In this document: piece by piece, positions 1 through 40,927 of the stretch
Numbering within the stretch: the stretch's first letter is position 1
How the letters are laid out: each line of letters opens with the position of its first letter
Origin: Candidatus Woesearchaeota archaeon
Lineage (GTDB): Archaea > Nanobdellota > Nanobdellia > Pacearchaeales > GW2011-AR1
Assembly (NCBI GenBank): GCA_964481185.1
Contig: CAYZSY010000003.1
Location: 1-40,927, forward strand
Reading direction: 5' to 3'
Length of the DNA: 40,927 nt
The notes under the pieces: generated by a model
The model's database searches: none
Told to the model about the DNA's origin: nothing
What the model saw: the letters and a program-made list of their open reading frames with translations, nothing else
Made by a program: the position numbers and the translations under genes

Positions 1-276
1 ATTGCAGCGGCAATAGGAGTCTTTGCAAAATCACAGATTATCAATCTGCCTCTCGGGCTTGCAAGATATCTTATCCACGGCATTCCTGAAATCGCCTCTT
101 ATTTCATAGTTGCTCTCGCCGGAGGAATTATATCATCAGCAGCAATTAAGCACCAGTTCAAAACAGAAAAATTCTGGGAGACAATAAAAGACTCTTTTGT
201 TCTTATCATAATAGCACTTGTTGTATTGTTTGCCGCAGCCCTCATGGAAGTTTACATAACTCCCTCTCTGTTCTAA
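1..276 (+). CDS. C-terminal part of a SpoIIM/DUF95-like integral membrane protein (5' end outside window)
   Basis: Frame 1 is open from the window edge to TAA at 274-276. My hand translation is ...LPLGLARYLIHGIPEIASYFIVALAGGIISSAAIKH...LIIIALVVLFAAALMEVYITPSLF. It shows two hydrophobic helices and an HGIPEI signature that I associate with stage II sporulation protein M-type (DUF95) proteins. Confidence 0.4.
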   Translation: MAAAIGVFAKSQIINLPLGLARYLIHGIPEIASYFIVALAGGIISSAAIKHQFKTEKFWETIKDSFVLIIIALVVLFAAALMEVYITPSLF

Positions 277-386
277 AAGATTTATATGTGAAATTTCGTG
301 AGAAATGAACATTAAAGATTTTAGTAGAAAATCTTTATAAACTACTTCTTATACTTCCCATTAAAGGTCGCTAAGAGAACTTCTCT

Positions 387-785
387 ATGGAGTTGTCAGC
401 AAAACCTTGGTTTTCATCTAAAATGGAAGGCAAAGATAGGATTATAGAAGAGAGAAAGGAGAAGGTTAAGAATTTCTTTAAGTCTAATCCAAATAGGATA
501 TTCTGGTTCGTGCTGATATTATTAGTTATTCTCGGAATAATTACAAGGATTCAACCATTGCTTGACCACGGAGGTCGTCCAGGTTTGTGGGACGTAACAA
601 CTAACGATTATACTTTGGGCCCAGACTTAGACCCATTCTTATTCTTAAAATATGCAAAAACAATGATCTCAGAAAGTGGTCTTCCAAGCATAGATATTAT
701 GAGAAATGTTCCGCTTGGTTTTGATACATCTACAGAATTGCAGATGGTTCCCTATATGATTGTACTTACTTACATATTCAATTAA
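387..785 (+). CDS. aglB: AglB/STT3 oligosaccharyltransferase, N-terminal fragment (TM1 plus first external loop), cut off from the rest of the gene by a frameshift
   Basis: A basic N-terminus, one TM helix (IFWFVLILLVILGIITRI), then GPDLDPFLFLKYAK, which looks like the conserved acidic first-loop motif of STT3/AglB/PglB. The ORF overlaps the next ORF by 26 nt in another frame, and the next ORF lacks exactly this N-terminal part. Confidence 0.7.
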   Translation: MELSAKPWFSSKMEGKDRIIEERKEKVKNFFKSNPNRIFWFVLILLVILGIITRIQPLLDHGGRPGLWDVTTNDYTLGPDLDPFLFLKYAKTMISESGLPSIDIMRNVPLGFDTSTELQMVPYMIVLTYIFN

Positions 786-3150
786 TTTTGCCGGCGCTTT
801 CATGCCAGTAATACTTTTTGCTCTTACAATTATCGCGTTTTTCTTTTTTGTAAGGGAGATATTCACAAGGAAAGATGATAAAGAAAGCAAGCTGAAAGCA
901 AACATCATTGCCTCAATCTCAACACTTTTTATGATTGTTATACCAGGATTTCTCTCAAGAACAGTTGCAGGAATTCCTGAAAAAGAATCTGTCGGATTTT
1001 TCTTCATGTTTTTGGCATTTTATCTTTTTGTAAAAGCCTGGAAATCGGAGAATCTAAAAAATGCGCTAATTCTTGGGGCTTTATCAGGCGTTTCAACCGC
1101 TTTTATGGGTCTAAGCTGGGGCGGAGTAGTTTATATTTATGCAAGCATTGCCCCCGCATTTCTGGCAGCTATTTTATTGGGCAAAGTAGGAAAAAAGGAA
1201 ACTCTTGTTTATGTTTCTTGGGTAATCTTCTCTTTTGTTCTGACCCTGCTTTTTACAAACAGGTTTTCTCTTAAGGGATATATAACTTCATTAGATACAG
1301 GACTTGTCATAGTCAATCTGATAATACTTGCAGTTCACTTTCTGCTCTGGAATCTAAATTTCAATGAAAAGCTAAAATTAAATAAAATTAATCTTCCAAA
1401 GCCAATAATTTCTCTTATAGCATCAATTGTTGTTATAATTGTTTTAGCATCTCTTATTTTGGGCCCTGGATTTATATTTGAAAAATTGAATGCATTAAAC
1501 CAGATATTAATAGAGCCAATTCAAGGCCGTTGGAGCACAACAGTTGCAGAGAATAGGCAGCCTTACTTCTCGGAGTGGGCCGGCTCTTTTAGCAAATTTA
1601 TCTTTTGGGGTTTCATAATTGGTTCAGCTTTGTTGTTCAGAAAAGTTCTAGCTGGAATAGATAAAAAAAGAGCATACATCCTTACCGGATTTTACATATT
1701 TTTCTTATTTGGGTTGATATTTTCCAGATATGCGCCGCATCCTGCGCTCCTTGACGGAGAAGGATTTCTAAGCAAATTGTTGTATTATGGCTCATTTCTT
1801 GCTCTTATAAGCGCATTTGGATACTATTATATAAAAGATTACAAAGAAGGCAAGAGCTCATTCCAGACTATAAATTTCGAATATGTATTTCTTTTTGCAC
1901 TGTTCGTGCTTACATTATTTACCGCAAGAAGCGCAGTAAGATTAATTATGGTCCTTGTACCAATTGCTCCGATATTTTTAGTTTATCTTCTTGTAGAAAT
2001 AGGGGATTTGTCAAGAAAAGCAACAGATCAGACAATAAAAATAACATTTTTTATTCTGGCAATAGGCTTGCTTGTTTTCAGCACTTATCAGGCTTATGGA
2101 TTTTACAAAGAAACAAAATCAATGTCTTATAATTATGTTCCAAACTATTACACAGTTCAATGGCAGAAAGCTATGGAATGGGTGAGAGAGAATACTCCAC
2201 AAGATGCTGTTTTTGCCCACTGGTGGGACTATGGTTATTGGCTTCAGTCAATAGGTGAGAGAGCTACAGTTACAGATGGAGGAAACATAATTGTCTGGTG
2301 GAATTATTTAACAGGAAGATTTGTCTTAACAGGAGATAATCAGAAAGATGCACTTGAATTCTTATACAACCACAATGCTTCTTATCTATTAATTGATTCA
2401 ACAGATATAGGAAAATACGGGGCATATTCCCAGATAGGAAGCGATGAGAAATTTGACAGGTTATCACAAGGTCCGTTTGCTCTCATCTCAGATGGAAGAG
2501 AAATCCAGGAGACAAAAAACGAGACTATAAGAGTTTACAACAGGCCTTCAGGAAATGGACAGGTAGCCATATTTCCATTAGAAGAAGATGTAATATACAA
2601 AAACAACGGCTCAAATATATATCTACTAAAAGAGAACACTCAATTATTTGGAATTAAGGTTAGCTATTCTCAAAGCGACAACTCCACACTGTTTAATCAG
2701 CCTGAAGCAATCTTTGTTTCTAAACAACAATATACGACAGTCCCAATAAAGTATCTTAAATATAAGGATAAATTTTATGATTATGGCTCTGGAATTGATG
2801 CAGCAGTTAATATAATTCAGAGAGTCTCGCAGAACGAGAGAGGAGTTCAGATTGATAATATTGGTGCGCTAATTTATCTTTCTCCAAGAGTCTTCAGGGG
2901 AATGATGGGCCAGGTTTATATCTTAGATGACCCTCTCAAGAGATTCTCAAACTTTGCACTTGTTCACTCAGAGCCAAATCTAATTGTAGACTCTTTAAAC
3001 CAGCAGGGAGCAAATCTTGAAGATTTTGTTTTCTTAAATGACATCCAAGGACCAATTAAAATATGGAAAGTAAATTACAAAGGTGATGAAAAGATAAATC
3101 CAGAATACACACAAATGGGAGTTCCGTCTTATATAACCTGGAAGTTCTAA
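760..3150 (+). CDS. aglB: AglB/STT3 archaeal oligosaccharyltransferase, main body (TM domain plus C-terminal catalytic/periplasmic domain)
   Basis: HWWDYGYWLQ (the WWDYG signature of STT3/AglB/PglB), a downstream DK-type motif LIDSTDIGKYGAY, about 12 hydrophobic helices and a large soluble C-terminal domain. The listed start is a TTG immediately after an in-frame TGA (757-759), so the real N-terminus is the 387-785 ORF. Confidence 0.9.
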   Translation: MYLLTYSINFAGAFMPVILFALTIIAFFFFVREIFTRKDDKESKLKANIIASISTLFMIVIPGFLSRTVAGIPEKESVGFFFMFLAFYLFVKAWKSENLKNALILGALSGVSTAFMGLSWGGVVYIYASIAPAFLAAILLGKVGKKETLVYVSWVIFSFVLTLLFTNRFSLKGYITSLDTGLVIVNLIILAVHFLLWNLNFNEKLKLNKINLPKPIISLIASIVVIIVLASLILGPGFIFEKLNALNQILIEPIQGRWSTTVAENRQPYFSEWAGSFSKFIFWGFIIGSALLFRKVLAGIDKKRAYILTGFYIFFLFGLIFSRYAPHPALLDGEGFLSKLLYYGSFLALISAFGYYYIKDYKEGKSSFQTINFEYVFLFALFVLTLFTARSAVRLIMVLVPIAPIFLVYLLVEIGDLSRKATDQTIKITFFILAIGLLVFSTYQAYGFYKETKSMSYNYVPNYYTVQWQKAMEWVRENTPQDAVFAHWWDYGYWLQSIGERATVTDGGNIIVWWNYLTGRFVLTGDNQKDALEFLYNHNASYLLIDSTDIGKYGAYSQIGSDEKFDRLSQGPFALISDGREIQETKNETIRVYNRPSGNGQVAIFPLEEDVIYKNNGSNIYLLKENTQLFGIKVSYSQSDNSTLFNQPEAIFVSKQQYTTVPIKYLKYKDKFYDYGSGIDAAVNIIQRVSQNERGVQIDNIGALIYLSPRVFRGMMGQVYILDDPLKRFSNFALVHSEPNLIVDSLNQQGANLEDFVFLNDIQGPIKIWKVNYKGDEKINPEYTQMGVPSYITWKF
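763..773 (+). repeat. Tetranucleotide tandem repeat TACT-TACT-TAC at the aglB frame junction
   Basis: Read directly: gtaCTTACTTACat. It lies inside the only interval (760-785) where both aglB reading frames are open. Removing one 4-nt unit fuses the 387 frame to the 760 frame. Confidence 0.9.
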
Positions 3151-3151
3151 A

Positions 3152-4162
3152 ATGAAAGACCCATTACTAATAATTCCAATAATCTCAAGCTTTCTGATAG
3201 TTCTGTTCCTAATGCCAATCTGGCTTAAGAAGGCAAAGCAAATTGGTTTGCTCTGGAAAGATATGAACAAACTTAAACAGAATGAAGTAGCCGGCTCCGG
3301 AGGGGTTATGGTGCTACTTGGTTTTGTAATTGCGGTTTTTATTTTTGTTGCATATAGAACTTTTTATTTTAATGACTCTTTACATTTAATAGAAATTATC
3401 TCTCTCATAACAGTTATTTTGCTGGCAGCAGGAGTTGGCTTAATTGATGACTTGCTTGGTTGGCAGCATGGAGGATTGTCAAAAAGGTCAAGATTGATAA
3501 TGATAATTATTTCTTCAATTCCTCTGGTTGCAACAAATGCAGGAAGGCATCTTATGTCAATACCTTTCATTGGAGAGATAAATTTCGGATTATTATACCC
3601 TCTAATTTTAATTCCTCTCGGCATCGTCGGCGCTACAACAACCTTTAATTTTCTTGCAGGATTTAATGGGTTAGAAGCAGGACAGGGAATTATCTTGCTT
3701 TCGGCACTATCTTTAGTCTCGTACTTAACAGGAAACTCCTGGCTTGCATTAATTAATTTATTTATGGTTTTTGCTTTGCTGGCGTTTTTATTTTATAATT
3801 TTGCTCCAGCAAAAGTATTTCCAGGAAATGTCTTGACATACGCAGTAGGGAGTCTTATAGCTATAACTGCAATTCTCGGAAATTTTGAGAAAATAGCTGT
3901 TTTCTTTTTTATTCCTTACATTTTAGAGACAATACTTAAGTTAAGGGGCGGATTGGGCAAACATTCATTCGGTAAGCCACAGAAGGATGGCTCTCTTGAG
4001 CCATCGTACGATAGAATTTATAGTCTAACACATCTTGCAATATGGAAATTAAAAAAACTAGGCATTAAACCAACAGAGAAGATGGTTGTTTATTCAATCT
4101 GGCTCTTTCAAATAATTGTAATTATAATAGGATTTATAATATTTGGTAAAGGCATCTTTTAG
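3152..4162 (+). CDS. aglH: Dolichyl/polyprenyl-phosphate HexNAc-1-phosphate transferase (GPT/WecA/MraY family, AglH-like)
   Basis: GLIDDLLGW, FNFLAGFNGLEAGQG and NFAPAKVFPGNVLTYAVG are typical Glycos_transf_4 motifs. The protein is polytopic and starts 2 nt after the aglB stop. Confidence 0.85.
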   Translation: MKDPLLIIPIISSFLIVLFLMPIWLKKAKQIGLLWKDMNKLKQNEVAGSGGVMVLLGFVIAVFIFVAYRTFYFNDSLHLIEIISLITVILLAAGVGLIDDLLGWQHGGLSKRSRLIMIIISSIPLVATNAGRHLMSIPFIGEINFGLLYPLILIPLGIVGATTTFNFLAGFNGLEAGQGIILLSALSLVSYLTGNSWLALINLFMVFALLAFLFYNFAPAKVFPGNVLTYAVGSLIAITAILGNFEKIAVFFFIPYILETILKLRGGLGKHSFGKPQKDGSLEPSYDRIYSLTHLAIWKLKKLGIKPTEKMVVYSIWLFQIIVIIIGFIIFGKGIF

Positions 4163-4168
4163 ATTGAC

Positions 4169-5446
4169 ATGATAAAATATATTAAAAATTTAAGACAAAA
4201 TGAATTAGCAAGAGGTAGTTTGATTTTAATTATTTTTATAGCTATAGGAAATTTGTTAAGCTATATATTTCAATTTTCTATGGCAAGAGTTCTAGGTCCT
4301 GTAGATTACGGAATTTTGGCAGTTTTAACAAGTATTATAGCAATATTTGGCATAGCTTCTGTCTCTATTCAAACAGTGATATCTCAAAATACTACCAACT
4401 TTAATTCTAAAAAAGAATATGGGAAGATAAAAGGAATGCTAAAGTCTGCTTCAAAAAGCGTCTTTCTGGTTGCAACACTATCTTTCTTATTGTATTTAAT
4501 AGTTTCAATTTTTATATATAGACCTTTAGGCATACCTTATTCTCTTTTGGCTCTAACAGGTGCTTTCATATTTGGAGCGTTTTTGTATCCTATAACTGCA
4601 GGAATTCTGCAAGGTATGAAGAAATTTTCTTCTCTGGGCTTTAATTTTGTAATAAATTGCCTGATAAAGCTTGTTGTAGGGGTTTTGCTAGTAGCTTTTG
4701 GTTTTAAAGTCTATGGAGCAGTTATTGGCTTCATATCTGGCACAATCATTGCTTTTCTTCTAGTATTTTTTACACTAAAAGAGATTAAGAATGTAAAAGA
4801 AATTGATGGCAAAGTCAGCATATTTTCAAGATATAATTTCTATCCTCTTGTTGCTATGCTTTTGGTTGTTCTGCTCTATAGCCTTGATGTTGTTTTTGCT
4901 AAAATCTTTTTCAGCCCAGAGATAGCAGGCAAATACGCAGTTATTTCAATGATAGGAAAGATTATTCTCTTCATAGTTATGTCTGTAGGAAATGTAATGC
5001 TTCCAATAAGCACAGAAAAATTTGCGAATGGAGAGAAAACGCGCAGCACTCTTAAAAAAGCATTATTATTGTCTCTCTTAATTTGTTTATTCTTTTTAGC
5101 TTTATTCTTTATCTTTCCAGAATTAATTATACAAATTCTCTTTGGCTTTCAATACTCTTCAATGTATAACATTCTCTTTTATGTGGGGGTTGCTTTTAGT
5201 TTTATTTCTCTCCTCTCTCTGCTTGTTTTATATGAGATATCGCTTAATAGATTCAGATTTTTCCATCTGCTCTCTCTTATTTTCTTCCTTGCTCTGCAGA
5301 TAACACTATTTTATTATTCAAATTTAACAATAGACAGCTTTAGCTTTTATTTTATGCTCTCTTCAATTATCGCCTTTATAGGAATTCTGGCAGTTTTTAT
5401 GCTTTTAAAGTTAAAGAATGGACAAATAATTAACAATAATGTTTAA
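4169..5446 (+). CDS. Wzx/MOP-type polysaccharide or lipid-linked-sugar flippase (AglR-like)
   Basis: 425 aa, almost entirely hydrophobic helices (about 12) with no soluble domain. It sits between the priming transferase and a Dol-P-sugar-synthase-like GT2. Confidence 0.65.
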   Translation: MIKYIKNLRQNELARGSLILIIFIAIGNLLSYIFQFSMARVLGPVDYGILAVLTSIIAIFGIASVSIQTVISQNTTNFNSKKEYGKIKGMLKSASKSVFLVATLSFLLYLIVSIFIYRPLGIPYSLLALTGAFIFGAFLYPITAGILQGMKKFSSLGFNFVINCLIKLVVGVLLVAFGFKVYGAVIGFISGTIIAFLLVFFTLKEIKNVKEIDGKVSIFSRYNFYPLVAMLLVVLLYSLDVVFAKIFFSPEIAGKYAVISMIGKIILFIVMSVGNVMLPISTEKFANGEKTRSTLKKALLLSLLICLFFLALFFIFPELIIQILFGFQYSSMYNILFYVGVAFSFISLLSLLVLYEISLNRFRFFHLLSLIFFLALQITLFYYSNLTIDSFSFYFMLSSIIAFIGILAVFMLLKLKNGQIINNNV

Positions 5447-5470
5447 ATTACCTATTTTTCTCGTAGCCAG

Positions 5471-6187
5471 ATGGAAAAACCAAAATTATCAATTATAATG
5501 CCGGTGTACAATGCGAGAGATATAAAATCTAATGTAAATGAAGCAATAAACGAGCTTAATAAATTAGGGGTTTCTTATGAGATTATTTTATCTAATGATG
5601 GAAGCACCAACTCCTGTTTTGAGGAGGCAAAGAAAATTAAGGACCCACATTTAAAAGTTGTAGGATATGAGAAGAATCAGGGCAAAGGTAATGCAATAAA
5701 ATATGGCTTTAGGTTTACAAAAGGAGAATACGTCGCTTTTGTTGATAGCGGAAGAGATATCAATCCAAAACAGATAGGGGATTTCATTAAAACTCTGGAA
5801 GAAAAGAAGGCAGATATAGTTATCGGGAGCAAGAGGCATAAGGAAAGTAAGGTGCGCTATCCGCTAGCCAGAAGAATTATGAGCAGGGCATATCAATTTC
5901 TTAATTATCTCTTGTTTAATTTGAGCCTTACAGATACTCAAGTAGGGATTAAACTATTCAAACACCCTGTATTGAAAGAGATAATGCCAAAAATTGCAAT
6001 AAAAAGGTTTGCTTTTGATTTGGAGTTGCTTGTTCTGGCAAGAAAATATAAATTTAAGATTGTAGAAGCCCCTGTAACAATAAGATACCAGTTCGGAAGC
6101 ACCATTAATCTTAAATCGGTGTTCTGGATGCTTTGGGATACAGCAGCAATATTTTATAGAGACAAGATATTGCATTATTACAACTAA
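5471..6187 (+). CDS. GT2 glycosyltransferase, dolichyl-phosphate sugar synthase-like (DPM1/ALG5/AglD-type)
   Basis: LSIIMPVYNA...IILSNDGSTN...AFVDSGRD (DxD-like) on a short soluble 238-aa GT-A fold. This is typical of polyprenyl-phosphate mannosyl/glucosyl transferases. Confidence 0.7.
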   Translation: MEKPKLSIIMPVYNARDIKSNVNEAINELNKLGVSYEIILSNDGSTNSCFEEAKKIKDPHLKVVGYEKNQGKGNAIKYGFRFTKGEYVAFVDSGRDINPKQIGDFIKTLEEKKADIVIGSKRHKESKVRYPLARRIMSRAYQFLNYLLFNLSLTDTQVGIKLFKHPVLKEIMPKIAIKRFAFDLELLVLARKYKFKIVEAPVTIRYQFGSTINLKSVFWMLWDTAAIFYRDKILHYYN

Positions 6188-6191
6188 AAGA

Positions 6192-6199
6192 TTTTTAAA
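6192..6199 (+). promoter_or_regulatory. Candidate internal TATA box (TTTTTAAA) for the rfbF-led genes
   Basis: An A/T box starts 29 nt upstream of ATG 6221, the same spacing seen at other promoters in this window. Confidence 0.35.
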
Positions 6200-6220
6200 T
6201 GTGCATTTCCAGCAAGATGT

Positions 6221-6907
6221 ATGAAATGTGTAATACTATGCGGGGGGCAAGGCACGAGAATGGGAGACCTGACTCAAGAGATGCCCAAACCTCTTCTTAA
6301 GATAGGGAATAAACCTATGTTATGCCATCTCATGGACTATTATGCAAAATATGGCGTCACAGAATTTATTGTTTGTTTGGGTTATCTGGGAGACAAAATA
6401 AAGGGATATTTTGCTGAAAATCCATCAAAATATAGCATAACATTTGTTGATACTGGAGAGAATACAACAAAGGCAGAAAGATTATTGAAGATTAAAGATT
6501 TGCTAGATGAGGATTTTTGTGTTGCATACGGAGACGATCTTTCAGATGTAAACATCAAGGAATTAGTTGAATTTTACAATTCTAAGAATAAAATTGCCAT
6601 GCTGACTGCAATAAGGCCGCAAAATCCCTTCGGCATTCTCGAGCTAGATGAAGAGACATCTGAAATAAAGGATTTTAAGGAAAAACCACTGATGAACGAA
6701 TGGATAAATGGGGGTTACTTCATATTTAATAAAAAAATTTTTAATTATTTTGGAGAAGGAGATGAGCTTGAGAAAGAGATATTTGAAAAGCTAGTCAAGG
6801 ACAAACAGATAGTGGCGTACAAGCATAGAGGATTCTGGAAATCAATGAATAACCTAAAGGATTATAAAGACCTAAATTTAATGTTTGAAAGTGGGAAACT
6901 AAAATGA
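6221..6907 (+). CDS. rfbF: Glucose-1-phosphate cytidylyltransferase-like sugar nucleotidyltransferase
   Basis: MKCVILCGGQGTRMGDLTQEMPKPLLKIGNKPMLCHLMDYYAKYGVTEFIVCLGYLGDKIKGYF matches my recollection of the RfbF/DdhA N-terminus (ILAGGxGTR...KPKPMVEIGGKPILWHIM...F(I/V)ICxGYKG). At 228 aa it is somewhat shorter than typical. Confidence 0.8.
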   Translation: MKCVILCGGQGTRMGDLTQEMPKPLLKIGNKPMLCHLMDYYAKYGVTEFIVCLGYLGDKIKGYFAENPSKYSITFVDTGENTTKAERLLKIKDLLDEDFCVAYGDDLSDVNIKELVEFYNSKNKIAMLTAIRPQNPFGILELDEETSEIKDFKEKPLMNEWINGGYFIFNKKIFNYFGEGDELEKEIFEKLVKDKQIVAYKHRGFWKSMNNLKDYKDLNLMFESGKLK

Positions 6908-7878
6908 TAAACTTCTGGAAAGATAAGAATGTTTTTATCACGGGTGGGGCGGGATTTATAGGCACTTGGATTATAAAAGAATTGGTTGATAAGGGCGCAG
7001 AAGTTTATTGTCTTGTGAAAGAGATGCCCAAAGAAAGCAACTTTACAGGACTTGGTCTTGACAAGAAAGTTAGTCTGATTTATGGGGATATTTTAGATAT
7101 AAACTCTCTTAAACTATTCTTTGAAAAATATAATATAGATAGCGTTTTTCACCTTGCCGCCCAGCCACTTGTCCAGCTTGCACTTAAATCTCCTCTAGAG
7201 ACTATAGAAACAAATGTAATGGGCACATTAAATGTACTAGAAGCTTGTAGGTTAAATCCAAGAATAAAGAGGATATTAATTGCTTCTACAGATAAAGCTT
7301 ATGGTTCAAGTGAGAAGTTGCCGTACGATGAAACTTTTCCTTTAAGGGGAGAATATCCTTATGATGTCTCAAAATCATGTGTTGATTTAATCTCTCACGC
7401 ATATGGAAAAACATATAATATGCCCGTTGCAATAACAAGATGCTCAAACGTTTATGGTGGAGGAGACCTAAATTTTGATAGAATCGTTCCTGAAACAATA
7501 AAACACATATTATTTAACGAAAATATTTCAATAAGAAGCAGCGGCAAGTTTAAGCGAGAATTCTTTTATGTTAAAGATGCCGCGCATGCATACGTTGTTT
7601 TGGCTGAAAAAATAGAAGAGCTTGGTTTAAAAGGTGAAGCATTTAATTTTGGCACTGACAAACCAGTTGTAATATTGGATCTTGTTAAAAATATCATAGA
7701 TATATCCGAGAGAAAGGACGTAAAGATAGACATCTTAGATATTGCAAAAGCAGAGATAAAGGACCAATATCTCTCTTCAGAAAAAGCAAGAAAGATTTTG
7801 AAATGGGAGCCAAAATATAATCTTGAAGAGGGATTGAAAGAGACATTTAATTGGTATAAAGAATATTTTAAAAAATAG
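6904..7878 (+). CDS. rfbG: Extended SDR NDP-hexose 4,6-dehydratase, probably CDP-glucose 4,6-dehydratase
   Basis: FWKDKNVFITGGAGFIGTW resembles the RfbG start (FWxGKxVFVTGHTGFKG). It also has STDKAYG and YDVSK (YxxxK), and an ATGA start/stop overlap with rfbF. Confidence 0.6.
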   Translation: MINFWKDKNVFITGGAGFIGTWIIKELVDKGAEVYCLVKEMPKESNFTGLGLDKKVSLIYGDILDINSLKLFFEKYNIDSVFHLAAQPLVQLALKSPLETIETNVMGTLNVLEACRLNPRIKRILIASTDKAYGSSEKLPYDETFPLRGEYPYDVSKSCVDLISHAYGKTYNMPVAITRCSNVYGGGDLNFDRIVPETIKHILFNENISIRSSGKFKREFFYVKDAAHAYVVLAEKIEELGLKGEAFNFGTDKPVVILDLVKNIIDISERKDVKIDILDIAKAEIKDQYLSSEKARKILKWEPKYNLEEGLKETFNWYKEYFKK

Positions 7879-7879
7879 T

Positions 7880-8869
7880 ATGAAATTCTCAATAATCATC
7901 CCGCTAAGGAAAGTTAATGATTATATCAGAGAGGCAATGCCCCATTATAAAAATCAGACATTTAAGGATTTTGAGATAATTGTTGTTTCTGAGGCAGATG
8001 AAACTGAAAAATTCTTAAATACAAAAATAATTAAGGTTGGGCAAGTGCCCCCATCTGAAAAAAGGAATATTGGAGTCAAAAATGCAAAAGGAGAGATACT
8101 TGCCTTCATTGATGATGACGCCTATCCTGACAAAGACTGGTTGAAAAACGCAGCAGAAATATTCAAAGACAAAGAAATATCTGCTTTTGGGGGACCAAGT
8201 TTAATTCCGCACAATGCTACTTTCTTTCAGAAAGTTTCAAATAAAGTTTATGAGTTAAGTTCAAGAAAAACGGGAATCAGATATGGCGAGCATAAGGGAA
8301 GAAGAGAGATAGACGATTGGCCGACGTGCAACTTTTTTGTTAGAAAAAGCGACTTTAAAAAAACAAAGGGTTTTGATTCAAAATATTGGGGAGGCGAAGA
8401 CACCCAATTATGCTATTCTCTTGTAAAGCTGGGAAAGAAGATAATGTACGATCCAGAGGTTATAATCTATCATCATCCAAGAAAAACTTTGAAACAGCAT
8501 TTAAAGCAAACATATTTCTGGGGAGTATGGAGGGGGTTTTTTATGAGAATTCACAGGCAGTCAAGACAGCTAACTTTCTTTATACCGCCAATGTTTGTTT
8601 TATGGCTTGTGTTTGGAGTTTTAGTCTCTCTGTTCAGCAGTTATTTTAGATATGTCTATCTTGCTTCTTTGGGCATTTATCTGCTTTATTTATTCATTCT
8701 TGGATTTAAATCAAAAAGTATTATGTTATCCTTGCCAGTTGTGCTTGTAACTTTCCTCACGCATCTGGCTTACGGTATTGGCTTTTTTAGAGGGGTGCTT
8801 TCCAAAAAATCTGGTCCCATGCAAAAAACTCTGAATCCGTCTGAAGGTTTAAAAATAAAGAAAACATAA
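7880..8869 (+). CDS. GT2 glycosyltransferase with C-terminal membrane anchor helices
   Basis: FSIIIPLRKVN..., AFIDDDAYPD (DxD), and C-terminal hydrophobic segments (FFIPPMFVLWLVFGVLVSLF...). Confidence 0.75.
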   Translation: MKFSIIIPLRKVNDYIREAMPHYKNQTFKDFEIIVVSEADETEKFLNTKIIKVGQVPPSEKRNIGVKNAKGEILAFIDDDAYPDKDWLKNAAEIFKDKEISAFGGPSLIPHNATFFQKVSNKVYELSSRKTGIRYGEHKGRREIDDWPTCNFFVRKSDFKKTKGFDSKYWGGEDTQLCYSLVKLGKKIMYDPEVIIYHHPRKTLKQHLKQTYFWGVWRGFFMRIHRQSRQLTFFIPPMFVLWLVFGVLVSLFSSYFRYVYLASLGIYLLYLFILGFKSKSIMLSLPVVLVTFLTHLAYGIGFFRGVLSKKSGPMQKTLNPSEGLKIKKT

Positions 8870-8875
8870 AGAAGC

Positions 8876-9823
8876 ATGAAGCTTTCCATTATTCTCCCAA
8901 CTTATAATAATGAATTGACAATTAGAGAGTGCTTAGACAGCATCTTCATGCAGAATTTTCCAAAAAAAGATTTTGAAGTGCTTTTTATTGACGGCGGAAG
9001 CACAGATAAAACCTTGGAAATCGCAAGAAAATATCCAACAAAGCTAATAAACAATCCAAAAAGAAACGAGGAGGCAGCTAGAATTCTTGGTATAAAAATG
9101 TCAAAAGGAGAAATTCTGGCTTTTATAGACGCAGATAATGTTCTTGTAGGGAAAGATTGGATTTCAAAGATGCTTATGCCATTCAAAGAAAAAGACATCT
9201 CTTTTGCAGATACTCTATATTATTCTTATAGAAAAGATGACAGAATAGGGGTTAAATACCAAGCACTTATTGGTGGAGATGATCCATTGGCAATGTATCT
9301 TGGTTTATATTCAAGATGGTGCTATCTAAAAGATGATTGGACAGATTACCCACATAAGGATGAAGATAAAGGAGATTATATTAAATCAAAACTGCTTGAC
9401 AAGAATAGAGTCCCTCCGATGGGCTCAAACGGTTTTCTTGCTAGAAAAGATATTCTTAAAAGATTTGTTAAAGGCACATTTGTTCACTCAGATGTTATTT
9501 ATGGGCTGGTCAACAAAGGATACAATTGTTTCGCGAAGGTTAAAACCGGAATAATTCATAATCAGCCAAAATTCTTTCCAAATAAGATAAGAAGGATAAA
9601 GAGGAGATTAAATAACGAAGTAAAAATAGAATATAATTATGGAATAAATAAGGGAGATATGATTAAAACTGCAGTTTACATAGCACTAATTCTGCCAGTC
9701 TTATTTGATACATGCAGGGGACTTGTAAAAAAACCAAGTCTTGCCTGGTTTTTCCACCCTGTTGCCTGCTTTGGAGAGTTATTTTTGCACGGCTGGTATA
9801 ACTTAATTTATAAATTTAAATAA
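8876..9823 (+). CDS. GT2 glycosyltransferase
   Basis: LSIILPTYNNELTIRECLDSI, LFIDGGSTDKT, AFIDADN (DxD). Confidence 0.75.
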   Translation: MKLSIILPTYNNELTIRECLDSIFMQNFPKKDFEVLFIDGGSTDKTLEIARKYPTKLINNPKRNEEAARILGIKMSKGEILAFIDADNVLVGKDWISKMLMPFKEKDISFADTLYYSYRKDDRIGVKYQALIGGDDPLAMYLGLYSRWCYLKDDWTDYPHKDEDKGDYIKSKLLDKNRVPPMGSNGFLARKDILKRFVKGTFVHSDVIYGLVNKGYNCFAKVKTGIIHNQPKFFPNKIRRIKRRLNNEVKIEYNYGINKGDMIKTAVYIALILPVLFDTCRGLVKKPSLAWFFHPVACFGELFLHGWYNLIYKFK

Positions 9824-9841
9824 TTAAGAAATAATCTTCTG

Positions 9842-11485
9842 CTAAAACTTATATATAACCAGCATTGGCTGCCCTTGTTTGTTGGCATAACCCTGAACTG
9901 TGGTCATGTTGTATCTTTGAGGATAGGTATAAACCCATTCAGGAGTGAATACTGGCTCAAATACAGAAACAATCATATAATCTGGCTGGAGTTCAGCTAC
10001 TTTTGTATTAAATGCTTCCTCTGTTCCAAGTTGACAGCTTTCGTTCAAAGAGACTGCTCCGCTAAGGTCAGTACACGAACTCCAGATGCTGTCATTTGTA
10101 TGAAAATCATAGCTCTGCCTTTCAGAATAATACTGGTTCTGAACAATTGAGGCAGTTATAATCTTTGCATTTTCTGGCGTGTTTTCTCTTAGCCATTCAC
10201 CACCCAATTTAATTTCTCTGTAAGAATCTCTTTTATCGTCAATAAGACTGTTTGCATGCGAGATATTTTGATAGATTCCTGCAAGGAGAACTACTGCCAC
10301 AAATAACAGCGCAATATACAAGCTATACTTTTTTATTGACTTATAAGCAAACATTATGCCTTTTGCGCATAGAATAAATATCATAGGCATCAGCATTAGC
10401 AGCCATCTGTCATTTGCTGCCCTGAATATGATAATATAAAAAACTAAATGGATTATTAAAAAGAGAATTATGAAGAAATCATAATTAAATCTTTTATCAG
10501 TCTGCCTCCAGAACATATCAAAGCTTATGAAAAAGGAGAACATGGAGATTAGACCTAAAATAATGGTAAAACCAAATATATGATAATAGAAAGGCATGCC
10601 TGGAGTCTGTGTTATGGGATCTATAAAAGAAAAAATCATTGGAATTATATTCCATTGAACTGCTTGTTTAACTGAAACTGCTCCTGCTCCAAAATAGAAA
10701 TTAAACAGATAAAACTTTGTTGCAACAAAATAAACAAGATAAGGAATAAAACACAAAAGACCGACCCCGCCAGCTTTCCAAATTGTTTTATCCTTAAGCA
10801 ATGCAAGTTTTTTTACAAATAGTAAATAAATTATTATTGAAATTAAAACAAGGGCAAGGGCAAATCTTGTTGAAAAAGCAAGGACGCCAAATACAACTGC
10901 AAGATACAAACCATATTTTTTTTCCTTGTTAAGGTAAATGTTAATAAAAAAGTAAAGTGTAAGCATTCCAAAAAAAACAGAAGGTATATCTGTCAAAAGC
11001 CTAAAGCTATAGAAAAGGAAAACCCAGTAAGCTGCCATCATTGAGCCAGCAATAAATCCTATCTTCTTGTTGTACATTGCACTTGCAATAAGATAACTAA
11101 GCAAAACTATGGCTATACTTGGAATAAAAAGAGTAAAAAATCTTAGAACTATCTCGCTTAGACCAATTTTAAACATGCCTGCCCAAATAATGGGCATTAA
11201 GAGTGGTCTCATTCCTGTAAAATGGCTCCACCATTCAGGAGTTGACTGGCCCAAAGCCCATACTTTTGAGATTGCGAGATAATCTCCCTCATCCCACCAT
11301 ATTGGCTGTTCACCCAATTTAAAAAAATAGTAAATAAAAATTATTGTTGTAAAACTCATCAATAGAAGAAAGAGAGCATTATCTTTATTCTTAAGCCAGC
11401 TTTTTATCTTTTCTTTTCTGTCTTCAAATTTTTTATCCAAAACTTCATTTTTTTGTTGTCCAATTTTTTCGTTTTCCATTGTCAT
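9842..11485 (-). CDS. GT-C fold polyprenyl-phosphate-sugar-dependent glycosyltransferase (ArnT/PMT_2, GT39/GT83-like; AglS-like role possible)
   Basis: IWWDEGDYLAISK (the first-loop DE/DxD motif of GT-C enzymes), about 12 TM helices and a ~150-aa C-terminal soluble domain. There is no WWDYG motif. The TATA spacing suggests the start may be Met3 at 11479. Confidence 0.7.
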   Translation of the reverse strand: MTMENEKIGQQKNEVLDKKFEDRKEKIKSWLKNKDNALFLLLMSFTTIIFIYYFFKLGEQPIWWDEGDYLAISKVWALGQSTPEWWSHFTGMRPLLMPIIWAGMFKIGLSEIVLRFFTLFIPSIAIVLLSYLIASAMYNKKIGFIAGSMMAAYWVFLFYSFRLLTDIPSVFFGMLTLYFFINIYLNKEKKYGLYLAVVFGVLAFSTRFALALVLISIIIYLLFVKKLALLKDKTIWKAGGVGLLCFIPYLVYFVATKFYLFNFYFGAGAVSVKQAVQWNIIPMIFSFIDPITQTPGMPFYYHIFGFTIILGLISMFSFFISFDMFWRQTDKRFNYDFFIILFLIIHLVFYIIIFRAANDRWLLMLMPMIFILCAKGIMFAYKSIKKYSLYIALLFVAVVLLAGIYQNISHANSLIDDKRDSYREIKLGGEWLRENTPENAKIITASIVQNQYYSERQSYDFHTNDSIWSSCTDLSGAVSLNESCQLGTEEAFNTKVAELQPDYMIVSVFEPVFTPEWVYTYPQRYNMTTVQGYANKQGQPMLVIYKF

Positions 11486-11501
11486 AAATAGAAAAAATAA
11501 G

Positions 11502-11509
11502 TTTATAAA
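11502..11509. promoter_or_regulatory. Palindromic TATA box TTTATAAA shared by divergent genes
   Basis: The box starts 29 nt upstream of ATG 11531 on the + strand. Read on the - strand, it starts 30 nt upstream of the ATG at 11479. The spacer between the two ORFs is only 45 nt. Confidence 0.5.
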
Positions 11510-11530
11510 GGTTTTATATATTTACGACAT

Positions 11531-13027
11531 ATGGGCAGAAAAATAATGTTAATAAACCCCGCTTTATCTGGAAGCTTGAGCTCTGGCATATTTACAGTCA
11601 AGGTCCCCATGGGGTTGGCTTATATAGCGGCTTATCTGGAAAAAGAAGGATACAAACCAGAAATCTTGGATTGTATGGCTTATTATGAAAATATTAAAAA
11701 ACTAGATAGTAATAGGCATAGAATAGGTATCAGCGATGAAGAGATAATAAAAAAAATAAAAGATTTCAATCCAGATGTTGTGGGGGTTGCGTGTGCATAT
11801 ACAATTCATGAGGCCGACGCTATACGAACTGCGGAGATAGTTAAAAGACATAGCAAGGCGCTGGTTGTCTGTGGCGGCGCCCATACTTCTGCCAATCCTT
11901 CATCTGTTCTAAAAAATAAATGCATAGATATAGCTGTAATCGGCGAGGGAGAAATAACTTTTTTGAACATTGTTAAAAATTTAGAAAACAAAAAGGAGTT
12001 ATATTCTTTAAAGGGCATTGCTTTTATGGATAATAAGAACATAAAGATAAATCCCTCTGCAGATTATATTAAGGACTTGGATACCATCCCTTTCCCAGCA
12101 AGGCATCTTTTGCCTATGAAAAATTATCTGACTCATCCCCAAAATTCTATTGCTAATATGAGGGGACCAACTACTGAGATAATCACGAGCAGGGGTTGCC
12201 CATTTCGGTGCATATTTTGCTCAATTTGCACAGTCTGGGGAAGAAAATGGAGGGCAAGAAGCCCAAAAAATGTGGTGGACGAACTGGAATATCTGCACAA
12301 AACTTACGGAGTAAAAGAGTTTAGGTTTTTTGACGATAATCTTAGCTGGGATAAGAAGAGAACTATTGATATATGCGATGAAATCATTAAAAGAAAATTA
12401 GATATAAAATGGGATACTCCTAACGGTGTCGCAATTGCAACACTTGACGAGGAAGTTCTTTCTAAAATGAAGAAATCAGGGTATTATAAAATTGTTATGG
12501 GCATAGAATCTGGAAGTGAAGAAACTTTAAAATTCATGAGAAAACCAGTCTCTTTAAATCAGGCCAGAAAGATAATTAGTATTTGCAATAAACTTGGCAT
12601 ATGGACATGGTCAACTTTTGTTATAGGGTTTCCAGATGAAACTAAGAAGGAAATAGACAAAACTATAGATTTTGCCAAAAAATCTGGATTAAATTTTGCA
12701 ACATTTTATATTGCCCAACCTTATCCTGGGACAGATATGTACAAGGTTTATGAAAAAGAAGGATTATTAAGAGATGGATTTATTGAAGACAGCAGTGTCA
12801 CCAACACCAAATACAACACAAAAAATTTTTCTGCTGAAGAGTTAAATAATTTGCAAAAGAGATTATATTCTGATTTCATAAAAAATAGAATGATTTCCTA
12901 TCTTAATCCGATTGTTTTTTACAGAGAATTTTTTAATAGAATAAGAAGTTTTGAAGACATAAATTATGTAATTAGAATGTTTTTAGCTTTAGTTGGAAAA
13001 GAATACAGTCCAATTTATAAGAAATAG
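11531..13027 (+). CDS. B12-binding-domain radical SAM enzyme (class B radical SAM), paralog 1
   Basis: N-terminal Rossmann-like cobalamin domain (MLINP..., PDVVGVAC, VCGGAHTSANP, VIGEGE), then TSRGCPFRCIFCS (CX3CX2C) and MGIESGS. Confidence 0.85.
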   Translation: MGRKIMLINPALSGSLSSGIFTVKVPMGLAYIAAYLEKEGYKPEILDCMAYYENIKKLDSNRHRIGISDEEIIKKIKDFNPDVVGVACAYTIHEADAIRTAEIVKRHSKALVVCGGAHTSANPSSVLKNKCIDIAVIGEGEITFLNIVKNLENKKELYSLKGIAFMDNKNIKINPSADYIKDLDTIPFPARHLLPMKNYLTHPQNSIANMRGPTTEIITSRGCPFRCIFCSICTVWGRKWRARSPKNVVDELEYLHKTYGVKEFRFFDDNLSWDKKRTIDICDEIIKRKLDIKWDTPNGVAIATLDEEVLSKMKKSGYYKIVMGIESGSEETLKFMRKPVSLNQARKIISICNKLGIWTWSTFVIGFPDETKKEIDKTIDFAKKSGLNFATFYIAQPYPGTDMYKVYEKEGLLRDGFIEDSSVTNTKYNTKNFSAEELNNLQKRLYSDFIKNRMISYLNPIVFYREFFNRIRSFEDINYVIRMFLALVGKEYSPIYKK

Positions 13028-13036
13028 GGAGAGAAG

Positions 13037-13921
13037 CTATTTTGTGCTCTCAACTCTTACCCAGATTTTCTTTAAGTTCTTCCTCATCACATTGATATCC
13101 CAGAAAATAAGGGTCCAAAGATATATTCTTGCAAATATCAATGAAATTGTATAAATAAACTCTTTTATTGTCTTGGGATATGCAAGAACCTTGAATATAC
13201 CCTCACTTTCTTTTGCAAATGAACGCATCCTCTCCTTCTTCTTGACAATATAACCGAGCTGGTTATATCCGCCAGCACTTCTTTTCTTCTGTTTTATCCA
13301 ATCAGAGAATGTTGAGGGATATTTGACATAAACTTCTGCTTCTGGAGCGTACAGAATTTTATAGCCTTTATCATATATCATGTGAGAGATAACAGCATCT
13401 TCAGAGAGGGCCTCATCCGGAATGTTTTTTACGATTCCTCTTCGAATTGCATACAGGTATCCAGAGCAGACAATCATTTTTCCATCTTTTATTCTTTTAT
13501 CCCTTATGTCGTGGGCTATGTCAGTTAAAAGATGGCTCCAAAAGCCCAGCATTTTATTTCTCGGGCTTAAAGAGCGCGGTCTGCCCGTCACTGCTCCAAT
13601 TTTTGGATCTTTAAAAATATTAATTATGTAGGGAATAGCATTTTCAGAGATGTGCACATCAGCATCAGTCATAATAATAATATCGCCTTTGGCTTTCTTA
13701 AAAACTTGATTTAAAGCAGAAGGTTTTCCTCTTCCTTCATCTTTAAGAATCTTGATTTTCTTGTTTCTCTTAAGATAAACTCTTGCAGCATCCAAGGTCT
13801 CTTTGTCAGGAGCAGCAATGATTAATTCGTAACTCCCTTTAATCTTGTTTTTCAAAACTTGCTCTATCGCTTTTCCAATAGTCTTAGATTCTTTATAGCC
13901 GGTTATTACAATTGATATCAT
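13037..13921 (-). CDS. GT2 glycosyltransferase
   Basis: ISIVITGYKES, IIMTDADVHIS (DxD), GAVTGRP, and a C-terminal hydrophobic segment. There is a 4-nt overlap with the upstream GT4 gene. Confidence 0.75.
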   Translation of the reverse strand: MISIVITGYKESKTIGKAIEQVLKNKIKGSYELIIAAPDKETLDAARVYLKRNKKIKILKDEGRGKPSALNQVFKKAKGDIIIMTDADVHISENAIPYIINIFKDPKIGAVTGRPRSLSPRNKMLGFWSHLLTDIAHDIRDKRIKDGKMIVCSGYLYAIRRGIVKNIPDEALSEDAVISHMIYDKGYKILYAPEAEVYVKYPSTFSDWIKQKKRSAGGYNQLGYIVKKKERMRSFAKESEGIFKVLAYPKTIKEFIYTISLIFARIYLWTLIFWDINVMRKNLKKIWVRVESTK

Positions 13922-15036
13922 CTTATTTTGTTAAATAAAGAAATGTAAGATTTAATTAGCTTATCCCATCTATAATTCTTTGCTTCTTTTTCTGCATTTC
14001 TCTGAATAGTTTTATCTCCAGCAAGATTATGTTTTATTAAATCTACAAGTTGGCGATAATCTCCAATATTGAATAAGAGTCCATTCTTTCTGTCAGTTAT
14101 TATCTCCTTTCCCCCATCAGTTTTGCTTGAGATTACAACTTTTCCGCGTGCCATTGCCTCAAGAATGACTTGGGGCATCGCTTCTCTTAAGGAGGGGAGA
14201 ACAAATATTTTATGTTCGTCTATTAGTTTTATCTTTTTCCTCAAGTCATAAACTGGAGGAGATACGCTCACATTCGTAATCTTATTATTAGCAATTATTC
14301 TCTTTAATCTTTCAACATAATTTTTTTCAGAGCTTCCTACAATTGAAAAATTAACTTTTGGCAGAGATTTAGCAGACATAAGGAGAGTCTCTATATTTTT
14401 TACAGGCGCAATTCTTCCAAGGAACAAAACATCTTTTCCTTTTGCTGGGTTTGCTCTTTTCTGCTTAAAGAACTCTTCAGGCAAGCCATTTGGTATATAA
14501 ATTATCTTGTTTTTCTTTACATCAAGTTTCTCAAGGTAAGAAAGTTCCCATTTAGTTATTGCTATTATCTTTGTAAATCTATTCAATTTCGGCTTAACAT
14601 TGAGATGATTAAAAATAGAGGTTGCAAGATTTAGGGGAAATCTTCTATTTACATTAAATGGGGCATGTGTAACAAGATAACAAGGAATATTTGCTCTTCT
14701 GGCAAGTTTTAAGGCTTTGAATGAATGCGGATGAAGGAGATGAGTTATCACAATATCTGGGGAATATTTCTTAAATTCTTTATCAAAATTAAAATAAGTT
14801 ACATTTTTTGATATAAGCTTATCCATAAAATCCACATTTGCTTTAAATCGTCTAATGGATATTCCTTCAATCTCCTCCTCACATATCGCACAATTTTTGC
14901 TTCCCTTCTCTATATCTGATGAAAAAATCGTTACTTCATAACCCAATTTAACAAACTCTTTTGCTTCAGCAAGAACCCTTGTAAAAACTCCATCTATACC
15001 TGCGGAAAATGGGCAAATCTCAACTATTTTCATCAT
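13918..15036 (-). CDS. GT4 (GT-B fold, Glycos_transf_1) glycosyltransferase
   Basis: FVLPSLREAMPQVILEAMARGKVVISS (EX7E-type motif), LFLGRIAPVKN, and an N-terminal GT4-type domain. Confidence 0.8.
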   Translation of the reverse strand: MMKIVEICPFSAGIDGVFTRVLAEAKEFVKLGYEVTIFSSDIEKGSKNCAICEEEIEGISIRRFKANVDFMDKLISKNVTYFNFDKEFKKYSPDIVITHLLHPHSFKALKLARRANIPCYLVTHAPFNVNRRFPLNLATSIFNHLNVKPKLNRFTKIIAITKWELSYLEKLDVKKNKIIYIPNGLPEEFFKQKRANPAKGKDVLFLGRIAPVKNIETLLMSAKSLPKVNFSIVGSSEKNYVERLKRIIANNKITNVSVSPPVYDLRKKIKLIDEHKIFVLPSLREAMPQVILEAMARGKVVISSKTDGGKEIITDRKNGLLFNIGDYRQLVDLIKHNLAGDKTIQRNAEKEAKNYRWDKLIKSYISLFNKIR

Positions 15037-15110
15037 ATAATATCTTTATTGGGGTTAAAAAGCTTTAACATTCTTTATTAATGCGATATATACATTTAAT
15101 GATAGGAATG

Positions 15111-15117
15111 TTTATAA
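15111..15117 (+). promoter_or_regulatory. TATA box (gaatgTTTATAA) for the 15140 operon
   Basis: Starts 29 nt upstream of ATG 15140. It shares the gaatgttta core with the boxes at 28735 and 30532. Confidence 0.45.
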
Positions 15118-15139
15118 CAATATAAATTTAGGGATTTAA

Positions 15140-16138
15140 ATGACAAAAGTGGGACTTATAGGCTGCGGATATTGGGGTAAAAATCATCTCCGAACACTTA
15201 GAGATATTGGTGAGGGTATATTGAAAACAGTATGTGACTTAAACAGACCATCCAATTTTCCAACATCAATAAATTTTACTCAAAACTATAACGATCTATT
15301 AAACGACTCCGAAATCAACGGGGTTATTTTAGCTACCCCTACAGCCACACATTATAGATTGGCTGAGCAATTTTTATTGCATGGAAAGAATGTTTTGGTG
15401 GAGAAACCAATCACTACTAATTCAGCCGAAGCTAAATCTCTTGCAAATTTAGCAGATGAAAGAAGGTTAGTTTTAATGGTTGGAGAAACATTTAGATACA
15501 ACTCAGCAGTAAGGTTTGCCAAAAATATGGTAGACAAAGGAGAAATAGGCGATCTCAGATATATGGAATCAAGAAGGGTTGGCTTGGGCCCGATAAGAGC
15601 AGATGTGAGTGCACTTTGGGATTTAGCAACCCATGATATATATTTAGCAAGTATGTTTGCAAATAAATCACCAGATTGTGTAAGCTATCAGGGTGTTTCT
15701 CACAATGGGCACTTAGACGATATAGTCTCTCTAAATTTAAAATTCACAAATCCAGATGTCCTTGCAACAATTTATGTTAATTGGGAGCATCCAGTAAAGG
15801 AGAGAAAAATAATCGTTGGCGGTAAAAAAAAGTCGATTCTTATAGATGATGTTCAGCCCTCTGAAAAGATAGTAGTATATGAGAGGGGAGTCGATTATCA
15901 ACCAAAAGAGGGGGGATTTGGTGAGTTTATTGGCTCAACAAGGGATGGCGAAATCAGAATACCAAAATTAAAAATAAATCAGCCTCTTGAAGAGGAGTTA
16001 AGGCATTTTATGAGGTGCATTGCTGGAGAAACTAAATGCGAGAGCGATGGTCTGGTAGGTCTTCAAACAGTGTCGGTCTTAGAAGCAGCAGAGAAATCTA
16101 AAGAACTGGATGGTAAAGAGGTAAAGATTCATGAATGA
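15140..16138 (+). CDS. Gfo/Idh/MocA NAD-dependent sugar oxidoreductase (WbpB/WlbA-like UDP-sugar 3-dehydrogenase)
   Basis: VGLIGCGYWGKNH, VLVEKP, and its position ahead of an acetyltransferase and a DegT aminotransferase. Confidence 0.75.
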   Translation: MTKVGLIGCGYWGKNHLRTLRDIGEGILKTVCDLNRPSNFPTSINFTQNYNDLLNDSEINGVILATPTATHYRLAEQFLLHGKNVLVEKPITTNSAEAKSLANLADERRLVLMVGETFRYNSAVRFAKNMVDKGEIGDLRYMESRRVGLGPIRADVSALWDLATHDIYLASMFANKSPDCVSYQGVSHNGHLDDIVSLNLKFTNPDVLATIYVNWEHPVKERKIIVGGKKKSILIDDVQPSEKIVVYERGVDYQPKEGGFGEFIGSTRDGEIRIPKLKINQPLEEELRHFMRCIAGETKCESDGLVGLQTVSVLEAAEKSKELDGKEVKIHE

Positions 16139-16634
16139 GAGAGAATATTTTGTCGCGCTAACCGCCATCATAAGAGATGTAAAAGTTGGAAAGGAATCAA
16201 AAATATGGAATTTTTGCAATATCTATGAATGCGAAATAGGATCAAATACACAAATTGGTTCTTATTCTGAGATAAAAGCGGGCGCAGTAATAGGAGATAA
16301 TTGCAGATTTCAATCTTATATCTTTATTCCAGAAGGAACAAAAATAGGCAATAACGTTTTCTTAGGGCCCAGGGTTACTTTTCTTAATGATATGCACCCC
16401 ACTGCTAAGAAAGCCATTGATAAAAAATGGGATCTTGAAGCATGTGTTATAGAAGACGACGTTTCAATTGGCGGATGTGTTACAATTAACCCAGGAGTAC
16501 GAGTAGGGAGGGGCGCAAGGATAGGGTCTGGGGCGGTTGTCATTAAAGATGTGCCAGAAAATGCAGTAATGGTTGGAAATCCGGCTCGTCAAATAGGATT
16601 AACAACAGATGCAAGATATAAGGATTGGATATAA
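16131..16634 (+). CDS. Left-handed beta-helix (hexapeptide) N-acetyltransferase (WbpD/WlbB-like)
   Basis: Hexapeptide repeats (IGSNTQIGSYSEIKAGAVIGDNCRF..., VSIGGCVTINPGVRVGRGARIGSGAVV) and MVGNPAR. It overlaps the upstream gene by 8 nt. Confidence 0.75.
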   Translation: MNEREYFVALTAIIRDVKVGKESKIWNFCNIYECEIGSNTQIGSYSEIKAGAVIGDNCRFQSYIFIPEGTKIGNNVFLGPRVTFLNDMHPTAKKAIDKKWDLEACVIEDDVSIGGCVTINPGVRVGRGARIGSGAVVIKDVPENAVMVGNPARQIGLTTDARYKDWI

Positions 16635-17774
16635 ATGAAAGTACCATTCGCAGATTTAACAAGAGATGAGAAAGAGACTTTTATAGAAGGAACAAGCTTA
16701 GAACAAAGAATAAAATGGGCAATTTTTAATGTTATAGATAAGAAGGCCTTTATTCTAGGAGAGCACGTTGCGAGTTTTGAAAATTCATTTGCAGAATTTT
16801 GTGGCGTAAAATACTGCATAGGTGTTTCAGATGGTCTTTCTGCTTTAGAGCTCTCATTAATAAGCAAGGGGATTGGTTCGGGAGATGAAGTAATAACTGT
16901 CGCAAATACATTTAATGCCACTGTTGGAGGAATATTGAAGACCGGGGCAAAACCAGTTCTGGTTGATGCATCAAATTCAGATTTTAACATTGATATTAAT
17001 AAGATAAACGAGAAGATAAACAAAAATACAAAGGCAATTATCCCAGTTCATTTATATGGTCAGTCCTCAAATATGAACCCTCTCTGGGAATTGGCAGAAA
17101 GAAATAATCTTTCAATAATAGAAGATGCTTGTCAGGCACATGGAGCAACCTTTGAGGGCAAGCGAGTCGGAAGTTTAGGGAAAGCAGGCTGTTTTTCTTT
17201 TTACCCGGGCAAAAATCTTGGCAGTTATGGGGATGGTGGGGCGGTAGTCACTAATGATAGCGATGTAGCAGATTTTATAAGAAAAACAAGGAATTATGGT
17301 CAATCTAAAAAATATTTCCACGATATAAGGCCGGATAATGCAAGATTAGATGCAATACAGGCAGTAGTTCTATCAGAAAAGTTAAAGGTATTAGACAAAT
17401 GGAATGCTATGCGTTCCGATAATGCCAGAATTTACAGGGATAATTTAAATGAAGTGAACGATATAGAACTGCCCTCTGAAAGAAAATCCGGCGAGCATGT
17501 TTATCATTTGTATGTAATAAAATCCGATAAAAGGGATGAGTTGGAAAAATATCTTGAAAGCAGAGGAATTACAACCGGTCTTCACTATCCAGTCCCAATT
17601 CATTTACAAAAATGTTTTGCTCACATAGGCTATAAAGAAGGAGATTTTCCAGTTTCTGAACATTTATCAAAAAAAGTACTTACACTTCCTATGTTTCCAA
17701 CAATGAGAAAAGAAGAAATAACCTACATAACGGATTCTATAAAAGAATTTCTTACTACTTCACAAGAATCTTGA
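16635..17774 (+). CDS. DegT/DnrJ/EryC1/StrS PLP-dependent sugar aminotransferase (WbpE/WlbC-like)
   Basis: SDGLSALELSL, IIEDACQAHGA, and CFSFYPGKNLGSYGDGGAV with the canonical Schiff-base Lys. It starts immediately after the acetyltransferase stop. Confidence 0.85.
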   Translation: MKVPFADLTRDEKETFIEGTSLEQRIKWAIFNVIDKKAFILGEHVASFENSFAEFCGVKYCIGVSDGLSALELSLISKGIGSGDEVITVANTFNATVGGILKTGAKPVLVDASNSDFNIDINKINEKINKNTKAIIPVHLYGQSSNMNPLWELAERNNLSIIEDACQAHGATFEGKRVGSLGKAGCFSFYPGKNLGSYGDGGAVVTNDSDVADFIRKTRNYGQSKKYFHDIRPDNARLDAIQAVVLSEKLKVLDKWNAMRSDNARIYRDNLNEVNDIELPSERKSGEHVYHLYVIKSDKRDELEKYLESRGITTGLHYPVPIHLQKCFAHIGYKEGDFPVSEHLSKKVLTLPMFPTMRKEEITYITDSIKEFLTTSQES

Positions 17775-18657
17775 CTGACTCGATAAAATAAGCAAAATAG
17801 CGTATTGAATAGTAAATTGGAAGGAAGAAGATAAAAGGAATATAAAAGTCGCTTGTAAGGTGGCGTAGCGTTTTGTACATAGAATACAAGGGAAATAAAG
17901 GCAACACCAAAACTATATTCCATGGTTTTCTCATTGATCTGCCAACCCACTTACTATGGTCCCAAGTGTCTTCAAATGATGCCGGATTAGTATGGCCTAC
18001 TAAAAGGTCAGCACCCATAAACTCCGTTCCTTCTGTTAAATATATTGTTTGATCATCAGCATACCCAAGTTCAGAGTTGAATGGTCTCTTAAGTACATAT
18101 TCTTTATCAATAAGAGAGAATACTTTGCTTAACCCATTTTCATTCAGACTATCTCGTTTATAGAAAAATGCACGAGCCCACCAATTCTTAAGATTATTGC
18201 ATTTCTCTTCTTTGTGAATAATCCCTATACTTTTACCAGTGCGTAATACTTCAATTCCTTTTTTTATATAATCTTTACTATACACAAGATCAGCACCACA
18301 AATCATAACAATTTGCCCTTTTGCCTTTCGAACTCCAAAGTTCCAAGCATTTCCCGGTCCCTTTTGTACTCTTGGAATAGAAAAAGCACGAACCTGTGCA
18401 TATTGTTTTGCAAACTCTTGTGCAATCTCTAGTGTTCTGTCTTTGGAATTTCCGTTTTCCACAACGAGAATCTCAAGTTTTTTATATTGTTGTGCCAAAA
18501 GTGAATTTATACATATTGCAATGTGAGATTCTTCGTTATGAGCGGCAATTACTGCTGAAACGAGCGGACTACCCTTAAACCTTTTTCCCTTTAGTAACGA
18601 CATAGAGTCTTTATTAGAGATATTTTTAAATATCTTTCTATGCAATCTTAGATACAT
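17755..18657 (-). CDS. GT2 glycosyltransferase
   Basis: LVSAVIAAHNEESHI, VVENGNSKDRT, ICGADLVY (DxD-like). The true start is probably Met19 at 18603 (MSLLKGK...), because a TATA-like box lies about 27 nt upstream of it. Its 3' end overlaps the convergent aminotransferase gene by 20 nt. Confidence 0.75.
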   Translation of the reverse strand: MYLRLHRKIFKNISNKDSMSLLKGKRFKGSPLVSAVIAAHNEESHIAICINSLLAQQYKKLEILVVENGNSKDRTLEIAQEFAKQYAQVRAFSIPRVQKGPGNAWNFGVRKAKGQIVMICGADLVYSKDYIKKGIEVLRTGKSIGIIHKEEKCNNLKNWWARAFFYKRDSLNENGLSKVFSLIDKEYVLKRPFNSELGYADDQTIYLTEGTEFMGADLLVGHTNPASFEDTWDHSKWVGRSMRKPWNIVLVLPLFPLYSMYKTLRHLTSDFYIPFIFFLPIYYSIRYFAYFIESVKILVK

Positions 18658-18662
18658 AAATG

Positions 18663-18670
18663 TTTATATA
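18663..18670 (+). promoter_or_regulatory. TATA box TTTATATA for radical SAM paralog 2
   Basis: Starts 29 nt upstream of ATG 18692. Confidence 0.45.
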
Positions 18671-18691
18671 TGAAACGTCAGGGGTATTTTT

Positions 18692-20128
18692 ATGAAAATT
18701 GCGCTGATTAACATGGAAGAAGATTACGGCTGTTTACCTATAGGGATTGCCTATCTTGCCAGTTACGCCAGAAAGTATGGCGGTTTTTCAGATATTCGTA
18801 TTATTGATCGTGAAAATCGTCTGGAAGCCATTAAAAAATATAAACCCGATTTAATTGGTATAAGTTCAGTTAGTGAGCAATATTTTCGCGCCAATAAACT
18901 CGCAGGAGAAATTAAAAAAATAACAAAAGTGCCCTTAATTATCGGCGGAGTTCATATTTCTGCAGTTCCCGAACAATTGCTAAATTCTAATTTTGATTTT
19001 GGGGTTATAGGTGAAGGGGAAATTACATTTTTAGAATTATTACAACTTTATCAAGGAGAAAGAAAGTTTTCGCCTTTAGCTTTGCGCAATATTAAAGGAG
19101 TTGTATTTCGTAATGATAAGGGGAATCTTGAGGTAACTCCTAGACGAGAATTACTTAGTAATCTTGACAGCGTACCTTTTCCAGCGCTTGATTTACTAAA
19201 AATGAAAGAGCAATATCTTGTGCCCGGTTCTGCTGGAGCTCATCTTATTTGTGTTAGGGGGTATTTAATGACTTCTCGTGGATGCCCTTATAATTGTGTT
19301 TACTGCGGTTCAAATACTACATGGGGTGGCAGGGGCGTGCGCTGGCATTCAGCAGAGCGCGTTGTAGAAGACATTGAACGTTGGGTGCATTATGGTGCAA
19401 ATCATTTTGTGGTATATGACGATCTTATGGTGGTTAATCGGGAGCGACTTAAAAAGATAATTGACATGCTGGAAAAAAAGAGATTATTGGAAAAGATTGA
19501 TTTTGAGCTTTATGGAAGAGCGAACATTACTGATGAGGAATTATGTAAACTTTTAAAACGTATGAGAGTAACTTCTATTGCCTTCGGACTAGAATCTGGA
19601 AGCGATCGTATGCTTCGATATCTTAAAGTTAACAGTGTAAATGTGCAGCAAGGCAAAAATGCGGTGGCTCTCTGTCAAAAATACGGGATTAAAGTTGCTG
19701 GATTATTTATCATAGGAAGTCCTGGTGAAACCGAAGAGGATCTTCAGCAAACACTGTCCTTTGTGCGTAATCCAAATTTAAATACAGTACAAGTATATCA
19801 GGCAACGCCCCTGCCTGGAACCGAACTTTGGCGTCGTGCTATTCGCGATAATATTATTACTAAAGATTTCTATGAACATGATAATCGGGGAAAGGTGCTT
19901 GAGCTTAATCCGGAAGCCATTCTAACAAAAGAGATGCCCAAAAATAAGTTCGTAGAATGGCATTTGCTCTTTAAACGCGAAATGAATCATAAAAATTACG
20001 AATCTGATAAATTGCAGTTTAACAAAGAATCGCTACGCTTTTTCTTATCTCCCAGATTTTATCTCAAATTATGGAAACGAAAAAGATATTTACCAAGATA
20101 TATAAGACAAGTCATGCGCATAAAATAG
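18692..20128 (+). CDS. B12-binding-domain radical SAM enzyme (class B), paralog 2
   Basis: PDLIGISS, IIGGVHISAVP, VIGEGE, TSRGCPYNCVYCGS (CX3CX2C), FGLESGS. Its Arg codons are mostly CGT/CGC, unlike neighbouring genes. Confidence 0.85.
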   Translation: MKIALINMEEDYGCLPIGIAYLASYARKYGGFSDIRIIDRENRLEAIKKYKPDLIGISSVSEQYFRANKLAGEIKKITKVPLIIGGVHISAVPEQLLNSNFDFGVIGEGEITFLELLQLYQGERKFSPLALRNIKGVVFRNDKGNLEVTPRRELLSNLDSVPFPALDLLKMKEQYLVPGSAGAHLICVRGYLMTSRGCPYNCVYCGSNTTWGGRGVRWHSAERVVEDIERWVHYGANHFVVYDDLMVVNRERLKKIIDMLEKKRLLEKIDFELYGRANITDEELCKLLKRMRVTSIAFGLESGSDRMLRYLKVNSVNVQQGKNAVALCQKYGIKVAGLFIIGSPGETEEDLQQTLSFVRNPNLNTVQVYQATPLPGTELWRRAIRDNIITKDFYEHDNRGKVLELNPEAILTKEMPKNKFVEWHLLFKREMNHKNYESDKLQFNKESLRFFLSPRFYLKLWKRKRYLPRYIRQVMRIK

Positions 20129-20183
20129 ATTTGTATCTTTATATCTTCAAATTTAGTAAAATAGAATACATTTCACCATAATA

Positions 20184-20191
20184 TTTATAAA
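20184..20191 (+). promoter_or_regulatory. TATA box TTTATAAA ahead of radical SAM paralog 3
   Basis: Starts 30 nt upstream of ATG 20214. A GGAGGTG lies at 20197-20203, 10 nt before the same ATG. Confidence 0.4.
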
Positions 20192-20213
20192 ACTGCGGAG
20201 GTGCTATTGCACA

Positions 20214-21617
20214 ATGAATCATAAAAGGAAAATTTTTTTATTTGAGACTTCTGTCGAAGACCAAAATAGGGAGCGTGGAGAGATACGAGAAGGAAATAAT
20301 ACGCCTTTTCCCATAGGCATCCTTTATTTAGATACTATTCTTAGAAACTATGGGTATAATGTACTGACAAAAGATTATACTGCTTGGAGTGAGAAACATT
20401 GTCTAAAAGAAATCGAGGTACAAATTAAAAAATTTAAACCTGATATTGTCGGGATAACTGTGATGTCAATGACAAGAGCATCATCATATAAAGCAATGCG
20501 TCTTATAAAAAGATTGAGCCCTCAGATAAAGATAATTCTCGGAGGAATACATGCAAGTGTTATGTATAGTCAGCTATTAAAAAATTTTCCTGTGGAAGCA
20601 ATCTGCATCGGCGAAGCAGATAAGAATATAATTCCTCTAATTAACTCACTTTCAAAAGGAAAGTCCCTAAAGGCAATTCGAGGGATAGCATATAAAGATA
20701 AAAATGGGCAGATTGTAAGAACGGCGCTACAAGATCTTGGCAGAGACATTGATGATTTGCCATATCCTAATTACAATGCATATATGAATCCAAACATAAA
20801 GAGGGTTTATATGATAAGTTCGCGAGGGTGCCCTAATCGATGTTCATTTTGTTGCCTGCATCTTACTAGTAGGCAAATATGGAGGCAAAGAAGTTATGTA
20901 AAAGTGGTAGAAGAAATTGAATATATTACTAAGAAATATCCCTGGGTTGAGGAGATTCAATTTATGGACGATACGATGACATTAGATAATGCGCGCATTA
21001 TTAATTTATGTAAGGAGATAGTAAAAAGAGGAATTCATCTGCGATTTTATTGTGCTGGAAGAGTTAAACCTGTTTCGAGAGAGATGTTTTATTGGATGGA
21101 AAGAGCGGGATTTAAAGAGATTCAGTTTGGTATTGAAACAGGCAGCGATAAGATAATGAAATCAATTAATAAGGGAATTACGAAGCAAGATTGTATTATT
21201 GCATTTAAATTGCTCCGGGAGTTTCCAAAAATTAAGGCAGTTAAGTTTATTATTGTGGGTTTACCTGGGGAAACTGAAGGAACAGTAGAAGAGACTATTA
21301 ATTTTATTAAACAACTCCAAAAATTAAAAAGAATGGACTTTTTTTATGCAGCGCCTCTTTGGATATATCCAGGTACAGACGTATATCAAATAGCAATGGC
21401 GAAAGGGCTTATTAATGATTCATACTGGCTTAGCGATAAGCCTTGTCCCCTTTATACGCTTGAGCATTCCGAACAATGGCTTATGAAGATGTCTAACAAA
21501 ATTGCAATTAAAACGATGCTGGCGCAGGGAAAAATTTACTTTTTAAAACGACTCATTGAGAAAATAAAACAAAACCCCCAATACTACATGGAACGATTTT
21601 TGCGCTTAAGAAAGTAA
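20214..21617 (+). CDS. B12-binding-domain radical SAM enzyme (class B), paralog 3
   Basis: PDIVGITV, ILGGIHASVMY, CIGEAD, SSRGCPNRCSFCC (CX3CX2C), FGIETGS. Confidence 0.85.
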   Translation: MNHKRKIFLFETSVEDQNRERGEIREGNNTPFPIGILYLDTILRNYGYNVLTKDYTAWSEKHCLKEIEVQIKKFKPDIVGITVMSMTRASSYKAMRLIKRLSPQIKIILGGIHASVMYSQLLKNFPVEAICIGEADKNIIPLINSLSKGKSLKAIRGIAYKDKNGQIVRTALQDLGRDIDDLPYPNYNAYMNPNIKRVYMISSRGCPNRCSFCCLHLTSRQIWRQRSYVKVVEEIEYITKKYPWVEEIQFMDDTMTLDNARIINLCKEIVKRGIHLRFYCAGRVKPVSREMFYWMERAGFKEIQFGIETGSDKIMKSINKGITKQDCIIAFKLLREFPKIKAVKFIIVGLPGETEGTVEETINFIKQLQKLKRMDFFYAAPLWIYPGTDVYQIAMAKGLINDSYWLSDKPCPLYTLEHSEQWLMKMSNKIAIKTMLAQGKIYFLKRLIEKIKQNPQYYMERFLRLRK

Positions 21618-21642
21618 TTCTTAATAAATTCTCTGCTTTAGG

Positions 21643-22800
21643 TTATTTAAGCGCAGCATCAAATATTTCTTTAAGCCGTTTATTTCGTTTTTCCAAAGAA
21701 AACTTTGTATTTGAAATTTTTAGACTTTCTGCGCCCATTTTTTCTCTAAGATTCTTATTTTCTATTAAGCGTGCAGCTCTATTATATAATCTATTAACCA
21801 CAATAGGATCTATAACTTTAAGATGATTAATAAATTTCTTGGATCGTACACCTAGATAAGGAGTTTCTACCGGAGGATAGGGTATTTTTTCTGAGGGTTT
21901 TACTAAGAAACCATTTTTTCCGTCGATAATAAATTCAGAAACTCCATGCCGATCAAGTGCAATAATGGGCAATCCAAATGACATCGCCTCAAGTGTGGCC
22001 ATGAGAAAATAAAAATGGCCCGGGAAGAAAAAGATATCTGCATCTCGATATAATTGTTGTATCCTCGCCATGGGCAGAGTTTCTTCCAAATACTCAATGT
22101 TGTTAAGAAGGTATCTCTCTTTTATGTTCTGAGGAACCTTTGCTCTCATAACTAATTTAATATTATCATATCTTTTACTCAGTTTTTTGAACGTTTCCAA
22201 GACCTCCAACCCTCCCTTGCTATAAAAATCATCGGGATTATTAATGGAACCCATAAATAGGAAAATAATGCTTTTACTATTCTTTCTTTTTTCTATAATC
22301 TTGCTGGGAGGTATTGCAGGTGGAAGAAGCTCAATCTTTTTCAGAATCTCCTTAGAAAAGAAATTTTCAAATTCGCGTCTTACAATTGAAGTGTGAATAA
22401 TTATCTTCTTACACCATCGAGAAGCAAGTATTTTATTTATTTTTCTCAGGTTTTTTCTAAATAACTTAAGGTCATATCCAGCGAATGAAGTGGGCGTATC
22501 TAAAATTTCTACAATCCAAGGTTTTTCCTCTTGAACAAGTTGGCCATGAGAAAAGATTAAATCGGCGTCTTTTGGAGATTTTTCATAAAAAATATTATTT
22601 ATCAGATTAAAAGAGTTAAACGCTTTTTGATATACTTCTTTATAAAGATAAAGAATTAATTTATTCTTCTTAAGTTTTGATATTATATTTGATTTCTTTT
22701 CATTTTGAACTACAATGAATTTATATCCCTTAGGAGGATTCTCAACCAATTTTTTCACATACGTATGCAAACCAACTCCGAAACAATATACTTTCTTCAT
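21643..22800 (-). CDS. GT4 (GT-B fold) glycosyltransferase
   Basis: FFFPGHFYFLMATLEAMSFGLPIIALDRHGVSEFIIDGKNGFLV (EX7E-type region). There is a 4-nt overlap with the upstream fcl-like gene. Confidence 0.75.
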   Translation of the reverse strand: MKKVYCFGVGLHTYVKKLVENPPKGYKFIVVQNEKKSNIISKLKKNKLILYLYKEVYQKAFNSFNLINNIFYEKSPKDADLIFSHGQLVQEEKPWIVEILDTPTSFAGYDLKLFRKNLRKINKILASRWCKKIIIHTSIVRREFENFFSKEILKKIELLPPAIPPSKIIEKRKNSKSIIFLFMGSINNPDDFYSKGGLEVLETFKKLSKRYDNIKLVMRAKVPQNIKERYLLNNIEYLEETLPMARIQQLYRDADIFFFPGHFYFLMATLEAMSFGLPIIALDRHGVSEFIIDGKNGFLVKPSEKIPYPPVETPYLGVRSKKFINHLKVIDPIVVNRLYNRAARLIENKNLREKMGAESLKISNTKFSLEKRNKRLKEIFDAALK

Positions 22801-23735
22801 TTTTGTTTATTTTCTAGATACCAGTCTATGGTTCTTTTCAACCCACTATCTAGATCAACATTAGTTTTAAGTCCGATTTCTTTTTTTGCCCTTGAACTGT
22901 CAACAGCTCTTCTCAATCTTCCATCTGGCTTAGATGTGTCCCAAGTAATTTCTCCCCTATAATCAACAACTTTAGACACAGTTTCTGCAAGCTTTTTTAT
23001 AGTTATTTCATTGCCAGATCCTATATTCAGTGGATCTTTTGAATTATACTTTTCAATTGCTTCAATTAGTGCATTCGCAGCATCTTCAACATAAATAAAC
23101 TCTCTCTTAGCCTTTCCAGTTCCCCAAAGAGTTACACTCTTGTTCCCATTTGTCTTGGCTTCCTGAAATTTCTTGATCATAGACGGAATTACATGCGAAT
23201 TACCGTCAAAGTGGTCTCTTGGACCATACAAGCTTGTAAATATCAGATAAATAGAATTAAGGCCATATTCTTTTCTATATACTTCTGCCTGTGCAGCCAG
23301 CATCCTGCTGGAAAGCCCGTATGGGGCCTCTATATCATTTGGCTGGCCATTCCATAAATCACACTCTTTGTATGGGATTTCAGCACTTTCCGGGTAGGCT
23401 AAAGTAGTTCCAGCGATGACAACTTTTTCAATATTTTTATCTTTTGCAACATTTAAAAGTTGCATTCCCATCATAAGATTATCAAAAAATACTTCGGCGG
23501 GGTGTTCCTTATAGTATGCCATTCCCCCAGAGACAGTAGCGAGATGAATGACAATCTCGGGTTTAAATTGGTTAAATACCTTTTCAATATCTTCTCTTTT
23601 TCTTAAATCATAATCTTTTCTTCTTGGGACGAATATGTTTTCTTTCTTAACTCCTCTTTTGGAAAGCGTATCAACAATCCAGGATCCAAAAAATCCTGCT
23701 CCCCCGGTAACTAAAATCCTTTTATTTTCAATCAT
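22797..23735 (-). CDS. fcl: GDP-L-fucose synthase family SDR (Fcl/WcaG-like epimerase/reductase)
   Basis: KRILVTGGAGFFGS, LYGPRDHFDGNSHVIPSMIKKFQEA, REFIYVEDAA and WDTSKPDGRLRRAVDSSRAKK all resemble E. coli Fcl as I recall it. It is divergent from gmd. Some catalytic positions look non-canonical (GTTLAYP instead of GSSCIYP, YGLSSR instead of YAIAK), so activity may differ. Confidence 0.65.
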   Translation of the reverse strand: MIENKRILVTGGAGFFGSWIVDTLSKRGVKKENIFVPRRKDYDLRKREDIEKVFNQFKPEIVIHLATVSGGMAYYKEHPAEVFFDNLMMGMQLLNVAKDKNIEKVVIAGTTLAYPESAEIPYKECDLWNGQPNDIEAPYGLSSRMLAAQAEVYRKEYGLNSIYLIFTSLYGPRDHFDGNSHVIPSMIKKFQEAKTNGNKSVTLWGTGKAKREFIYVEDAANALIEAIEKYNSKDPLNIGSGNEITIKKLAETVSKVVDYRGEITWDTSKPDGRLRRAVDSSRAKKEIGLKTNVDLDSGLKRTIDWYLENKQK

Positions 23736-23849
23736 TTTTGCACGCTTTTCTTGAATTTTCTTGGTTGTTCATCAATAAAATACTTCTCTTTGCATATTAT
23801 TAATGTTTCTTCTCTTAATTTTTCCATTGAACAAAAGCTTACAATAATC

Positions 23850-23857
23850 TTTATAAA
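23850..23857 (+). promoter_or_regulatory. TATA box TTTATAAA for gmd
   Basis: Starts 32 nt upstream of ATG 23882, in the 146-nt divergent spacer. Confidence 0.4.
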
Positions 23858-23881
23858 TGCATCTTCTGAGATGATTGTAAG

Positions 23882-24973
23882 ATGGCTCAAAAAGTAGCGC
23901 TAATAACAGGAATAGGCGGTCAAGATGGATCTTATTTGGCAGAATTTCTTTTGGAGAAAGGATACAAAGTAAGAGGCATAATTAGAAGGGCAAGTCTTCC
24001 AAATACAAAAAGAATAGAGCATCTTGTAATGAAATACGGCACTTCAGATGATAAAAACTCTTCATTTTTAGTTAAATACGCAGACCTCACAGATACTTCT
24101 TCAATAAAGGCAATTATTGAGGATTTTCAACCGGATGAAATTTATCATATTGGTGCACAAAGCCACGTCGGTATAAGCTTTAATAATGCAGAATCAACAA
24201 TTAATATAAACACTCTTGGCACACTAAGAATTCTAGAGACTCTCAGACAAATGAAATCAAAATGCAAATTTTATCAGGCCTCTTCTTCAGAAATGTTTGG
24301 AATCTCTCCTCCTCCGCAGAATGAATCTACACCAATGATTCCTCAAAGCCCCTATGGAATATCAAAGCTCGCAGCATACCATTTAACAAGATTGTATAGA
24401 AATGCATACGGGCTTTTTGCTTCTAATGGAATTCTCTTCAATCACGAGTCTCCAAGAAGAGGATATAATTTTGTTACGAGAAAGATAACAAAAGAGCTTG
24501 CAAAGATTGTTGTTGGTGAAAGTGATAAAATTGTCTTGGGCAACCTTGATGCGAAAAGAGACTGGGGTTTCTCAAAAGAATATATTGAAGCAATGTGGGC
24601 AATCCTCCAGCAGCCAACGCCTGATGATTTTGTAATTGCAACAGAAGAAACGCATACAATAGAGGACTTTGTAAAAGAAGCTTTCTCTCTGGTTGGTCTG
24701 AATTATGAGAACCATTTAATAACAAGCAATCAGTTTAAGAGGCCAGCAGAAGTGCCTGCTCTTTTAGGAGATTCCTCAAAAGCAAAAAGAATTTTGGGTT
24801 GGAATCCAAAAGTAAAATTCAAGGAGATTGCATTTATGATGGTTGAATCTGATCTTAAAGAAAAGTTGGAGGAATCTGGATTAATTCCCATAGAGCCAAA
24901 TGTTGTAAGACCAGAAGGATATTATATAGAAAAGGCGAAGGAAATTCTTGCGAAAAGAAAGCAGAACCTTTAA
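23882..24973 (+). CDS. gmd: GDP-mannose 4,6-dehydratase
   Basis: KVALITGIGGQDGSYLAEFLLEKGYKV.GI.RRAS is near-identical in pattern to E. coli Gmd. Also ASSSEMFG, SPYGISKLAAY, NGILFNHESPRRG, FVTRKIT, LGNLDAKRDWGFSKEY, DDFVIAT, RPAEV..LLGDSSKA. Confidence 0.92.
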   Translation: MAQKVALITGIGGQDGSYLAEFLLEKGYKVRGIIRRASLPNTKRIEHLVMKYGTSDDKNSSFLVKYADLTDTSSIKAIIEDFQPDEIYHIGAQSHVGISFNNAESTININTLGTLRILETLRQMKSKCKFYQASSSEMFGISPPPQNESTPMIPQSPYGISKLAAYHLTRLYRNAYGLFASNGILFNHESPRRGYNFVTRKITKELAKIVVGESDKIVLGNLDAKRDWGFSKEYIEAMWAILQQPTPDDFVIATEETHTIEDFVKEAFSLVGLNYENHLITSNQFKRPAEVPALLGDSSKAKRILGWNPKVKFKEIAFMMVESDLKEKLEESGLIPIEPNVVRPEGYYIEKAKEILAKRKQNL

Positions 24974-24975
24974 AT

Positions 24976-25431
24976 TTATTTTGTTTCTTGGATTATTGAA
25001 GGGCTTACTCTGATCGTGTCAGATTCGTAATCTTTCCCTCCGCGTAGTCCACTAGTAAAAGTTATGAATACAGTTTCAGGTTCAAGAATCTTTAGAGCAT
25101 GGATTTCATTAGGGGGCGTCGATATAATCTCCCAATTTTTTTGTAATTCGCATTTTGCCGGCTCATTAGAATTTAATGGTTTATACCAATATTCCATTGA
25201 ACCATTTATCATGAGCATGTGCTGTGTTGATTTTACATGATAATGATTTCCTCTTAGTGCTCCCTTATTTGAGCGAATCATATTTACATGATTTATATTG
25301 GTATTATAGAATATATCAACAATATCTCCCCTGTCATCTGTATGTAGCTCCAATTGCAGACCTTCATTTCTCCAAGCATTTGGCCCTACTTGCTTCCAAT
25401 CTGCATTGCTCCAGATATTTCTTTTTTGCAT
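24976..25431 (-). CDS. WxcM/FdtA/QdtA-type cupin, NDP-4-keto-6-deoxyhexose ketoisomerase/epimerase-like
   Basis: 151 aa. DDRGDIVDIF...NMIRSNKGALRGNHYHVKSTQHMLMINGS matches the D.RG...RG.HAH pattern of FdtA-like cupins. It is the last gene of a minus-strand operon. Confidence 0.6.
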   Translation of the reverse strand: MQKRNIWSNADWKQVGPNAWRNEGLQLELHTDDRGDIVDIFYNTNINHVNMIRSNKGALRGNHYHVKSTQHMLMINGSMEYWYKPLNSNEPAKCELQKNWEIISTPPNEIHALKILEPETVFITFTSGLRGGKDYESDTIRVSPSIIQETK

Positions 25432-25460
25432 ATAGATTTGTTAAACCGCAGGTTTATAAA

Positions 25461-26681
25461 TTATTCTGGAACAATAAATTTTATATTTGGATTTATTTTT
25501 GCCAAACCATCTTTTATCTGATTAGCTATGTTCCAAGAAAGTATCAAGGCACAGACCTCCCCGTTATATTTTGCAAAGATCTCATCTCCAACTATTGGGA
25601 TTCTACTCAACGGAGTATATTTTCCTTGTTTATGGGGAGAAGAGTCTGTAACATAATCTAAAATAGTATTTGTCAGATTGTAAAAGTTAAGGAAAGTATT
25701 TCCCTTTGCAGCAGCTCCAACCGCAACTATCGGAATATTCCTTCTCCTAATTTCATAGACTTTTTGGAGAAAGTTATTTCTTTGTTTTATTATATCTTCC
25801 ATAAATCTTTTGTAGCCATTTAAATCAAATAGCCCTTCTGAGAATTCTTTGTTGATGGTTTCCTCAAGCTGGCTGCATTCCGCACTCTCTACTCTATCTT
25901 CATGTTTTGCATAAACTCTCAATGAGCCGCCATGATAATCAACAACATCCAAATCTCTTATTCCCATCCCAGCTATCTCCAATATCTTTTTTGATGATCT
26001 TGCTGTGAAATAACTGACATGCTCATGATATATCTGATCAAATTTGCCTGTTTTGAATCCGATATACCAATATGGGAGCTCGTAAACAAAAGTTCCATCA
26101 TCAGAAAGCAGTTTTTTTACAGCTTTTGCAAAATCAAGGGGGCTGTTTGAGTGATTGAAAACGTTATTTGCGATAATAATGTCTGCTTTTCCATGTTTTT
26201 TCAATATTTCATCAGCAATTTTGGAATCAAAGAGACCAACTACAGTATCAACATTCCTATTTTTTGCAAGTCTCGCCATATAGTCAGAAGGATCAACGCC
26301 TAGAACCCTGTTTCCATTGCTTGCAAACTGTTCTGTTAAGAACCCGTCATTTGAACCTACTTCAACAATGAATGAATCTTTCTTTAAGCCTATCTTATCA
26401 GATACTTCTCTGGCGAAGTTTATCCAATGTGTTCTTGAAAAGTTAGAATTGGAGGAAGTATAAGAATAATCTACCTGACAATATCTGTCCATTGGATTTG
26501 TTTCGCATCTAAGCTGTATTTGGCCGCATTCTTGACAAAGGTCGCATATCAAAGGATATGCTTTATCTGCCTCAGAAATGCGGTCTTTAGGTACGAATGT
26601 GTCTGCAAACGGGTGCATTCCCAAATTTATTATCTCATTAAGGTTTATTGAACCGCAGATCAAGCACTTTGTTCTAAACAT
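25461..26681 (-). CDS. NDP-hexose C-methyltransferase (TylC3/EvaC-type class I SAM methyltransferase with N-terminal Zn-ribbon and C-methyltransferase C-terminal domain)
   Basis: CLICGS...YPLICDLCQECGQIQL (two Cys pairs), VEVGSNDG (SAM motif I), YHEHVSYF and HGGSLRVYA. I recognise this architecture from sugar C3/C5 C-methyltransferases. Confidence 0.8.
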   Translation of the reverse strand: MFRTKCLICGSINLNEIINLGMHPFADTFVPKDRISEADKAYPLICDLCQECGQIQLRCETNPMDRYCQVDYSYTSSNSNFSRTHWINFAREVSDKIGLKKDSFIVEVGSNDGFLTEQFASNGNRVLGVDPSDYMARLAKNRNVDTVVGLFDSKIADEILKKHGKADIIIANNVFNHSNSPLDFAKAVKKLLSDDGTFVYELPYWYIGFKTGKFDQIYHEHVSYFTARSSKKILEIAGMGIRDLDVVDYHGGSLRVYAKHEDRVESAECSQLEETINKEFSEGLFDLNGYKRFMEDIIKQRNNFLQKVYEIRRRNIPIVAVGAAAKGNTFLNFYNLTNTILDYVTDSSPHKQGKYTPLSRIPIVGDEIFAKYNGEVCALILSWNIANQIKDGLAKINPNIKFIVPE

Positions 26682-26696
26682 AGAAATTGCTTTTCT

Positions 26697-27107
26697 TCAA
26701 GCTATATAAGTTTTGTCCTTCTCTCCCCCCAAATATGGACCATTCTTAATCTCGTATAATTTTGTTCCACTAACAAGAGATTTGAATAAATGCCCGCCAG
26801 CATAGCAAACACAACAATCTCCCATTTTCAACTCAACTTTCTTAATTTCCAAGTCATTTAAATCATAAAAAGTCGCTTCCAGCTTGCCCTCAACCACTAT
26901 GACTGCTTCTTGAGTTGTATCAGTCTCTCTTATATTTTTAAGATGTTTGTGGGCTGGAACAGAATCTCCTTCCTTGAATTCAATAAAAGAAACCTGAAGT
27001 GCATCTTCCTGAGAGCCGAAATCTTCTCTTCTTTTATCAATATCTTCTTTTCTGCATATTACATCAAGCAGAACATCTTTTTTGATAGAAGAATATATTC
27101 TTTCCAT
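26697..27107 (-). CDS. Small cupin-fold protein (WbuC-like or sugar epimerase/isomerase candidate)
   Basis: 136 aa. VPAHKH...QEAVIVVEGKLEATFYD...GGHLF is a cupin two-motif pattern. It sits inside the sugar-tailoring operon. Confidence 0.4.
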   Translation of the reverse strand: MERIYSSIKKDVLLDVICRKEDIDKRREDFGSQEDALQVSFIEFKEGDSVPAHKHLKNIRETDTTQEAVIVVEGKLEATFYDLNDLEIKKVELKMGDCCVCYAGGHLFKSLVSGTKLYEIKNGPYLGGEKDKTYIA

Positions 27108-27178
27108 GATTTAGAGCAGAAGAGTTTATATAAATACTTTTCCGGCACTCATCCAGTTAGCAAACAATACACGCAACC

Positions 27179-28699
27179 TCACTTTGCCTGCAAATTATAT
27201 AATACCCGCCTGATTGTACTTATAACTCCTTCGCGTCTTAAGAATCTTAAGATTTTTTCATATTTTTCTTTTTTGTTTTGCATATTCATAATAAATCCGC
27301 GGGGAAGCCAATAGAAAAAGTCGTATAAAATGTTGTATTTAATTGCACCTTGAAATGCCCGCCCAATATTTCTTAGATTACATGGATAAGTCGGTGTTCT
27401 GAATATGCACCTATAATACGCTTTTAATCTCTCTTCTTTAGGAAAATCAGGACTCTCAGCACAGGGCTCATCATAGGTAAAACTTTCTGTAATTCTACTA
27501 TCATAATTAAGAGTGTTACCGACAACCCCATTTTGTTTAAACCACCTCCCAACTTCAGTATCTTCGTATGGAAGTACTAGGTTCCATCCACAGTAATCCG
27601 CTCTGGTTTCATTTGCAAATTTTATACACGCTTTTACTCTTTCGTAATTATCTTCTGGCAAACCAATAATAAAAGAAAGGCCCAATTTTAATCCATATTT
27701 TTTTACTAATCTGGCAGCTTCTTTTATCTTTTCTAGAGACTCTCCTTTATTTACCAGTTTATATACCTCGGGATGTGCATGTTCTACACCTAACCAAACT
27801 TCAGGACAACCGCATTCTTTCAAGAGGGCCAATAAGTGGTCGTTAATACAATCTGCCCTTGTATTAACAATTCTTAAATCTAGCTTTATCTTTTTTCTGT
27901 ATAATTCTAAAAATTGAATAAACCTGTCAATATTCGTAGTCGGACAGTCATCGCACACAACAACTCGGATATTACTAGACAGACTTTTTTTTGCATTCTC
28001 CAACTCTTCAATGCAATTCTGAGGCGTTCGCCACCGCCACTTTCTATTTGAGACTGAAAAAACAGTGCAGAAACTGCATTTAAATGGGCAGCCTCGAGAA
28101 GTCATAATTGGATAGTTTCTTATATACTCTGATTTGTAAAATGATTTAAAATCTGGAAATGGAACATCATCTAAATTTACAAATTCACGCGATTGAATCC
28201 GTTCAGCCTTTTTAAGTTTTTTTGCTTTCTCAACTAAGTCTATTATAACGAGCTCTGCTTCGCCAACAGCAACATAATCTACTTTTTCATTTTCTAACAA
28301 CTGCTTTGGATATAAAGTTGCACATGGTCCGCCTACCAAGATTATTAAGTTCTTGTTAAATCGATTAACTTCAGAAATTGTTTTGCTAACTTCAGAGAAA
28401 TTTATACTATATGAACTTATTCCGACTATATCCGGCTTAAAATTTCTCAGGAAAAAAGAGACTGGGATATCCCCATGAAGTAAAACATAATCTACTACTA
28501 ACACCTCATGACCCCTCTCTCTTAGAATAGTCGATAGTATTGCCAATCCATTGTGTGGAATTGAAAACTCTACATTCTTCCTTTTTGGATTAATCAATAG
28601 AACTCTTTTTTTAAGAGATTCTGGAACAATTTTAATGGCCTTTAATTCTTGAGATTTCATGTTTTTAGTTGTTTTGAGAGATTTATAAATCTTAATCAT
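27179..28699 (-). CDS. B12-binding-domain radical SAM enzyme (class B), paralog 4
   Basis: LLINP, PDIVGISS, LVGGPCATLYP, AVGEAE, TSRGCPFKCSFCT (CX3CX2C). The likely true start is Met14 at 28660 (MKSQELK...), because a TTTATAAA box lies inside the first 13 codons, exactly 29 nt upstream of that ATG. Confidence 0.85.
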   Translation of the reverse strand: MIKIYKSLKTTKNMKSQELKAIKIVPESLKKRVLLINPKRKNVEFSIPHNGLAILSTILRERGHEVLVVDYVLLHGDIPVSFFLRNFKPDIVGISSYSINFSEVSKTISEVNRFNKNLIILVGGPCATLYPKQLLENEKVDYVAVGEAELVIIDLVEKAKKLKKAERIQSREFVNLDDVPFPDFKSFYKSEYIRNYPIMTSRGCPFKCSFCTVFSVSNRKWRWRTPQNCIEELENAKKSLSSNIRVVVCDDCPTTNIDRFIQFLELYRKKIKLDLRIVNTRADCINDHLLALLKECGCPEVWLGVEHAHPEVYKLVNKGESLEKIKEAARLVKKYGLKLGLSFIIGLPEDNYERVKACIKFANETRADYCGWNLVLPYEDTEVGRWFKQNGVVGNTLNYDSRITESFTYDEPCAESPDFPKEERLKAYYRCIFRTPTYPCNLRNIGRAFQGAIKYNILYDFFYWLPRGFIMNMQNKKEKYEKILRFLRREGVISTIRRVLYNLQAK

Positions 28700-28785
28700 T
28701 TATTTTATATATGAAAATATATCTCGCAATGTAAGAATGTTTAAAAATCCAAAAATTTCATTGGAAAATGGGTTTTAGAAGAGTT
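28681..28785. repeat. Copy A of a ~105-nt imperfect direct repeat (bidirectional promoter plus first codons of the 30566 SDR gene)
   Basis: Hand alignment to 30479-30583. atttataaaTcttaat vs atttataaaCcttaat. There is an exact 15-mer gaatgtttaaaaatc (28735-28749 vs 30532-30546). atgGgttttagaagAgtt vs atgAgttttagaagGgtt matches at 16 of 18 positions. Copy A ends in an 11-codon relic ORF, stop included (28768-28800, MGFRRVLDVT*), compared with MSFRRVLITG at 30566. Confidence 0.6.
28682..28689 (-). promoter_or_regulatory. TATA box TTTATAAA for radical SAM paralog 4
   Basis: This palindromic box starts (on the minus strand) 29 nt upstream of the ATG at 28660. It is part of the duplicated segment 28681-28785. 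Confidence 0.45.
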
Positions 28786-28806
28786 CTCGATGTTACTTAA
28801 GGGAGT

Positions 28807-30450
28807 CTAACTTTCTCTTGAACCTGTCACTAACTTCATCTTCTCCTGTTCCATCATAGCATTAATAAGAAATTTTAGTAAAGATATGTTTCCCCTCAAT
28901 ACATCCATAATAAGGAGATAAGAATATTTGTTTTTGAGGATACTTTTTTGTTTTAGCATGGAGTATATTTCATATAAAAATTTAAATCTGAATACTTCCT
29001 TCATAACCTTATAATCTTTTATTTTTACATCTTTAATCTGAATCAAAGGAATATCTACAAAAACACTATTTTTCTCATTTATAAAAGAGATTTCATCTCC
29101 TTCAAAAACTTTTTTGAAAGCAGTATAATTCTTGATAAAATAATGTTTATCTACCATCAATTGGTTTATATTAAGACAGGAAGCAAAATTTTTGCTGCTA
29201 AGTTTTCTATACGCATCATCTATAAAAAAGTACATATAATTTCCAACTAATTTGGAATAAACATAATAACTACAGCAACTAATCTTCTTTTTAGTTCTCT
29301 GCAAGGAATATGCTTGTAAATAATCTCTAAGAAAATGAGCATTACACTCGTCTTTAGAAAAGGATATATAATCTGCATCTTCAACTTTTTCTTTAATTCT
29401 CTTTATACTTAACTCAAAATCTCTCTCATTTAGAGTAATTATCTTTTTATTTAATTTAGGAAGTTCTTTATGGTATACGGACTTATTTAAAGTTTTATTT
29501 ATAAATCTCCTAAGCTGAATATTAATATTATATTTTTTAACAATCTTTTTGTAGGCTCTTTCCGTAATTTTCTCTCTTTCCTTATCATTCTCTAGATAAT
29601 AGTTAATTTTGTTTAGCAAATCTCTCTTGCTTTTGAACATAACCAATTCTCCTTTGTTAAAGAAATTTCTGTGCCCTGAAAAATATTGTTCAAGAACAAA
29701 AGACTTGCAAGCCACAATCTTGTAAACTCTTCCCTTATAATGTGTTTGCCCATATGCATTTTCTGAAAAAGACAGTACAATCTTGCTCTGATTTATTACT
29801 TTAATAAGTTGGCTATTGTCAAGCGGACCATGATAAATATCTTTAAATTCAGGATATTTATCCCACCCCCATCCATACAATCTTATGTTAATCCCCTTAT
29901 TCATTAAAAATTTGATAAAAGCATATCTCTGGGCTTTTGGAGCGCCTATAAAAGTTACATCGTATATTTTTTTTAAATTTAATGGCTTAAAATCTTCTAT
30001 ATTCACTAATGGATAAATCAGAAAAACATTTTTAATTCCTTCTCTTTTGTAATTCTTTACTAAATTCGGCTGGCTCATTAAATTATAATCAAAAAATAAC
30101 GCATGATATCTTGAAAAACTCTCAAACTGAGTATCATCATCTGAAAAGAAGTTAACCGTCTTCGTTGTCTCTGAAGATTCTTTAATTTTTATCAAGGTGT
30201 CTAAATAAACCTCGTCATAAGTCCAATAAAAGAAGATATAATCAGGCTTTTCTTTTTCTACCAACTCCAAGAGATGTTTATTCATAGATTCTTGTCCTTG
30301 TATCAACAGATTTTTTCTTGTATCAAACAAAATCAGCTTTTTGCAGAGATTCTTCAATGGTTTATACCAGTTTTGATATAAACTTCTATTTTTGTCCAGA
30401 CTCATCGCAAGAATGATTTTTTTAGCCTTGAAGAATTCTCTTTTTCTCAT
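28807..30450 (-). CDS. CgeB/YkvP-like glycosyltransferase-family protein (DUF3880 + Glyco_trans_1_2-like) with an unassigned ~200-aa C-terminal region
   Basis: The middle region IVLSFSENAYGQTHYKGRVYKIVACKSFVLEQYFSGHRNFFNKGELVMFKSKRDLLNKINYYLENDKEREKI resembles the spore-maturation CgeB-type GT-B C-terminal half. I cannot assign residues from about 330 to 547. Confidence 0.5.
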   Translation of the reverse strand: MRKREFFKAKKIILAMSLDKNRSLYQNWYKPLKNLCKKLILFDTRKNLLIQGQESMNKHLLELVEKEKPDYIFFYWTYDEVYLDTLIKIKESSETTKTVNFFSDDDTQFESFSRYHALFFDYNLMSQPNLVKNYKREGIKNVFLIYPLVNIEDFKPLNLKKIYDVTFIGAPKAQRYAFIKFLMNKGINIRLYGWGWDKYPEFKDIYHGPLDNSQLIKVINQSKIVLSFSENAYGQTHYKGRVYKIVACKSFVLEQYFSGHRNFFNKGELVMFKSKRDLLNKINYYLENDKEREKITERAYKKIVKKYNINIQLRRFINKTLNKSVYHKELPKLNKKIITLNERDFELSIKRIKEKVEDADYISFSKDECNAHFLRDYLQAYSLQRTKKKISCCSYYVYSKLVGNYMYFFIDDAYRKLSSKNFASCLNINQLMVDKHYFIKNYTAFKKVFEGDEISFINEKNSVFVDIPLIQIKDVKIKDYKVMKEVFRFKFLYEIYSMLKQKSILKNKYSYLLIMDVLRGNISLLKFLINAMMEQEKMKLVTGSRES

Positions 30451-30478
30451 CTTGCAGTATATTGGAGTGTAAAGTGTA

Positions 30479-30583
30479 ATTTATAAACCTTAATTTATTC
30501 TTGCTAAGATAAAGCATATATTCTCCAATATGAATGTTTAAAAATCGTGTCAATTATAAGAAATTATGAGTTTTAGAAGGGTT
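30479..30583. repeat. Copy B of the ~105-nt direct repeat (functional bidirectional promoter of the 547-aa gene and the SDR operon)
   Basis: See copy A. It contains TTTATAAA at 30480-30487 (minus-strand box, 37 nt from ATG 30450) and TTTAAAAA at 30537-30544 (29 nt from ATG 30566). Confidence 0.6.
30537..30544 (+). promoter_or_regulatory. TATA box (gaatgTTTAAAAA) for the 30566-37758 operon
   Basis: Starts 29 nt upstream of ATG 30566. Confidence 0.5.
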
Positions 30584-31546
30584 TTAATCACTGGAATTAG
30601 CGGCTCTGGAGGGAGCTATCTTGCGGAGTATGTAGCAGATAATCATCCTGAATCAGAGATTCATGGAATCTCAAGATGGCACAGTACTTCTTCTAAGAAG
30701 AATCTTGAGAGAATTGCAGATAAAGTGCAAATGCACGAATGCGATTTAACTGATATGAGCTCGGTTATTTCTTCTTTAAGAGAAACTAAGCCAGAGGCCA
30801 TATTTCACATTGCTTCTCACGCAAATGTTCGGGCTTCTTTTACAAATCCTCTGGCAGTCATTCAGAATAATATTATGGGAACCGCAAATCTTCTTGAAGC
30901 ATTGAGAATCGAGGGAATGAATTCAAGAGTTCAAATTTGCAGCACATCAGAAGTCTATGGGCAGGTTGATTCTAAAAATGTGCCTATTAAAGAGGATTGT
31001 CCAATAAATCCATCAAATCCTTATGCTGTCTCAAAGGTTGCTCAAGATTTGCTTGGTGGAGTTTATCATAGAAGTTATCAAATGGATATTGTAAGAACAA
31101 GAATGTTTTCTTATCTAAATCCAAGGAGGTCAGACTTATTTTCAACAAGCTTTGCTCTTCAAGTGGCAAGAATAGAACAAGGATTGCAGAAAGAGCTCAT
31201 ACATGGAAATCTAGACTCTACAAGAACAATTATAGATGTTAGAGATGCAATGGAGTCCTATTGGGTTGCAATAGAAAAAGGAAGGTCTGGAGAAGTTTAT
31301 AATATTGGAGGAGATAAGATAATAACAGTTGGAGAATTCTTACATCTTTTAAGGAAGAATGCAAAATGCGAGATTCCATGCAGGCAGGATCAATCATTAA
31401 TGAGGCCAAGCGATGTGACTTTGCAAATACCGGATGTATCAAAATTTAGAAACGAAACAGGATGGAAACCAAAATATAGTTTTGAGGAGAGTGTGGAATA
31501 TTTATTAAATCACTCTAGAAAAGAAGTTGAGAGGGAGATAAAATGA
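30566..31546 (+). CDS. Extended SDR of the GDP-mannose 4,6-dehydratase / GDP-4-keto-6-deoxymannose reductase (Gmd/Rmd, DmhA/DmhB-like) group
   Basis: RVLITGISGSGGSYLAEY, CSTSEVYG, PYAVSK (YxxxK), HGNLDSTRTIIDVRD (compare Gmd LGN.D..RDW and Rmd GNL...RDF.DVRD). Confidence 0.6.
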   Translation: MSFRRVLITGISGSGGSYLAEYVADNHPESEIHGISRWHSTSSKKNLERIADKVQMHECDLTDMSSVISSLRETKPEAIFHIASHANVRASFTNPLAVIQNNIMGTANLLEALRIEGMNSRVQICSTSEVYGQVDSKNVPIKEDCPINPSNPYAVSKVAQDLLGGVYHRSYQMDIVRTRMFSYLNPRRSDLFSTSFALQVARIEQGLQKELIHGNLDSTRTIIDVRDAMESYWVAIEKGRSGEVYNIGGDKIITVGEFLHLLRKNAKCEIPCRQDQSLMRPSDVTLQIPDVSKFRNETGWKPKYSFEESVEYLLNHSRKEVEREIK

Positions 31547-32532
31547 GTTTTTATAATAATAAGAAGGTTCTGATTACTGGCGGCTCTGGTATGATAGGAA
31601 GACCATTAATTAAGATGTTGACTGAAAGAGGGGCCAAGGTAAGAGTAACATCATTGGACGAACCTATAAAAAATTTAGGAGAGATAGACTTTCAGAAAGC
31701 AGATTTAACTCATTTAGAAAATTGTGTTAGCGCATGTAAAGATATGGATTTAGTTTTTCATCTTGCTGGAATAAAGGGTTCTGCAAAAATAGTATCTGAA
31801 AAACCAGCAACTTTTTTCTTTGGTAATCTTAGTATTAACACTAATATGATGGAAGCAGCAAGAAGGTGCGGAGCTGAAAGATATCTTTTTACAAGTACTG
31901 TTGGAGTGTATTCTCCAGCAGAGGTTTTTTACGAAGATGATGTCTGGAAAACCTTTCCTTCAGAAAAGGACAAGTTTGCAGGATGGGCAAAAAGAATGGG
32001 TGAGTTGCAGGCAGAAGCTTATAGTCTTCAATATAAATGGGACAAAATAACAATTGTTAGGCCTGCAAATGTTTACGGACCTTACGATAGTTTTGGGGCA
32101 GCAAATGCAATGGTTGTTCCTTCTTTAATAAAAAGAGCTGTTGATGGAGAGAATCCCTTTGTTGTCTGGGGGGATGGATCTGGGACAAGAGATTTTGTAT
32201 ATTCAGAAGATGTTGCAAGAGGCATGACGATGGCTCTTGAAAAATGTCCAGGACCTAATAAGCCTATAAATCTGGGTAGCGGCACAGGTTATTCTATAAA
32301 AAATTTGGTAAATATAATAATTGGTAATCTTGAAAAAAAGCCAGAAGTTGTTTGGGATACAAACAAACCACGTGGTGATAGAAAAAGGATACTGGACATT
32401 TCAAGAGCTAAAGATTTATTGGGATGGGAGCCGCAAATGACTCTTGAAGAAGGAGTAAGAAAGACAATGGATTGGTATAAAATAAATAAAGAAGCTGTTA
32501 GTGATAGATATTCCGCATTTAATGAAAAATAA
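31543..32532 (+). CDS. Extended SDR NDP-sugar epimerase/reductase (Fcl/WcaG-like)
   Basis: KKVLITGGSGMIGRPL, VRPANVYGPYDSF, VVPSLIKRA, VVWGDGSGTRDFVYSEDVA, WDTNKPRGDRKRILDISRAK. ATGA overlap with the upstream gene. Confidence 0.55.
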   Translation: MSFYNNKKVLITGGSGMIGRPLIKMLTERGAKVRVTSLDEPIKNLGEIDFQKADLTHLENCVSACKDMDLVFHLAGIKGSAKIVSEKPATFFFGNLSINTNMMEAARRCGAERYLFTSTVGVYSPAEVFYEDDVWKTFPSEKDKFAGWAKRMGELQAEAYSLQYKWDKITIVRPANVYGPYDSFGAANAMVVPSLIKRAVDGENPFVVWGDGSGTRDFVYSEDVARGMTMALEKCPGPNKPINLGSGTGYSIKNLVNIIIGNLEKKPEVVWDTNKPRGDRKRILDISRAKDLLGWEPQMTLEEGVRKTMDWYKINKEAVSDRYSAFNEK

Positions 32533-33211
32533 ATCTGTCTTAATAACTGGCTCTAGCAGAGGTCTTGGAAGAGAACTCGCTCTTGTTTTTGCTAGAGAAA
32601 AATATGGTATAATTCTAAACGGAAGAAATGGAATAGAACTGGAAAAAACTGCTGGGGAGATAAGAAAATTGGGTGTTGAGTGCTGTTCTGTGTTAGGAGA
32701 TATCAGAGATAGGAGAACTTTAGATGCTTTGTATGATGCTTCAAAAAGAAATGATATGGGGGTTCTGGTGAATAATGCCGGCTCTTCACTATCTGCACTT
32801 AAAGAAGTGGCAAATTATTTAAGTGATGAACAGATAGATGAAATGATAGAGACTCATCTTTCAGCTCCAATCAAGCTTGTTGCAAGAATGCTTCCATTAT
32901 TAAAAGAAAATAAAGGGACTATTATAAATATAAATTCACTTTCAGGTCTTGAGATTAAAAGATTGAGGGCTTGTTATTGTGCAAGCAAGTGGGGTTTAAG
33001 GGCATATACGGATGCGCTGAGACTGGAAACTGCTGATAATGTTAGGGTAATTGGGGTTTATCCAAGCAGGATAAAGACTATTCCAGAATTTCAGGGTTAT
33101 GGTTGGGAGCCAAGAGAGGTAGCAGAAAGAATATACGAAAGTTTTAAAAATATAGACAGCACAAATCTGGTATTGGATGGCAGGCCTACAGAGCATAGGA
33201 CATCAAGATGA
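32501..33211 (+). CDS. Classical short-chain dehydrogenase/reductase
   Basis: VLITGSSRGLGRELA (TGxxxGxG), NNAG, YCASK (YxxxK). The listed GTG start overlaps the upstream gene by 32 nt. ATG at 32522 (MKNKSVLITG) is a more likely start. Confidence 0.7.
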   Translation: MIDIPHLMKNKSVLITGSSRGLGRELALVFAREKYGIILNGRNGIELEKTAGEIRKLGVECCSVLGDIRDRRTLDALYDASKRNDMGVLVNNAGSSLSALKEVANYLSDEQIDEMIETHLSAPIKLVARMLPLLKENKGTIININSLSGLEIKRLRACYCASKWGLRAYTDALRLETADNVRVIGVYPSRIKTIPEFQGYGWEPREVAERIYESFKNIDSTNLVLDGRPTEHRTSR

Positions 33212-34188
33212 GCAAAAAAGTTTTAGTATGTGGTGCAACAGGATTCATAGGAAGAAATACTGCTGAATTCTTGTCAAAGAGAGAAGACTTTGAGGTTTAT
33301 GGGACATATCATAATTCTCAGCGGTATGACAATTCACGCATTAACCTTGAGAATATAGATCTTACTGATAAGGATGCTGTAAGAAGAATTGTCAAAGGAA
33401 AAGATGTGATAGTGCAAGCTGCAGCAGCCTGTTCTGGAGCGTTAGAAATGAAAACTAAACCATATTACCATGTTGTTGATAATGTTAGAATGAATCCATT
33501 AATTTTTGAAGCAGCCCACGAGTTTGGGGTGCCGCATGTTATATTTCCTAGTTGCACTACAGTATATTTGCCTTCAGACAAGCCATTAAAAGAAGAAGAT
33601 TTTAACTTAAGCGATGGATTATTGCCAAATTATCTTTGGTGTGGAGGGACAAAAGTTTTTCTAGAAAAACTATGCGAACTATTTTCTGGACTAGGCAATA
33701 CAAGATATACTGTTTTTAGGCATTCAAATGTTTATGGACCTTACGATAAGTTTGACTTAGAAAGGTCACATGTATTTGGTGCGACAATGACAAAAGTAAT
33801 GACTGCGAAAGATGGGGGAGAGGTAGTTGTCTGGGGAGATGGCGAAGGAGAGAGAGATTTATTATATTCATCTGATATTGCTGGATTTATAGAAAGAGCA
33901 ATTGATAGGCAAACAACACCTTTTGAGATTGTTAATGTAGGATGCGAAAGCGCCATATCTATAAAAAACCTTGTTCAGAAAATTATTGACATTTCTGGAA
34001 AAAACCTTAGTATAAAATATGATTTATATAGACTCGTGAGGGATAAAAAAACAAAAAAGGATAATGAAAGAATGGTTCTTGACTCAACAAAAGCAAGAGA
34101 GAAATTTGGGTGGCAGCAACAGACAGCTTTAGACGATGGTATTAGATATACAATGGAATGGTATAAGAAGAATATCTTAGCAACATAA
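33208..34188 (+). CDS. Extended SDR, Fcl-like NDP-sugar epimerase/reductase with an atypical active-site segment
   Basis: KVLVCGATGFIGRN, FPSCTTVY, NVYGPYDKFDLERSHVFGA, VVWGDGEGERDLLYSSD. The segment PNYLWCGGTKVFLEKLCE aligns by eye with Fcl PTNEPYAIAKIAGIKLCE, which puts Cys where the catalytic Tyr is expected. Confidence 0.55.
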   Translation: MSKKVLVCGATGFIGRNTAEFLSKREDFEVYGTYHNSQRYDNSRINLENIDLTDKDAVRRIVKGKDVIVQAAAACSGALEMKTKPYYHVVDNVRMNPLIFEAAHEFGVPHVIFPSCTTVYLPSDKPLKEEDFNLSDGLLPNYLWCGGTKVFLEKLCELFSGLGNTRYTVFRHSNVYGPYDKFDLERSHVFGATMTKVMTAKDGGEVVVWGDGEGERDLLYSSDIAGFIERAIDRQTTPFEIVNVGCESAISIKNLVQKIIDISGKNLSIKYDLYRLVRDKKTKKDNERMVLDSTKAREKFGWQQQTALDDGIRYTMEWYKKNILAT

Positions 34189-34218
34189 TTCTAATAGTTA
34201 TAATAATTTATAGTAGTG

Positions 34219-34226
34219 TTTATAAA
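34219..34226 (+). promoter_or_regulatory. Internal TATA box TTTATAAA
   Basis: Starts 29 nt upstream of ATG 34248, in the only sizeable spacer (59 nt) inside the 30566-37758 gene string. Confidence 0.45.
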
Positions 34227-34247
34227 TCTCTTTTTTAAAATAATATA

Positions 34248-35213
34248 ATGCAAAAAGAGAGAATTCTCATAACAGGTGGCGCAGGATATCTGGGAAGTGT
34301 TTTATCAAGGCACATTATTGAAAGAGGAAATCCTGTTACAATAGTTGACAATTTGATGTACAATCAAGATTTTGCTACAGGCCTTAAAGATAATCCTCTA
34401 TTTGAGATTATCAAGGGAGATGTTAGAGACAAGGAATTAATTAGAAGAGCCATTAGAGATAAAGAGGTTATAATTCCTTTAGCTGCTCTTGTTGGAATGC
34501 CCATTTGTAATAGAAATCCTGAAGATGCTCTATCAATTAATCGGGATGCAGTGATTATGCTCAATGAATTAAGAGGAATTAATCAAAAGCTTGTTTACCC
34601 AACAACCAATAGCGGCTATGGCACAAAAACAGGAGAAGTTTTCTGTACAGAAGAAACTCCTTTGGACCCTATTTCTGTTTATGGGATATCAAAATGCGAA
34701 GCTGAAAGAGCATTGCTTGAATCGGCAAAGCCAGCCATAACTTTTAGATTTGCCACTATTTTTGGATTTTCTCCAAGAATGAGGCTCGACTTGCTCGTGA
34801 ACGATTTCGTATTTAGAGCAATGACTGAGAAAAAACTTGTGTTATTCGAACCGCATTTTAAAAGAAACTATTTACATATTAAAGATGCAGCAAGAGTATT
34901 CATGCATGCTATTGATAATTTTGATTCTATGCATGGCAAGCCGTATAATGTTGGATTAGAAGACGCAAATTTGTCAAAAATGGAGCTAGCCTTGAAAATA
35001 AAAAGTTATATTCCAGAATTAGATATTAGCGAGGGAGATGGAAAAGACCCTGATCAAAGAAACTATATTGTTTCCAACAAAAGAATAACGGATACAGGAT
35101 TTAGAACAAACTTTTCATTGGATTATGGTATAAAAGAGCTTATTGGTCTTTATGAAGAGATACTAAAAAAGGAGACACCTGCAAATATAAGAAAACGCAT
35201 GGCAAATATATGA
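34248..35213 (+). CDS. Extended SDR NAD-dependent NDP-sugar epimerase/dehydratase
   Basis: RILITGGAGYLGSVL, PTTNSGYG, VYGISK (YxxxK), RNYLHIKDAA. Confidence 0.6.
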   Translation: MQKERILITGGAGYLGSVLSRHIIERGNPVTIVDNLMYNQDFATGLKDNPLFEIIKGDVRDKELIRRAIRDKEVIIPLAALVGMPICNRNPEDALSINRDAVIMLNELRGINQKLVYPTTNSGYGTKTGEVFCTEETPLDPISVYGISKCEAERALLESAKPAITFRFATIFGFSPRMRLDLLVNDFVFRAMTEKKLVLFEPHFKRNYLHIKDAARVFMHAIDNFDSMHGKPYNVGLEDANLSKMELALKIKSYIPELDISEGDGKDPDQRNYIVSNKRITDTGFRTNFSLDYGIKELIGLYEEILKKETPANIRKRMANI

Positions 35214-35740
35214 TAAAAAGAGCTGTTTTTTTAGATAGAGATGGGGTAATTTGTAAGGAGAAAAATCTATTTTACGGTGGGAAGCCCATACTTAGACCAG
35301 AGGATTTTGAGTGGATTTATGGCTCTAAAACTGCATTGAGAGAATTGAAAGAATTAAATTTTAAAACATTCGTTGTTACGAACCAGTCATCCATCAGTAA
35401 AGGCATTCTGAATTTTAAGCAGTTTATGAGAATAAATCAGCCAATAATCGAGGAGCATCCTGAAATTCATTTTTACTGTTGCCCGCATAGAAGAGAAGAA
35501 AATTGTTCCTGTAGAAAACCCAAGATAAAATTTCTTCTTCAAGCTAAGAAAGAGCACGGAGTTTCATTAGAAGATTCTTATGTAATTGGAGACAAAACGC
35601 AAGATATTCTGATGGGAAAAAATGCAGGATGCAAAACAATTCTCGTTAGAACGGGATATGGTGGAAGAGACGAGTTGTACAAAGTCAAATATGATTTTGA
35701 GGTCAGAGATTTTTTGGAGGCAGTCAGATTCTTAAGATGA
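35210..35740 (+). CDS. gmhB: D-glycero-D-manno-heptose 1,7-bisphosphate phosphatase (HAD-IIIA, GmhB-type)
   Basis: AVFLDRDGVI (DxDG nucleophile motif), VVTNQSSISKG, the Zn-finger insert CCPHRREENCSCRKPK, and GDKTQDILMGKNAG. ATGA overlaps on both sides. Confidence 0.8.
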   Translation: MIKRAVFLDRDGVICKEKNLFYGGKPILRPEDFEWIYGSKTALRELKELNFKTFVVTNQSSISKGILNFKQFMRINQPIIEEHPEIHFYCCPHRREENCSCRKPKIKFLLQAKKEHGVSLEDSYVIGDKTQDILMGKNAGCKTILVRTGYGGRDELYKVKYDFEVRDFLEAVRFLR

Positions 35741-37758
35741 AAGCGATTATTCTTGCAGGGGGTTTTGGAACAAGATTAAAAAGCATACTTGGAGATATCC
35801 CCAAACACATGATAATGATTGCTGGCAAGCCTTTCTTAGAATACCAGATAATGTTTCTTAAGAAACAGGGGATAAATGAGATAATCTTAGCAGTTCATCA
35901 TATGTCAAATAAGATAAAATCTTATTTTGGCAATGGGTCGAGATTGGGTGTAGATATAATATATTCTGAAGAAGAAACCCCTCTTGGTACAGGCGGGGCA
36001 ATTAAGAATGCACAAAGATACATAGATGATACTTTCTTGGTTCTAAACGGAGATTCTTATTCTCAGATAGATATTCAGAAATTTTTAGAATTTCACCGCT
36101 CCAAAAATAGCATTTCTACAATAAGCATAATGAAAACCAATGATTCTGAAAATTATGGCAATATTATTCTAGATGGAAGCAAAATAACAGACTTTTCGGA
36201 GAAAAAAGAGTCTACGGGGGGATTTGCCAATAGCGGAGTATATATCTTAGAACCAAGCATTTTCAAATATATAGAACATAACAAAAATATCTCTCTTGAA
36301 AAAGAGATATTCCCAAATTTAGCAAAAGCAGGTTTAATGCAAGGATATTTCTATAATGGTTATTTCATGGATATAGGCAGGCCTGAAACATATAATCAAT
36401 TTAAAAAAGATGTTATTGACACCCTTTTCTTAAGCGAAAGAAACAAAATAAGGGAGGCTATACAAAGAATCTCAGAAAGCAGAATAGACGTTATTTTAGT
36501 TGTAGATGAGAATAAGAAGTTTCTTGGCATTTTAAATGACCAGCTTATTAAAGAGTTTATACTAAAAGGAGGAAATGTCGACGATAATGTTGGGATGGCT
36601 ATAAGAAAAGACCATGTAACTGCAAAAATAAACGACGATCCTAAAAAAATATCAGATATTCTCATATCTGGAATTAACCCTCTTCCAATATTAGATGATA
36701 ACGGGAGAGTAAATACAATAGAATTCCTGGAAGAAAAAATAAAAGCTGAAAATTTCCCAATTGTTAGAGGTAAAGCCCCCCTTAGGATAAGTTTTGCTGG
36801 TGGCGGAACAGATTTGCCTTATTTTTTTAGAAAATATGGGGGCGTTGTTATCAATGCGACTATTAATAAATATTGTTACGCTACTATTATAAAAAGAGCT
36901 GATTCAAAAATAATAATTAATTCAGATATTTGTGATGAGATTATTTTGGATTCAAAAAAGAGATTGGAATATGACGGAAAATTAGACTTAATCAAAGCAA
37001 TTGTAAATATTATGAAGCCTGATTTCGGTTTTGAGATTTATTTGCATAATGATATTCCTCCAGGAAGGGGGCTTGGCTCATCAGCTTCTATAGCGGTTTT
37101 AGTTATTAGCCTGTTAAGCTATCTACAAAACCTTAATTATGATGATTATAAGATTGCAGAGATTGCATATACGGCAGAGCGTGAGGAGCTAAAAATAAAA
37201 GGCGGCTGGCAGGACCAGTATGCTGCAGTAATAGGCGGATTTAATTTTATAGAATTCAATGAAGAAAAGAGCATCATATATCCTTTAAGGCTAAAGGAAG
37301 AATTGGTTCACGAATTAAAAGAGTACGTATCTCTTTACTATGTTGGAATTTCTAGGCACTCTGGGGAAGTTCATAAGAGTTGGGAAGAAACTTTTGCACA
37401 AAAAGAAGAAGATATAATAAAAAACCTTAACAATCTTAAATCGCTGACTATAAAAATAAAGGATTGTATACTTACTAATAATTTAGAGATGATAGGAAAA
37501 TTGCTGCACGAATCTTGGGAAAATAAGAAGAAATTAAGTAAAAATATATCTAATCCTGTTATCGATAATTTATACGAAATAGGGTTGAATAACGGGGTTT
37601 ATGGAGGAAAATTGCTAGGAGCAGGCGGCGGAGGTTATCTTTTGCTTTTTCATCCTTCTAAAAAGAGAAATCAGATAAAAAAGGCCTTGGAAAATTCAGG
37701 CGGGCAGCTTTTGGACTTTAATTTTGAATTTGGCGGGACTAAAATTTGGACAGCATAA
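35737..37758 (+). CDS. Tri-domain fusion: sugar-1-phosphate nucleotidyltransferase (HddC-like) + CBS pair + GHMP sugar kinase (HddA-like heptose-7-phosphate kinase)
   Basis: N-terminus MKAIILAGGFGTRL...GKPFLEYQI...PLGTGGAI...LNGDSY (NTP_transferase). The middle has two CBS-like repeats (IDVILVVDENKKFLGILNDQLIKEF; INPLPILDDNGRVNTIEF). The C-terminus has RGKAPLRISFAGGGTDLPYF and PPGRGLGSSASIAV plus GAGGGGYLLLF (GHMP kinase, COG2605/HddA-like). Confidence 0.75.
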   Translation: MKAIILAGGFGTRLKSILGDIPKHMIMIAGKPFLEYQIMFLKKQGINEIILAVHHMSNKIKSYFGNGSRLGVDIIYSEEETPLGTGGAIKNAQRYIDDTFLVLNGDSYSQIDIQKFLEFHRSKNSISTISIMKTNDSENYGNIILDGSKITDFSEKKESTGGFANSGVYILEPSIFKYIEHNKNISLEKEIFPNLAKAGLMQGYFYNGYFMDIGRPETYNQFKKDVIDTLFLSERNKIREAIQRISESRIDVILVVDENKKFLGILNDQLIKEFILKGGNVDDNVGMAIRKDHVTAKINDDPKKISDILISGINPLPILDDNGRVNTIEFLEEKIKAENFPIVRGKAPLRISFAGGGTDLPYFFRKYGGVVINATINKYCYATIIKRADSKIIINSDICDEIILDSKKRLEYDGKLDLIKAIVNIMKPDFGFEIYLHNDIPPGRGLGSSASIAVLVISLLSYLQNLNYDDYKIAEIAYTAEREELKIKGGWQDQYAAVIGGFNFIEFNEEKSIIYPLRLKEELVHELKEYVSLYYVGISRHSGEVHKSWEETFAQKEEDIIKNLNNLKSLTIKIKDCILTNNLEMIGKLLHESWENKKKLSKNISNPVIDNLYEIGLNNGVYGGKLLGAGGGGYLLLFHPSKKRNQIKKALENSGGQLLDFNFEFGGTKIWTA

Positions 37759-37766
37759 ACTAGATA

Positions 37767-38891
37767 CTAAAATCTTTTAAAATATTTGTGTAAAACATCA
37801 GAAGCGTAATCTAAATCTTCTATTGTTAAATATTGATGTACCCCAAAATGCAATCCATTATCTCCAATATATTCTGCTTCTGGAAAATCTCCCAACTTAT
37901 ACCCTAAAAATTCAAATGCCTTATGTTGAGTAGGCATACTCCCAAAATTTCTCTTACATTTTATAGAATTCTCTTCTAGAAATTTGGATAATTTGGCAAG
38001 ATTATACTTCGGGTCTTTCAAGGTAACACTGAATCCATGGGGACAGACACTTTCATAACTATTTTCTGTATTAAAATAAGCGTATTCTTTCAAGTCCATT
38101 GTTCTCTCAATTAGCCTATTTAAATTTTCTTTCCTTTTATTAAATGTCCACCAGAACCTATCTATTTCAGATAATCCTATGGATGCCTCCAAGTCATTCA
38201 TTTTTGCATTATGCCCTAATCTCACGTGATTAAAATATAAATCTCCATCTTTTCTCCCATGTGTTCTGACAGACCTTAAAATTGGGGCAATCATATCATT
38301 ATTTGTAGAAATCATTCCCCCTTCACCACAACAGACAAGATGTGCAATATAATAGCTGAAAGTCGCCATATCTCCCCAATTTCCTACGTATTTTCCCTTA
38401 AATTTTGCTCCATGTGCCTCACAAGAGTCTTCTATAACATAAAGATTATTTCTTCTCGCTATATCTACAATACTATCCATCTCACAAGGTTTGCCCATGG
38501 TATGAACAGCCATTATAGCTCTTGTTCTTGGAGTTATTTTTTCTTCTATCTTCCCGGGGTTTATATTTAGGGTCTCTTTTTCTACATCTACAAAAACAGG
38601 CTTAAATCCTGCAAGCAGAATAGACTCCCCAACTGCTGCAAATGCCAGTGCGGGCGCAATTACTTCATCCCCCCTTCTTGCTCCAAAGTCATACAATGAA
38701 AGACAAGCGCTTAAATCAGCGCTTGTTCCAGAACTAACTGCGATATTATATTTATAATCAAATAACTTTCCCCACTCTTCTTCAAATTTCTTTACTTTCG
38801 GCCCTCCAGAAGCCCAATTTGTTTCAACAACATTAAGAAGATTTTGTCTGGCTTTTTCATCTATCCTAAGTTCACCGAATTCCACTCTCAT
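37767..38891 (-). CDS. DegT-family PLP/PMP enzyme with His replacing the Schiff-base Lys: predicted NDP-4-keto-6-deoxy-sugar 3-dehydratase (ColD/E1-like)
   Basis: SSGTSADLSA, VIEDSCEAHGA and ATFSYYIAHLVCCGEGGMIST. The position occupied by Lys in the paralog at 16635 (FSFYPGKNLGSYGDGG) is His here, as in ColD and E1 dehydratases. Confidence 0.7.
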   Translation of the reverse strand: MRVEFGELRIDEKARQNLLNVVETNWASGGPKVKKFEEEWGKLFDYKYNIAVSSGTSADLSACLSLYDFGARRGDEVIAPALAFAAVGESILLAGFKPVFVDVEKETLNINPGKIEEKITPRTRAIMAVHTMGKPCEMDSIVDIARRNNLYVIEDSCEAHGAKFKGKYVGNWGDMATFSYYIAHLVCCGEGGMISTNNDMIAPILRSVRTHGRKDGDLYFNHVRLGHNAKMNDLEASIGLSEIDRFWWTFNKRKENLNRLIERTMDLKEYAYFNTENSYESVCPHGFSVTLKDPKYNLAKLSKFLEENSIKCKRNFGSMPTQHKAFEFLGYKLGDFPEAEYIGDNGLHFGVHQYLTIEDLDYASDVLHKYFKRF

Positions 38892-38913
38892 AAATTTATT
38901 CTTGTTTAGATAG

Positions 38914-38921
38914 TTTATAAA
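38914..38921 (-). promoter_or_regulatory. TATA box TTTATAAA (read on minus strand) for the DegT-like gene
   Basis: The minus-strand box starts at 38921, 30 nt upstream of the ATG at 38891. Confidence 0.4.
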
Positions 38922-38941
38922 GAAATCTATAATCTAATATA

Positions 38942-39712
38942 TTATTTTGGTTGATGAAGCTTTCTCCAGTGAGTTTCACAAGCGTTAGTTGAATTTTCTA
39001 TTTGTTCTATTCTTTTTCTAAACATTCCTAAATCCTTTTCTTCACTCTCCGTTTGTTGCCTTGGATGAACATAATCAATTTCTACACTAGCCACCCTCTC
39101 ACCAGCACTAATAGCGTCTATAATTGGGATTAGAGTAACCTCCCATTTGTCCCCATATTCTCCTTTATATTCTGTAAAATAACTTGAGAACTCTCTTTTC
39201 CATATTCTTGGACCAAAGCAATAATCTAAATCCCTGCCTGTAAGTTCTCTTAAAAAAGTATTGCAAAGGAGTTCTGCATACTGTTGTACAACAGGATAAG
39301 ACTCCAGAGATTTTCTTTTTGGAATAACTAAATCAGCAGAACCATCTATAATTGGTTTAACAGCCTTATCAATTTGATGTATAAAAGGTGCTTTTTCTGG
39401 CTCTGTCCAGACAATAATTTCTTTGCCACTATCATAAGCTAATTTAAAGGCCTGCCTTCTGCAATTGCCCATTCCACTCAATTCTTGTTGACATACTTCT
39501 GCTCCAAGTCTTTCAAAATCTCTTAATAATTCTGCTGAAGAGCCGCCATCAACTACAATTATCTTATATCCCAGCTCTTTCGCATTTGTTATGGTTTCTT
39601 TTGCAATCTCTGCTCTAACCAAATCATTTTCCAAAGATGACCTGTATAATGTTGTCGTAGCTATTACAATTTTATCAGAAATCTCATTTTTCATTATGGG
39701 TTTAATAGTCAT
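38942..39712 (-). CDS. Uncharacterised protein, possibly a GT-A-fold (nucleotide-diphospho-sugar transferase-like) enzyme
   Basis: IVIATTTLYRS...YKIIVVDGGSS...IIVWTEPEK...GSADLVIPKR has the strand/acidic-motif rhythm of a GT-A Rossmann-like domain, but I cannot name a family. Confidence 0.3.
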   Translation of the reverse strand: MTIKPIMKNEISDKIVIATTTLYRSSLENDLVRAEIAKETITNAKELGYKIIVVDGGSSAELLRDFERLGAEVCQQELSGMGNCRRQAFKLAYDSGKEIIVWTEPEKAPFIHQIDKAVKPIIDGSADLVIPKRKSLESYPVVQQYAELLCNTFLRELTGRDLDYCFGPRIWKREFSSYFTEYKGEYGDKWEVTLIPIIDAISAGERVASVEIDYVHPRQQTESEEKDLGMFRKRIEQIENSTNACETHWRKLHQPK

Positions 39713-39778
39713 TAACTTATAAAGATAGGGCTATTAAAGAATATTTCTCTGTTAACTTAAAGGGGCTTTTCCAAAAGA

Positions 39779-39785
39779 TTTAAAG
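39779..39785 (+). promoter_or_regulatory. TATA-like box TTTAAAG for the endonuclease candidate
   Basis: Starts 29 nt upstream of ATG 39808. Confidence 0.4.
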
Positions 39786-39807
39786 GTTAGTTTTCTCTAT
39801 TTATTTT

Positions 39808-40389
39808 ATGTTTAAGATAAAGAATAAGGAGCTAATTACTGAAATTTCTGGGGAAGCTAAACAATTCCCAAAATATACAACTCAAATAATTAATCTTGCT
39901 AATCAAAATGCACAAGGAACACGCCCAAAGGTTGTAGGGCAGTTATCAGAACTTATACAGAAATGCCCTCATAAAGAATACTCAAAATGGAAAGAATGGT
40001 ATTTACAGCAACAACCTAAAGCAATAGGAGACGCAACAGATAAGGTTTTTGCTATGGTTGAAGAATTGAAGAAAGCCATTAATCAGATTGATAAAGAAAT
40101 GGTTAAAGCATGGGTTAGAGATTTAGTAATTGATAAAACTTTTATTGGATTAAAGTTTCAAGAAGCAATTTTAAAGAGAGTAGCAAGTATGAAGAAAACT
40201 ACTTGTCGCTTATCTAATCCTCAAGAAGAAAGTAAAGGTATTGATGGTTATATTGGAAAAGAGCCAGTTTCAATAAAGCCAACAACTTACAAAACTAAGA
40301 ATATGCTAAATGAAAAGATAGATGCTAAATTTATATTCTATGATAAAAAGAAAGATGGTATAAATGTAGACATCTCACAATTAGAATAA
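39808..40389 (+). CDS. Candidate type II restriction endonuclease (possibly MjaI-family)
   Basis: 193 aa with no other recognisable domain. EESKGIDGYIGKEPVSIKP could be a PD-(D/E)xK-like E.K...D core. It is convergent with, and overlaps by 9 nt, an N4/N6 DNA methyltransferase gene. The family assignment comes from memory of size and context only. Confidence 0.4.
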   Translation: MFKIKNKELITEISGEAKQFPKYTTQIINLANQNAQGTRPKVVGQLSELIQKCPHKEYSKWKEWYLQQQPKAIGDATDKVFAMVEELKKAINQIDKEMVKAWVRDLVIDKTFIGLKFQEAILKRVASMKKTTCRLSNPQEESKGIDGYIGKEPVSIKPTTYKTKNMLNEKIDAKFIFYDKKKDGINVDISQLE

Positions 40390-40927
40390 ATGCTCTGCTT
40401 CAAATAAGTTTTCATCTTTCTTTGATACACCCTTTATTTTAGGAATTTGCATATTTGTTTCTTGATTTGTTACAACGGGAAAGCCATAAAAATTATTCAT
40501 ATATTTTGTTTTTCCTTTTTCATTTTCTCTTTTTTGAATAAATTCTTTATGATTCTGTATTCTTTGTTCTATAAAATCATTTAATTGAATGGAATTATTT
40601 ATCCTATCTTCTATCATATCGTTAAAAGTATTGTCTATTTCTACTCCTATGCTATTTCTTGCAGAAGCAATAGCCCCTAAAGTTGTTGTGCCTGTTCCTA
40701 GAAAAGGGTCTAGAACTACATCTCCTTGAACAGAAAACATATTAATTAGTCTATAAGCTAATTCAAAAGGATAAGCTCCGCTTCTTTCTCTTGTTTTTGA
40801 ATTTTCTAATTTTTGGAATGTTCCTTTTATATCTCTCCATTTATCAGAAAACCATATATTTCTTTCTTCCCAGAAAAAAGCACTTCTTTGTCTATTTTCT
40901 TTATGTTCTGGTTTTTTGAATTCTTTT
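40381..40927 (-). CDS. DNA methyltransferase, N4-cytosine/N6-adenine (PF01555-type, beta class), C-terminal part; N-terminus outside window
   Basis: My hand translation shows the frame stays open upstream of the listed Met to the window edge: ...ERSGAYPFELAYRLINMFSVQGDVVLDPFLGTGTTTLGA. PFELAxRLI plus DPFxGxGTT is the SAM-binding motif I region, which lies near the C-terminus in this family, so the DPPY motif should lie beyond 40927. Confidence 0.8.
   Translation of the reverse strand, partial: KEFKKPEHKENRQRSAFFWEERNIWFSDKWRDIKGTFQKLENSKTRERSGAYPFELAYRLINMFSVQGDVVLDPFLGTGTTTLGAIASARNSIGVEIDNTFNDMIEDRINNSIQLNDFIEQRIQNHKEFIQKRENEKGKTKYMNNFYGFPVVTNQETNMQIPKIKGVSKKDENLFEAEHLF

Follow-up and report, generated by a model that had tools for sequence, protein, structure and literature searches.

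C-methylases are by far the largest group of class B radical SAM enzymes and include GenK, GenD1 and MoeK5, which act on sugars; methylases and non-methylating members of the class are, however, indistinguishable by sequence or structure (PMC12931638), which weighs against the methylase assignment proposed below. GenK, GenD1/GntE and MoeK5 work on sugar carbons once the glycosyl group has been transferred (PMC12931638, and general knowledge), and their clusters hold glycosyltransferases and class-I methyltransferases. Sden_1168, a methylcobalamin-dependent methyltransferase like PhpK, has also been placed among the methyltransferases (PMC12931638). Other chemistries are represented by HpnJ (with HpnI/HpnK) and Cds, B12-domain radical SAM proteins proposed to contract lipid-linked hexoses placed by a GT2, and several class B enzymes modify lipids (PMC13459092). 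AprD4 (PDB 6fd2) is a radical SAM 1,2-diol dehydratase whose substrate sugar is paromamine, and the Rossmann-like domain is free of cobalamin in AprD4 as well as in ArsL (PMC12931638), so that a PF02310-type domain is in itself no proof of cobalamin binding. At the level of pathway logic, the closest systems are the ArnC-ArnD-ArnT, DprE1/E2-Emb/Aft and AglD-AglR-AglS chains, in which a flippase and a GT-C act together with a cytoplasmic tailoring enzyme and a GT2 similar to polyprenyl-phosphate-sugar synthases. To our knowledge, there is no case of radical SAM tailoring before GT-C transfer, and literature searches for such tailoring of a lipid-linked monosaccharide found none. The same holds for the statement of the sequence-only reading that the characterised archaeal Agl pathways contain no class B radical SAM step: our searches turned up none, nor any account of B12-type radical SAM enzymes in archaeal glycan loci of the kind described here.

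The window (the whole stretch of DNA that was analysed, 40,927 nucleotides) is, according to its Pfam content, a DPANN (Woese-/Pacearchaeota-like) AglB glycosylation locus, as proposed earlier. Besides AglB/STT3 it encodes a flippase, a PF00953 transferase resembling AglH, numerous GT2 and GT4 enzymes, and NDP-sugar genes (Table 1), and the nearest homologues come from Nano-, Pace- and Woesearchaeota MAGs. No radical SAM genes other than the four studied here, R1 to R4, were found in the window. The gene order of the glycosylation core recurs in DPANN loci. The locus resembles the chains mentioned above in its components, with the difference that its tailoring enzyme would be a radical SAM protein.

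Table 1. Features of the glycosylation locus around R1-R4 (positions in the window).
Feature	Position	Strand	Evidence
Glycosylation core: AglB/STT3, AglH-like PF00953 transferase, flippase, GT2	387..6187	+	Pfam
GT2 resembling polyprenyl-phosphate-sugar synthases	5471..6187	+	PpgS, ArnC, AglJ similarity
PMT_2/ArnT-like GT-C, 547 aa, at least 10 TM segments	9842..11485	-	PF13231 E 3e-13
R1, B12-domain radical SAM, 498 aa	11531..13027	+	PF02310 E 4e-20, PF04055 E 6e-23
GT2, PgaC/ceramide-GlcT-like, 294 aa	13037..13921	-	PF13641, PF00535, PF13506; PgaC_IcaA 94 bits
GT4, Agl16-like, 372 aa	13918..15036	-	PF00534, PF13439; Agl16 96 bits
GFO/IDH/MocA oxidoreductase, hexapeptide acetyltransferase, DegT aminotransferase (WbpB/D/E-like acetamido-sugar module)	15140..17774	+	Pfam
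GT2, 300 aa, divergent from R2	17755..18657	-	PF00535 E 4e-28
R2, B12-domain radical SAM, 478 aa	18692..20128	+	PF02310 E 5e-17, PF04055 E 6e-23
R3, B12-domain radical SAM, 467 aa	20214..21617	+	PF02310 E 2e-17, PF04055 E 9e-22
GT4, 385 aa, convergent with R3	21643..22800	-	PF00534, PF13692
WbuC-like cupin, conventional NDP-sugar C-methyltransferase (Methyltransf_13/14), FdtA-like cupin; downstream of R4	24976..27107	-	Pfam
R4, B12-domain radical SAM, 506 aa	27179..28699	-	PF02310 E 1e-17, PF04055 E 2e-23
CgeB-like transferase (Glyco_trans_1_2), 547 aa, upstream of R4	28807..30450	-	PF13524 E 8e-24

The four reading frames are present where the sequence-only reading had placed them, and the class B architecture that it assigned to them survives profile-HMM parsing, cobalamin domain included: PF02310 (E 4e-20 to 5e-17) and PF04055 (E 2e-23 to 9e-22) are found in all four, well over the gathering scores. 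In their alignment, SRGCP..C..C is invariant and the motifs P[DE]..G[IV] and GG.H.S (GGPCAT in R4) are recovered, the CxxxCxxC being intact in R1-R4 and in 352 of 352 full-length homologues. Two of the motifs described as common to all are not: R3 reads GEAD instead of GEGE/GEAE, and R4 lacks [GL]E[ST]GS, which is replaced by GVEHAH, the signature of the R4 family. Pairwise identities of 25-32% show that these are four old families and not recent duplicates. The N-terminal domain aligns by sequence with the cobalamin binders TokK, TsrM, OxsB, MgmA, CysS and 4Q37, and true cobalamin dependence is probable. Complete cobalamin synthesis is rare in Woesearchaeota genomes (PMC8421398), which counts against the cobalamin-based reading favoured below, as the cofactor would need to be scavenged.

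None of the four proteins reaches the cutoff of any curated NCBIfam family, including HpnJ, BchE, Sden_1168, PhpK, MgmA, ladderane and AprD4; by this comparison, none falls inside a functionally defined family unrelated to glycans, all scores lying far under the cutoffs. The top curated family for R1 is Sden_1168 (281 bits, E 2e-83, residues 22-446), at half of the cutoff of 575, and the window contains no PEP mutase or other phosphonate genes. The two-domain architecture is shared with GenK, GenD1/GntE and MoeK5, a likeness at the level of domains. R1-R4 differ from these enzymes in being shorter (467-506 aa) and in belonging to a DPANN AglB N-glycosylation/surface-glycan locus instead of actinomycete secondary metabolism.

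In related genomes, each of the four families keeps its link to glycosyltransferases and travels with a particular transferase. R1, divergent from the PMT_2 GT-C and convergent with a GT2 as previously described, is a core member with widespread orthologues in DPANN MAGs (49-78% identity), and the module PMT2(GT-C)-R1-GT2-GT4 occurs in at least 12 DPANN genomes. The whole arrangement AglB-AglH-flippase-GT2...PMT2<R1>GT2<GT4< is repeated in loci L001, L003, L004, L008-L019, L023, L029 and L043, with orthologues of the GT2 (35-59% identity) near R1 orthologues in L001-L004 and of the GT4 (44-46%) in L001, L003 and L004. Among the fetched loci, a B12-domain radical SAM gene directly adjoins 17 of the 19 PMT2-like ORFs. 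R1 relatives are also found in Omnitrophota and Verrucomicrobia clusters. The share of glycosyltransferases among the ORFs around R1 homologues falls with decreasing identity to R1 (45%, 38%, 12%, 7% and 3%), a gradient that is somewhat inflated because glycosyltransferases of bacterial loci were detected only with the archaeal window proteins as queries.

The arrangements described for R2 (divergent from a GT2) and R3 (convergent with a GT4) are likewise upheld. R2 has orthologues of 61-72% identity and relatives in Aenigmatarchaeota and Verstraetearchaeota, and its place beside a GT2 and a diacetamido-sugar module recurs, in Verstraetearchaeota too: the GFO/hexapeptide/DegT trio flanks R2 orthologues in a collinear related locus and in L091, DegT and a GT2 flank an R2-like gene in L093, and the divergent GT2-radical SAM layout recurs in the collinear locus, L088 and L093. 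R3 has an orthologue in L001 (63% identity) and is missing from the otherwise collinear locus, where the counterpart of its GT4 is convergent with R2; in L088, the R2 slot is held by a 55% R3 homologue. R3 is thus a variable, exchangeable cassette in the same slots as other members. As for R4, the CgeB-like gene is adjacent as claimed, but R4 does not head its minus-strand run, since this gene lies upstream. The R4 family comprises a 63% orthologue in L006, adjoined by a 48% CgeB-like orthologue, a homologue in L094 near a 555-aa Glyco_trans_1_2 gene, and homologues in Methanobacterium (40-42%) within GT4/flippase/PMT_2 glycan clusters.

We interpret R1-R4 as soluble, cytoplasmic radical tailoring enzymes for the surface glycans of the AglB locus, acting on lipid-linked (or nucleotide-linked) sugars and most probably C-methylases, a reading to which we give a probability of roughly 0.55. 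A glycan-related role is in itself likely, and C-methylation is a tentative choice of chemistry. Apart from domain architecture and transferase linkage, the reading draws on the alignment of the N-terminal domain with cobalamin binders, on Sden_1168 as the nearest curated family of R1, on the predominance of C-methylases in class B and on the frequent class-I methyltransferase neighbours described below. The partner transferase would first attach a sugar to dolichyl phosphate, the carrier, or to the growing lipid-linked glycan. SAM would be reductively cleaved at the CxxxCxxC [4Fe-4S] cluster of the R enzyme and the 5'-deoxyadenosyl radical would remove a hydrogen atom from one of the unactivated carbons of the sugar. 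As the most likely outcome, this carbon would receive the methyl group of methylcobalamin, so that a branched (C-methyl) sugar results. A class-I SAM methyltransferase, adjacent or fused in many relatives, could then add a further methyl. In the case of R1, a flippase step would bring the modified dolichyl-phosphate sugar to the outer side of the membrane, where the GT-C would use it, in parallel to the ArnC/ArnD/ArnT and DprE1/2-Emb logic. The radical tailoring layer suggested by the sequence-only reading is supported as regards architecture, glycosylation locus and transferase linkage, its reaction and substrate being proposals; that radical SAM protein and transferase are paired in many related genomes suggests that cell-surface sugars undergo a radical modification not described before. 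The conventional sugar C-methyltransferase already present in the locus was counted against our reading, as was the fact that R1-R4 stay below every curated family cutoff.

The same glycan-tailoring role could be filled by another chemistry, namely a radical contraction of the ring that yields a carbocyclic pseudo-sugar (HpnJ/calditol-synthase-like), 1,2-diol dehydration to a deoxy sugar (AprD4-like, possibly cobalamin-free), or radical epimerisation or oxidation, which we consider possible though rather unlikely. R2 and R3 match no NCBIfam model better than HpnJ (TIGR03471), which ranks second for R1 and whose proposed hexose contraction speaks for such chemistry; the scores of 99-211 bits are, however, far below its cutoff of 578, and the locus has no hopanoid, calditol or GDGT gene context. 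The sugar-acting AprD4 comes first both among the PDB sequence matches of R1 and among the structural matches of its AF2 model (pLDDT 89.7); the alignment is nevertheless confined to the radical SAM core, leaving out the N-terminal domain, and with the NCBIfam model of AprD4 the proteins score 44-102 bits, where the cutoff is 500. These AprD4 and HpnJ matches were counted against the C-methylase reading. Among additional neighbours, class-I methyltransferases are the most frequent (63 ORFs, 29 of them adjacent, spread over 39 of the 92 loci), and one is fused to the R1 orthologues P0025 and P0034, which would fit O-methylation of a newly made group, as a separate or fused methyltransferase would be redundant if the radical SAM protein only methylated. 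Pairing of a C-methylase with an O- or N-methylase is, however, normal in deoxysugar pathways. A paralogue beside a short SDR in L003, L004, L016 and L017 resembles AprD4/AprD3. The dominance of methylases in class B counts against these other chemistries.

A lipid target is improbable; on this reading the dolichol carrier, membrane lipids or glycolipids would be methylated or cyclised, as is done by the GDGT ring synthases GrsA/B, HpnP/HpnR and the ladderane enzymes. Of the NCBIfam models, that of the ladderane-lipid family (TIGR04072) gives one of the higher scores (112-151 bits, below its cutoff), and the Aenigmatarchaeota cluster L092 has a UbiA prenyltransferase next to it; the existence of lipid-modifying class B enzymes also counts in favour. 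Nevertheless, several divergent paralogues that are swapped as cassettes, each tied to its own kind of glycosyltransferase or sugar-nucleotide module, are more in keeping with a variety of sugars than with one carrier lipid, a TM scan found no membrane segments in R1-R4, and DPANN archaea generally lack lipid synthesis.

A chance placement of glycan-unrelated tetrapyrrole cyclases, RiPP maturases or cofactor enzymes, to which the annotation of many homologues and the radical SAM-only arrays without glycosyltransferases around distant homologues (<33% identity, e.g., L075) might point, is largely refuted and very improbable, as the neighbourhood data contradict it (the transferase linkage is kept across phyla and weakens with distance from R1), the scores with BchE (115-202 bits) stay below its cutoff of 481, and tetrapyrrole and precursor-peptide genes are absent from the window.

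The annotation in question, carried by many homologues in their source records, reads "anaerobic Mg-protoporphyrin IX monomethyl ester cyclase" or "YgiQ", the "BchE" label being automatic. Among the other genes of the window, the GT2 at 13037 matches HpnI weakly (26 bits) and the WbuC-like cupin scores 38.4 bits with TIGR04366 (cupin_WbuC), slightly below the cutoff of 42. AglB/STT3 is divided between two ORFs (387-785 and 760-3150) by a frame change within aglB.

The four B12-domain radical SAM (B12-rSAM) enzymes, R1 to R4, are present exactly where the sequence-only reading had placed them, and all four show the architecture that it had proposed: a B12-binding domain of Rossmann type at the N-terminus (PF02310, E 4e-20 to 5e-17) precedes a radical SAM domain (PF04055, E 2e-23 to 9e-22), both above the Pfam gathering scores. 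In the alignment of R1–R4, the CxxxCxxC cysteine triad and the cluster motif SRGCP..C..C are invariant, and the triad is carried by 352 of 352 homologues. The N-terminal motifs listed in that reading were also recovered, except that R3 has GEAD, and in R4 the expected G[IL]E[ST]GS is replaced by GVEHAH, which, according to a motif survey of the homologues, is no error but a hallmark of the R4 family. The pairwise identity among R1–R4 is only 25–32%, showing that they are ancient paralogues and not the result of a local amplification. A crude hydropathy scan found no hydrophobic segments in R1–R4 versus at least 10 in the neighboring PMT_2 protein, an ArnT-like GT-C glycosyltransferase, suggesting that the four enzymes are soluble and, by extension, cytoplasmic.

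The annotation of all other ORFs with Pfam and NCBIfam identifies the window (40.9 kb, ~34% G+C) as a surface-glycan locus, and the joint presence of STT3/AglB, a PF00953 transferase and a PF01943 flippase at 760-5446 assigns it to AglB-dependent N-glycosylation. Comparison with full-length homologues of 920–934 aa reveals that aglB changes reading frame near 760-785, either through a frameshift introduced in assembly or sequencing or because the oligosaccharyltransferase gene has become a pseudogene, and its integrity is therefore uncertain. The orientations of R1–R4 relative to their transferases are as previously described; R4 had also been proposed to head a sugar C-methylation operon, a position that is in fact occupied by the CgeB-like gene. 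The C-methyltransferase of this strand run is a conventional, non-radical enzyme (Methyltransf_13/14) and, therefore, a C-branched deoxysugar is already made here by a classical route.

Features of the glycan locus, in order along the window
Feature	Coordinates	Strand	Details
N-terminus of AglB/STT3	387-785		separate ORF, frame 3; approximately residues 19-132
AglB/STT3	760-3150		PF02516/PF21436; frame 1; remainder of the protein
AglH-like transferase, then flippase	within 760-5446		PF00953, then PF01943; after AglB/STT3
GT2	5471-6187		polyprenyl-phosphate-sugar-synthase-like (PpgS/ArnC/AglJ-like)
Nucleotidyltransferase, 4,6-dehydratase-like SDR, two further GT2s	6221-9823		
PMT_2 (PMT2)	9842-11485	-	ArnT-like GT-C
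R1	11531-13027	+	498 aa
GT2-13037, GT4-13918			after R1
GFO oxidoreductase, acetyltransferase, DegT aminotransferase			module followed by GT2, R2, R3, GT4
R2	18692-20128	+	478 aa
R3	20214-21617	+	467 aa
GDP-mannose dehydratase and epimerase			after R2–R3–GT4
FdtA-like cupin, NDP-sugar C-methyltransferase, WbuC-like cupin	24976-27107	-	cupins flank the methyltransferase; directly downstream of R4
R4	27179-28699	-	506 aa
CgeB-like transferase		-	first gene of the run CgeB-like, R4, WbuC-like, C-methyltransferase, FdtA-like
Further SDR enzymes, HAD phosphatase			after the R4 run
Nucleotidyltransferase + CBS + GHMP kinase fusion	35737-37758		673 aa; one-protein sugar-1-kinase/nucleotidyltransferase
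MjaI-type restriction endonuclease, 119-aa ORF	39808-40740		convergent; PF09568, E 4e-67 (endonuclease)

The 673-aa fusion is 61% identical to a gene located near an R4 orthologue in another genome (L006, 3845-5875). The MjaI-type endonuclease and the 119-aa ORF facing it form a restriction-modification pair bordering the glycan locus; the match of the ORF to the N6_N4 DNA methylase domain is confined to the C-terminal end of that domain, and the methylase is possibly truncated.

The linkage with glycosyltransferases, on which the sequence-only reading most depended, recurs in related genomes. The MAGs that hold the closest homologues of R1 (64–78% identity), R2 and R4 bear the names Nanoarchaeota, Pacearchaeota, Woesearchaeota or Nanoarchaeia, which, in line with the presence of AglB, assigns the window to a DPANN archaeon. 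We compared R1 neighborhoods in 80 loci from a GTDB scan with the R1-family alignment, together with loci from three protein look-ups. The DPANN R1 loci repeat the order AglB > AglH-like > flippase > GT2 ... PMT2 < R1 > GT2 < GT4 <, in which the counterparts of PMT2, GT2-13037 and GT4-13918 are orthologous to the window genes, and across all the loci compared a B12-rSAM directly abuts 17 of the 19 PMT2-like ORFs. The glycosyltransferase share of neighboring ORFs is 45% for homologues with more than 60% identity to R1, 38% at 48–60%, 12% at 40–48% (bacterial homologues from Verrucomicrobia, Omnitrophota, CPR, Anaerolineae and others), 7% at 33–40% and 3% below 33%, the latter serving as an internal control, a gradient whose slope is somewhat exaggerated because the bacterial detection used archaeal query proteins. 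One GTDB contig (DAOTCN010000002.1, L016) and the protein P0058, encoded on L004, are labeled “Candidatus Paceibacterota bacterium” (CPR); STT3/AglB is encoded in each of these loci, and each shares its gene order with a Pacearchaeota locus (L003/L017). This label is probably a taxonomic mislabel or a mis-binning.

The other three enzymes are similarly embedded. A 491-kb contig collinear with the window around R1 and R2 shows the order PMT2 <, MT >, R1 >, GT2 <, GT4 <, GFO >, hexapeptide >, DegT >, GT2 <, R2 >, GT4 <. In another locus (L091), GFO/hexapeptide on one side and DegT on the other flank the R2 orthologue, and a Verstraetearchaeota locus displays DegT < GT2 < R2-like >. A 63% identical orthologue of R4 adjoins an orthologue of the CgeB-like gene with 48% identity (L006), and the order R4-like > GT4 > CgeB-like is found in L094; more distant R4 homologues (40–42% identity) lie inside clusters of GT4, flippase, GT2 and PMT_2 genes in an isolate, Methanobacterium sp. 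SMA-27 (JQLY01000001, 1.72-1.75 Mb), and in one further genome, on a 2.9-Mb contig (L007). R3 has no copy in the collinear 491-kb locus, a 55% homologue fills the R2 slot in L088 and a 63% orthologue occurs at a different place in L001, indicating that R3 is an exchangeable cassette; a metagenome scan with the single R3 sequence retrieved three loci only. Considering the window and 27 archaeal loci, the 60 full-length B12-rSAM ORFs form 18 clusters at 40% identity.

To our knowledge, the characterized enzymes that share this architecture and act on sugars (GenK, GenD1, MoeK5, HpnJ, and AprD4) all do so after glycosyl transfer. GT-C enzymes take their sugars from polyprenyl-phosphate on the outer side of the membrane. 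Together, these two points suggest that R1 would most plausibly act on a dolichyl-phosphate-linked sugar, modifying it in the cytoplasm before it is flipped and transferred by the GT-C partner, a scheme that parallels ArnC/ArnD/ArnT or DprE1/E2–Emb. For R2–R4, the targets would be the sugars added by their GT2, GT4 or CgeB-like partners, or else the NDP forms of these sugars. The reaction that we consider most likely is C-methylation via methylcobalamin, with a probability of roughly 0.45, since it represents the largest functional class and the curated family nearest to R1 is a methyltransferase. A different radical chemistry on the same substrates, such as ring contraction or diol dehydration, is less likely, though still plausible. 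Among PDB entries, the family matches AprD4, MgmA (9ccb), OxsB, TokK, TsrM, and CysS; AprD4 can be aligned only with the radical SAM core, and the N-terminal domain aligns with the true cobalamin binders TokK, TsrM, OxsB, MgmA, and CysS. The AlphaFold (AF2) model of R1 (pLDDT 89.7) fits these six structures about equally in Foldseek (E 1e-18 to 1e-24, TM ~0.62–0.75), so the predicted fold confirms the class and discriminates neither cofactor nor chemistry. AprD4 and ArsL have Rossmann-like domains yet bind no cobalamin, and class B enzymes that do not methylate are indistinguishable from methylases by sequence or structure (PMC12931638).

None of R1–R4 reaches the cutoff of any curated NCBIfam model (table below). 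The highest-scoring models are Sden_1168, HpnJ and BchE for R1, HpnJ and MgmA for R2, HpnJ and BchE for R3, and BchE and the ladderane model for R4.

Bit scores of R1–R4 against curated NCBIfam models
Model	Cutoff	R1	R2	R3	R4
HpnJ (TIGR03471)	577.6	211	141	168	99
BchE (TIGR02026)	481	202	120	151	116
Sden_1168 (NF038361)	575	281	lower	lower	lower
PhpK (TIGR04479)	600	137	lower	lower	lower
AprD4 diol dehydratase (NF033070), radical SAM core only	500	102	72	77	44
MgmA / MJ_0865 glutamine C-methyltransferase (TIGR04014)	360	132	133	87	90
Ladderane-type lipid rSAM (TIGR04072)	360	151	119	145	112

A modification of lipids, to which the ladderane-type scores might point, seems very unlikely, as these scores stay below the cutoff. 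A role unrelated to either sugars or lipids has a very low probability: the glycosyltransferase neighborhoods are conserved, the BchE scores are below the cutoff, and the window has no chlorophyll genes. No hopanoid gene (shc, hpnH, hpnI or hpnK), the context expected of HpnJ, is present in the window. The analogy of R1 and GT2-13037 with HpnJ and HpnI is only a loose one, as the HpnI model gives 26 bits on this GT2, which is more PgaC-like. P-methyltransferase activity, suggested by the best match of R1 (Sden_1168), was rejected, as the score is half the cutoff and the window contains no PEP mutase or other phosphonate gene. Many homologues are called “BchE” or “YgiQ” in their source annotations; the BchE reading was rejected on the sub-cutoff scores of R1–R4, and both names must be regarded as over-annotations.

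The superfamily is known and R1–R4 do not constitute a new enzyme class; their proposed function is a prediction. Their systematic, modular placement within surface-glycan loci, of the AglB type and others, does appear to be undescribed, above all the pairing with GT-C and the fusion with a methyltransferase; it is widespread and mis-annotated. We know of no radical SAM step in characterized archaeal N-glycosylation pathways or in prokaryotic surface-glycan assembly generally, and we found no description in the open-access literature of B12/radical SAM enzymes in DPANN in an AglB/N-glycosylation or polysaccharide context. We tentatively propose that a diversified B12-type rSAM toolkit, with at least 18 subfamilies in archaeal loci alone, may be present in DPANN and, in parallel, in Methanobacterium, Verstraetearchaeota, Omnitrophota, Verrucomicrobia and some CPR, where it would supply special GT-C donors by converting sugars carried on dolichyl/polyprenyl-phosphate directly into C-branched, deoxy or carbocyclic forms. 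This would represent a previously unrecognized, cobalamin-scavenging-dependent layer of glycan diversification in host-dependent, streamlined microbes. If lipid-linked sugars are the substrates of R1–R4, DPANN and other uncultivated anaerobes would bear, on the surfaces that mediate host attachment, C-methyl, deoxy or carbocyclic sugars unpredicted by current glycan models, and several large orphan class B radical SAM groups routinely mis-annotated as “BchE” would gain a function. Genome-reduced symbionts would also retain a need for cobalamin, which would have to be scavenged, since complete cobalamin synthesis is rarely encoded by Woesearchaeota (PMC8421398). A carrier of the R4 family, Methanobacterium sp. 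SMA-27, and a carrier of an R1-like family, Desulfosarcina cetonica JCM 12296, are in culture, which renders the question testable.

Several partner genes of the homologues are absent from the window. The commonest is a small class-I SAM methyltransferase (Methyltransf_11), represented by 63 ORFs across 39 of 92 loci; 29 of these ORFs directly adjoin a B12-rSAM. In some R1 orthologues of ~705 aa (P0025, P0029, P0034 and P0036), this enzyme forms a C-terminal fusion domain, whereas other genomes encode it separately within the PMT2–R1 module (L001 7578-8111); a search of the window for this R1-associated enzyme found no copy. Radical SAM–SPASM genes (~340–370 aa), which the window also lacks, are represented by 19 ORFs in 14 related DPANN glycan loci (L001, L003, L004, L006, L092, and others), often beside a GT2 or a B12-rSAM.

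Split transketolase/E1-like thiamine-diphosphate genes, again absent from the window, occur together with the R4–CgeB-like pair in both L006 (14091-15310) and L094 (12171-13935), which hints at two-carbon branched sugars (yersiniose-type chemistry). In an Aenigmatarchaeota locus (L092 9715-12321), a PMT_2 GT-C surrounded by four B12-rSAMs has as neighbors a UbiA prenyltransferase, a DUF362 protein and an FAD oxidoreductase, a gene set reminiscent of the decaprenyl-phosphate-ribose/arabinose donor pathway. Tandem arrays of B12-rSAMs were also observed, with five genes in L056, six in L075, which may be a RiPP-type cluster, and nine in an Omnitrophota MAG (L049 6987-21344), where a methyltransferase separates the eighth and ninth copies and two GT2 genes lie beside the array.

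Follow-up and report, generated by a model that had tools for sequence, protein, structure and literature searches.

Does the genome of an uncultured archaeon encode a route to a methyl-branched deoxysugar, and which of the genes grouped around a predicted sugar C-methyltransferase (MT) would belong to it? The window analysed here, 40,927 nucleotides long, is the entire contig C3 of its source assembly. It contains the four minus-strand open reading frames (cupA, MT, cupB and rSAM4) and the convergent gmd of a preliminary description of this DNA (Table 1), and the motifs quoted there occur in the translations. The assembly (550,454 bases in 28 contigs, 80.9% complete) is DPANN-sized (~550 kb). 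Ribosomal proteins L15e and S3Ae, whose families gave matches in none but the 4 archaea among 14 control genomes, are encoded on other contigs, and the composition of contig C3 agrees with the rest of the bin (GC 0.343, tetranucleotide r = 0.982); no 16S rRNA was found in the 80.9%-complete assembly. The archaeal origin given previously is thus upheld: the host belongs to a tiny uncultured DPANN lineage. The genes lie inside a protein-glycosylation gene island, which is anchored by the AglB encoded on the same contig (WWDYG motif at residue 488, 11 hydrophobic segments), the probable final user of the glycan.

Table 1. Features of the window, with predicted functions
Feature	Positions	Strand	Description
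AglB	760..3150	+	AglB/STT3-type oligosaccharyltransferase; 796 aa, TTG start; Pfam STT3 46.1 bits
GT1	21643..22800	-	385 aa; Pfam Glycos_transf_1 60.5 bits; overlaps Fcl-like gene by 4 nt
Fcl-like SDR	22797..23735	-	312 aa; GDP-L-fucose synthase 254.3 bits (NCBIfam, cut-off 500 missed)
gmd	23882-24973	+	GDP-mannose 4,6-dehydratase; TIGR01472 equivalog; GDP_Man_Dehyd
cupA	24976..25431	-	nucleotide-sugar cupin; 151 aa; motif RGNHYH; Pfam Polysacc_synt_C
TATA-like box TTTATAAA	25453..25460	-	directly after MT stop; centred 25.5 nt upstream of cupA start
MT	25461..26681	-	SAM-dependent NDP-4-keto-sugar C-methyltransferase (predicted); 406 aa
cupB	26697..27107	-	small cupin; 136 aa; metal-binding-type motif H53-x-H55...E67...H106
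TATA box TTTATATA	27127..27134	-	centred 23.5 nt upstream of cupB start codon
rSAM4	27179..28699	-	B12-binding radical SAM protein; 506 aa; cluster motif CPFKCSFC
GTl	28807..30450	-	547 aa; Glyco_trans_1_2; Pfam PF13524 84.7 bits

The methyltransferase and its two cupins

The MT protein carries the motifs CLICGS...CQECGQ, VEVGSNDG, IYHEHVSYF and YHGGSLRV, and in HMM searches it exceeds the cut-offs of both Methyltransf_13 (51.8 bits, cut-off 31.3) and Methyltransf_14 (125.4, 23.5), as well as that of Methyltransf_23 (57.4, 27). Among solved structures it matches PDB entry 4rv9 (E 1.9e-55), titled 'D-mycarose 3-C-methyltransferase' and presumably MtmC, TcaB9 (3ndi, 3.8e-49), and 5t64/5t6b (about 3e-46), titled 'sugar 3-C-methyl transferase', which we take to be KijD1; the alignments span residues 4-394 and are thus full-length. 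These three domains and the full-length homology bear out the NDP-4-keto-hexose C-methyltransferase architecture claimed in the preliminary description. None of the four zinc cysteines (C6, C9, C49, C52) or five active-site residues (Y72, H177, Y218, E220, H221) varies across 40 aligned relatives, and three of these residues correspond to sites mutated in deposited TcaB9 chains: E220 to the E-to-Q change of 4e2y, Y72 to the Y-to-F change of 4e31 and Y218 to that of 4e2x. The prediction of MT as a TylC3/TcaB9-type sugar C-methyltransferase is therefore supported. The implied rarity was overstated, as a sample of 400 high-quality genomes of this phylum contains the family in 57.

Both flanking genes encode cupins. 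The cupA product (R60-G-N-H63-Y-H65-(x4)-Q70, H111, and a conserved C-terminal G-x-RGG-x-DYE-x-DT segment) scores 41.6 bits with Polysacc_synt_C (cut-off 28.7) and 20.3 with FdtA, under the cut-off of 23. Its AlphaFold2 model (pLDDT 85.7), searched with VIA-align, is structurally closest to dTDP-4-keto-6-deoxyhexose 3,4-ketoisomerases, which make up all of the 14 best matches (Z 11.7-12.8), followed by 3- and 3,5-epimerases and CapF, and its RGxHxHKxxxQ motif aligns to QdtA, FdtD and HCAN_0198. We regard cupA as a candidate epimerase or isomerase acting on a 4-keto sugar. No Pfam family matched cupB, which reaches 38.4 bits with the NCBIfam WbuC model (cut-off 42); the four best matches of its AlphaFold2 model (pLDDT 92.0) in VIA-align are all the CapF cupin domain (Z 13.7-14.0), and by profile comparison it is a distant paralogue of cupA (hhalign probability 90%, E 1.6e-6). 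The earlier picture of one FdtA-like and one WbuC-like cupin consequently stands at the level of fold and motif for cupA, and as a WbuC/CapF-like protein for cupB, but formal membership of the FdtA and WbuC families does not.

Methylation at C3 and at C5 is indistinguishable by sequence. The methyl group might go to C5, which likewise borders the 4-keto group and is the target of C5-methyltransferases such as NovU, of the same enzyme family, giving a noviose-type sugar, or to C2/C4 if cupA first carried out the 3,4-ketoisomerisation suggested by its nearest structures and its retained motif. We consider such an outcome rather unlikely: every solved homologue bears a 3-C-methyltransferase title and has the probed residues in common with MT, ketoisomerases outscore epimerases by only about 1 Z unit in the comparison with cupA, and cupA falls short of the Pfam FdtA threshold.

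Genes that recur with the methyltransferase

To define the module we compared 55 loci, a biased sample retrieved with peptide patterns from the window MT protein, which covers DPANN archaea and bacteria (SAR11, Verrucomicrobiota, CPR; 24 archaeal-labelled and 31 bacterial-labelled loci). In 51/55 of them gmd lies within 6 kb of MT (37/38 among full-flank loci), which agrees with its proposed role as the partner supplying a GDP-4-keto-6-deoxy substrate. Each cupin was detected in 41/55 loci, cupA adjoining MT in 38 and cupB being adjacent in 30; at least one is found in 49/55 and both in 33, with the exact order cupB-MT-cupA in 24. By the criterion used, 6/55 loci have no cupin, two of them being short (L049, L057) and one cut on one side (L007). 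Recurrence in 55 independent loci places this arrangement far beyond chance. The cupins are further tied to MT by natural MT-cupin fusions, seen in P0048 and in 7/7 long frames checked in same-phylum genomes (cupin at the C-terminus in six, at the N-terminus in one), and the MT family further includes fusions to DegT aminotransferases and to SDR dehydratase/epimerase domains (93 long hits). The best reading is a functional unit of cupB, MT, cupA and gmd, to which DPANN archaea add an Fcl-like SDR and two glycosyltransferases.

The Fcl-like gene occurs in 25/55 loci, and in the window its product has a non-canonical active site (T110, L112, Y139, S143-R144, H181), in which Leu112 replaces the epimerase Cys, equivalent to Cys109 of E. 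coli GMER in the 1bsv alignment. This Cys is absent from 10/10 archaeal orthologues of the related loci, so that other enzymes, with the cupins as candidates, would be needed for any epimerisation. Judged from these residues, the protein is not a complete fucose synthase and is a candidate 4-ketoreductase; as Ser143-Arg144 occupies the place of the YxxxK lysine and the tyrosine column of the orthologues holds Y, F, L or I, it may also be non-working as a reductase. Homologues of GT1, a candidate transferase for the product of the module, and of GTl are found in 11/24 and 12/24 archaeal-labelled loci, respectively, and in 0/31 bacterial-labelled loci. The preliminary description had missed the Fcl-like SDR and the two glycosyltransferases that accompany the module in DPANN loci, and likewise the MT-cupin fusions.

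Transcription units were drawn here from TATA-box positions alone, such boxes lying 18-40 nt upstream of 12/36 genes, against 0.55 ± 0.75 at random positions. The 71 nt that separate rSAM4 from cupB contain the consensus box TTTATATA, which is predicted to drive a leaderless cupB-MT(-cupA) transcript; TTTATAAA is a second, TATA-like box ahead of cupA. TATA-like boxes are also centred 28.5 nt upstream of the gmd start and 33.5 nt upstream of that of GTl, the probable head of a GTl-rSAM4 unit; rSAM4 has no TATA box of its own at the expected distance. The four genes had been described as one operon including rSAM4, whose product would allow this sugar to be alkylated twice or in an unusual way. 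They do share a strand, rSAM4 retains intact B12-binding (PF02310, 64.3 bits, cut-off 32.1) and Radical_SAM (PF04055, 83.8, 29.5) domains with a CxxxCxxC motif, although no model reached its cut-off in the NCBIfam scan, and the four B12-binding domains that the assembly contains all fall within the glycan island. An rSAM4-like gene, however, is found in only 4/55 loci, never adjacent and at 23-27% identity, and in 40 same-family genomes there is no orthologue above 35% identity, the best match (35%) being no better than the window paralogues at 29-30%. Because of this rarity, the lack of a close orthologue and the TATA-box positions, we leave rSAM4 out of the module: neither the four-gene operon nor double C-alkylation is sustained, both being improbable, and a lineage-specific neighbour with no step in the sugar pathway is the best explanation of the gene.

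Proposed pathway

We propose, with a probability of roughly 0.7, that the module converts GDP-mannose into a 4-keto-6-deoxy sugar that is C-methylated, epimerised and reduced to a GDP-6-deoxy-C-methyl-hexose for an AglB-dependent glycan, rSAM4 remaining outside. Gmd, according to its family assignment (TIGR01472 426.2 bits, equivalog cut-off 415; Pfam GDP_Man_Dehyd 400.4), would form GDP-4-keto-6-deoxy-D-mannose; 2 nt separate the end of its gene from the cupA stop. A GDP carrier is suggested by this score above the equivalog cut-off and by the proximity of gmd to MT in most loci. By homology, MT would then deprotonate a carbon adjacent to the 4-keto group and methylate it with SAM, likely at C3 by analogy with every solved homologue. 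One or both cupins may invert a keto-adjacent centre, namely C3 ahead of methylation, C5 following it, or both; the two proteins are related to the FdtA ketoisomerases and the CapF epimerase domain and are often fused to MT, and their roles and order in the pathway are guesses. The 4-keto group would be reduced by the Fcl-like SDR or by another reductase, and the co-occurring glycosyltransferases would attach the resulting sugar to a lipid-linked glycan, which the AglB of the island could finally transfer to protein.

As to the supply of GDP-mannose, no PGM/PMM domain was found in the 81%-complete assembly, in which a single guanylyltransferase candidate appears, the HddC-like half of a fused HddA/HddC protein that belongs to a heptose pathway. 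As this kinase-guanylyltransferase fusion and a GmhB-like phosphatase, both encoded in the window, form the only guanylylated-sugar route seen in the assembly, and in Campylobacter GDP-heptose pathways an Fcl-like reductase works alongside a cupin epimerase, the substrate could be GDP-heptose and the product a C-methyl-6-deoxyheptose; we find this doubtful, given that gmd exceeds the GDP-mannose dehydratase equivalog cut-off, that a second Gmd-like SDR (30566-31546) adjoins the heptose genes, and that the module recurs with gmd across many genomes. That MT is no sugar enzyme and its neighbourhood coincidental, as automatic database names ('class I SAM-dependent methyltransferase', 'ubiquinone methylase') might suggest, is very improbable in view of its full-length homology to sugar C-methyltransferases, its conserved sugar-gene neighbourhood and its fusions to SDR, DegT and cupin domains.

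Comparison with known systems

TylC3 and EryBIII are the classical NDP-hexose 3-C-methyltransferases. With the solved enzymes of this type (4rv9, TcaB9 3ndi, 5t64/5t6b), MT shares the 4-Cys zinc domain, the class I SAM fold and Methyltransf_14, aligning full-length at E 1e-46 to 1e-55 and being identical at the mutated TcaB9 positions. The known enzymes act on dTDP-2,6-dideoxy or 3-amino sugars of actinomycete antibiotic pathways, whereas MT sits beside gmd, which suggests a GDP-6-deoxyhexose as its substrate, within an archaeal N-glycosylation island and with CapF/FdtA-like cupin partners, its activity and position being predicted. In the L-mycarose route, the C-methyltransferase (TylC3/EryBIII) is followed by a cupin 5-epimerase (TylK/EryBVII) and a 4-ketoreductase (TylC2/EryBIV). 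The module encodes the same three kinds of step, C-methylation, cupin inversion and SDR reduction, but differs in the carrier (dTDP there, GDP here), in having two cupins of the CapF/WbuC/FdtA side that are not RmlC-type, and in the frequent fusion of MT and cupin among its relatives.

As to the cupins themselves, cupB is nearest to the C-terminal cupin domain of CapF (Cap5F) and nearly reaches the WbuC model, and cupA, structurally nearest to FdtA/QdtA/FdtD, has the His-x-His-Lys...Gln motif of the 3,4-ketoisomerases. In contrast to CapF, WbuC and FdtA, they are stand-alone or MT-fused, not joined to an SDR or acetyltransferase, and they presumably act on a GDP sugar, not on one carried by UDP or dTDP.

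The gene set is widely shared, yet, in line with the preliminary description, our literature searches turned up no publication that attributes a C-methyl sugar to any archaeal glycan; conversion of GDP-mannose to a methyl-branched 6-deoxy sugar is the most likely function predicted for it. Campylobacter jejuni GDP-heptose pathways also combine a separate cupin C3/C5 epimerase (MlghB, DdahB, Cj1430) with a reduce-only Fcl-like C4 reductase on a GDP-4-keto-6-deoxy sugar (PDB titles 7an4, 7ani, 7m15, 7anc, 7m13), but they are without a C-methyltransferase, use RmlC-type cupins and make bacterial capsule sugars. A further parallel is the GDP route proposed in silico for virenose (6-deoxy-3-C-methylgulose) of Coxiella burnetii LPS, with Gmd CBU_0689, the TylCIII-type methyltransferase CBU_0691 and, for epimerisation, the canonical GMER CBU_0688 (PMC3539893; PMC5843353). 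The word cupin occurs 0 times in PMC3539893, and the proposal names no cupins. This is the only proposal found in the literature searched in which Gmd, a TylC3-type methyltransferase and an Fcl-type SDR together supply a surface glycan with a GDP-linked 6-deoxy-3-C-methyl-hexose. The two differ in that the Coxiella route relies on a canonical GMER, whereas the archaeal module has an SDR without the epimerase Cys and, instead, two conserved cupins.

The methyltransferase, its neighbours and its fusions

The domain content and conserved residues of the 406-residue methyltransferase (MT) establish it, on sequence grounds, as a member of the NDP-hexose C-methyltransferase family, of the TylC3/TcaB9/KijD1/MtmC type. 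An N-terminal four-cysteine zinc domain (Methyltransf_13, PF08421; 51.8 bits against a cut-off of 31.3), a class I SAM domain (PF13489; 57.4 against 27) and Methyltransf_14 (PF08484; 125.4 against 23.5) follow one another, the motif VEVGSNDG is present, and the profile searches thus bear out the reading of this protein as a sugar C-methyltransferase made in the preliminary description. Residues 4-394 align with PDB 4rv9 (titled 'D-mycarose 3-C-methyltransferase', E 1.9e-55) and with TcaB9 (3.8e-49), as well as with 5t64 and 5t6b ('sugar 3-C-methyl transferase'). The cysteines C6, C9, C49 and C52 line up with those of TcaB9; three deposited single mutants of TcaB9, when compared with 3ndi, place the E-to-Q change of 4e2y at E220 of MT and the Y-to-F changes of 4e31 and 4e2x at Y72 and Y218, and in a manual count H177 and H221 fall opposite two histidines of TcaB9. 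The probed active-site residues of TcaB9 are Tyr76, His181, Tyr222, Glu224 and His225. When MT is aligned with 39 of its 120 listed relatives, the four zinc cysteines and Y72, H177, Y218, E220 and H221 are invariant in all 40 sequences.

A scan of one genome per species yielded 55 loci with an MT relative at 34-65% identity, 24 of them archaeal and 31 bacterial by record title, the latter mainly from Pelagibacterales together with Verrucomicrobiota, Planctomycetota and CPR; since the loci were found with peptide patterns taken from the window MT, they are a biased sample. They were searched by tblastn with the window proteins (E <= 1e-5, at least 50% of the query covered, each region assigned to the best-scoring query). 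The dehydratase gene gmd is present in 51 of the 55 loci, and in 37 of the 38 that have full 6-kb flanks. Each of the two cupin genes is found in 41 loci, cupA lying no more than 150 nt from MT, in the same orientation, in 38 and cupB being adjacent in 30; at least one cupin occurs in 49 loci, both in 33, and the order cupB-MT-cupA in 24. The six loci that lack a cupin include two short ones, L049 (3.0 kb) and L057 (4.8 kb), and one, L007, that is truncated at one end. The gene of the Fcl-like SDR is present in 25 loci, and the candidate glycosyltransferase genes GT1 and GTl, found solely in archaeal-labelled loci, in 11 and 12, respectively. The MT family itself was found in 57 of the 400 high-quality genomes that represent the phylum in the sample (about one in seven; 56 of 399 when the unpublished genome G360 is left aside), which does away with the rarity formerly implied for it; in the host's own family, 11 of 27 genomes carry it.

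In a tree of 59 entries, from which two partial hits had been dropped, the window protein and a Nanoarchaeota sequence fall together (SH-aLRT 97), and archaeal and bacterial labels are clustered (4 changes versus 19.6 in shuffles). With weak support for its deep branches (SH-aLRT 77-91) and with long branches in the outgroup, five paralogues of 30% identity, the tree gives no direction of transfer between the domains. A second MT paralogue, 27-31% identical and located 4-5 kb from the first, was detected by tblastn in five DPANN loci (see table), which suggests that two C-methyl sugar routes may share one island.

Fusions of MT to other domains recur. The MT-related protein P0048 is a fusion with a Polysacc_synt_C cupin, and the survey of phylum genomes revealed seven MT-containing open frames of 537-597 residues, all of which were examined. 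Six have a cupin at the C-terminus of MT, which matches Polysacc_synt_C, RmlC-type dTDP_sugar_isom and/or FdtA, except that the one at L076 matches Cupin_2/Cupin_1 only, below threshold; in the seventh, a cupA-like domain forms the N-terminal part (hhalign probability 98%, E 9e-14). P0066, whose C-terminal 130 residues match the cupB profile weakly (probability 22%), was left out of the count. Longer relatives (93 hits of at least 712 residues) are fused to a DegT aminotransferase (P0121 and P0122; 761-764 residues, 49% identical to MT of the window) or carry an SDR dehydratase/epimerase domain (P0123-P0211; about 770 residues, 28-38% identity), and point to the existence of C-methyl amino-sugar variants and of single-polypeptide dehydratase/reductase-methyltransferase variants. 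As gene architecture goes, the fusions to cupin, SDR and DegT domains link MT to the chemistry of nucleotide sugars and, in particular, to the cupin.

Positions of the genes discussed (nucleotides of the window, unless a related locus is named)
Feature	Position	Strand	Remark
AglB/STT3 oligosaccharyltransferase	760-3150	+	TTG start
NTP_transferase gene	6221-6907		
CDP-glucose-like pair	6221-7878		
B12/radical SAM gene	11531-13027		
B12/radical SAM gene	18692-20128		
B12/radical SAM gene	20214-21617		
GT1	21643-22800	-	
Fcl-like SDR	22797-23735	-	
gmd	23882-24973	+	convergent with cupA
cupA	24976-25431	-	151 aa
MT	25461-26681	-	406 aa
cupB	26697-27107	-	136 aa
rSAM4 (B12/radical SAM gene)	27179-28699	-	506 aa
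GTl	28807-30450	-	547 aa
NTP_transferase gene	35737-37758		
MjaI-family endonuclease	39808-40389	+	
N6/N4 DNA methylase end	40381-40926	-	runs off the contig
Second MT paralogue	L009:11505-12695		tblastn
Second MT paralogue	L017:10675-11874		tblastn
Second MT paralogue	L019:11483-12682		tblastn
Second MT paralogue	L021:11569-12762		tblastn
Second MT paralogue	L025:11143-12099		tblastn
Genes with a TATA-like box	8876, 9842, 11531, 18692, 20214, 23882, 24976, 26697, 28807, 30566, 34248, 37767		12 genes

Cupins, sugar supply and the proposed route

Judged from their profile comparison (hhalign probability 90%, E 1.6e-6), cupA and cupB are distant paralogues, and the folds predicted for them are confident (pLDDT 85.7 and 92.0, respectively). 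cupA falls below the cut-off of Pfam FdtA (PF05523; 20.3 bits against 23; profile E to FdtA 2pa7 0.23) and above that of Polysacc_synt_C, the CapF/WbjC-type cupin domain (PF14667; 41.6 against 28.7), and its best PDB sequence match is CapF (E 2.4e-3 with the single sequence, 3.3e-4 with the profile). In the comparison of folds by VIA-align, dTDP-sugar 3,4-ketoisomerases fill the first 14 rows (FdtA, QdtA, FdtD, WlaRA/RB, HCAN_0198 and an entry with the title 'dTDP sugar isomerase'; Z 11.7-12.8, rmsd 2.4-3.5, alignments of 116-126 residues), a lead of only about 1 Z unit over the group that comes next, with ChmJ, RmlC, StrM-type epimerases, Campylobacter GDP-heptose epimerases and CapF (Z 10.5-11.5). 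Besides this small ketoisomerase-type fold, cupA has the His-x-His pair of the catalytic site (H49/H51 according to the titles of PDB 2pae, 2pak and 2pam): RGNH63YH65...Q70 of cupA aligns with RGYHSHKKLHQ of QdtA, RGEHAHKECKQ of FdtD and RGAHAHKELEQ of HCAN_0198, and CapF has a Glu at the motif position where these have Gln. Aligned with 37 of its 43 hits, the six with doubtful starts having been dropped, cupA keeps R60-G61, H63, H65, Q70 and H111, together with the segment G-x-RGG-x-DYE-x-DT at its C-terminus. An N-terminal insertion of 13 residues, SNADWKQVGPNAW (residues ~8-20), is missing from all 37 aligned homologues and is modelled with low confidence (pLDDT < 50 at residues 10-16).

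In the case of cupB, the score lies below the WbuC cut-off (TIGR04366; 38.4 bits against 42) and the profile finds nothing significant among PDB sequences. WbuC/DUF6016 is its nearest named Atlas cluster (0.93). The comparison of folds, more informative here than the PDB sequence search, puts it closest to the cupin domain of CapF (Z 13.7-14.0, 22% identity), and generic metal cupins come next at almost the same score. Across cupB and 31 of its 41 hits, H53, E67 and H106 never vary and H55 hardly does (32 sequences), corresponding to the HxH...E...H cupin metal-binding motif. The names 'FdtA-like' and 'WbuC-like' under which the two proteins had been described are therefore fair as statements of likeness but not of membership, both being under the family cut-offs. 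The ESM Atlas clusters nearest to cupB contain unnamed proteins of 131-138 residues; where a member has a taxon record, this is mostly Uroviricota (phages), and cupB-like cupins may also be common in phage glycan gene sets.

The product of gmd exceeds the equivalog cut-off for GDP-mannose 4,6-dehydratase (TIGR01472; 426.2 bits against 415), and its translation contains SSSEMFG and YGISK (the S/T-x-E and YxxxK of SDR enzymes) as well as GILFNHESPRRG, a motif given in PMC3539893. The Fcl-like SDR, on the other side, remains under the GDP-L-fucose synthase/GMER cut-off (NF047922; 254.3 bits against 500). The same paper assigns Cys109/His179 of GMER to the epimerase acid/base pair and Ser107/Tyr136/Lys140 to the triad (PMC3539893); in the alignment with E. 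coli GMER 1bsv, Ser107 becomes Thr110, Tyr136 Tyr139 and His179 His181, Cys109 is replaced by Leu112, and Lys140 by Ser143, followed by Arg144. None of ten archaeal orthologues (from loci L004, L005, L006, L014, L018, L020, L022, L023, L025 and L026) has the epimerase cysteine, in whose place L, I, V, A or G is found; the tyrosine position varies as well (Y, F, L or I), and the lysine is replaced, with K or R one position later. By these residues, the Fcl-like SDR is not a canonical epimerase/reductase and its clade, which accompanies the module in DPANN, has a degenerate SDR active site, which fits a division of labour where the cupins would epimerise. As this active site is non-canonical, the 4-keto reduction step is less certain than the predicted steps before it. 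PDB 4rv9, aligned with MT, is presumably MtmC, a bifunctional methyltransferase/4-ketoreductase. Since, besides, a 4-ketoreductase activity of the S. argillaceus enzyme is mentioned in PMC3539893, MT itself is a possible alternative candidate for the 4-keto reductase.

From the family memberships, the conserved neighbourhood and the MT fusions observed here, we infer a route, in its catalytic steps, methylated carbon, order of steps and final acceptor alike, in which Gmd would convert GDP-mannose into GDP-4-keto-6-deoxymannose, MT would methylate this intermediate and the cupin or cupins would epimerise it. The 4-keto group would then be reduced, the sugar transferred by GT1 or GTl, and the finished glycan moved onto protein by AglB. 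With regard to the starting sugar, the 81%-complete assembly has just two NTP_transferase genes, both of them on the window contig, and a search for PGM/PMM domains found none; sugar-1-phosphate may be supplied by a host or by the missing 19% of the genome. As the assembly thus shows no evident source of GDP-mannose, GDP-heptose is kept in play as the substrate in its place, an alternative that we regard as improbable. A CDP- or dTDP-linked substrate was rejected as first choice, despite the CDP-glucose-like pair, gmd being the conserved neighbour of MT.

Transcription units and the radical SAM gene

Translation of the window returned the four minus-strand frames, the quoted motifs and the convergent gmd just as they had been described. 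The gaps along the minus strand are 107 nt between GTl and rSAM4, 71 nt between rSAM4 and cupB, 15 nt between cupB and MT and 29 nt between MT and cupA, and 2 nt separate the stop codon of cupA from that of gmd. TTTAWAWA boxes centred 18-40 nt 5' of the start codon were found for 12 of 36 genes, versus 0.55 +/- 0.75 at random positions (1000 trials, maximum 4), and they cluster 20.5-33.5 nt upstream of the starts, mostly at 23.5-28.5 nt; the distances are 33.5 nt for GTl, 23.5 for cupB, 25.5 for cupA and 28.5 for gmd, and the same 18-40 nt scan found no box before rSAM4 or MT. Because boxes precede GTl, cupB and cupA but not rSAM4 or MT, this pattern predicts the transcription units GTl-rSAM4 and cupB-MT(-cupA), with leaderless or short-leader mRNAs. 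The boxes, which would give a transcription-unit map, imply that the mRNAs of the island are mostly leaderless or have very short leaders. A scan for sigma-70 promoters and intrinsic terminators, which is inapplicable to archaea, gave no more than shuffled sequence (30 versus 31.5 and 6 versus 4.2, respectively).

The protein rSAM4 has B12-binding and radical SAM domains above their cut-offs and the motif CPFKCSFC, and none of its 42 NCBIfam matches reaches the respective cut-off (the best, BchE, with 115.5 bits against 481). The four B12/radical SAM genes of the window (see table) hold all the B12-binding domains of the assembly; an organism with a genome of about 0.6 Mb would hardly be expected to synthesise its own cobalamin. 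The best match of rSAM4 in 40 same-family genomes is 35% identical, its window paralogues are 29-30% identical, and no close orthologue was found, while B12/radical SAM hits at E <= 1e-20 occur in 15 of those 40 genomes, in up to five copies. Given that the best same-family match is not appreciably closer than its own paralogues and that the family is multi-copy, rSAM4 is best read as belonging to a fast-diverging family expanded in these archaea, and not as the partner of MT. The tempting link of this neighbouring enzyme to the same chemistry, drawn in the preliminary description, is thus corrected: an rSAM4-like gene is found in 4 of the 55 related loci, at 23-27% identity and never adjacent, and rSAM4 has no TATA-like box of its own.

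The glycan island and its meaning

The source organism is a small-genome archaeon, as had been assumed, because archaeal ribosomal proteins L15e and S3Ae, two families that match just 4 archaea among 14 control genomes, are encoded on other contigs of the assembly (550 kb, 28 contigs, 80.9% complete) and because the composition of the window, which is the entire contig C3, agrees with the rest of the bin (GC 0.343, tetranucleotide r = 0.982). No 16S rRNA was found in the assembly, and the domain assignment comes from the ribosomal proteins; the closest relatives of the organism's proteins are labelled Nanoarchaeota, Pacearchaeota or Woesearchaeota. Near-identical DNA to 24976-28699 is present in groundwater and soil metagenome contigs from several studies, with at least half of the sampled words in 12 of 20 listed rows, 3 of which may be the source sample. 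All 20 rows are DNA runs, and the search for matching runs listed none of RNA; by these matches, the population recurs in subsurface samples.

According to profile searches, the 41-kb contig is one glycan island. Its oligosaccharyltransferase (PF02516, 46.1 bits; WWDYG at residue 488; 11 hydrophobic segments) scores 78.6 bits with the archaeosortase-associated subfamily model archaeo_STT3, under the cut-off of 450, and on these features is a divergent AglB. The island also has a Glycos_transf_4-family phosphotransferase-like gene, a flippase-like gene, about 10 glycosyltransferases and the four B12/radical SAM paralogues, and its nucleotide-sugar routes comprise a CDP-glucose-like one, a UDP-diacetamido-like one, a GDP-heptose set (HddA/HddC fusion and GmhB) and the gmd region. 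A restriction-modification pair edges the island, in which an MjaI-family endonuclease (Pfam RE_MjaI, 225.5 bits) is adjoined by the end of an N6/N4 DNA methylase gene.

Branched sugars with a C-methyl group have been described in actinomycete antibiotics and in the LPS of a few bacteria. In the full-text literature searched, where subscription journals are mostly uncovered, no C-methyl sugar was found in an archaeal glycan, and 'C-methyl' appears 0 times in the archaeal N-glycan papers listed. Should the module work as predicted, methyl-branched 6-deoxyhexoses would be widespread on environmental cell surfaces, in DPANN and in abundant bacteria such as SAR11, and would represent a new class of building block for archaeal N-glycans. 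With five soluble enzymes, and GDP-mannose, SAM and NADPH as inputs, it is a compact biochemical target. A bolder reading, to which we give roughly one chance in five, is that cupB-MT-cupA-gmd is a cross-domain pathway to a novel GDP-linked branched sugar, whose methyl carbon or configuration could be unlike that of mycarose-, virenose- or noviose-type sugars, with ketoisomerase-type and CapF-type cupins acting in complex with MT, and that the product would decorate the AglB N-glycans of DPANN and the surface glycans of SAR11 and Verrucomicrobiota. If so, cupA would be the first ketoisomerase-type cupin acting on a GDP sugar, and the C-methyl sugar a common, overlooked part of environmental cell surfaces.

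The chemistry envisaged is that of the mycarose-type branch. It is also that of the GDP-virenose route proposed in silico in PMC3539893 (genetic context in PMC5843353). The window module differs from both in that a GDP carrier is paired with two CapF/FdtA-like cupins, the SDR is without the epimerase residue, MT and cupin are often fused, and the whole is found in archaeal AglB islands.

Follow-up and report, generated by a model that had tools for sequence, protein, structure and literature searches.

A nucleotidyltransferase-CBS-kinase fusion and a coupled GmhB-like phosphatase form a candidate GDP-heptose cassette in an archaeal surface-glycan operon

In the characterized GDP-heptose systems, the kinase and the nucleotidyltransferase are separate proteins and lack a CBS pair. 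HldE, from E. coli and other Gram-negative bacteria, combines a PfkB-type kinase with a cytidylyltransferase-type adenylyltransferase. This bifunctional protein (PMC4691232) fuses the same two steps on the way to ADP-L-glycero-β-D-manno-heptose, with GmhB remaining separate. Bacteroides fragilis FKP (5yys, 9iit) carries an N-terminal pyrophosphorylase and a C-terminal GHMP kinase in one chain; its substrate is a free sugar, and no phosphatase is required. It shows that a kinase-pyrophosphorylase fusion is workable for salvage (PMC11982464). In Campylobacter jejuni, GDP-heptose is modified by a 4,6-dehydratase, a PLP 3-dehydratase and C4-reductases (PMC10680097).

We compared these systems with a locus from a small, probably host-dependent archaeon. 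The window of 40,927 nucleotides is an entire contig of a genome that is 80.88% complete in 28 contigs. The locus shares folds and predicted chemistry with three of the four steps of the characterized GDP-heptose pathway but places the transferase and kinase in one chain, transferase first, with a CBS pair between them (Table 1).

Table 1. Features of the candidate cassette and its neighbors in the window
Feature	Positions	Strand	Basis
Glycosyltransferase (Glyco_trans_1_2)	28807..30450	-	PF13524, 84.7 bits
Divergent GDP-mannose-4,6-dehydratase-like SDR, first gene of the + strand run	30566..31546	+	PF16363, 242.4 bits
Three further SDR genes: Fcl-like (31543-32532), short-chain (32501-33211), Fcl-like (33208-34188)	31543..34188	+	Pfam
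Extended SDR (dehydratase/epimerase type)	34248..35213	+	PF01370, 100.9 bits
GmhB-like HAD-IIIA phosphatase with Zn loop, 176 aa	35210..35740	+	NCBIfam, PDB, motifs
Tri-domain ORF (nucleotidyltransferase, CBS pair, GHMP kinase), 673 aa	35737..37758	+	Pfam, NCBIfam, AF2 model
HddC-like sugar-1-phosphate nucleotidyl(guanylyl)transferase domain, residues 1-228	35737..36420	+	PF00483, 130.1 bits
CBS pair (Bateman module), residues 229-340	36421..36756	+	Pfam on linker, AlphaFold model
HddA/WcbL-like GHMP sugar-phosphate kinase domain, residues 341-673	36757..37755	+	NCBIfam, PDB, Foldseek
DegT-family enzyme, His at PLP-lysine position	37767..38891	-	PF01041, 301.5 bits

The reading frame of the fusion is uninterrupted from end to end, and the three domains named in the original prediction were all recovered with Pfam and NCBIfam. 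Pfam places NTP_transferase at residues 2-226, CBS at 231-271 (28.8 bits), GHMP_kinases_N at 418-501 (71.1 bits) and GHMP_kinases_C at 577-653 (40.3 bits). The GGFGTRL loop of the transferase occupies residues 8-14, and the kinase motifs quoted in that prediction, APLRISFAGGGTDL and PPGRGLGSSAS, lie at residues 347-360 and 441-451.

That this long ORF arose through a missed stop or a frameshift, as had been allowed for, or through the chimeric metagenomic assembly of two genes is extremely improbable. P0001, the nearest protein in the database, matches the fusion at 100% identity across residues 1-359 but at only about 63% from residue 360 on, and one of the two assemblies therefore contains a recombinant or chimeric join immediately past the conserved GGGTDL motif. 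However, among Logan contigs of public runs that cover the domain joints, those from other samples and studies, X12 (36529-37196, 0 differences) and X6 (35348-36643, 0 differences; 36634-37062, one difference), bridge both this break point and the two joints. A further contig (X1, 5766 nt), which may come from the source sample, spans 35000-37952 with 0 differences. An AlphaFold2 model (pLDDT 89.1, pTM 0.85) is confident through the joints. The best 120 listed homologues, mostly from DPANN archaea and with one Rhodospirillaceae bacterium among the carriers, are all 598-728 residues long and contain both PF00483 and PF00288; by our count, 103 of them also have a precomputed CBS match. The transferase-CBS-kinase fusion is confirmed, and the arrangement is real and widespread, though unstudied. 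With more than 100 close homologues, including bacterial members, "unusual" overstated the case, since the architecture is common within this archaeal group.

None of the three catalytic modules reaches the curated equivalog cut-off of its NCBIfam model: the kinase scores 287.6 bits of the required 600 on HddA (NF049969, positions 2-337 of 338), the transferase 182.3 of 300 on HddC (NF049965) and the phosphatase 119.2 of 178 on GmhB (NF006506). The nearest relatives of the kinase half are the heptose-7-phosphate kinases HddA and WcbL. On other NCBIfam models the domain scores lower (FKP, 124.6 bits against a cut-off of 721; mevalonate kinase, 98.8; galactokinase, 74.6), and its best PDB and Foldseek relatives are 4n3o (241.7 bits), WcbL (221.7 bits; TM 0.90, rmsd 2.2) and 3k85, in line with the earlier assignment to the HddA type rather than to fucokinases or galactokinases. 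The domain is 34-36% identical to WcbL and 4n3o. The WcbL catalytic residues R13 and D163 (PMC4691232) align with R350 and D493 of the fusion, both invariant across 45 sequences. In relatives, kinases of this family are found beside gmhA and gmhB; in L042, L043, L044, L012, L009, L050, and L024 the kinase lies within 20 nt of gmhA or is fused to it. The HddA score of our fusion is as high as those of the gmhA-adjacent kinases of Chloroflexia L042 (312.5 bits) and Thermoplasmata L043 (230.2 bits) and is above those of GmhA-fused kinases (154.2 and 151.3 bits).

The transferase half also appears nearest to HddC, though by a narrow margin over mannose-1-phosphate guanylyltransferase. Its score on a ManC-like NCBIfam model is 169.6 bits, 13 bits under HddC, and PDB searches gave 138 bits for HddC (6jq8/5xhw) and 130 bits for mannose-1-phosphate guanylyltransferase. 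Foldseek aligned it with 5xhw at TM 0.88 and 38% identity. Pfam found neither HldE fold in the 673-residue protein; because the folds are unrelated, the resemblance to HldE is analogous, not homologous. The analogy drawn in the original prediction holds, in that the same two steps are fused with other folds and in the opposite domain order. HldE also differs in making the β anomer, in using ATP rather than the GTP predicted for our fusion and in lacking a CBS pair.

When the linker (residues 228-342) was scanned alone, two CBS stretches were detected (35.3 bits), and in the AlphaFold model it forms two β-α-β-β-α units. The CBS pair is the least conserved part of the protein, with a mean identity of 44.6% compared to 61.0% and 62.5% in the flanking domains (44 homologues). 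It belongs to a large family of CBS-kinase proteins: judged by length and matched range, 40 of the best 150 cluster representatives have a two-domain CBS-kinase form, which Pfam confirmed in five proteins. Such uncharacterized proteins (Magnetovibrio L039, 9599-10957; P0129; P0145) share the CBS-kinase unit of the fusion but lack the fused transferase, which in L039 is a separate gene just upstream. A quick tree places the Magnetovibrio kinase as the sister of the tri-domain clade (SH-aLRT 89). We propose that the kinase half inherited the CBS pair as an N-terminal appendage. The pair probably serves as a nucleotide-sensing or dimerizing module, and may exert the allosteric control suggested earlier.

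Other fusions (G108, G287; P0126, P0132) contain the same catalytic domains in the same order, but are joined by a linker of about 15 residues instead of a CBS pair. They lie near gmhA, gmhB, and a GMD-like gene. In the quick tree their kinase falls in another clade (100* and 97* branches), and the ManC-like model fits their transferase half better than HddC does (160.4 versus 123.2 bits). The transferase-kinase fusion probably arose twice, with the CBS-less form a separate event.

The GmhB assignment of the phosphatase was upheld. It exceeds the cut-off of TIGR01656 (104.8 bits; cut-off 84.15), the top four of its five PDB matches are heptose 1,7-bisphosphate phosphatases (3l8e, 63.5 bits; HisB, 45.1 bits), and its motifs, including the Zn loop of GmhB, are DRDGV at residue 9, CCPH at 90 and CSCRKP at 99. 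As proposed, its gene is translationally coupled to the fusion: the stop and start codons overlap in ATGA at 35737-35740, and through a second ATGA (35210-35213) the phosphatase gene is joined to the SDR gene that precedes it.

This coupling bears on an FKP-like salvage route, in which the kinase would act on the anomeric hydroxyl of a free sugar from the host or environment (heptose, mannose, or a deoxy sugar), the transferase would activate the product directly and the phosphatase would serve another purpose. As a phosphatase has no role in free-sugar salvage, a GmhB-like gene locked between the SDR gene and the fusion counts for the heptose route. The kinase is also much nearer to HddA than to fucokinase or galactokinase: FKP resembles the fusion weakly and in the kinase half alone (PDB, 78-82 bits). 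Pfam found no fucokinase-type pyrophosphorylase domain in the 673-residue protein, and full-length FKP superposes domain by domain but not as a whole chain (rmsd 29). On the other side, a GmhB-like gene lies within about 5 kb of the fusion in only three of 12 tri-domain loci examined (the window, L037, and L047), both gmhA and a GmhB-like gene went unseen in three of 12 tri-domain genomes (G302, G304, and G307), and the lack of upstream sugar-phosphate metabolism in the assembled 81% of our genome fits a scavenging lifestyle. We regard salvage as improbable.

In that 81%-complete genome, we found no gmhA (including by a local HMM search), no SIS domain of any kind, no transketolase-type PF02779 domain, no transaldolase, and no phosphohexomutase (PGM/PMM). 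The assembly thus shows no isomerase, in contrast to the characterized systems, and no source of sedoheptulose 7-phosphate, and the sugar made by this organism is therefore unproven. The original prediction had named two findings that together would speak against it; the genome, as assembled, does lack gmhA, but the kinase groups with HddA and not with anomeric sugar-1-kinases.

Although gmhA is absent from the window, it sits 3-10 kb from the fusion in L037, L047, and L046. G167 (99% complete) has gmhA, gmhB, and the tri-domain fusion, its sole kinase of the HddA-like family, in one 10-kb locus, and gmhA is also present in G290, L037/G311, G303, G308, and G301. It was not seen in six of the 12 tri-domain genomes (G000, G302, G304, G305, G306, and G307), whose completeness is not established. 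In a class sample of 301 genomes, some of them related and hence non-independent, gmhA (E<=1e-17) occurred in 28 of the 37 genomes that encode a full-length HddA-like kinase compared to 18 of 264 others; five of the nine kinase-bearing genomes that lack it are 96-100% complete (G034, G020, G217, G032, and G039). With gmhA in 46 and the kinase in 37 of these 301 genomes, the earlier remark that archaeal heptose is uncommon was overstated as regards heptose genes in this class.

The window also encodes a canonical GDP-mannose 4,6-dehydratase (426.2 bits; cut-off 415) with an Fcl-like neighbor. Local HMMs identified the fusion as the genome's only ManC/HddC-class transferase; the others of that fold are one CDP-glucose-type enzyme and one weak match. 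With a canonical GMD, no phosphohexomutase and no other transferases of this fold, GDP-mannose may thus have to come from the fusion. The substrate of the same three steps would then be a hexose 6-phosphate, with mannose 6-phosphate the most plausible: the kinase would form mannose 1,6-bisphosphate, the phosphatase mannose 1-phosphate and the transferase GDP-mannose, giving the GMD/Fcl pair and the deoxy-sugar operon a phosphomannomutase-free supply. This route is a less likely but live rival, more probable than salvage. To our knowledge, no enzyme of the HddA-like kinase family uses a hexose 6-phosphate physiologically. The missing gmhA and SIS domain and the small deficit of the ManC-like score are consistent with it, as are D-mannose in the WcbL sugar pocket, described from crystals (PMC4691232), and three genomes (G000, G305, and G307) that have the fusion and gmd but neither gmhA nor PMM. 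PGM/PMM is absent from 10 of 11 tri-domain genomes searched for PF02878; however, its absence is the norm in family f1, with or without the fusion (8 of its 47 genomes have PGM/PMM, as do 159 of 301 in the class). The nearest unfused kinase relatives are located in gmhA clusters, and the operon's divergent second GMD-like gene points away from GDP-mannose.

That gene scores 151 bits on gmd (TIGR01472; cut-off 415). Its orthologues are immediate neighbors of gmhA in G290 (L046, 40.5% identity) and occur close to it in G108 (L048, 45% identity), which suggests a substrate other than GDP-mannose. Orthologues of the next three SDR genes recur in L032, L035, L038, and L046; the two Fcl-like products score 144 and 123.1 bits on GDP-L-fucose synthase (cut-off 500). 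The extended SDR is the most constant neighbor of the fusion, with 49-58% identical orthologues directly upstream of it in L031, L032, L033, L036, and L037 and nearby in L040 and L047. The DegT-family enzyme, whose orthologues (58-73% identity) adjoin the fusion in L031-L034, L036, and L046, has RfbH as its top NCBIfam match (235.3 bits) and His184 in the lysine column when aligned to the aminotransferase 7b0m; it is a probable ColD/RfbH-type sugar 3-dehydratase. The glycosyltransferase travels with the cassette (39-47% identical orthologues in six of nine tri-domain loci: L031, L032, L033, L036, L037, and L038). These neighboring enzymes match the modification set characterized for C. jejuni GDP-heptose (PMC10680097), and the downstream dehydratases and reductases resemble it.

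With moderate confidence, we favor a model in which the fusion and the GmhB-like phosphatase make an activated seven-carbon sugar, GDP-heptose, that feeds a surface-glycan operon. After the kinase step, in the order we presume, the separately encoded phosphatase would remove the 7-phosphate, and the N-terminal HddC-like domain would transfer GMP from GTP onto heptose 1-phosphate. The product would enter the surrounding operon, with its GMD-like 4,6-dehydratase, His-type 3-dehydratase and Fcl-like reductases/epimerases, and could emerge as a 6-deoxy or 3,6-dideoxy sugar to be used by the AglB-dependent glycan locus.

The 673-amino acid (aa) fusion lies on a 40,927-bp contig, C3, all of which is the window, of a 550-kb, 28-contig genome that is 80.88% complete; as its relatives carry the names Nanoarchaeota, Pacearchaeota, and Woesearchaeota, we take the genome to be that of a DPANN-type archaeon. 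The original prediction described a protein that joins a sugar-1-phosphate nucleotidyltransferase, a CBS pair, and a GHMP kinase in one chain, translationally coupled to a GmhB-like phosphatase. Pfam recovered every domain call, the sequence motifs quoted were located in the fusion and in the phosphatase, and the two ORFs overlap by ATGA, as do the phosphatase ORF and the SDR gene upstream. A scan for promoters and terminators gave no excess over shuffled sequence (37 vs. 36.6 and 6 vs. 5.9), and no RNA dataset containing the stretch was listed. Scanned alone, the linker yielded two CBS stretches (35.3 bits; cut-off 24), and an AlphaFold2 model built from 45 sequences, confident end to end (pLDDT 89.1, pTM 0.85), contained two beta-alpha-beta-beta-alpha units at residues 231-329.

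A missed stop or a frameshift, as the original prediction had cautioned, or a chimeric assembly could mimic a fusion. However, contigs assembled independently from public sequencing runs span the domain joints of the window's sequence with at most one difference, and the homologues have the same architecture. The 120 best listed homologues (598-728 aa, 54-83% identity) all contain transferase and kinase domains, and 103 of them, by our count, have a precomputed CBS match. An artefact is therefore excluded for practical purposes, and the fusion is a real gene. The nearest match in the databases, P0001, is encoded on a 25-kb ENA contig; it shows 100% identity at residues 1-359 and ~63% from residue 360 on. 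This break, near position 36814 and immediately after a conserved GGGTDL motif, suggests that one of the two lineages has a recombinant allele or was chimerically assembled; the independent contigs say that the window's version exists as assembled.

Coordinates of the fusion, its neighbors, the public contigs that cover it, and related fusions in other loci
Feature	Position	Strand	Remarks
CDP-glucose-type enzyme	6221-6907		RmlA-like transferase fold
B12-binding radical SAM genes	11531-13027; 18692-20128; 20214-21617; 27179-28699		
Canonical GDP-mannose dehydratase and Fcl-like partner	22797-24973		dehydratase 426.2 bits, cut-off 415
Small ORF	24976-25431		weak FdtA/WxcM-like and Polysacc_synt_C matches
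Sugar C-methyltransferase	25461-26681		Methyltransf_14
Glycosyltransferase	28807-30450		
GMD-like 4,6-dehydratase	30566	+	151 bits on the model of the canonical enzyme
Fcl-like SDR	31543	+	
Short-chain dehydrogenase	32501	+	
Fcl-like SDR	33208	+	
SDR	34248	+	
GmhB-like phosphatase	35210-35740	+	176 aa
Fusion	35737-37758	+	673 aa
NTP_transferase (PF00483)	residues 2-226		130.1 bits
CBS	residues 231-271		28.8 bits
GHMP_kinases_N (PF00288)	residues 418-501		71.1 bits
GHMP_kinases_C (PF08544)	residues 577-653		40.3 bits
DegT-family gene	37767-38891	-	faces the fusion
MjaI-type restriction endonuclease gene and convergent N4/N6 DNA methylase gene	39808-40926		endonuclease 225.5 bits; contig end
Public contig, run X1 (5766 nt)	35000-37952		0 differences; possibly the source sample
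Public contig, run X6 (another study)	35348-36643		0 differences
Public contig, run X6 (another study)	36634-37062		1 difference
Public contig, run X12 (another study)	36529-37196		0 differences
GmhA-kinase fusions in relatives	L050 6137-7792; L051 5573-7126; L030 838-2469		
Radical SAM/SPASM + DegT fusion	L047 7445-9667		741 aa
Formyltransferase + NeuB fusion	L047 9750-11741		664 aa
Fusion of two SDR types	L038 5508-7448		646 aa; the types of 31543 and 33208

The kinase half has both Pfam domains of the GHMP fold and its phosphate-binding PxGxGLGSS loop (PPGRGLGSSAS, residues 441-451). Its NCBIfam matches were HddA, over the whole model (287.6 bits), FKP (124.6 bits, cut-off 721, with only the kinase region of the fusion matched), mevalonate kinase (98.8), and galactokinase (74.6). 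In the PDB, the top four matches were all heptose kinases, led by the C. jejuni kinase 4n3o (241.7 bits), WcbL (221.7), and 3k85, and Foldseek superimposed the kinase model on WcbL with a TM score of 0.90 and an rmsd of 2.2. According to the WcbL paper, R13 and D163 are central to catalysis; it presents no complex with the true substrate and states that soaking with M7P failed (PMC4691232). Their aligned counterparts, R350 and D493, are invariant in 45 sequences. The assignment to the HddA type, well above FKP and galactokinase, thus stands.

These matches bear on salvage of a free sugar by an FKP-type enzyme. Such salvage would be in keeping with a scavenging lifestyle, but it would leave the tightly coupled phosphatase without explanation, and Pfam found in the fusion no counterpart of FKP's N-terminal fucokinase-type pyrophosphorylase domain. 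We consider it improbable.

The transferase half has the RmlA-like NTP_transferase fold, with the G-x-G-T-R-L loop as GGFGTRL at residues 8-14. HddC was its top NCBIfam match (182.3 bits; cut-off 300), with a ManC-like model at 169.6 bits; in the PDB, HddC scored 138 bits, UGPase 131.6, and ManC and GDP-mannose pyrophosphorylases ~130. Foldseek aligned it with HddC 5xhw at a TM score of 0.88 and 38% identity. By these comparisons the transferase half appears nearest to HddC, but only just. The phosphatase carries a DRDGV motif at residue 9 (HAD nucleophile) and CCPH and CSCRKP motifs at 90 and 99, which form a Cys/His zinc loop that aligns with that of E. coli GmhB (3l8e). Its best four of five PDB matches were heptose 1,7-bisphosphate phosphatases (55-63 bits), with HisB last (45 bits). 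It exceeded the cut-off of TIGR01656, a HAD-IIIA/histidinol-phosphatase domain model (104.8 bits; cut-off 84.15), and fell below those of the GmhB models NF006506 (119.2 of 178) and TIGR00213 (101.3 of 149.6).

None of the three units reached a curated equivalog cut-off, which is 600 bits for HddA. Since kinases adjacent to gmhA, the sedoheptulose 7-phosphate isomerase gene, also fail in other phyla (312.5 bits in locus L042 and 230.2 in L043), the HddA cut-off marks a narrow bacterial group and not a function.

We find it fairly probable that the fusion and the phosphatase make GDP-heptose, which the operon deoxygenates. The kinase domain would place a phosphate on O1 of heptose 7-phosphate, the coupled phosphatase would take off the 7-phosphate, the transferase domain would form GDP-heptose from GTP and heptose 1-phosphate, and the operon enzymes would deoxygenate this product. 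The inferred chemistry follows the known GmhA/HddA/GmhB/HddC pathway. HldE also fuses steps two and four, using a PfkB-type kinase and a cytidylyltransferase-type adenylyltransferase, whereas the window's fusion has unrelated folds in the opposite order. As neither HldE fold was among the fusion's Pfam or NCBIfam matches, the resemblance is one of analogy, in line with the convergence that the original prediction suggested.

Relatives link the kinase to gmhA. In a sample of 301 genomes of the class, the kinase domain matched in 46 (E ≤ 1e-15); nine matches that covered only residues ~90-335, in frames of 281-327 aa, were dropped, leaving 37 with a full-length kinase. We detected gmhA in 46 of the 301 genomes at E ≤ 1e-17, a count that leaves out one match at 8e-14 and ten near 1e-6 in longer, unrelated frames. 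It was present in 28 of the 37 kinase genomes and 18 of the 264 others, which is an association and not a statistic, since relatives do not count as independent observations. Many loci have kinase and gmhA side by side or fused. Transferase, GmhA, and kinase are three abutting genes in the Chloroflexia locus L042, whose kinase is the closest unfused one to that of the fusion (44% identity), and in the Thermoplasmata loci L043 and L044 a transferase gene is followed directly by kinase, GmhA, and a GmhB fusion. G167, a 99% complete genome, has gmhA, gmhB, and the tri-domain gene in one 10-kb locus; as the latter is its only kinase of the family, its pathway would be two steps short without the fusion. 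Locus L037 repeats the window's SDR-GmhB-fusion trio with the same overlaps, and gmhA lies 3.4 kb upstream.

Other arrangements occur in the cassettes of relatives. In L037 and L047, the tri-domain gene lies with gmhA and gmhB in a cluster of the nonulosonic acid type (NeuB, CMP-sugar synthetase, 2-epimerase), and these clusters may tie heptose genes to the making of nine-carbon sugars. They prompted us to consider a PtmE-like GDP-GlcN/nonulosonic acid link, which we set aside because the window has none of those cluster genes. L047 and L038 contain further fusions (see table). G200, G225, and G177 carry a second HddA-like kinase joined to GmhA in one protein; this kinase is more divergent, scoring ~150 bits with the HddA model, and the fused gene often adjoins a first kinase of the window's type.

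The original prediction reported no gmhA in the window, and we found none in the whole assembly. A genome-wide search that included the window contig detected neither gmhA nor any SIS domain, and a local HMM built from the GmhA of four relatives gave nothing below E = 1. Since no SIS-domain protein was detected, the assembly also has no enzyme of the GlmS, PGI/PMI, or PHI type. Among the signs against a heptose pathway listed in that prediction, the lack of gmhA is thus what the assembly shows, while a GHMP domain grouping with anomeric sugar-1-kinases is not, HddA being nearest. The GmhA partner is present in 6 of the 12 tri-domain genomes and was not found in this 80.88%-complete one. Both gmhA and a GmhB-like gene were found in G167, G301, G303, G308, and G311, gmhA alone in G290, the GmhB-like gene alone in this genome, G305, and G306, and neither in G302, G304, and G307; G301-G311 are of unstated completeness. 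In the class sample, gmhA was missing from 9 of the 37 kinase genomes, and 5 of these 9 are 96-100% complete. Part of the enzyme family therefore really works without a recognizable GmhA; this genome could fall in that part, or its gmhA could be in the fifth that the assembly lacks.

Searches of the assembled genome also detected no transketolase-type domain (PF02779), transaldolase, or phosphohexomutase (PGM/PMM). Among gmhA-positive tri-domain genomes, PF02779 was present in four of five and absent from G290, which is in the same family as the window's genome, and transaldolase was found in G301 only. The absence of transketolase and transaldolase here is therefore not decisive. PGM/PMM was absent from 10 of 11 tri-domain genomes tested, and we dropped the idea that this is a special trait of fusion genomes because only 8 of 47 genomes of the family at large have it. 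Despite the gaps in this 81%-complete assembly, the window by itself has genes for over 10 glycosyltransferases and for many NDP-sugar enzymes.

An alternative substrate would be mannose 6-phosphate, on which the same three steps would act to bypass a mutase. This bypass, which we regard as unlikely, would explain how GDP-mannose arises in a genome that has a genuine GMD but neither a mutase nor a further guanylyltransferase. Local HMMs found transferases of this fold only in the fusion, the CDP-glucose-type enzyme, and one weak match on another contig, C1, and no second HddA-like kinase in the genome. The canonical GMD is present in an 81%-complete assembly in which neither a phosphomannomutase nor a dedicated mannose-1-phosphate guanylyltransferase was detected. 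The operon's enzyme set parallels the colitose route from GDP-mannose no less than the GDP-heptose route of C. jejuni described below.

The operon has its own GMD-like dehydratase, which is divergent. That the window encodes two unlike dehydratases suggests that each acts on a GDP-sugar of its own. In the genome G290 an orthologue of the divergent gene directly adjoins gmhA, and in G108 one is close to it. Aligned with a structurally characterized aminotransferase, the DegT protein has His184 in the lysine column; RfbH is its top-scoring model, and it is probably a ColD-type 3-dehydratase. For a route from GDP-heptose, the operon's enzyme set parallels that of C. jejuni, whose characterized enzymes convert GDP-heptose to 6-deoxy and 3,6-dideoxy heptoses (PMC10680097). 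Several neighbors travel with the fusion: an orthologue of the SDR directly upstream of the phosphatase is next to or near it in seven DPANN loci, and orthologues of the DegT gene and the glycosyltransferase accompany it in six each.

The glycan locus also contains four B12-binding radical SAM genes, which may encode sugar C-methylases or other radical sugar modifiers; similar genes occur in the cassettes of L037, L047, and L048. The FdtA/WxcM-like small ORF adjoins the C-methyltransferase gene, which hints at a branched or 3-keto-isomerized deoxy sugar from the same locus. The restriction endonuclease and DNA methylase genes follow right after the locus.

We found full-length matches in 3 of the 301 genomes of the class sample: this genome, G290 (51% identity), and G167 (47%). 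A scan with one genome per species gave 15 loci, of which 9 (L031-L038 and L040) are true tri-domain genes by ORF maps. Among the best 150 representatives of clusters at 50% identity, classed by length and matched range, 4 were full-length tri-domain proteins, 8 were transferase-kinase fusions without CBS, and 40 had a CBS pair and kinase (442-481 aa, matching residues ~225-672). Pfam verified the CBS-kinase form in all four representatives tested and in the Magnetovibrio gene of locus L039, and identified a Rhodospirillaceae bacterium protein as tri-domain. Database names of the homologues are generic ("sugar phosphate nucleotidyltransferase", "CBS domain-containing protein", and the JGI label heptose-7-phosphate kinase). 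Judged by these matches, the CBS-kinase unit is a large, unstudied family that includes bacteria.

The CBS region is the least conserved part of the fusion, with a mean identity over 44 homologues of 44.6%, compared to 61.0% and 62.5% for the catalytic domains. It has 22 columns in which one residue occurs in at least 80% of 45 sequences, including G264 and P317. Judging from other CBS enzymes, its candidate ligands would be adenine or guanine nucleotides or else the GDP-sugar product.

When 38 kinase domains were compared in a quick maximum-likelihood tree, the 12 tri-domain kinases clustered together (SH-aLRT 94), and the Magnetovibrio CBS-kinase was sister to them (89). The transferase-kinase fusions that lack CBS, those of G108 and G287, were separated from this group by 97* branches and fell in the opposite half, and the transferase halves of the CBS-less fusions scored higher on the ManC-like model (160.4 bits) than on HddC (123.2). 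The CBS pair also occurs without the transferase in the large set of CBS-kinase proteins. In the simplest history, the CBS pair would have joined the kinase first and the transferase would have been fused in front later, with the CBS-less fusion arising separately as a second event; since the tree is unrooted, drawn at midpoint, and from a quick search, we infer this history rather than read it from the tree.

A broader proposal, which we regard as doubtful, is that, in DPANN archaea that lack both gmhA and a mutase, the tri-domain enzyme works with the GmhB-like phosphatase as a general mutase bypass, the cell's sole entry to GDP-sugars. Scavenged sugar 6- or 7-phosphates, mannose 6-phosphate as well as heptose 7-phosphate, would be converted to GDP-sugars. 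Because this entry uses up ATP and GTP, the CBS pair would open or close it as nucleotide levels allow in a cell that obtains its nucleotides from a host.

Our literature search, whose coverage excluded most subscription journals, found no study of a transferase-CBS-kinase fusion or of DPANN GDP-heptose. Three features set it apart from systems described so far: HddC, CBS, and HddA units in a single chain, the CBS-kinase family that forms the core, and a setting within a glycan cassette conserved in DPANN archaea. The fusion is a defined test case for the role of CBS pairs in nucleotide-sugar enzymes. If the heptose reading is true, the fusion and GmhB would be a compact two-protein reagent for enzymatic GDP-heptose synthesis, and the fusion would mark heptose-type surface glycans in uncultured archaea. 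The most interesting edge is that both the isomerase and sugar-phosphate metabolism are missing from this genome, which raises the question of how host-dependent archaea obtain glycan precursors. On the heptose reading, many DPANN archaea would produce GDP-heptose by means of one polypeptide that performs both step two and step four, a second, independent solution beside the Gram-negative HldE, here with a built-in sensor module.

Follow-up and report, generated by a model that had tools for sequence, protein, structure and literature searches.

A DegT-family protein with His at the Schiff-base Lys position, linked to GDP-heptose genes in a Woesearchaeota archaeon and predicted to be a sugar C3-dehydratase

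A 40,927-nt contig of Candidatus Woesearchaeota archaeon (CAYZSY010000003.1, referred to here in its entirety as the window) encodes a DegT-family protein in which His occupies the position of the Schiff-base Lys. We consider it probable, at about two chances in three, that this protein is a PMP-dependent C3-dehydratase which acts on a GDP-linked 4-keto-heptose by a ColD-like mechanism. The observations which carry this reading are the His substitution itself, membership of the clade that includes ColD and E1, the absence of the Fe-S loop found in E1 and the linkage of the gene to genes of GDP-heptose activation. Only three 3-dehydratases of the His type, E1, ColD and SpnQ, are well characterised; they are described as "less abundant" and the change of Lys to His is their defining feature (PMC8987622). 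The genome from which the window is taken comprises 550 kb in 28 contigs and is 81% complete.

The open reading frame starts with ATG and specifies a full-length DegT protein of 374 aa (PF01041 DegT_DnrJ_EryC1, 301.5 bits). Its FSYYIAHLVCCGEGG motif is coded by positions 38316-38360 of the reverse strand. HMMER alignments place His184 on the Schiff-base Lys of solved aminotransferases ('fsfngnKiittgggg' in 7b0m and 'fsffgnKiittgegg' in perosamine synthase), and MAFFT alignments place it on His188 of ColD, the corresponding His of an E1 orthologue and Lys188 of ArnB. A preliminary description of the sequence had reported this replacement, together with a canonical Lys in the DegT paralog at 16635-17774; both are borne out by the alignments, the paralog carrying FSFYPGKNLG...GDGG with its Schiff-base Lys. 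Its remark that no Lys lies nearby calls for a small correction, as lysines 163, 165 and 167 are located upstream of His184 within the AKFKGK stretch preceding the GxxGD motif. His is near-invariant at the catalytic column in the family (98% of ~150 members), and none of the 63 rows in a broader His-clade alignment lacks it; its occurrence here is therefore neither a matter of chance nor a sequencing error.

Several other residues are common to the protein and ColD. These include D155, equivalent to the PLP-ring Asp of ColD (D159), as well as E158 (E162), N228 (N248) and R253 (R273). K313 falls in a column where ColD (R331) and the E1 orthologue both have Arg. The residue preceding the catalytic His is Ala in the protein (Ala183) and in 97% of its family, forming an 'AH' dipeptide as in E1, while ColD has Ser187, a residue which is said in the ColD mutagenesis literature to be important. 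Lys134 is 95% conserved in the close family but is not among the columns conserved at ≥90% in the wider His-clade alignment, and it is thus unlikely to serve as an active-site residue compensating for the missing Lys. Two adjacent Cys residues following the His were considered as a metal site and rejected: each is only 77% conserved, and enzymes of the Lys type, ArnB among them, also have Cys there.

For the phylogenetic analysis, ColD was represented by WbdK of E. coli O55:H7, which adjoins the fucose-synthase-like ColC, and E1 by the orthologue P0195, verified by its match to PDB 3bcx (4.5e-97); SpnQ was left out of the trees. FastTree, run on 126 sequences, united the 89 that carry His in a single clade (support 99), so that one Lys/His change suffices. 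The same His/Lys split is recovered by IQ-TREE from 88 rows in which the catalytic column and its neighbours had been masked (SH-aLRT 97). Lys-type sequences with the 'FFGNKIIT' motif of perosamine synthase (e.g. P0253) are found in the groups immediately outside the His clade. The protein is a true member of this clade, as expected from the preliminary description, and belongs to an uncharacterised subfamily within it. ColD and the E1-like proteins, including P0195, form a basal subclade of 8 rows in the FastTree tree, and the family considered here lies outside this group, deep in a sister radiation of 81 rows. Identity to characterised 3-dehydratases is only 27–32% (27% for ColD, 32% for the E1 orthologue), to be compared with 62–67% among the characterised ColD-type enzymes (PMC10440746). 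The best NCBIfam match is to the RfbH model NF011936, with 235.3 bits distributed over two stretches and a cut-off of 423. Judged by these comparisons the protein is an orthologue neither of ColD nor of E1.

More than 120 relatives share 63–83% identity with the protein and come mostly from MAGs of Pacearchaeota, Woesearchaeota and Nanoarchaeota. Where these have been named they carry "DegT/DnrJ/EryC1/StrS aminotransferase" or "dTDP-4-amino-4,6-dideoxygalactose transaminase", a naming which is very probably wrong for the whole family, given that the catalytic Lys is missing. Scanning of GTDB genomes yielded 36 loci of the family at 52–73% identity, distributed among Nanobdellota, Woesearchaeota, Methanoperedens, Chloroflexota, Myxococcota, CPR bacteria and Lentisphaerota. 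Among cluster representatives at 50% identity, the 130 nearest ones of suitable length include 93 with His, which makes the His clade a large and almost unexplored radiation.

Among solved proteins, Lys-type aminotransferases and not ColD come closest in both raw sequence score and fold. The highest raw similarities (E values of 8e-57 to 2e-50) are to GDP-perosamine synthase (3bn1) and to the archaeal/metagenomic transaminases 7b0m and 7b0d, all of which use a Schiff-base Lys and are separated from the protein by the His/Lys split. A very confident AlphaFold2 model of the protein (pLDDT 96.8) retrieved 7b0m, perosamine synthase, E1 and ArnB in a fold search with a TM of about 0.9 each. The protein thus has the DegT fold (fold-type-I aminotransferase); since both enzyme types are matched in this way, the fold comparison is unable to separate dehydratases from aminotransferases and says nothing on function. 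The resemblance to aminotransferases, the distance of the subfamily from any assayed enzyme and the finding that SpnQ, also of the His type, has aminotransferase activity in the absence of a reductase (PMC8987622) are consistent with some other PMP/PLP chemistry on a 4-keto-heptose. The enzyme might form a 4-amino-4-deoxy-heptose by transamination with no internal aldimine, or it might catalyse an epimerisation or isomerisation which would feed the TPP-dependent enzyme pair and the B12-radical-SAM enzyme encoded in 21 and 16 loci of the family, respectively; the colitose and C. jejuni pathways have no equivalent of either. However, E1, ColD and SpnQ, in which His replaces Lys, are all 3-dehydratases, and ColD and E1 are without transaminase activity under comparable conditions (PMC8987622). 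The strict conservation of His through the whole clade also argues against a different chemistry, which we regard as unlikely. We know of no characterised His-type DegT enzyme with a different primary activity.

The substrate was predicted from the gene neighbourhoods. All ORFs of the 36 loci and of the window were clustered, and recurrent clusters were annotated and tabulated. At least one gene of GDP-heptose activation (an HddC-HddA fusion, separate HddA or HddC, GmhB or GmhA) is present in 32 of the 36 loci. The commonest partner, found beside the His-type DegT gene in 25 loci, is a Cj1427-like SDR homologous to the product of the gene at 34248 in the window, and homologues of the 7us5-like SDR encoded at 30566 occur in 9. 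Either or both of these possible 4-keto generators are found in 29 loci and the window has both. In related loci there are also Cj1428/GFS-like reductases (1e-88 to 1e-99). Gene order differs between loci and the linkage with heptose genes spans archaea and bacteria, which argues for a shared pathway. Because the family travels with GDP-heptose genes, its substrate is probably a GDP-4-keto-heptose and not a hexose, and the likely product is a GDP-3-deoxy- or 3,6-dideoxy-4-keto-heptose. The preliminary description had included a 3,6-dideoxyheptose route among its possibilities. Of its proposals this comes closest to the evidence but it is perhaps incomplete: with a Cj1427-like C4-dehydrogenase as the commonest partner, the product may be a 3-deoxy sugar which retains its 6-hydroxyl.

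Table 1. The His-type DegT gene and its neighbours in the window, with predicted functions
Feature	Position	Strand	Basis and occurrence
His-type DegT enzyme, predicted PMP-dependent nucleotide-sugar C3-dehydratase	37767-38891	-	PF01041, His clade, AlphaFold2
His184 codon CAT, at Schiff-base Lys position	38340-38342	-	HMMER and MAFFT alignments
Cj1427-like extended SDR, predicted GDP-D-glycero-D-manno-heptose C4-dehydrogenase	34248-35213	+	PDB 6vo6/6vo8, 7e-97
Gmd-family SDR: heptose 4,6-dehydratase (DmhA-like) or Rmd-like C4-reductase	30566-31546	+	7us5, 2pk3
GDP-fucose-synthase/GDP-mannose-epimerase-like SDR, candidate epimerase/C4-reductase	31543-32532	+	With His-type DegT in 9 loci
Classical short-chain dehydrogenase	32501-33211	+	PF00106, 124 bits; in 6 loci
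Second GDP-fucose-synthase-like SDR, candidate epimerase/reductase	33208-34188	+	In 8 loci
GmhB-type heptose 1,7-bisphosphate phosphatase	35210-35740	+	NF006506, 119 bits, and TIGR00213, 101 bits (both below cut-off); cluster in 14 loci
HddC-CBS-HddA fusion (heptose-1-P guanylyltransferase and heptose-7-P kinase)	35737-37758	+	NF049969, 288 bits, and NF049965, 182 bits (both below cut-off); Pfam NTP_transferase, CBS and GHMP kinase domains; fusion in 14 loci
256-aa protein, weak glycosyltransferase (AglJ-like) similarity	38942-39712	-	TIGR04182, 37.9 bits only

The neighbours of the gene in the window are listed in Table 1. The predicted C4-dehydrogenase aligns with PDB 6vo6/6vo8 over ~300 residues, essentially without gaps. 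We take 6VO6 to be C. jejuni Cj1427, which agrees with the depositor's title, and the window protein is predicted to supply the 4-keto substrate. The Gmd-family SDR encoded at 30566-31546 has as its best solved relative 7us5 (1.4e-53), the C. jejuni GDP-D-glycero-D-manno-heptose 4,6-dehydratase, followed by Rmd 2pk3 (9.7e-50). An S-x-E and a YxxxK motif are found in both 7us5 and 2pk3, so the catalytic motifs do not separate dehydratase from reductase. The window protein has an N-terminal insertion in common with 7us5 and a slightly higher score to it. Among the 36 loci, however, its cluster and that of the GFS/Cj1428-like reductases are mutually exclusive, and it could be an Rmd-type reductase instead of a dehydratase. 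The gene of the HddC-CBS-HddA fusion converges on the His-type DegT gene, with 8 bp between the two stops. A GmhA/SIS isomerase was not found in the 81%-complete source genome, so that the assembly gives an incomplete heptose pathway. On the other side, the gene at 38942-39712 is located 50 bp upstream on the same strand and is probably co-transcribed with the His-type DegT gene. No Pfam match was found for its product, homologues of which occur near His-type DegT genes in 3 loci only.

Hexose substrates made via gmd or via rfbF/rfbG had been favoured in the preliminary description and the corresponding genes are indeed in the window, although 14–31 kb away, and it is heptose genes that 32 of the 36 loci carry. 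A functional equivalent of ColD would convert GDP-4-keto-6-deoxy-D-mannose, supplied by the window Gmd, towards a colitose-like 3,6-dideoxyhexose. The window has a true Gmd gene at 23882 (TIGR01472, 426 bits, above the cut-off of 415), there are Fcl-like SDRs nearby and, as for ColD, the setting is one of GDP-sugars with fucose-synthase-like (ColC-like) SDRs. GDP-perosamine synthases, the nearest structures of the Lys type, share this substrate, and the absence of an Fe-S loop from the protein is also in keeping with such a function. But the Gmd gene is 14 kb from the His-type DegT gene, with an Fcl-like gene of its own and a C-methyltransferase operon of TylC3 type beside it, and of 38 loci of the family only 2 have a close Gmd homologue nearby, to be set against the 32 of 36 with heptose genes. 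In addition to its low identity to ColD and its position outside the ColD subclade, the protein differs from ColD in the Ala before the His and in having as its commonest partner a C4-dehydrogenase and not a 4,6-dehydratase. We therefore think a ColD equivalent acting on this hexose quite improbable.

The Cys-rich [2Fe-2S] loop of E1 ('GRdCyC...C...C', also present in P0195) is located in mid-protein, ~30–45 residues after the His, and in the pairwise alignment it is an insertion of 28 residues confined to the E1 side. The protein is without it; the preliminary description was right about the absence of an Fe-S Cys cluster but had assigned it to the C-terminus. It had also suggested searching the genome for an E3-type reductase, and no NAD_binding_1 (PF00175) domain of this type was found in the 550 kb (81% complete). 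With neither an Fe-S loop nor an E3-type reductase found, a ColD-type mechanism regenerated by glutamate is favoured. ColD (WbdK of E. coli O55, PDB 2gms/3b8x) likewise has the DegT fold and His at the Schiff-base column, and it has no Fe-S cluster, as is predicted here for the protein. Of the earlier assignment as a ColD-like enzyme, the mechanism is thus retained as the more likely one while ColD orthology is not. That the protein is an E1/RfbH-type CDP-4-keto-6-deoxyglucose 3-dehydrase with a reductase partner (E1, also DdhC/RfbH/AscC, is the CDP-6-deoxy-L-threo-D-glycero-4-hexulose 3-dehydrase of PDB 3bcx) is very improbable, for although RfbH is its best NCBIfam model, the 'AH' dipeptide is shared with E1 and genes of CDP-glucose type are present at 6221 and 6904, the score falls far under the RfbH cut-off, the protein is ~65 residues shorter than E1 and has a GDP-heptose and not a CDP-glucose context, and the CDP-glucose-type genes are ~30 kb distant and did not co-occur with the family in the surveyed loci.

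For the C3-dehydratase on a GDP-4-keto-heptose, the activity, the cofactor cycle and the identities of the nucleotide and the sugar are predicted by homology and from gene context. The Cj1427-like dehydrogenase would oxidise C4 of GDP-heptose and/or the SDR encoded at 30566 would carry out a 4,6-dehydration. By homology, PMP would then condense with the keto group at C4 of the GDP-4-keto-heptose to give a Schiff base, the C4′ proton of PMP would be taken by His184 with expulsion of the C3 hydroxyl, and hydrolysis of the resulting ene-amine would release a 3-deoxy-4-keto sugar and ammonia. PLP would be converted back to PMP with L-glutamate, as in ColD, without the involvement of an Fe-S cluster or an E3 reductase. 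The expected products are GDP-D-glycero-3-deoxy-4-keto-heptose and/or GDP-3,6-dideoxy-4-keto-heptose, which may be finished by the fucose-synthase-like SDRs and used by glycosyltransferases of the same glycosylation locus.

Much of this chemistry has a precedent in C. jejuni, whose ColD-type enzymes dehydrate GDP-6-deoxy-4-keto-heptose with PLP and glutamate (PMC10440746, PMC10680097); the ColD orthologues of serotypes HS:5 and HS:11, which share a heptose context with the protein described here, have GDP-6-deoxy-4-keto-D-lyxo-heptose as substrate (PMC10440746). Cj1427 is an α-ketoglutarate-recycling GDP-heptose C4-dehydrogenase which, in vitro and together with a C. jejuni ColD-type dehydratase, gives GDP-D-glycero-3-deoxy-4-keto-heptose, presented as a novel sugar (PMC10680097). 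In the C. jejuni heptose pathway, which also involves Cj1428-type C4-reductases, the Cj1427 route and the C3-dehydratase were joined only in vitro (PMC10680097), whereas the gene for a close Cj1427 homologue and that for the His-type DegT protein are linked in 25 of the 36 loci surveyed here. By analogy, this gene pairing would be the natural counterpart of the artificial mixture.

A more extensive scheme can be proposed tentatively, and we think it rather doubtful as a whole: a widespread natural pathway for 3-deoxy or branched heptoses with further elaboration by TPP and B12-radical-SAM enzymes and a shared pool of α-ketoglutarate. In Methanoperedens, Chloroflexota and DPANN archaea, TPP enzymes with α and β subunits and B12-radical-SAM enzymes would turn the 3-deoxy-4-keto intermediate into branched or C-methylated higher sugars, in a manner resembling the yersiniose pathway. 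The dehydratase would free α-ketoglutarate from glutamate and the dehydrogenase would use up the same pool, the net reaction being GDP-heptose + Glu → 3-deoxy-4-keto-heptose + L-2-hydroxyglutarate + NH4+. No TPP enzyme was found in the source genome (81% complete).

To our knowledge, no 3-deoxy or 3,6-dideoxy sugar pathway has been characterised in archaea. If the reading given here is correct, the known chemistry of the His-type 3-dehydratases would extend to an enzyme lineage without any characterised member, and the recurring link of the family to a Cj1427-type dehydrogenase, TPP-dependent enzymes and B12-radical-SAM enzymes would point to undescribed sugars derived from heptose. It would also make a 3-deoxy or 3,6-dideoxy sugar part of the glycan at the surface of DPANN archaea, organisms which depend on cell–cell contact with their hosts.

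Genes flanking the His-type DegT gene (predicted PMP-dependent 3-dehydratase) were compared across 36 related loci from GTDB genomes. A split TPP-dependent enzyme pair, with alpha and beta subunits resembling either E1 dehydrogenases or transketolases, is located near this gene in 21 of them, and a B12-binding radical SAM gene in 16, frequently immediately upstream and in the same direction. Together, these neighbours recall C-methylation and the attachment of two-carbon branches to 3-deoxy-4-keto sugars, as in yersiniose and similar sugars. The window itself includes four B12-radical-SAM genes, and a domain search of its own genome (G000, 81% complete) did not detect Transket_pyr.

Two types of SDR gene also occur in these neighbourhoods: homologues of the window gene at 30566-31546 (9 loci), which resembles a heptose 4,6-dehydratase or an Rmd-like reductase, and GDP-fucose-synthase/Cj1428-like genes (16 loci). 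None of the 36 loci carries both. This mutual exclusion would fit alternative C4-reductases, or would be compatible with each SDR marking one of two alternative pathway modules.

Other genes of the window are included in the table. The glycan locus is bordered by genes for a restriction endonuclease and a DNA methylase. The TylC3-type C-methyltransferase gene adjoins that of the predicted GDP-mannose 4,6-dehydratase, Gmd, and suggests a separate branched-chain deoxyhexose pathway which would compete for the Gmd product. As for heptose supply, G000 encodes GmhB, HddA and HddC while no SIS/GmhA isomerase was found in this 81%-complete genome; either the precursor step is encoded in the unassembled part, or an enzyme that escaped recognition carries it out, or it relies on a host.

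Features of the window, example loci and long DegT variants
Feature	Position or representatives	Strand or orientation	Domains
MjaI-type restriction endonuclease and N4/N6 DNA methylase	39808-40926	endonuclease convergent	PF09568 (225 bits); PF01555
TylC3-type NDP-4-keto-sugar C-methyltransferase	25461-26681	-	Methyltransf_14, Methyltransf_13, Zn-binding
Gmd	23882-24973
TPP-pair/B12-radical-SAM neighbourhood of His-type DegT (examples)	L031:1-17497, L013, L020, L027, L032
DegT forms, duplicated or fused	P0125, P0133, P0147, P0174, P0199, P0204, P0218

Two loci (L005 and L007) each carry two copies of the His-type DegT family within 10-20 kb, and the library of 50%-identity cluster representatives includes forms of 690-880 aa that have a DegT domain, His-type or related, either in duplicate or in fusion with other domains. 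In a 34-row sister clade of the target family (among representatives P0127-P0189), the His of the 'AH' motif is retained and the GEGG motif is degenerate (VEFG, VQMG, SEVG, GEFS and others), a sequence pattern which hints that the active site is altered and that the reaction may differ too.
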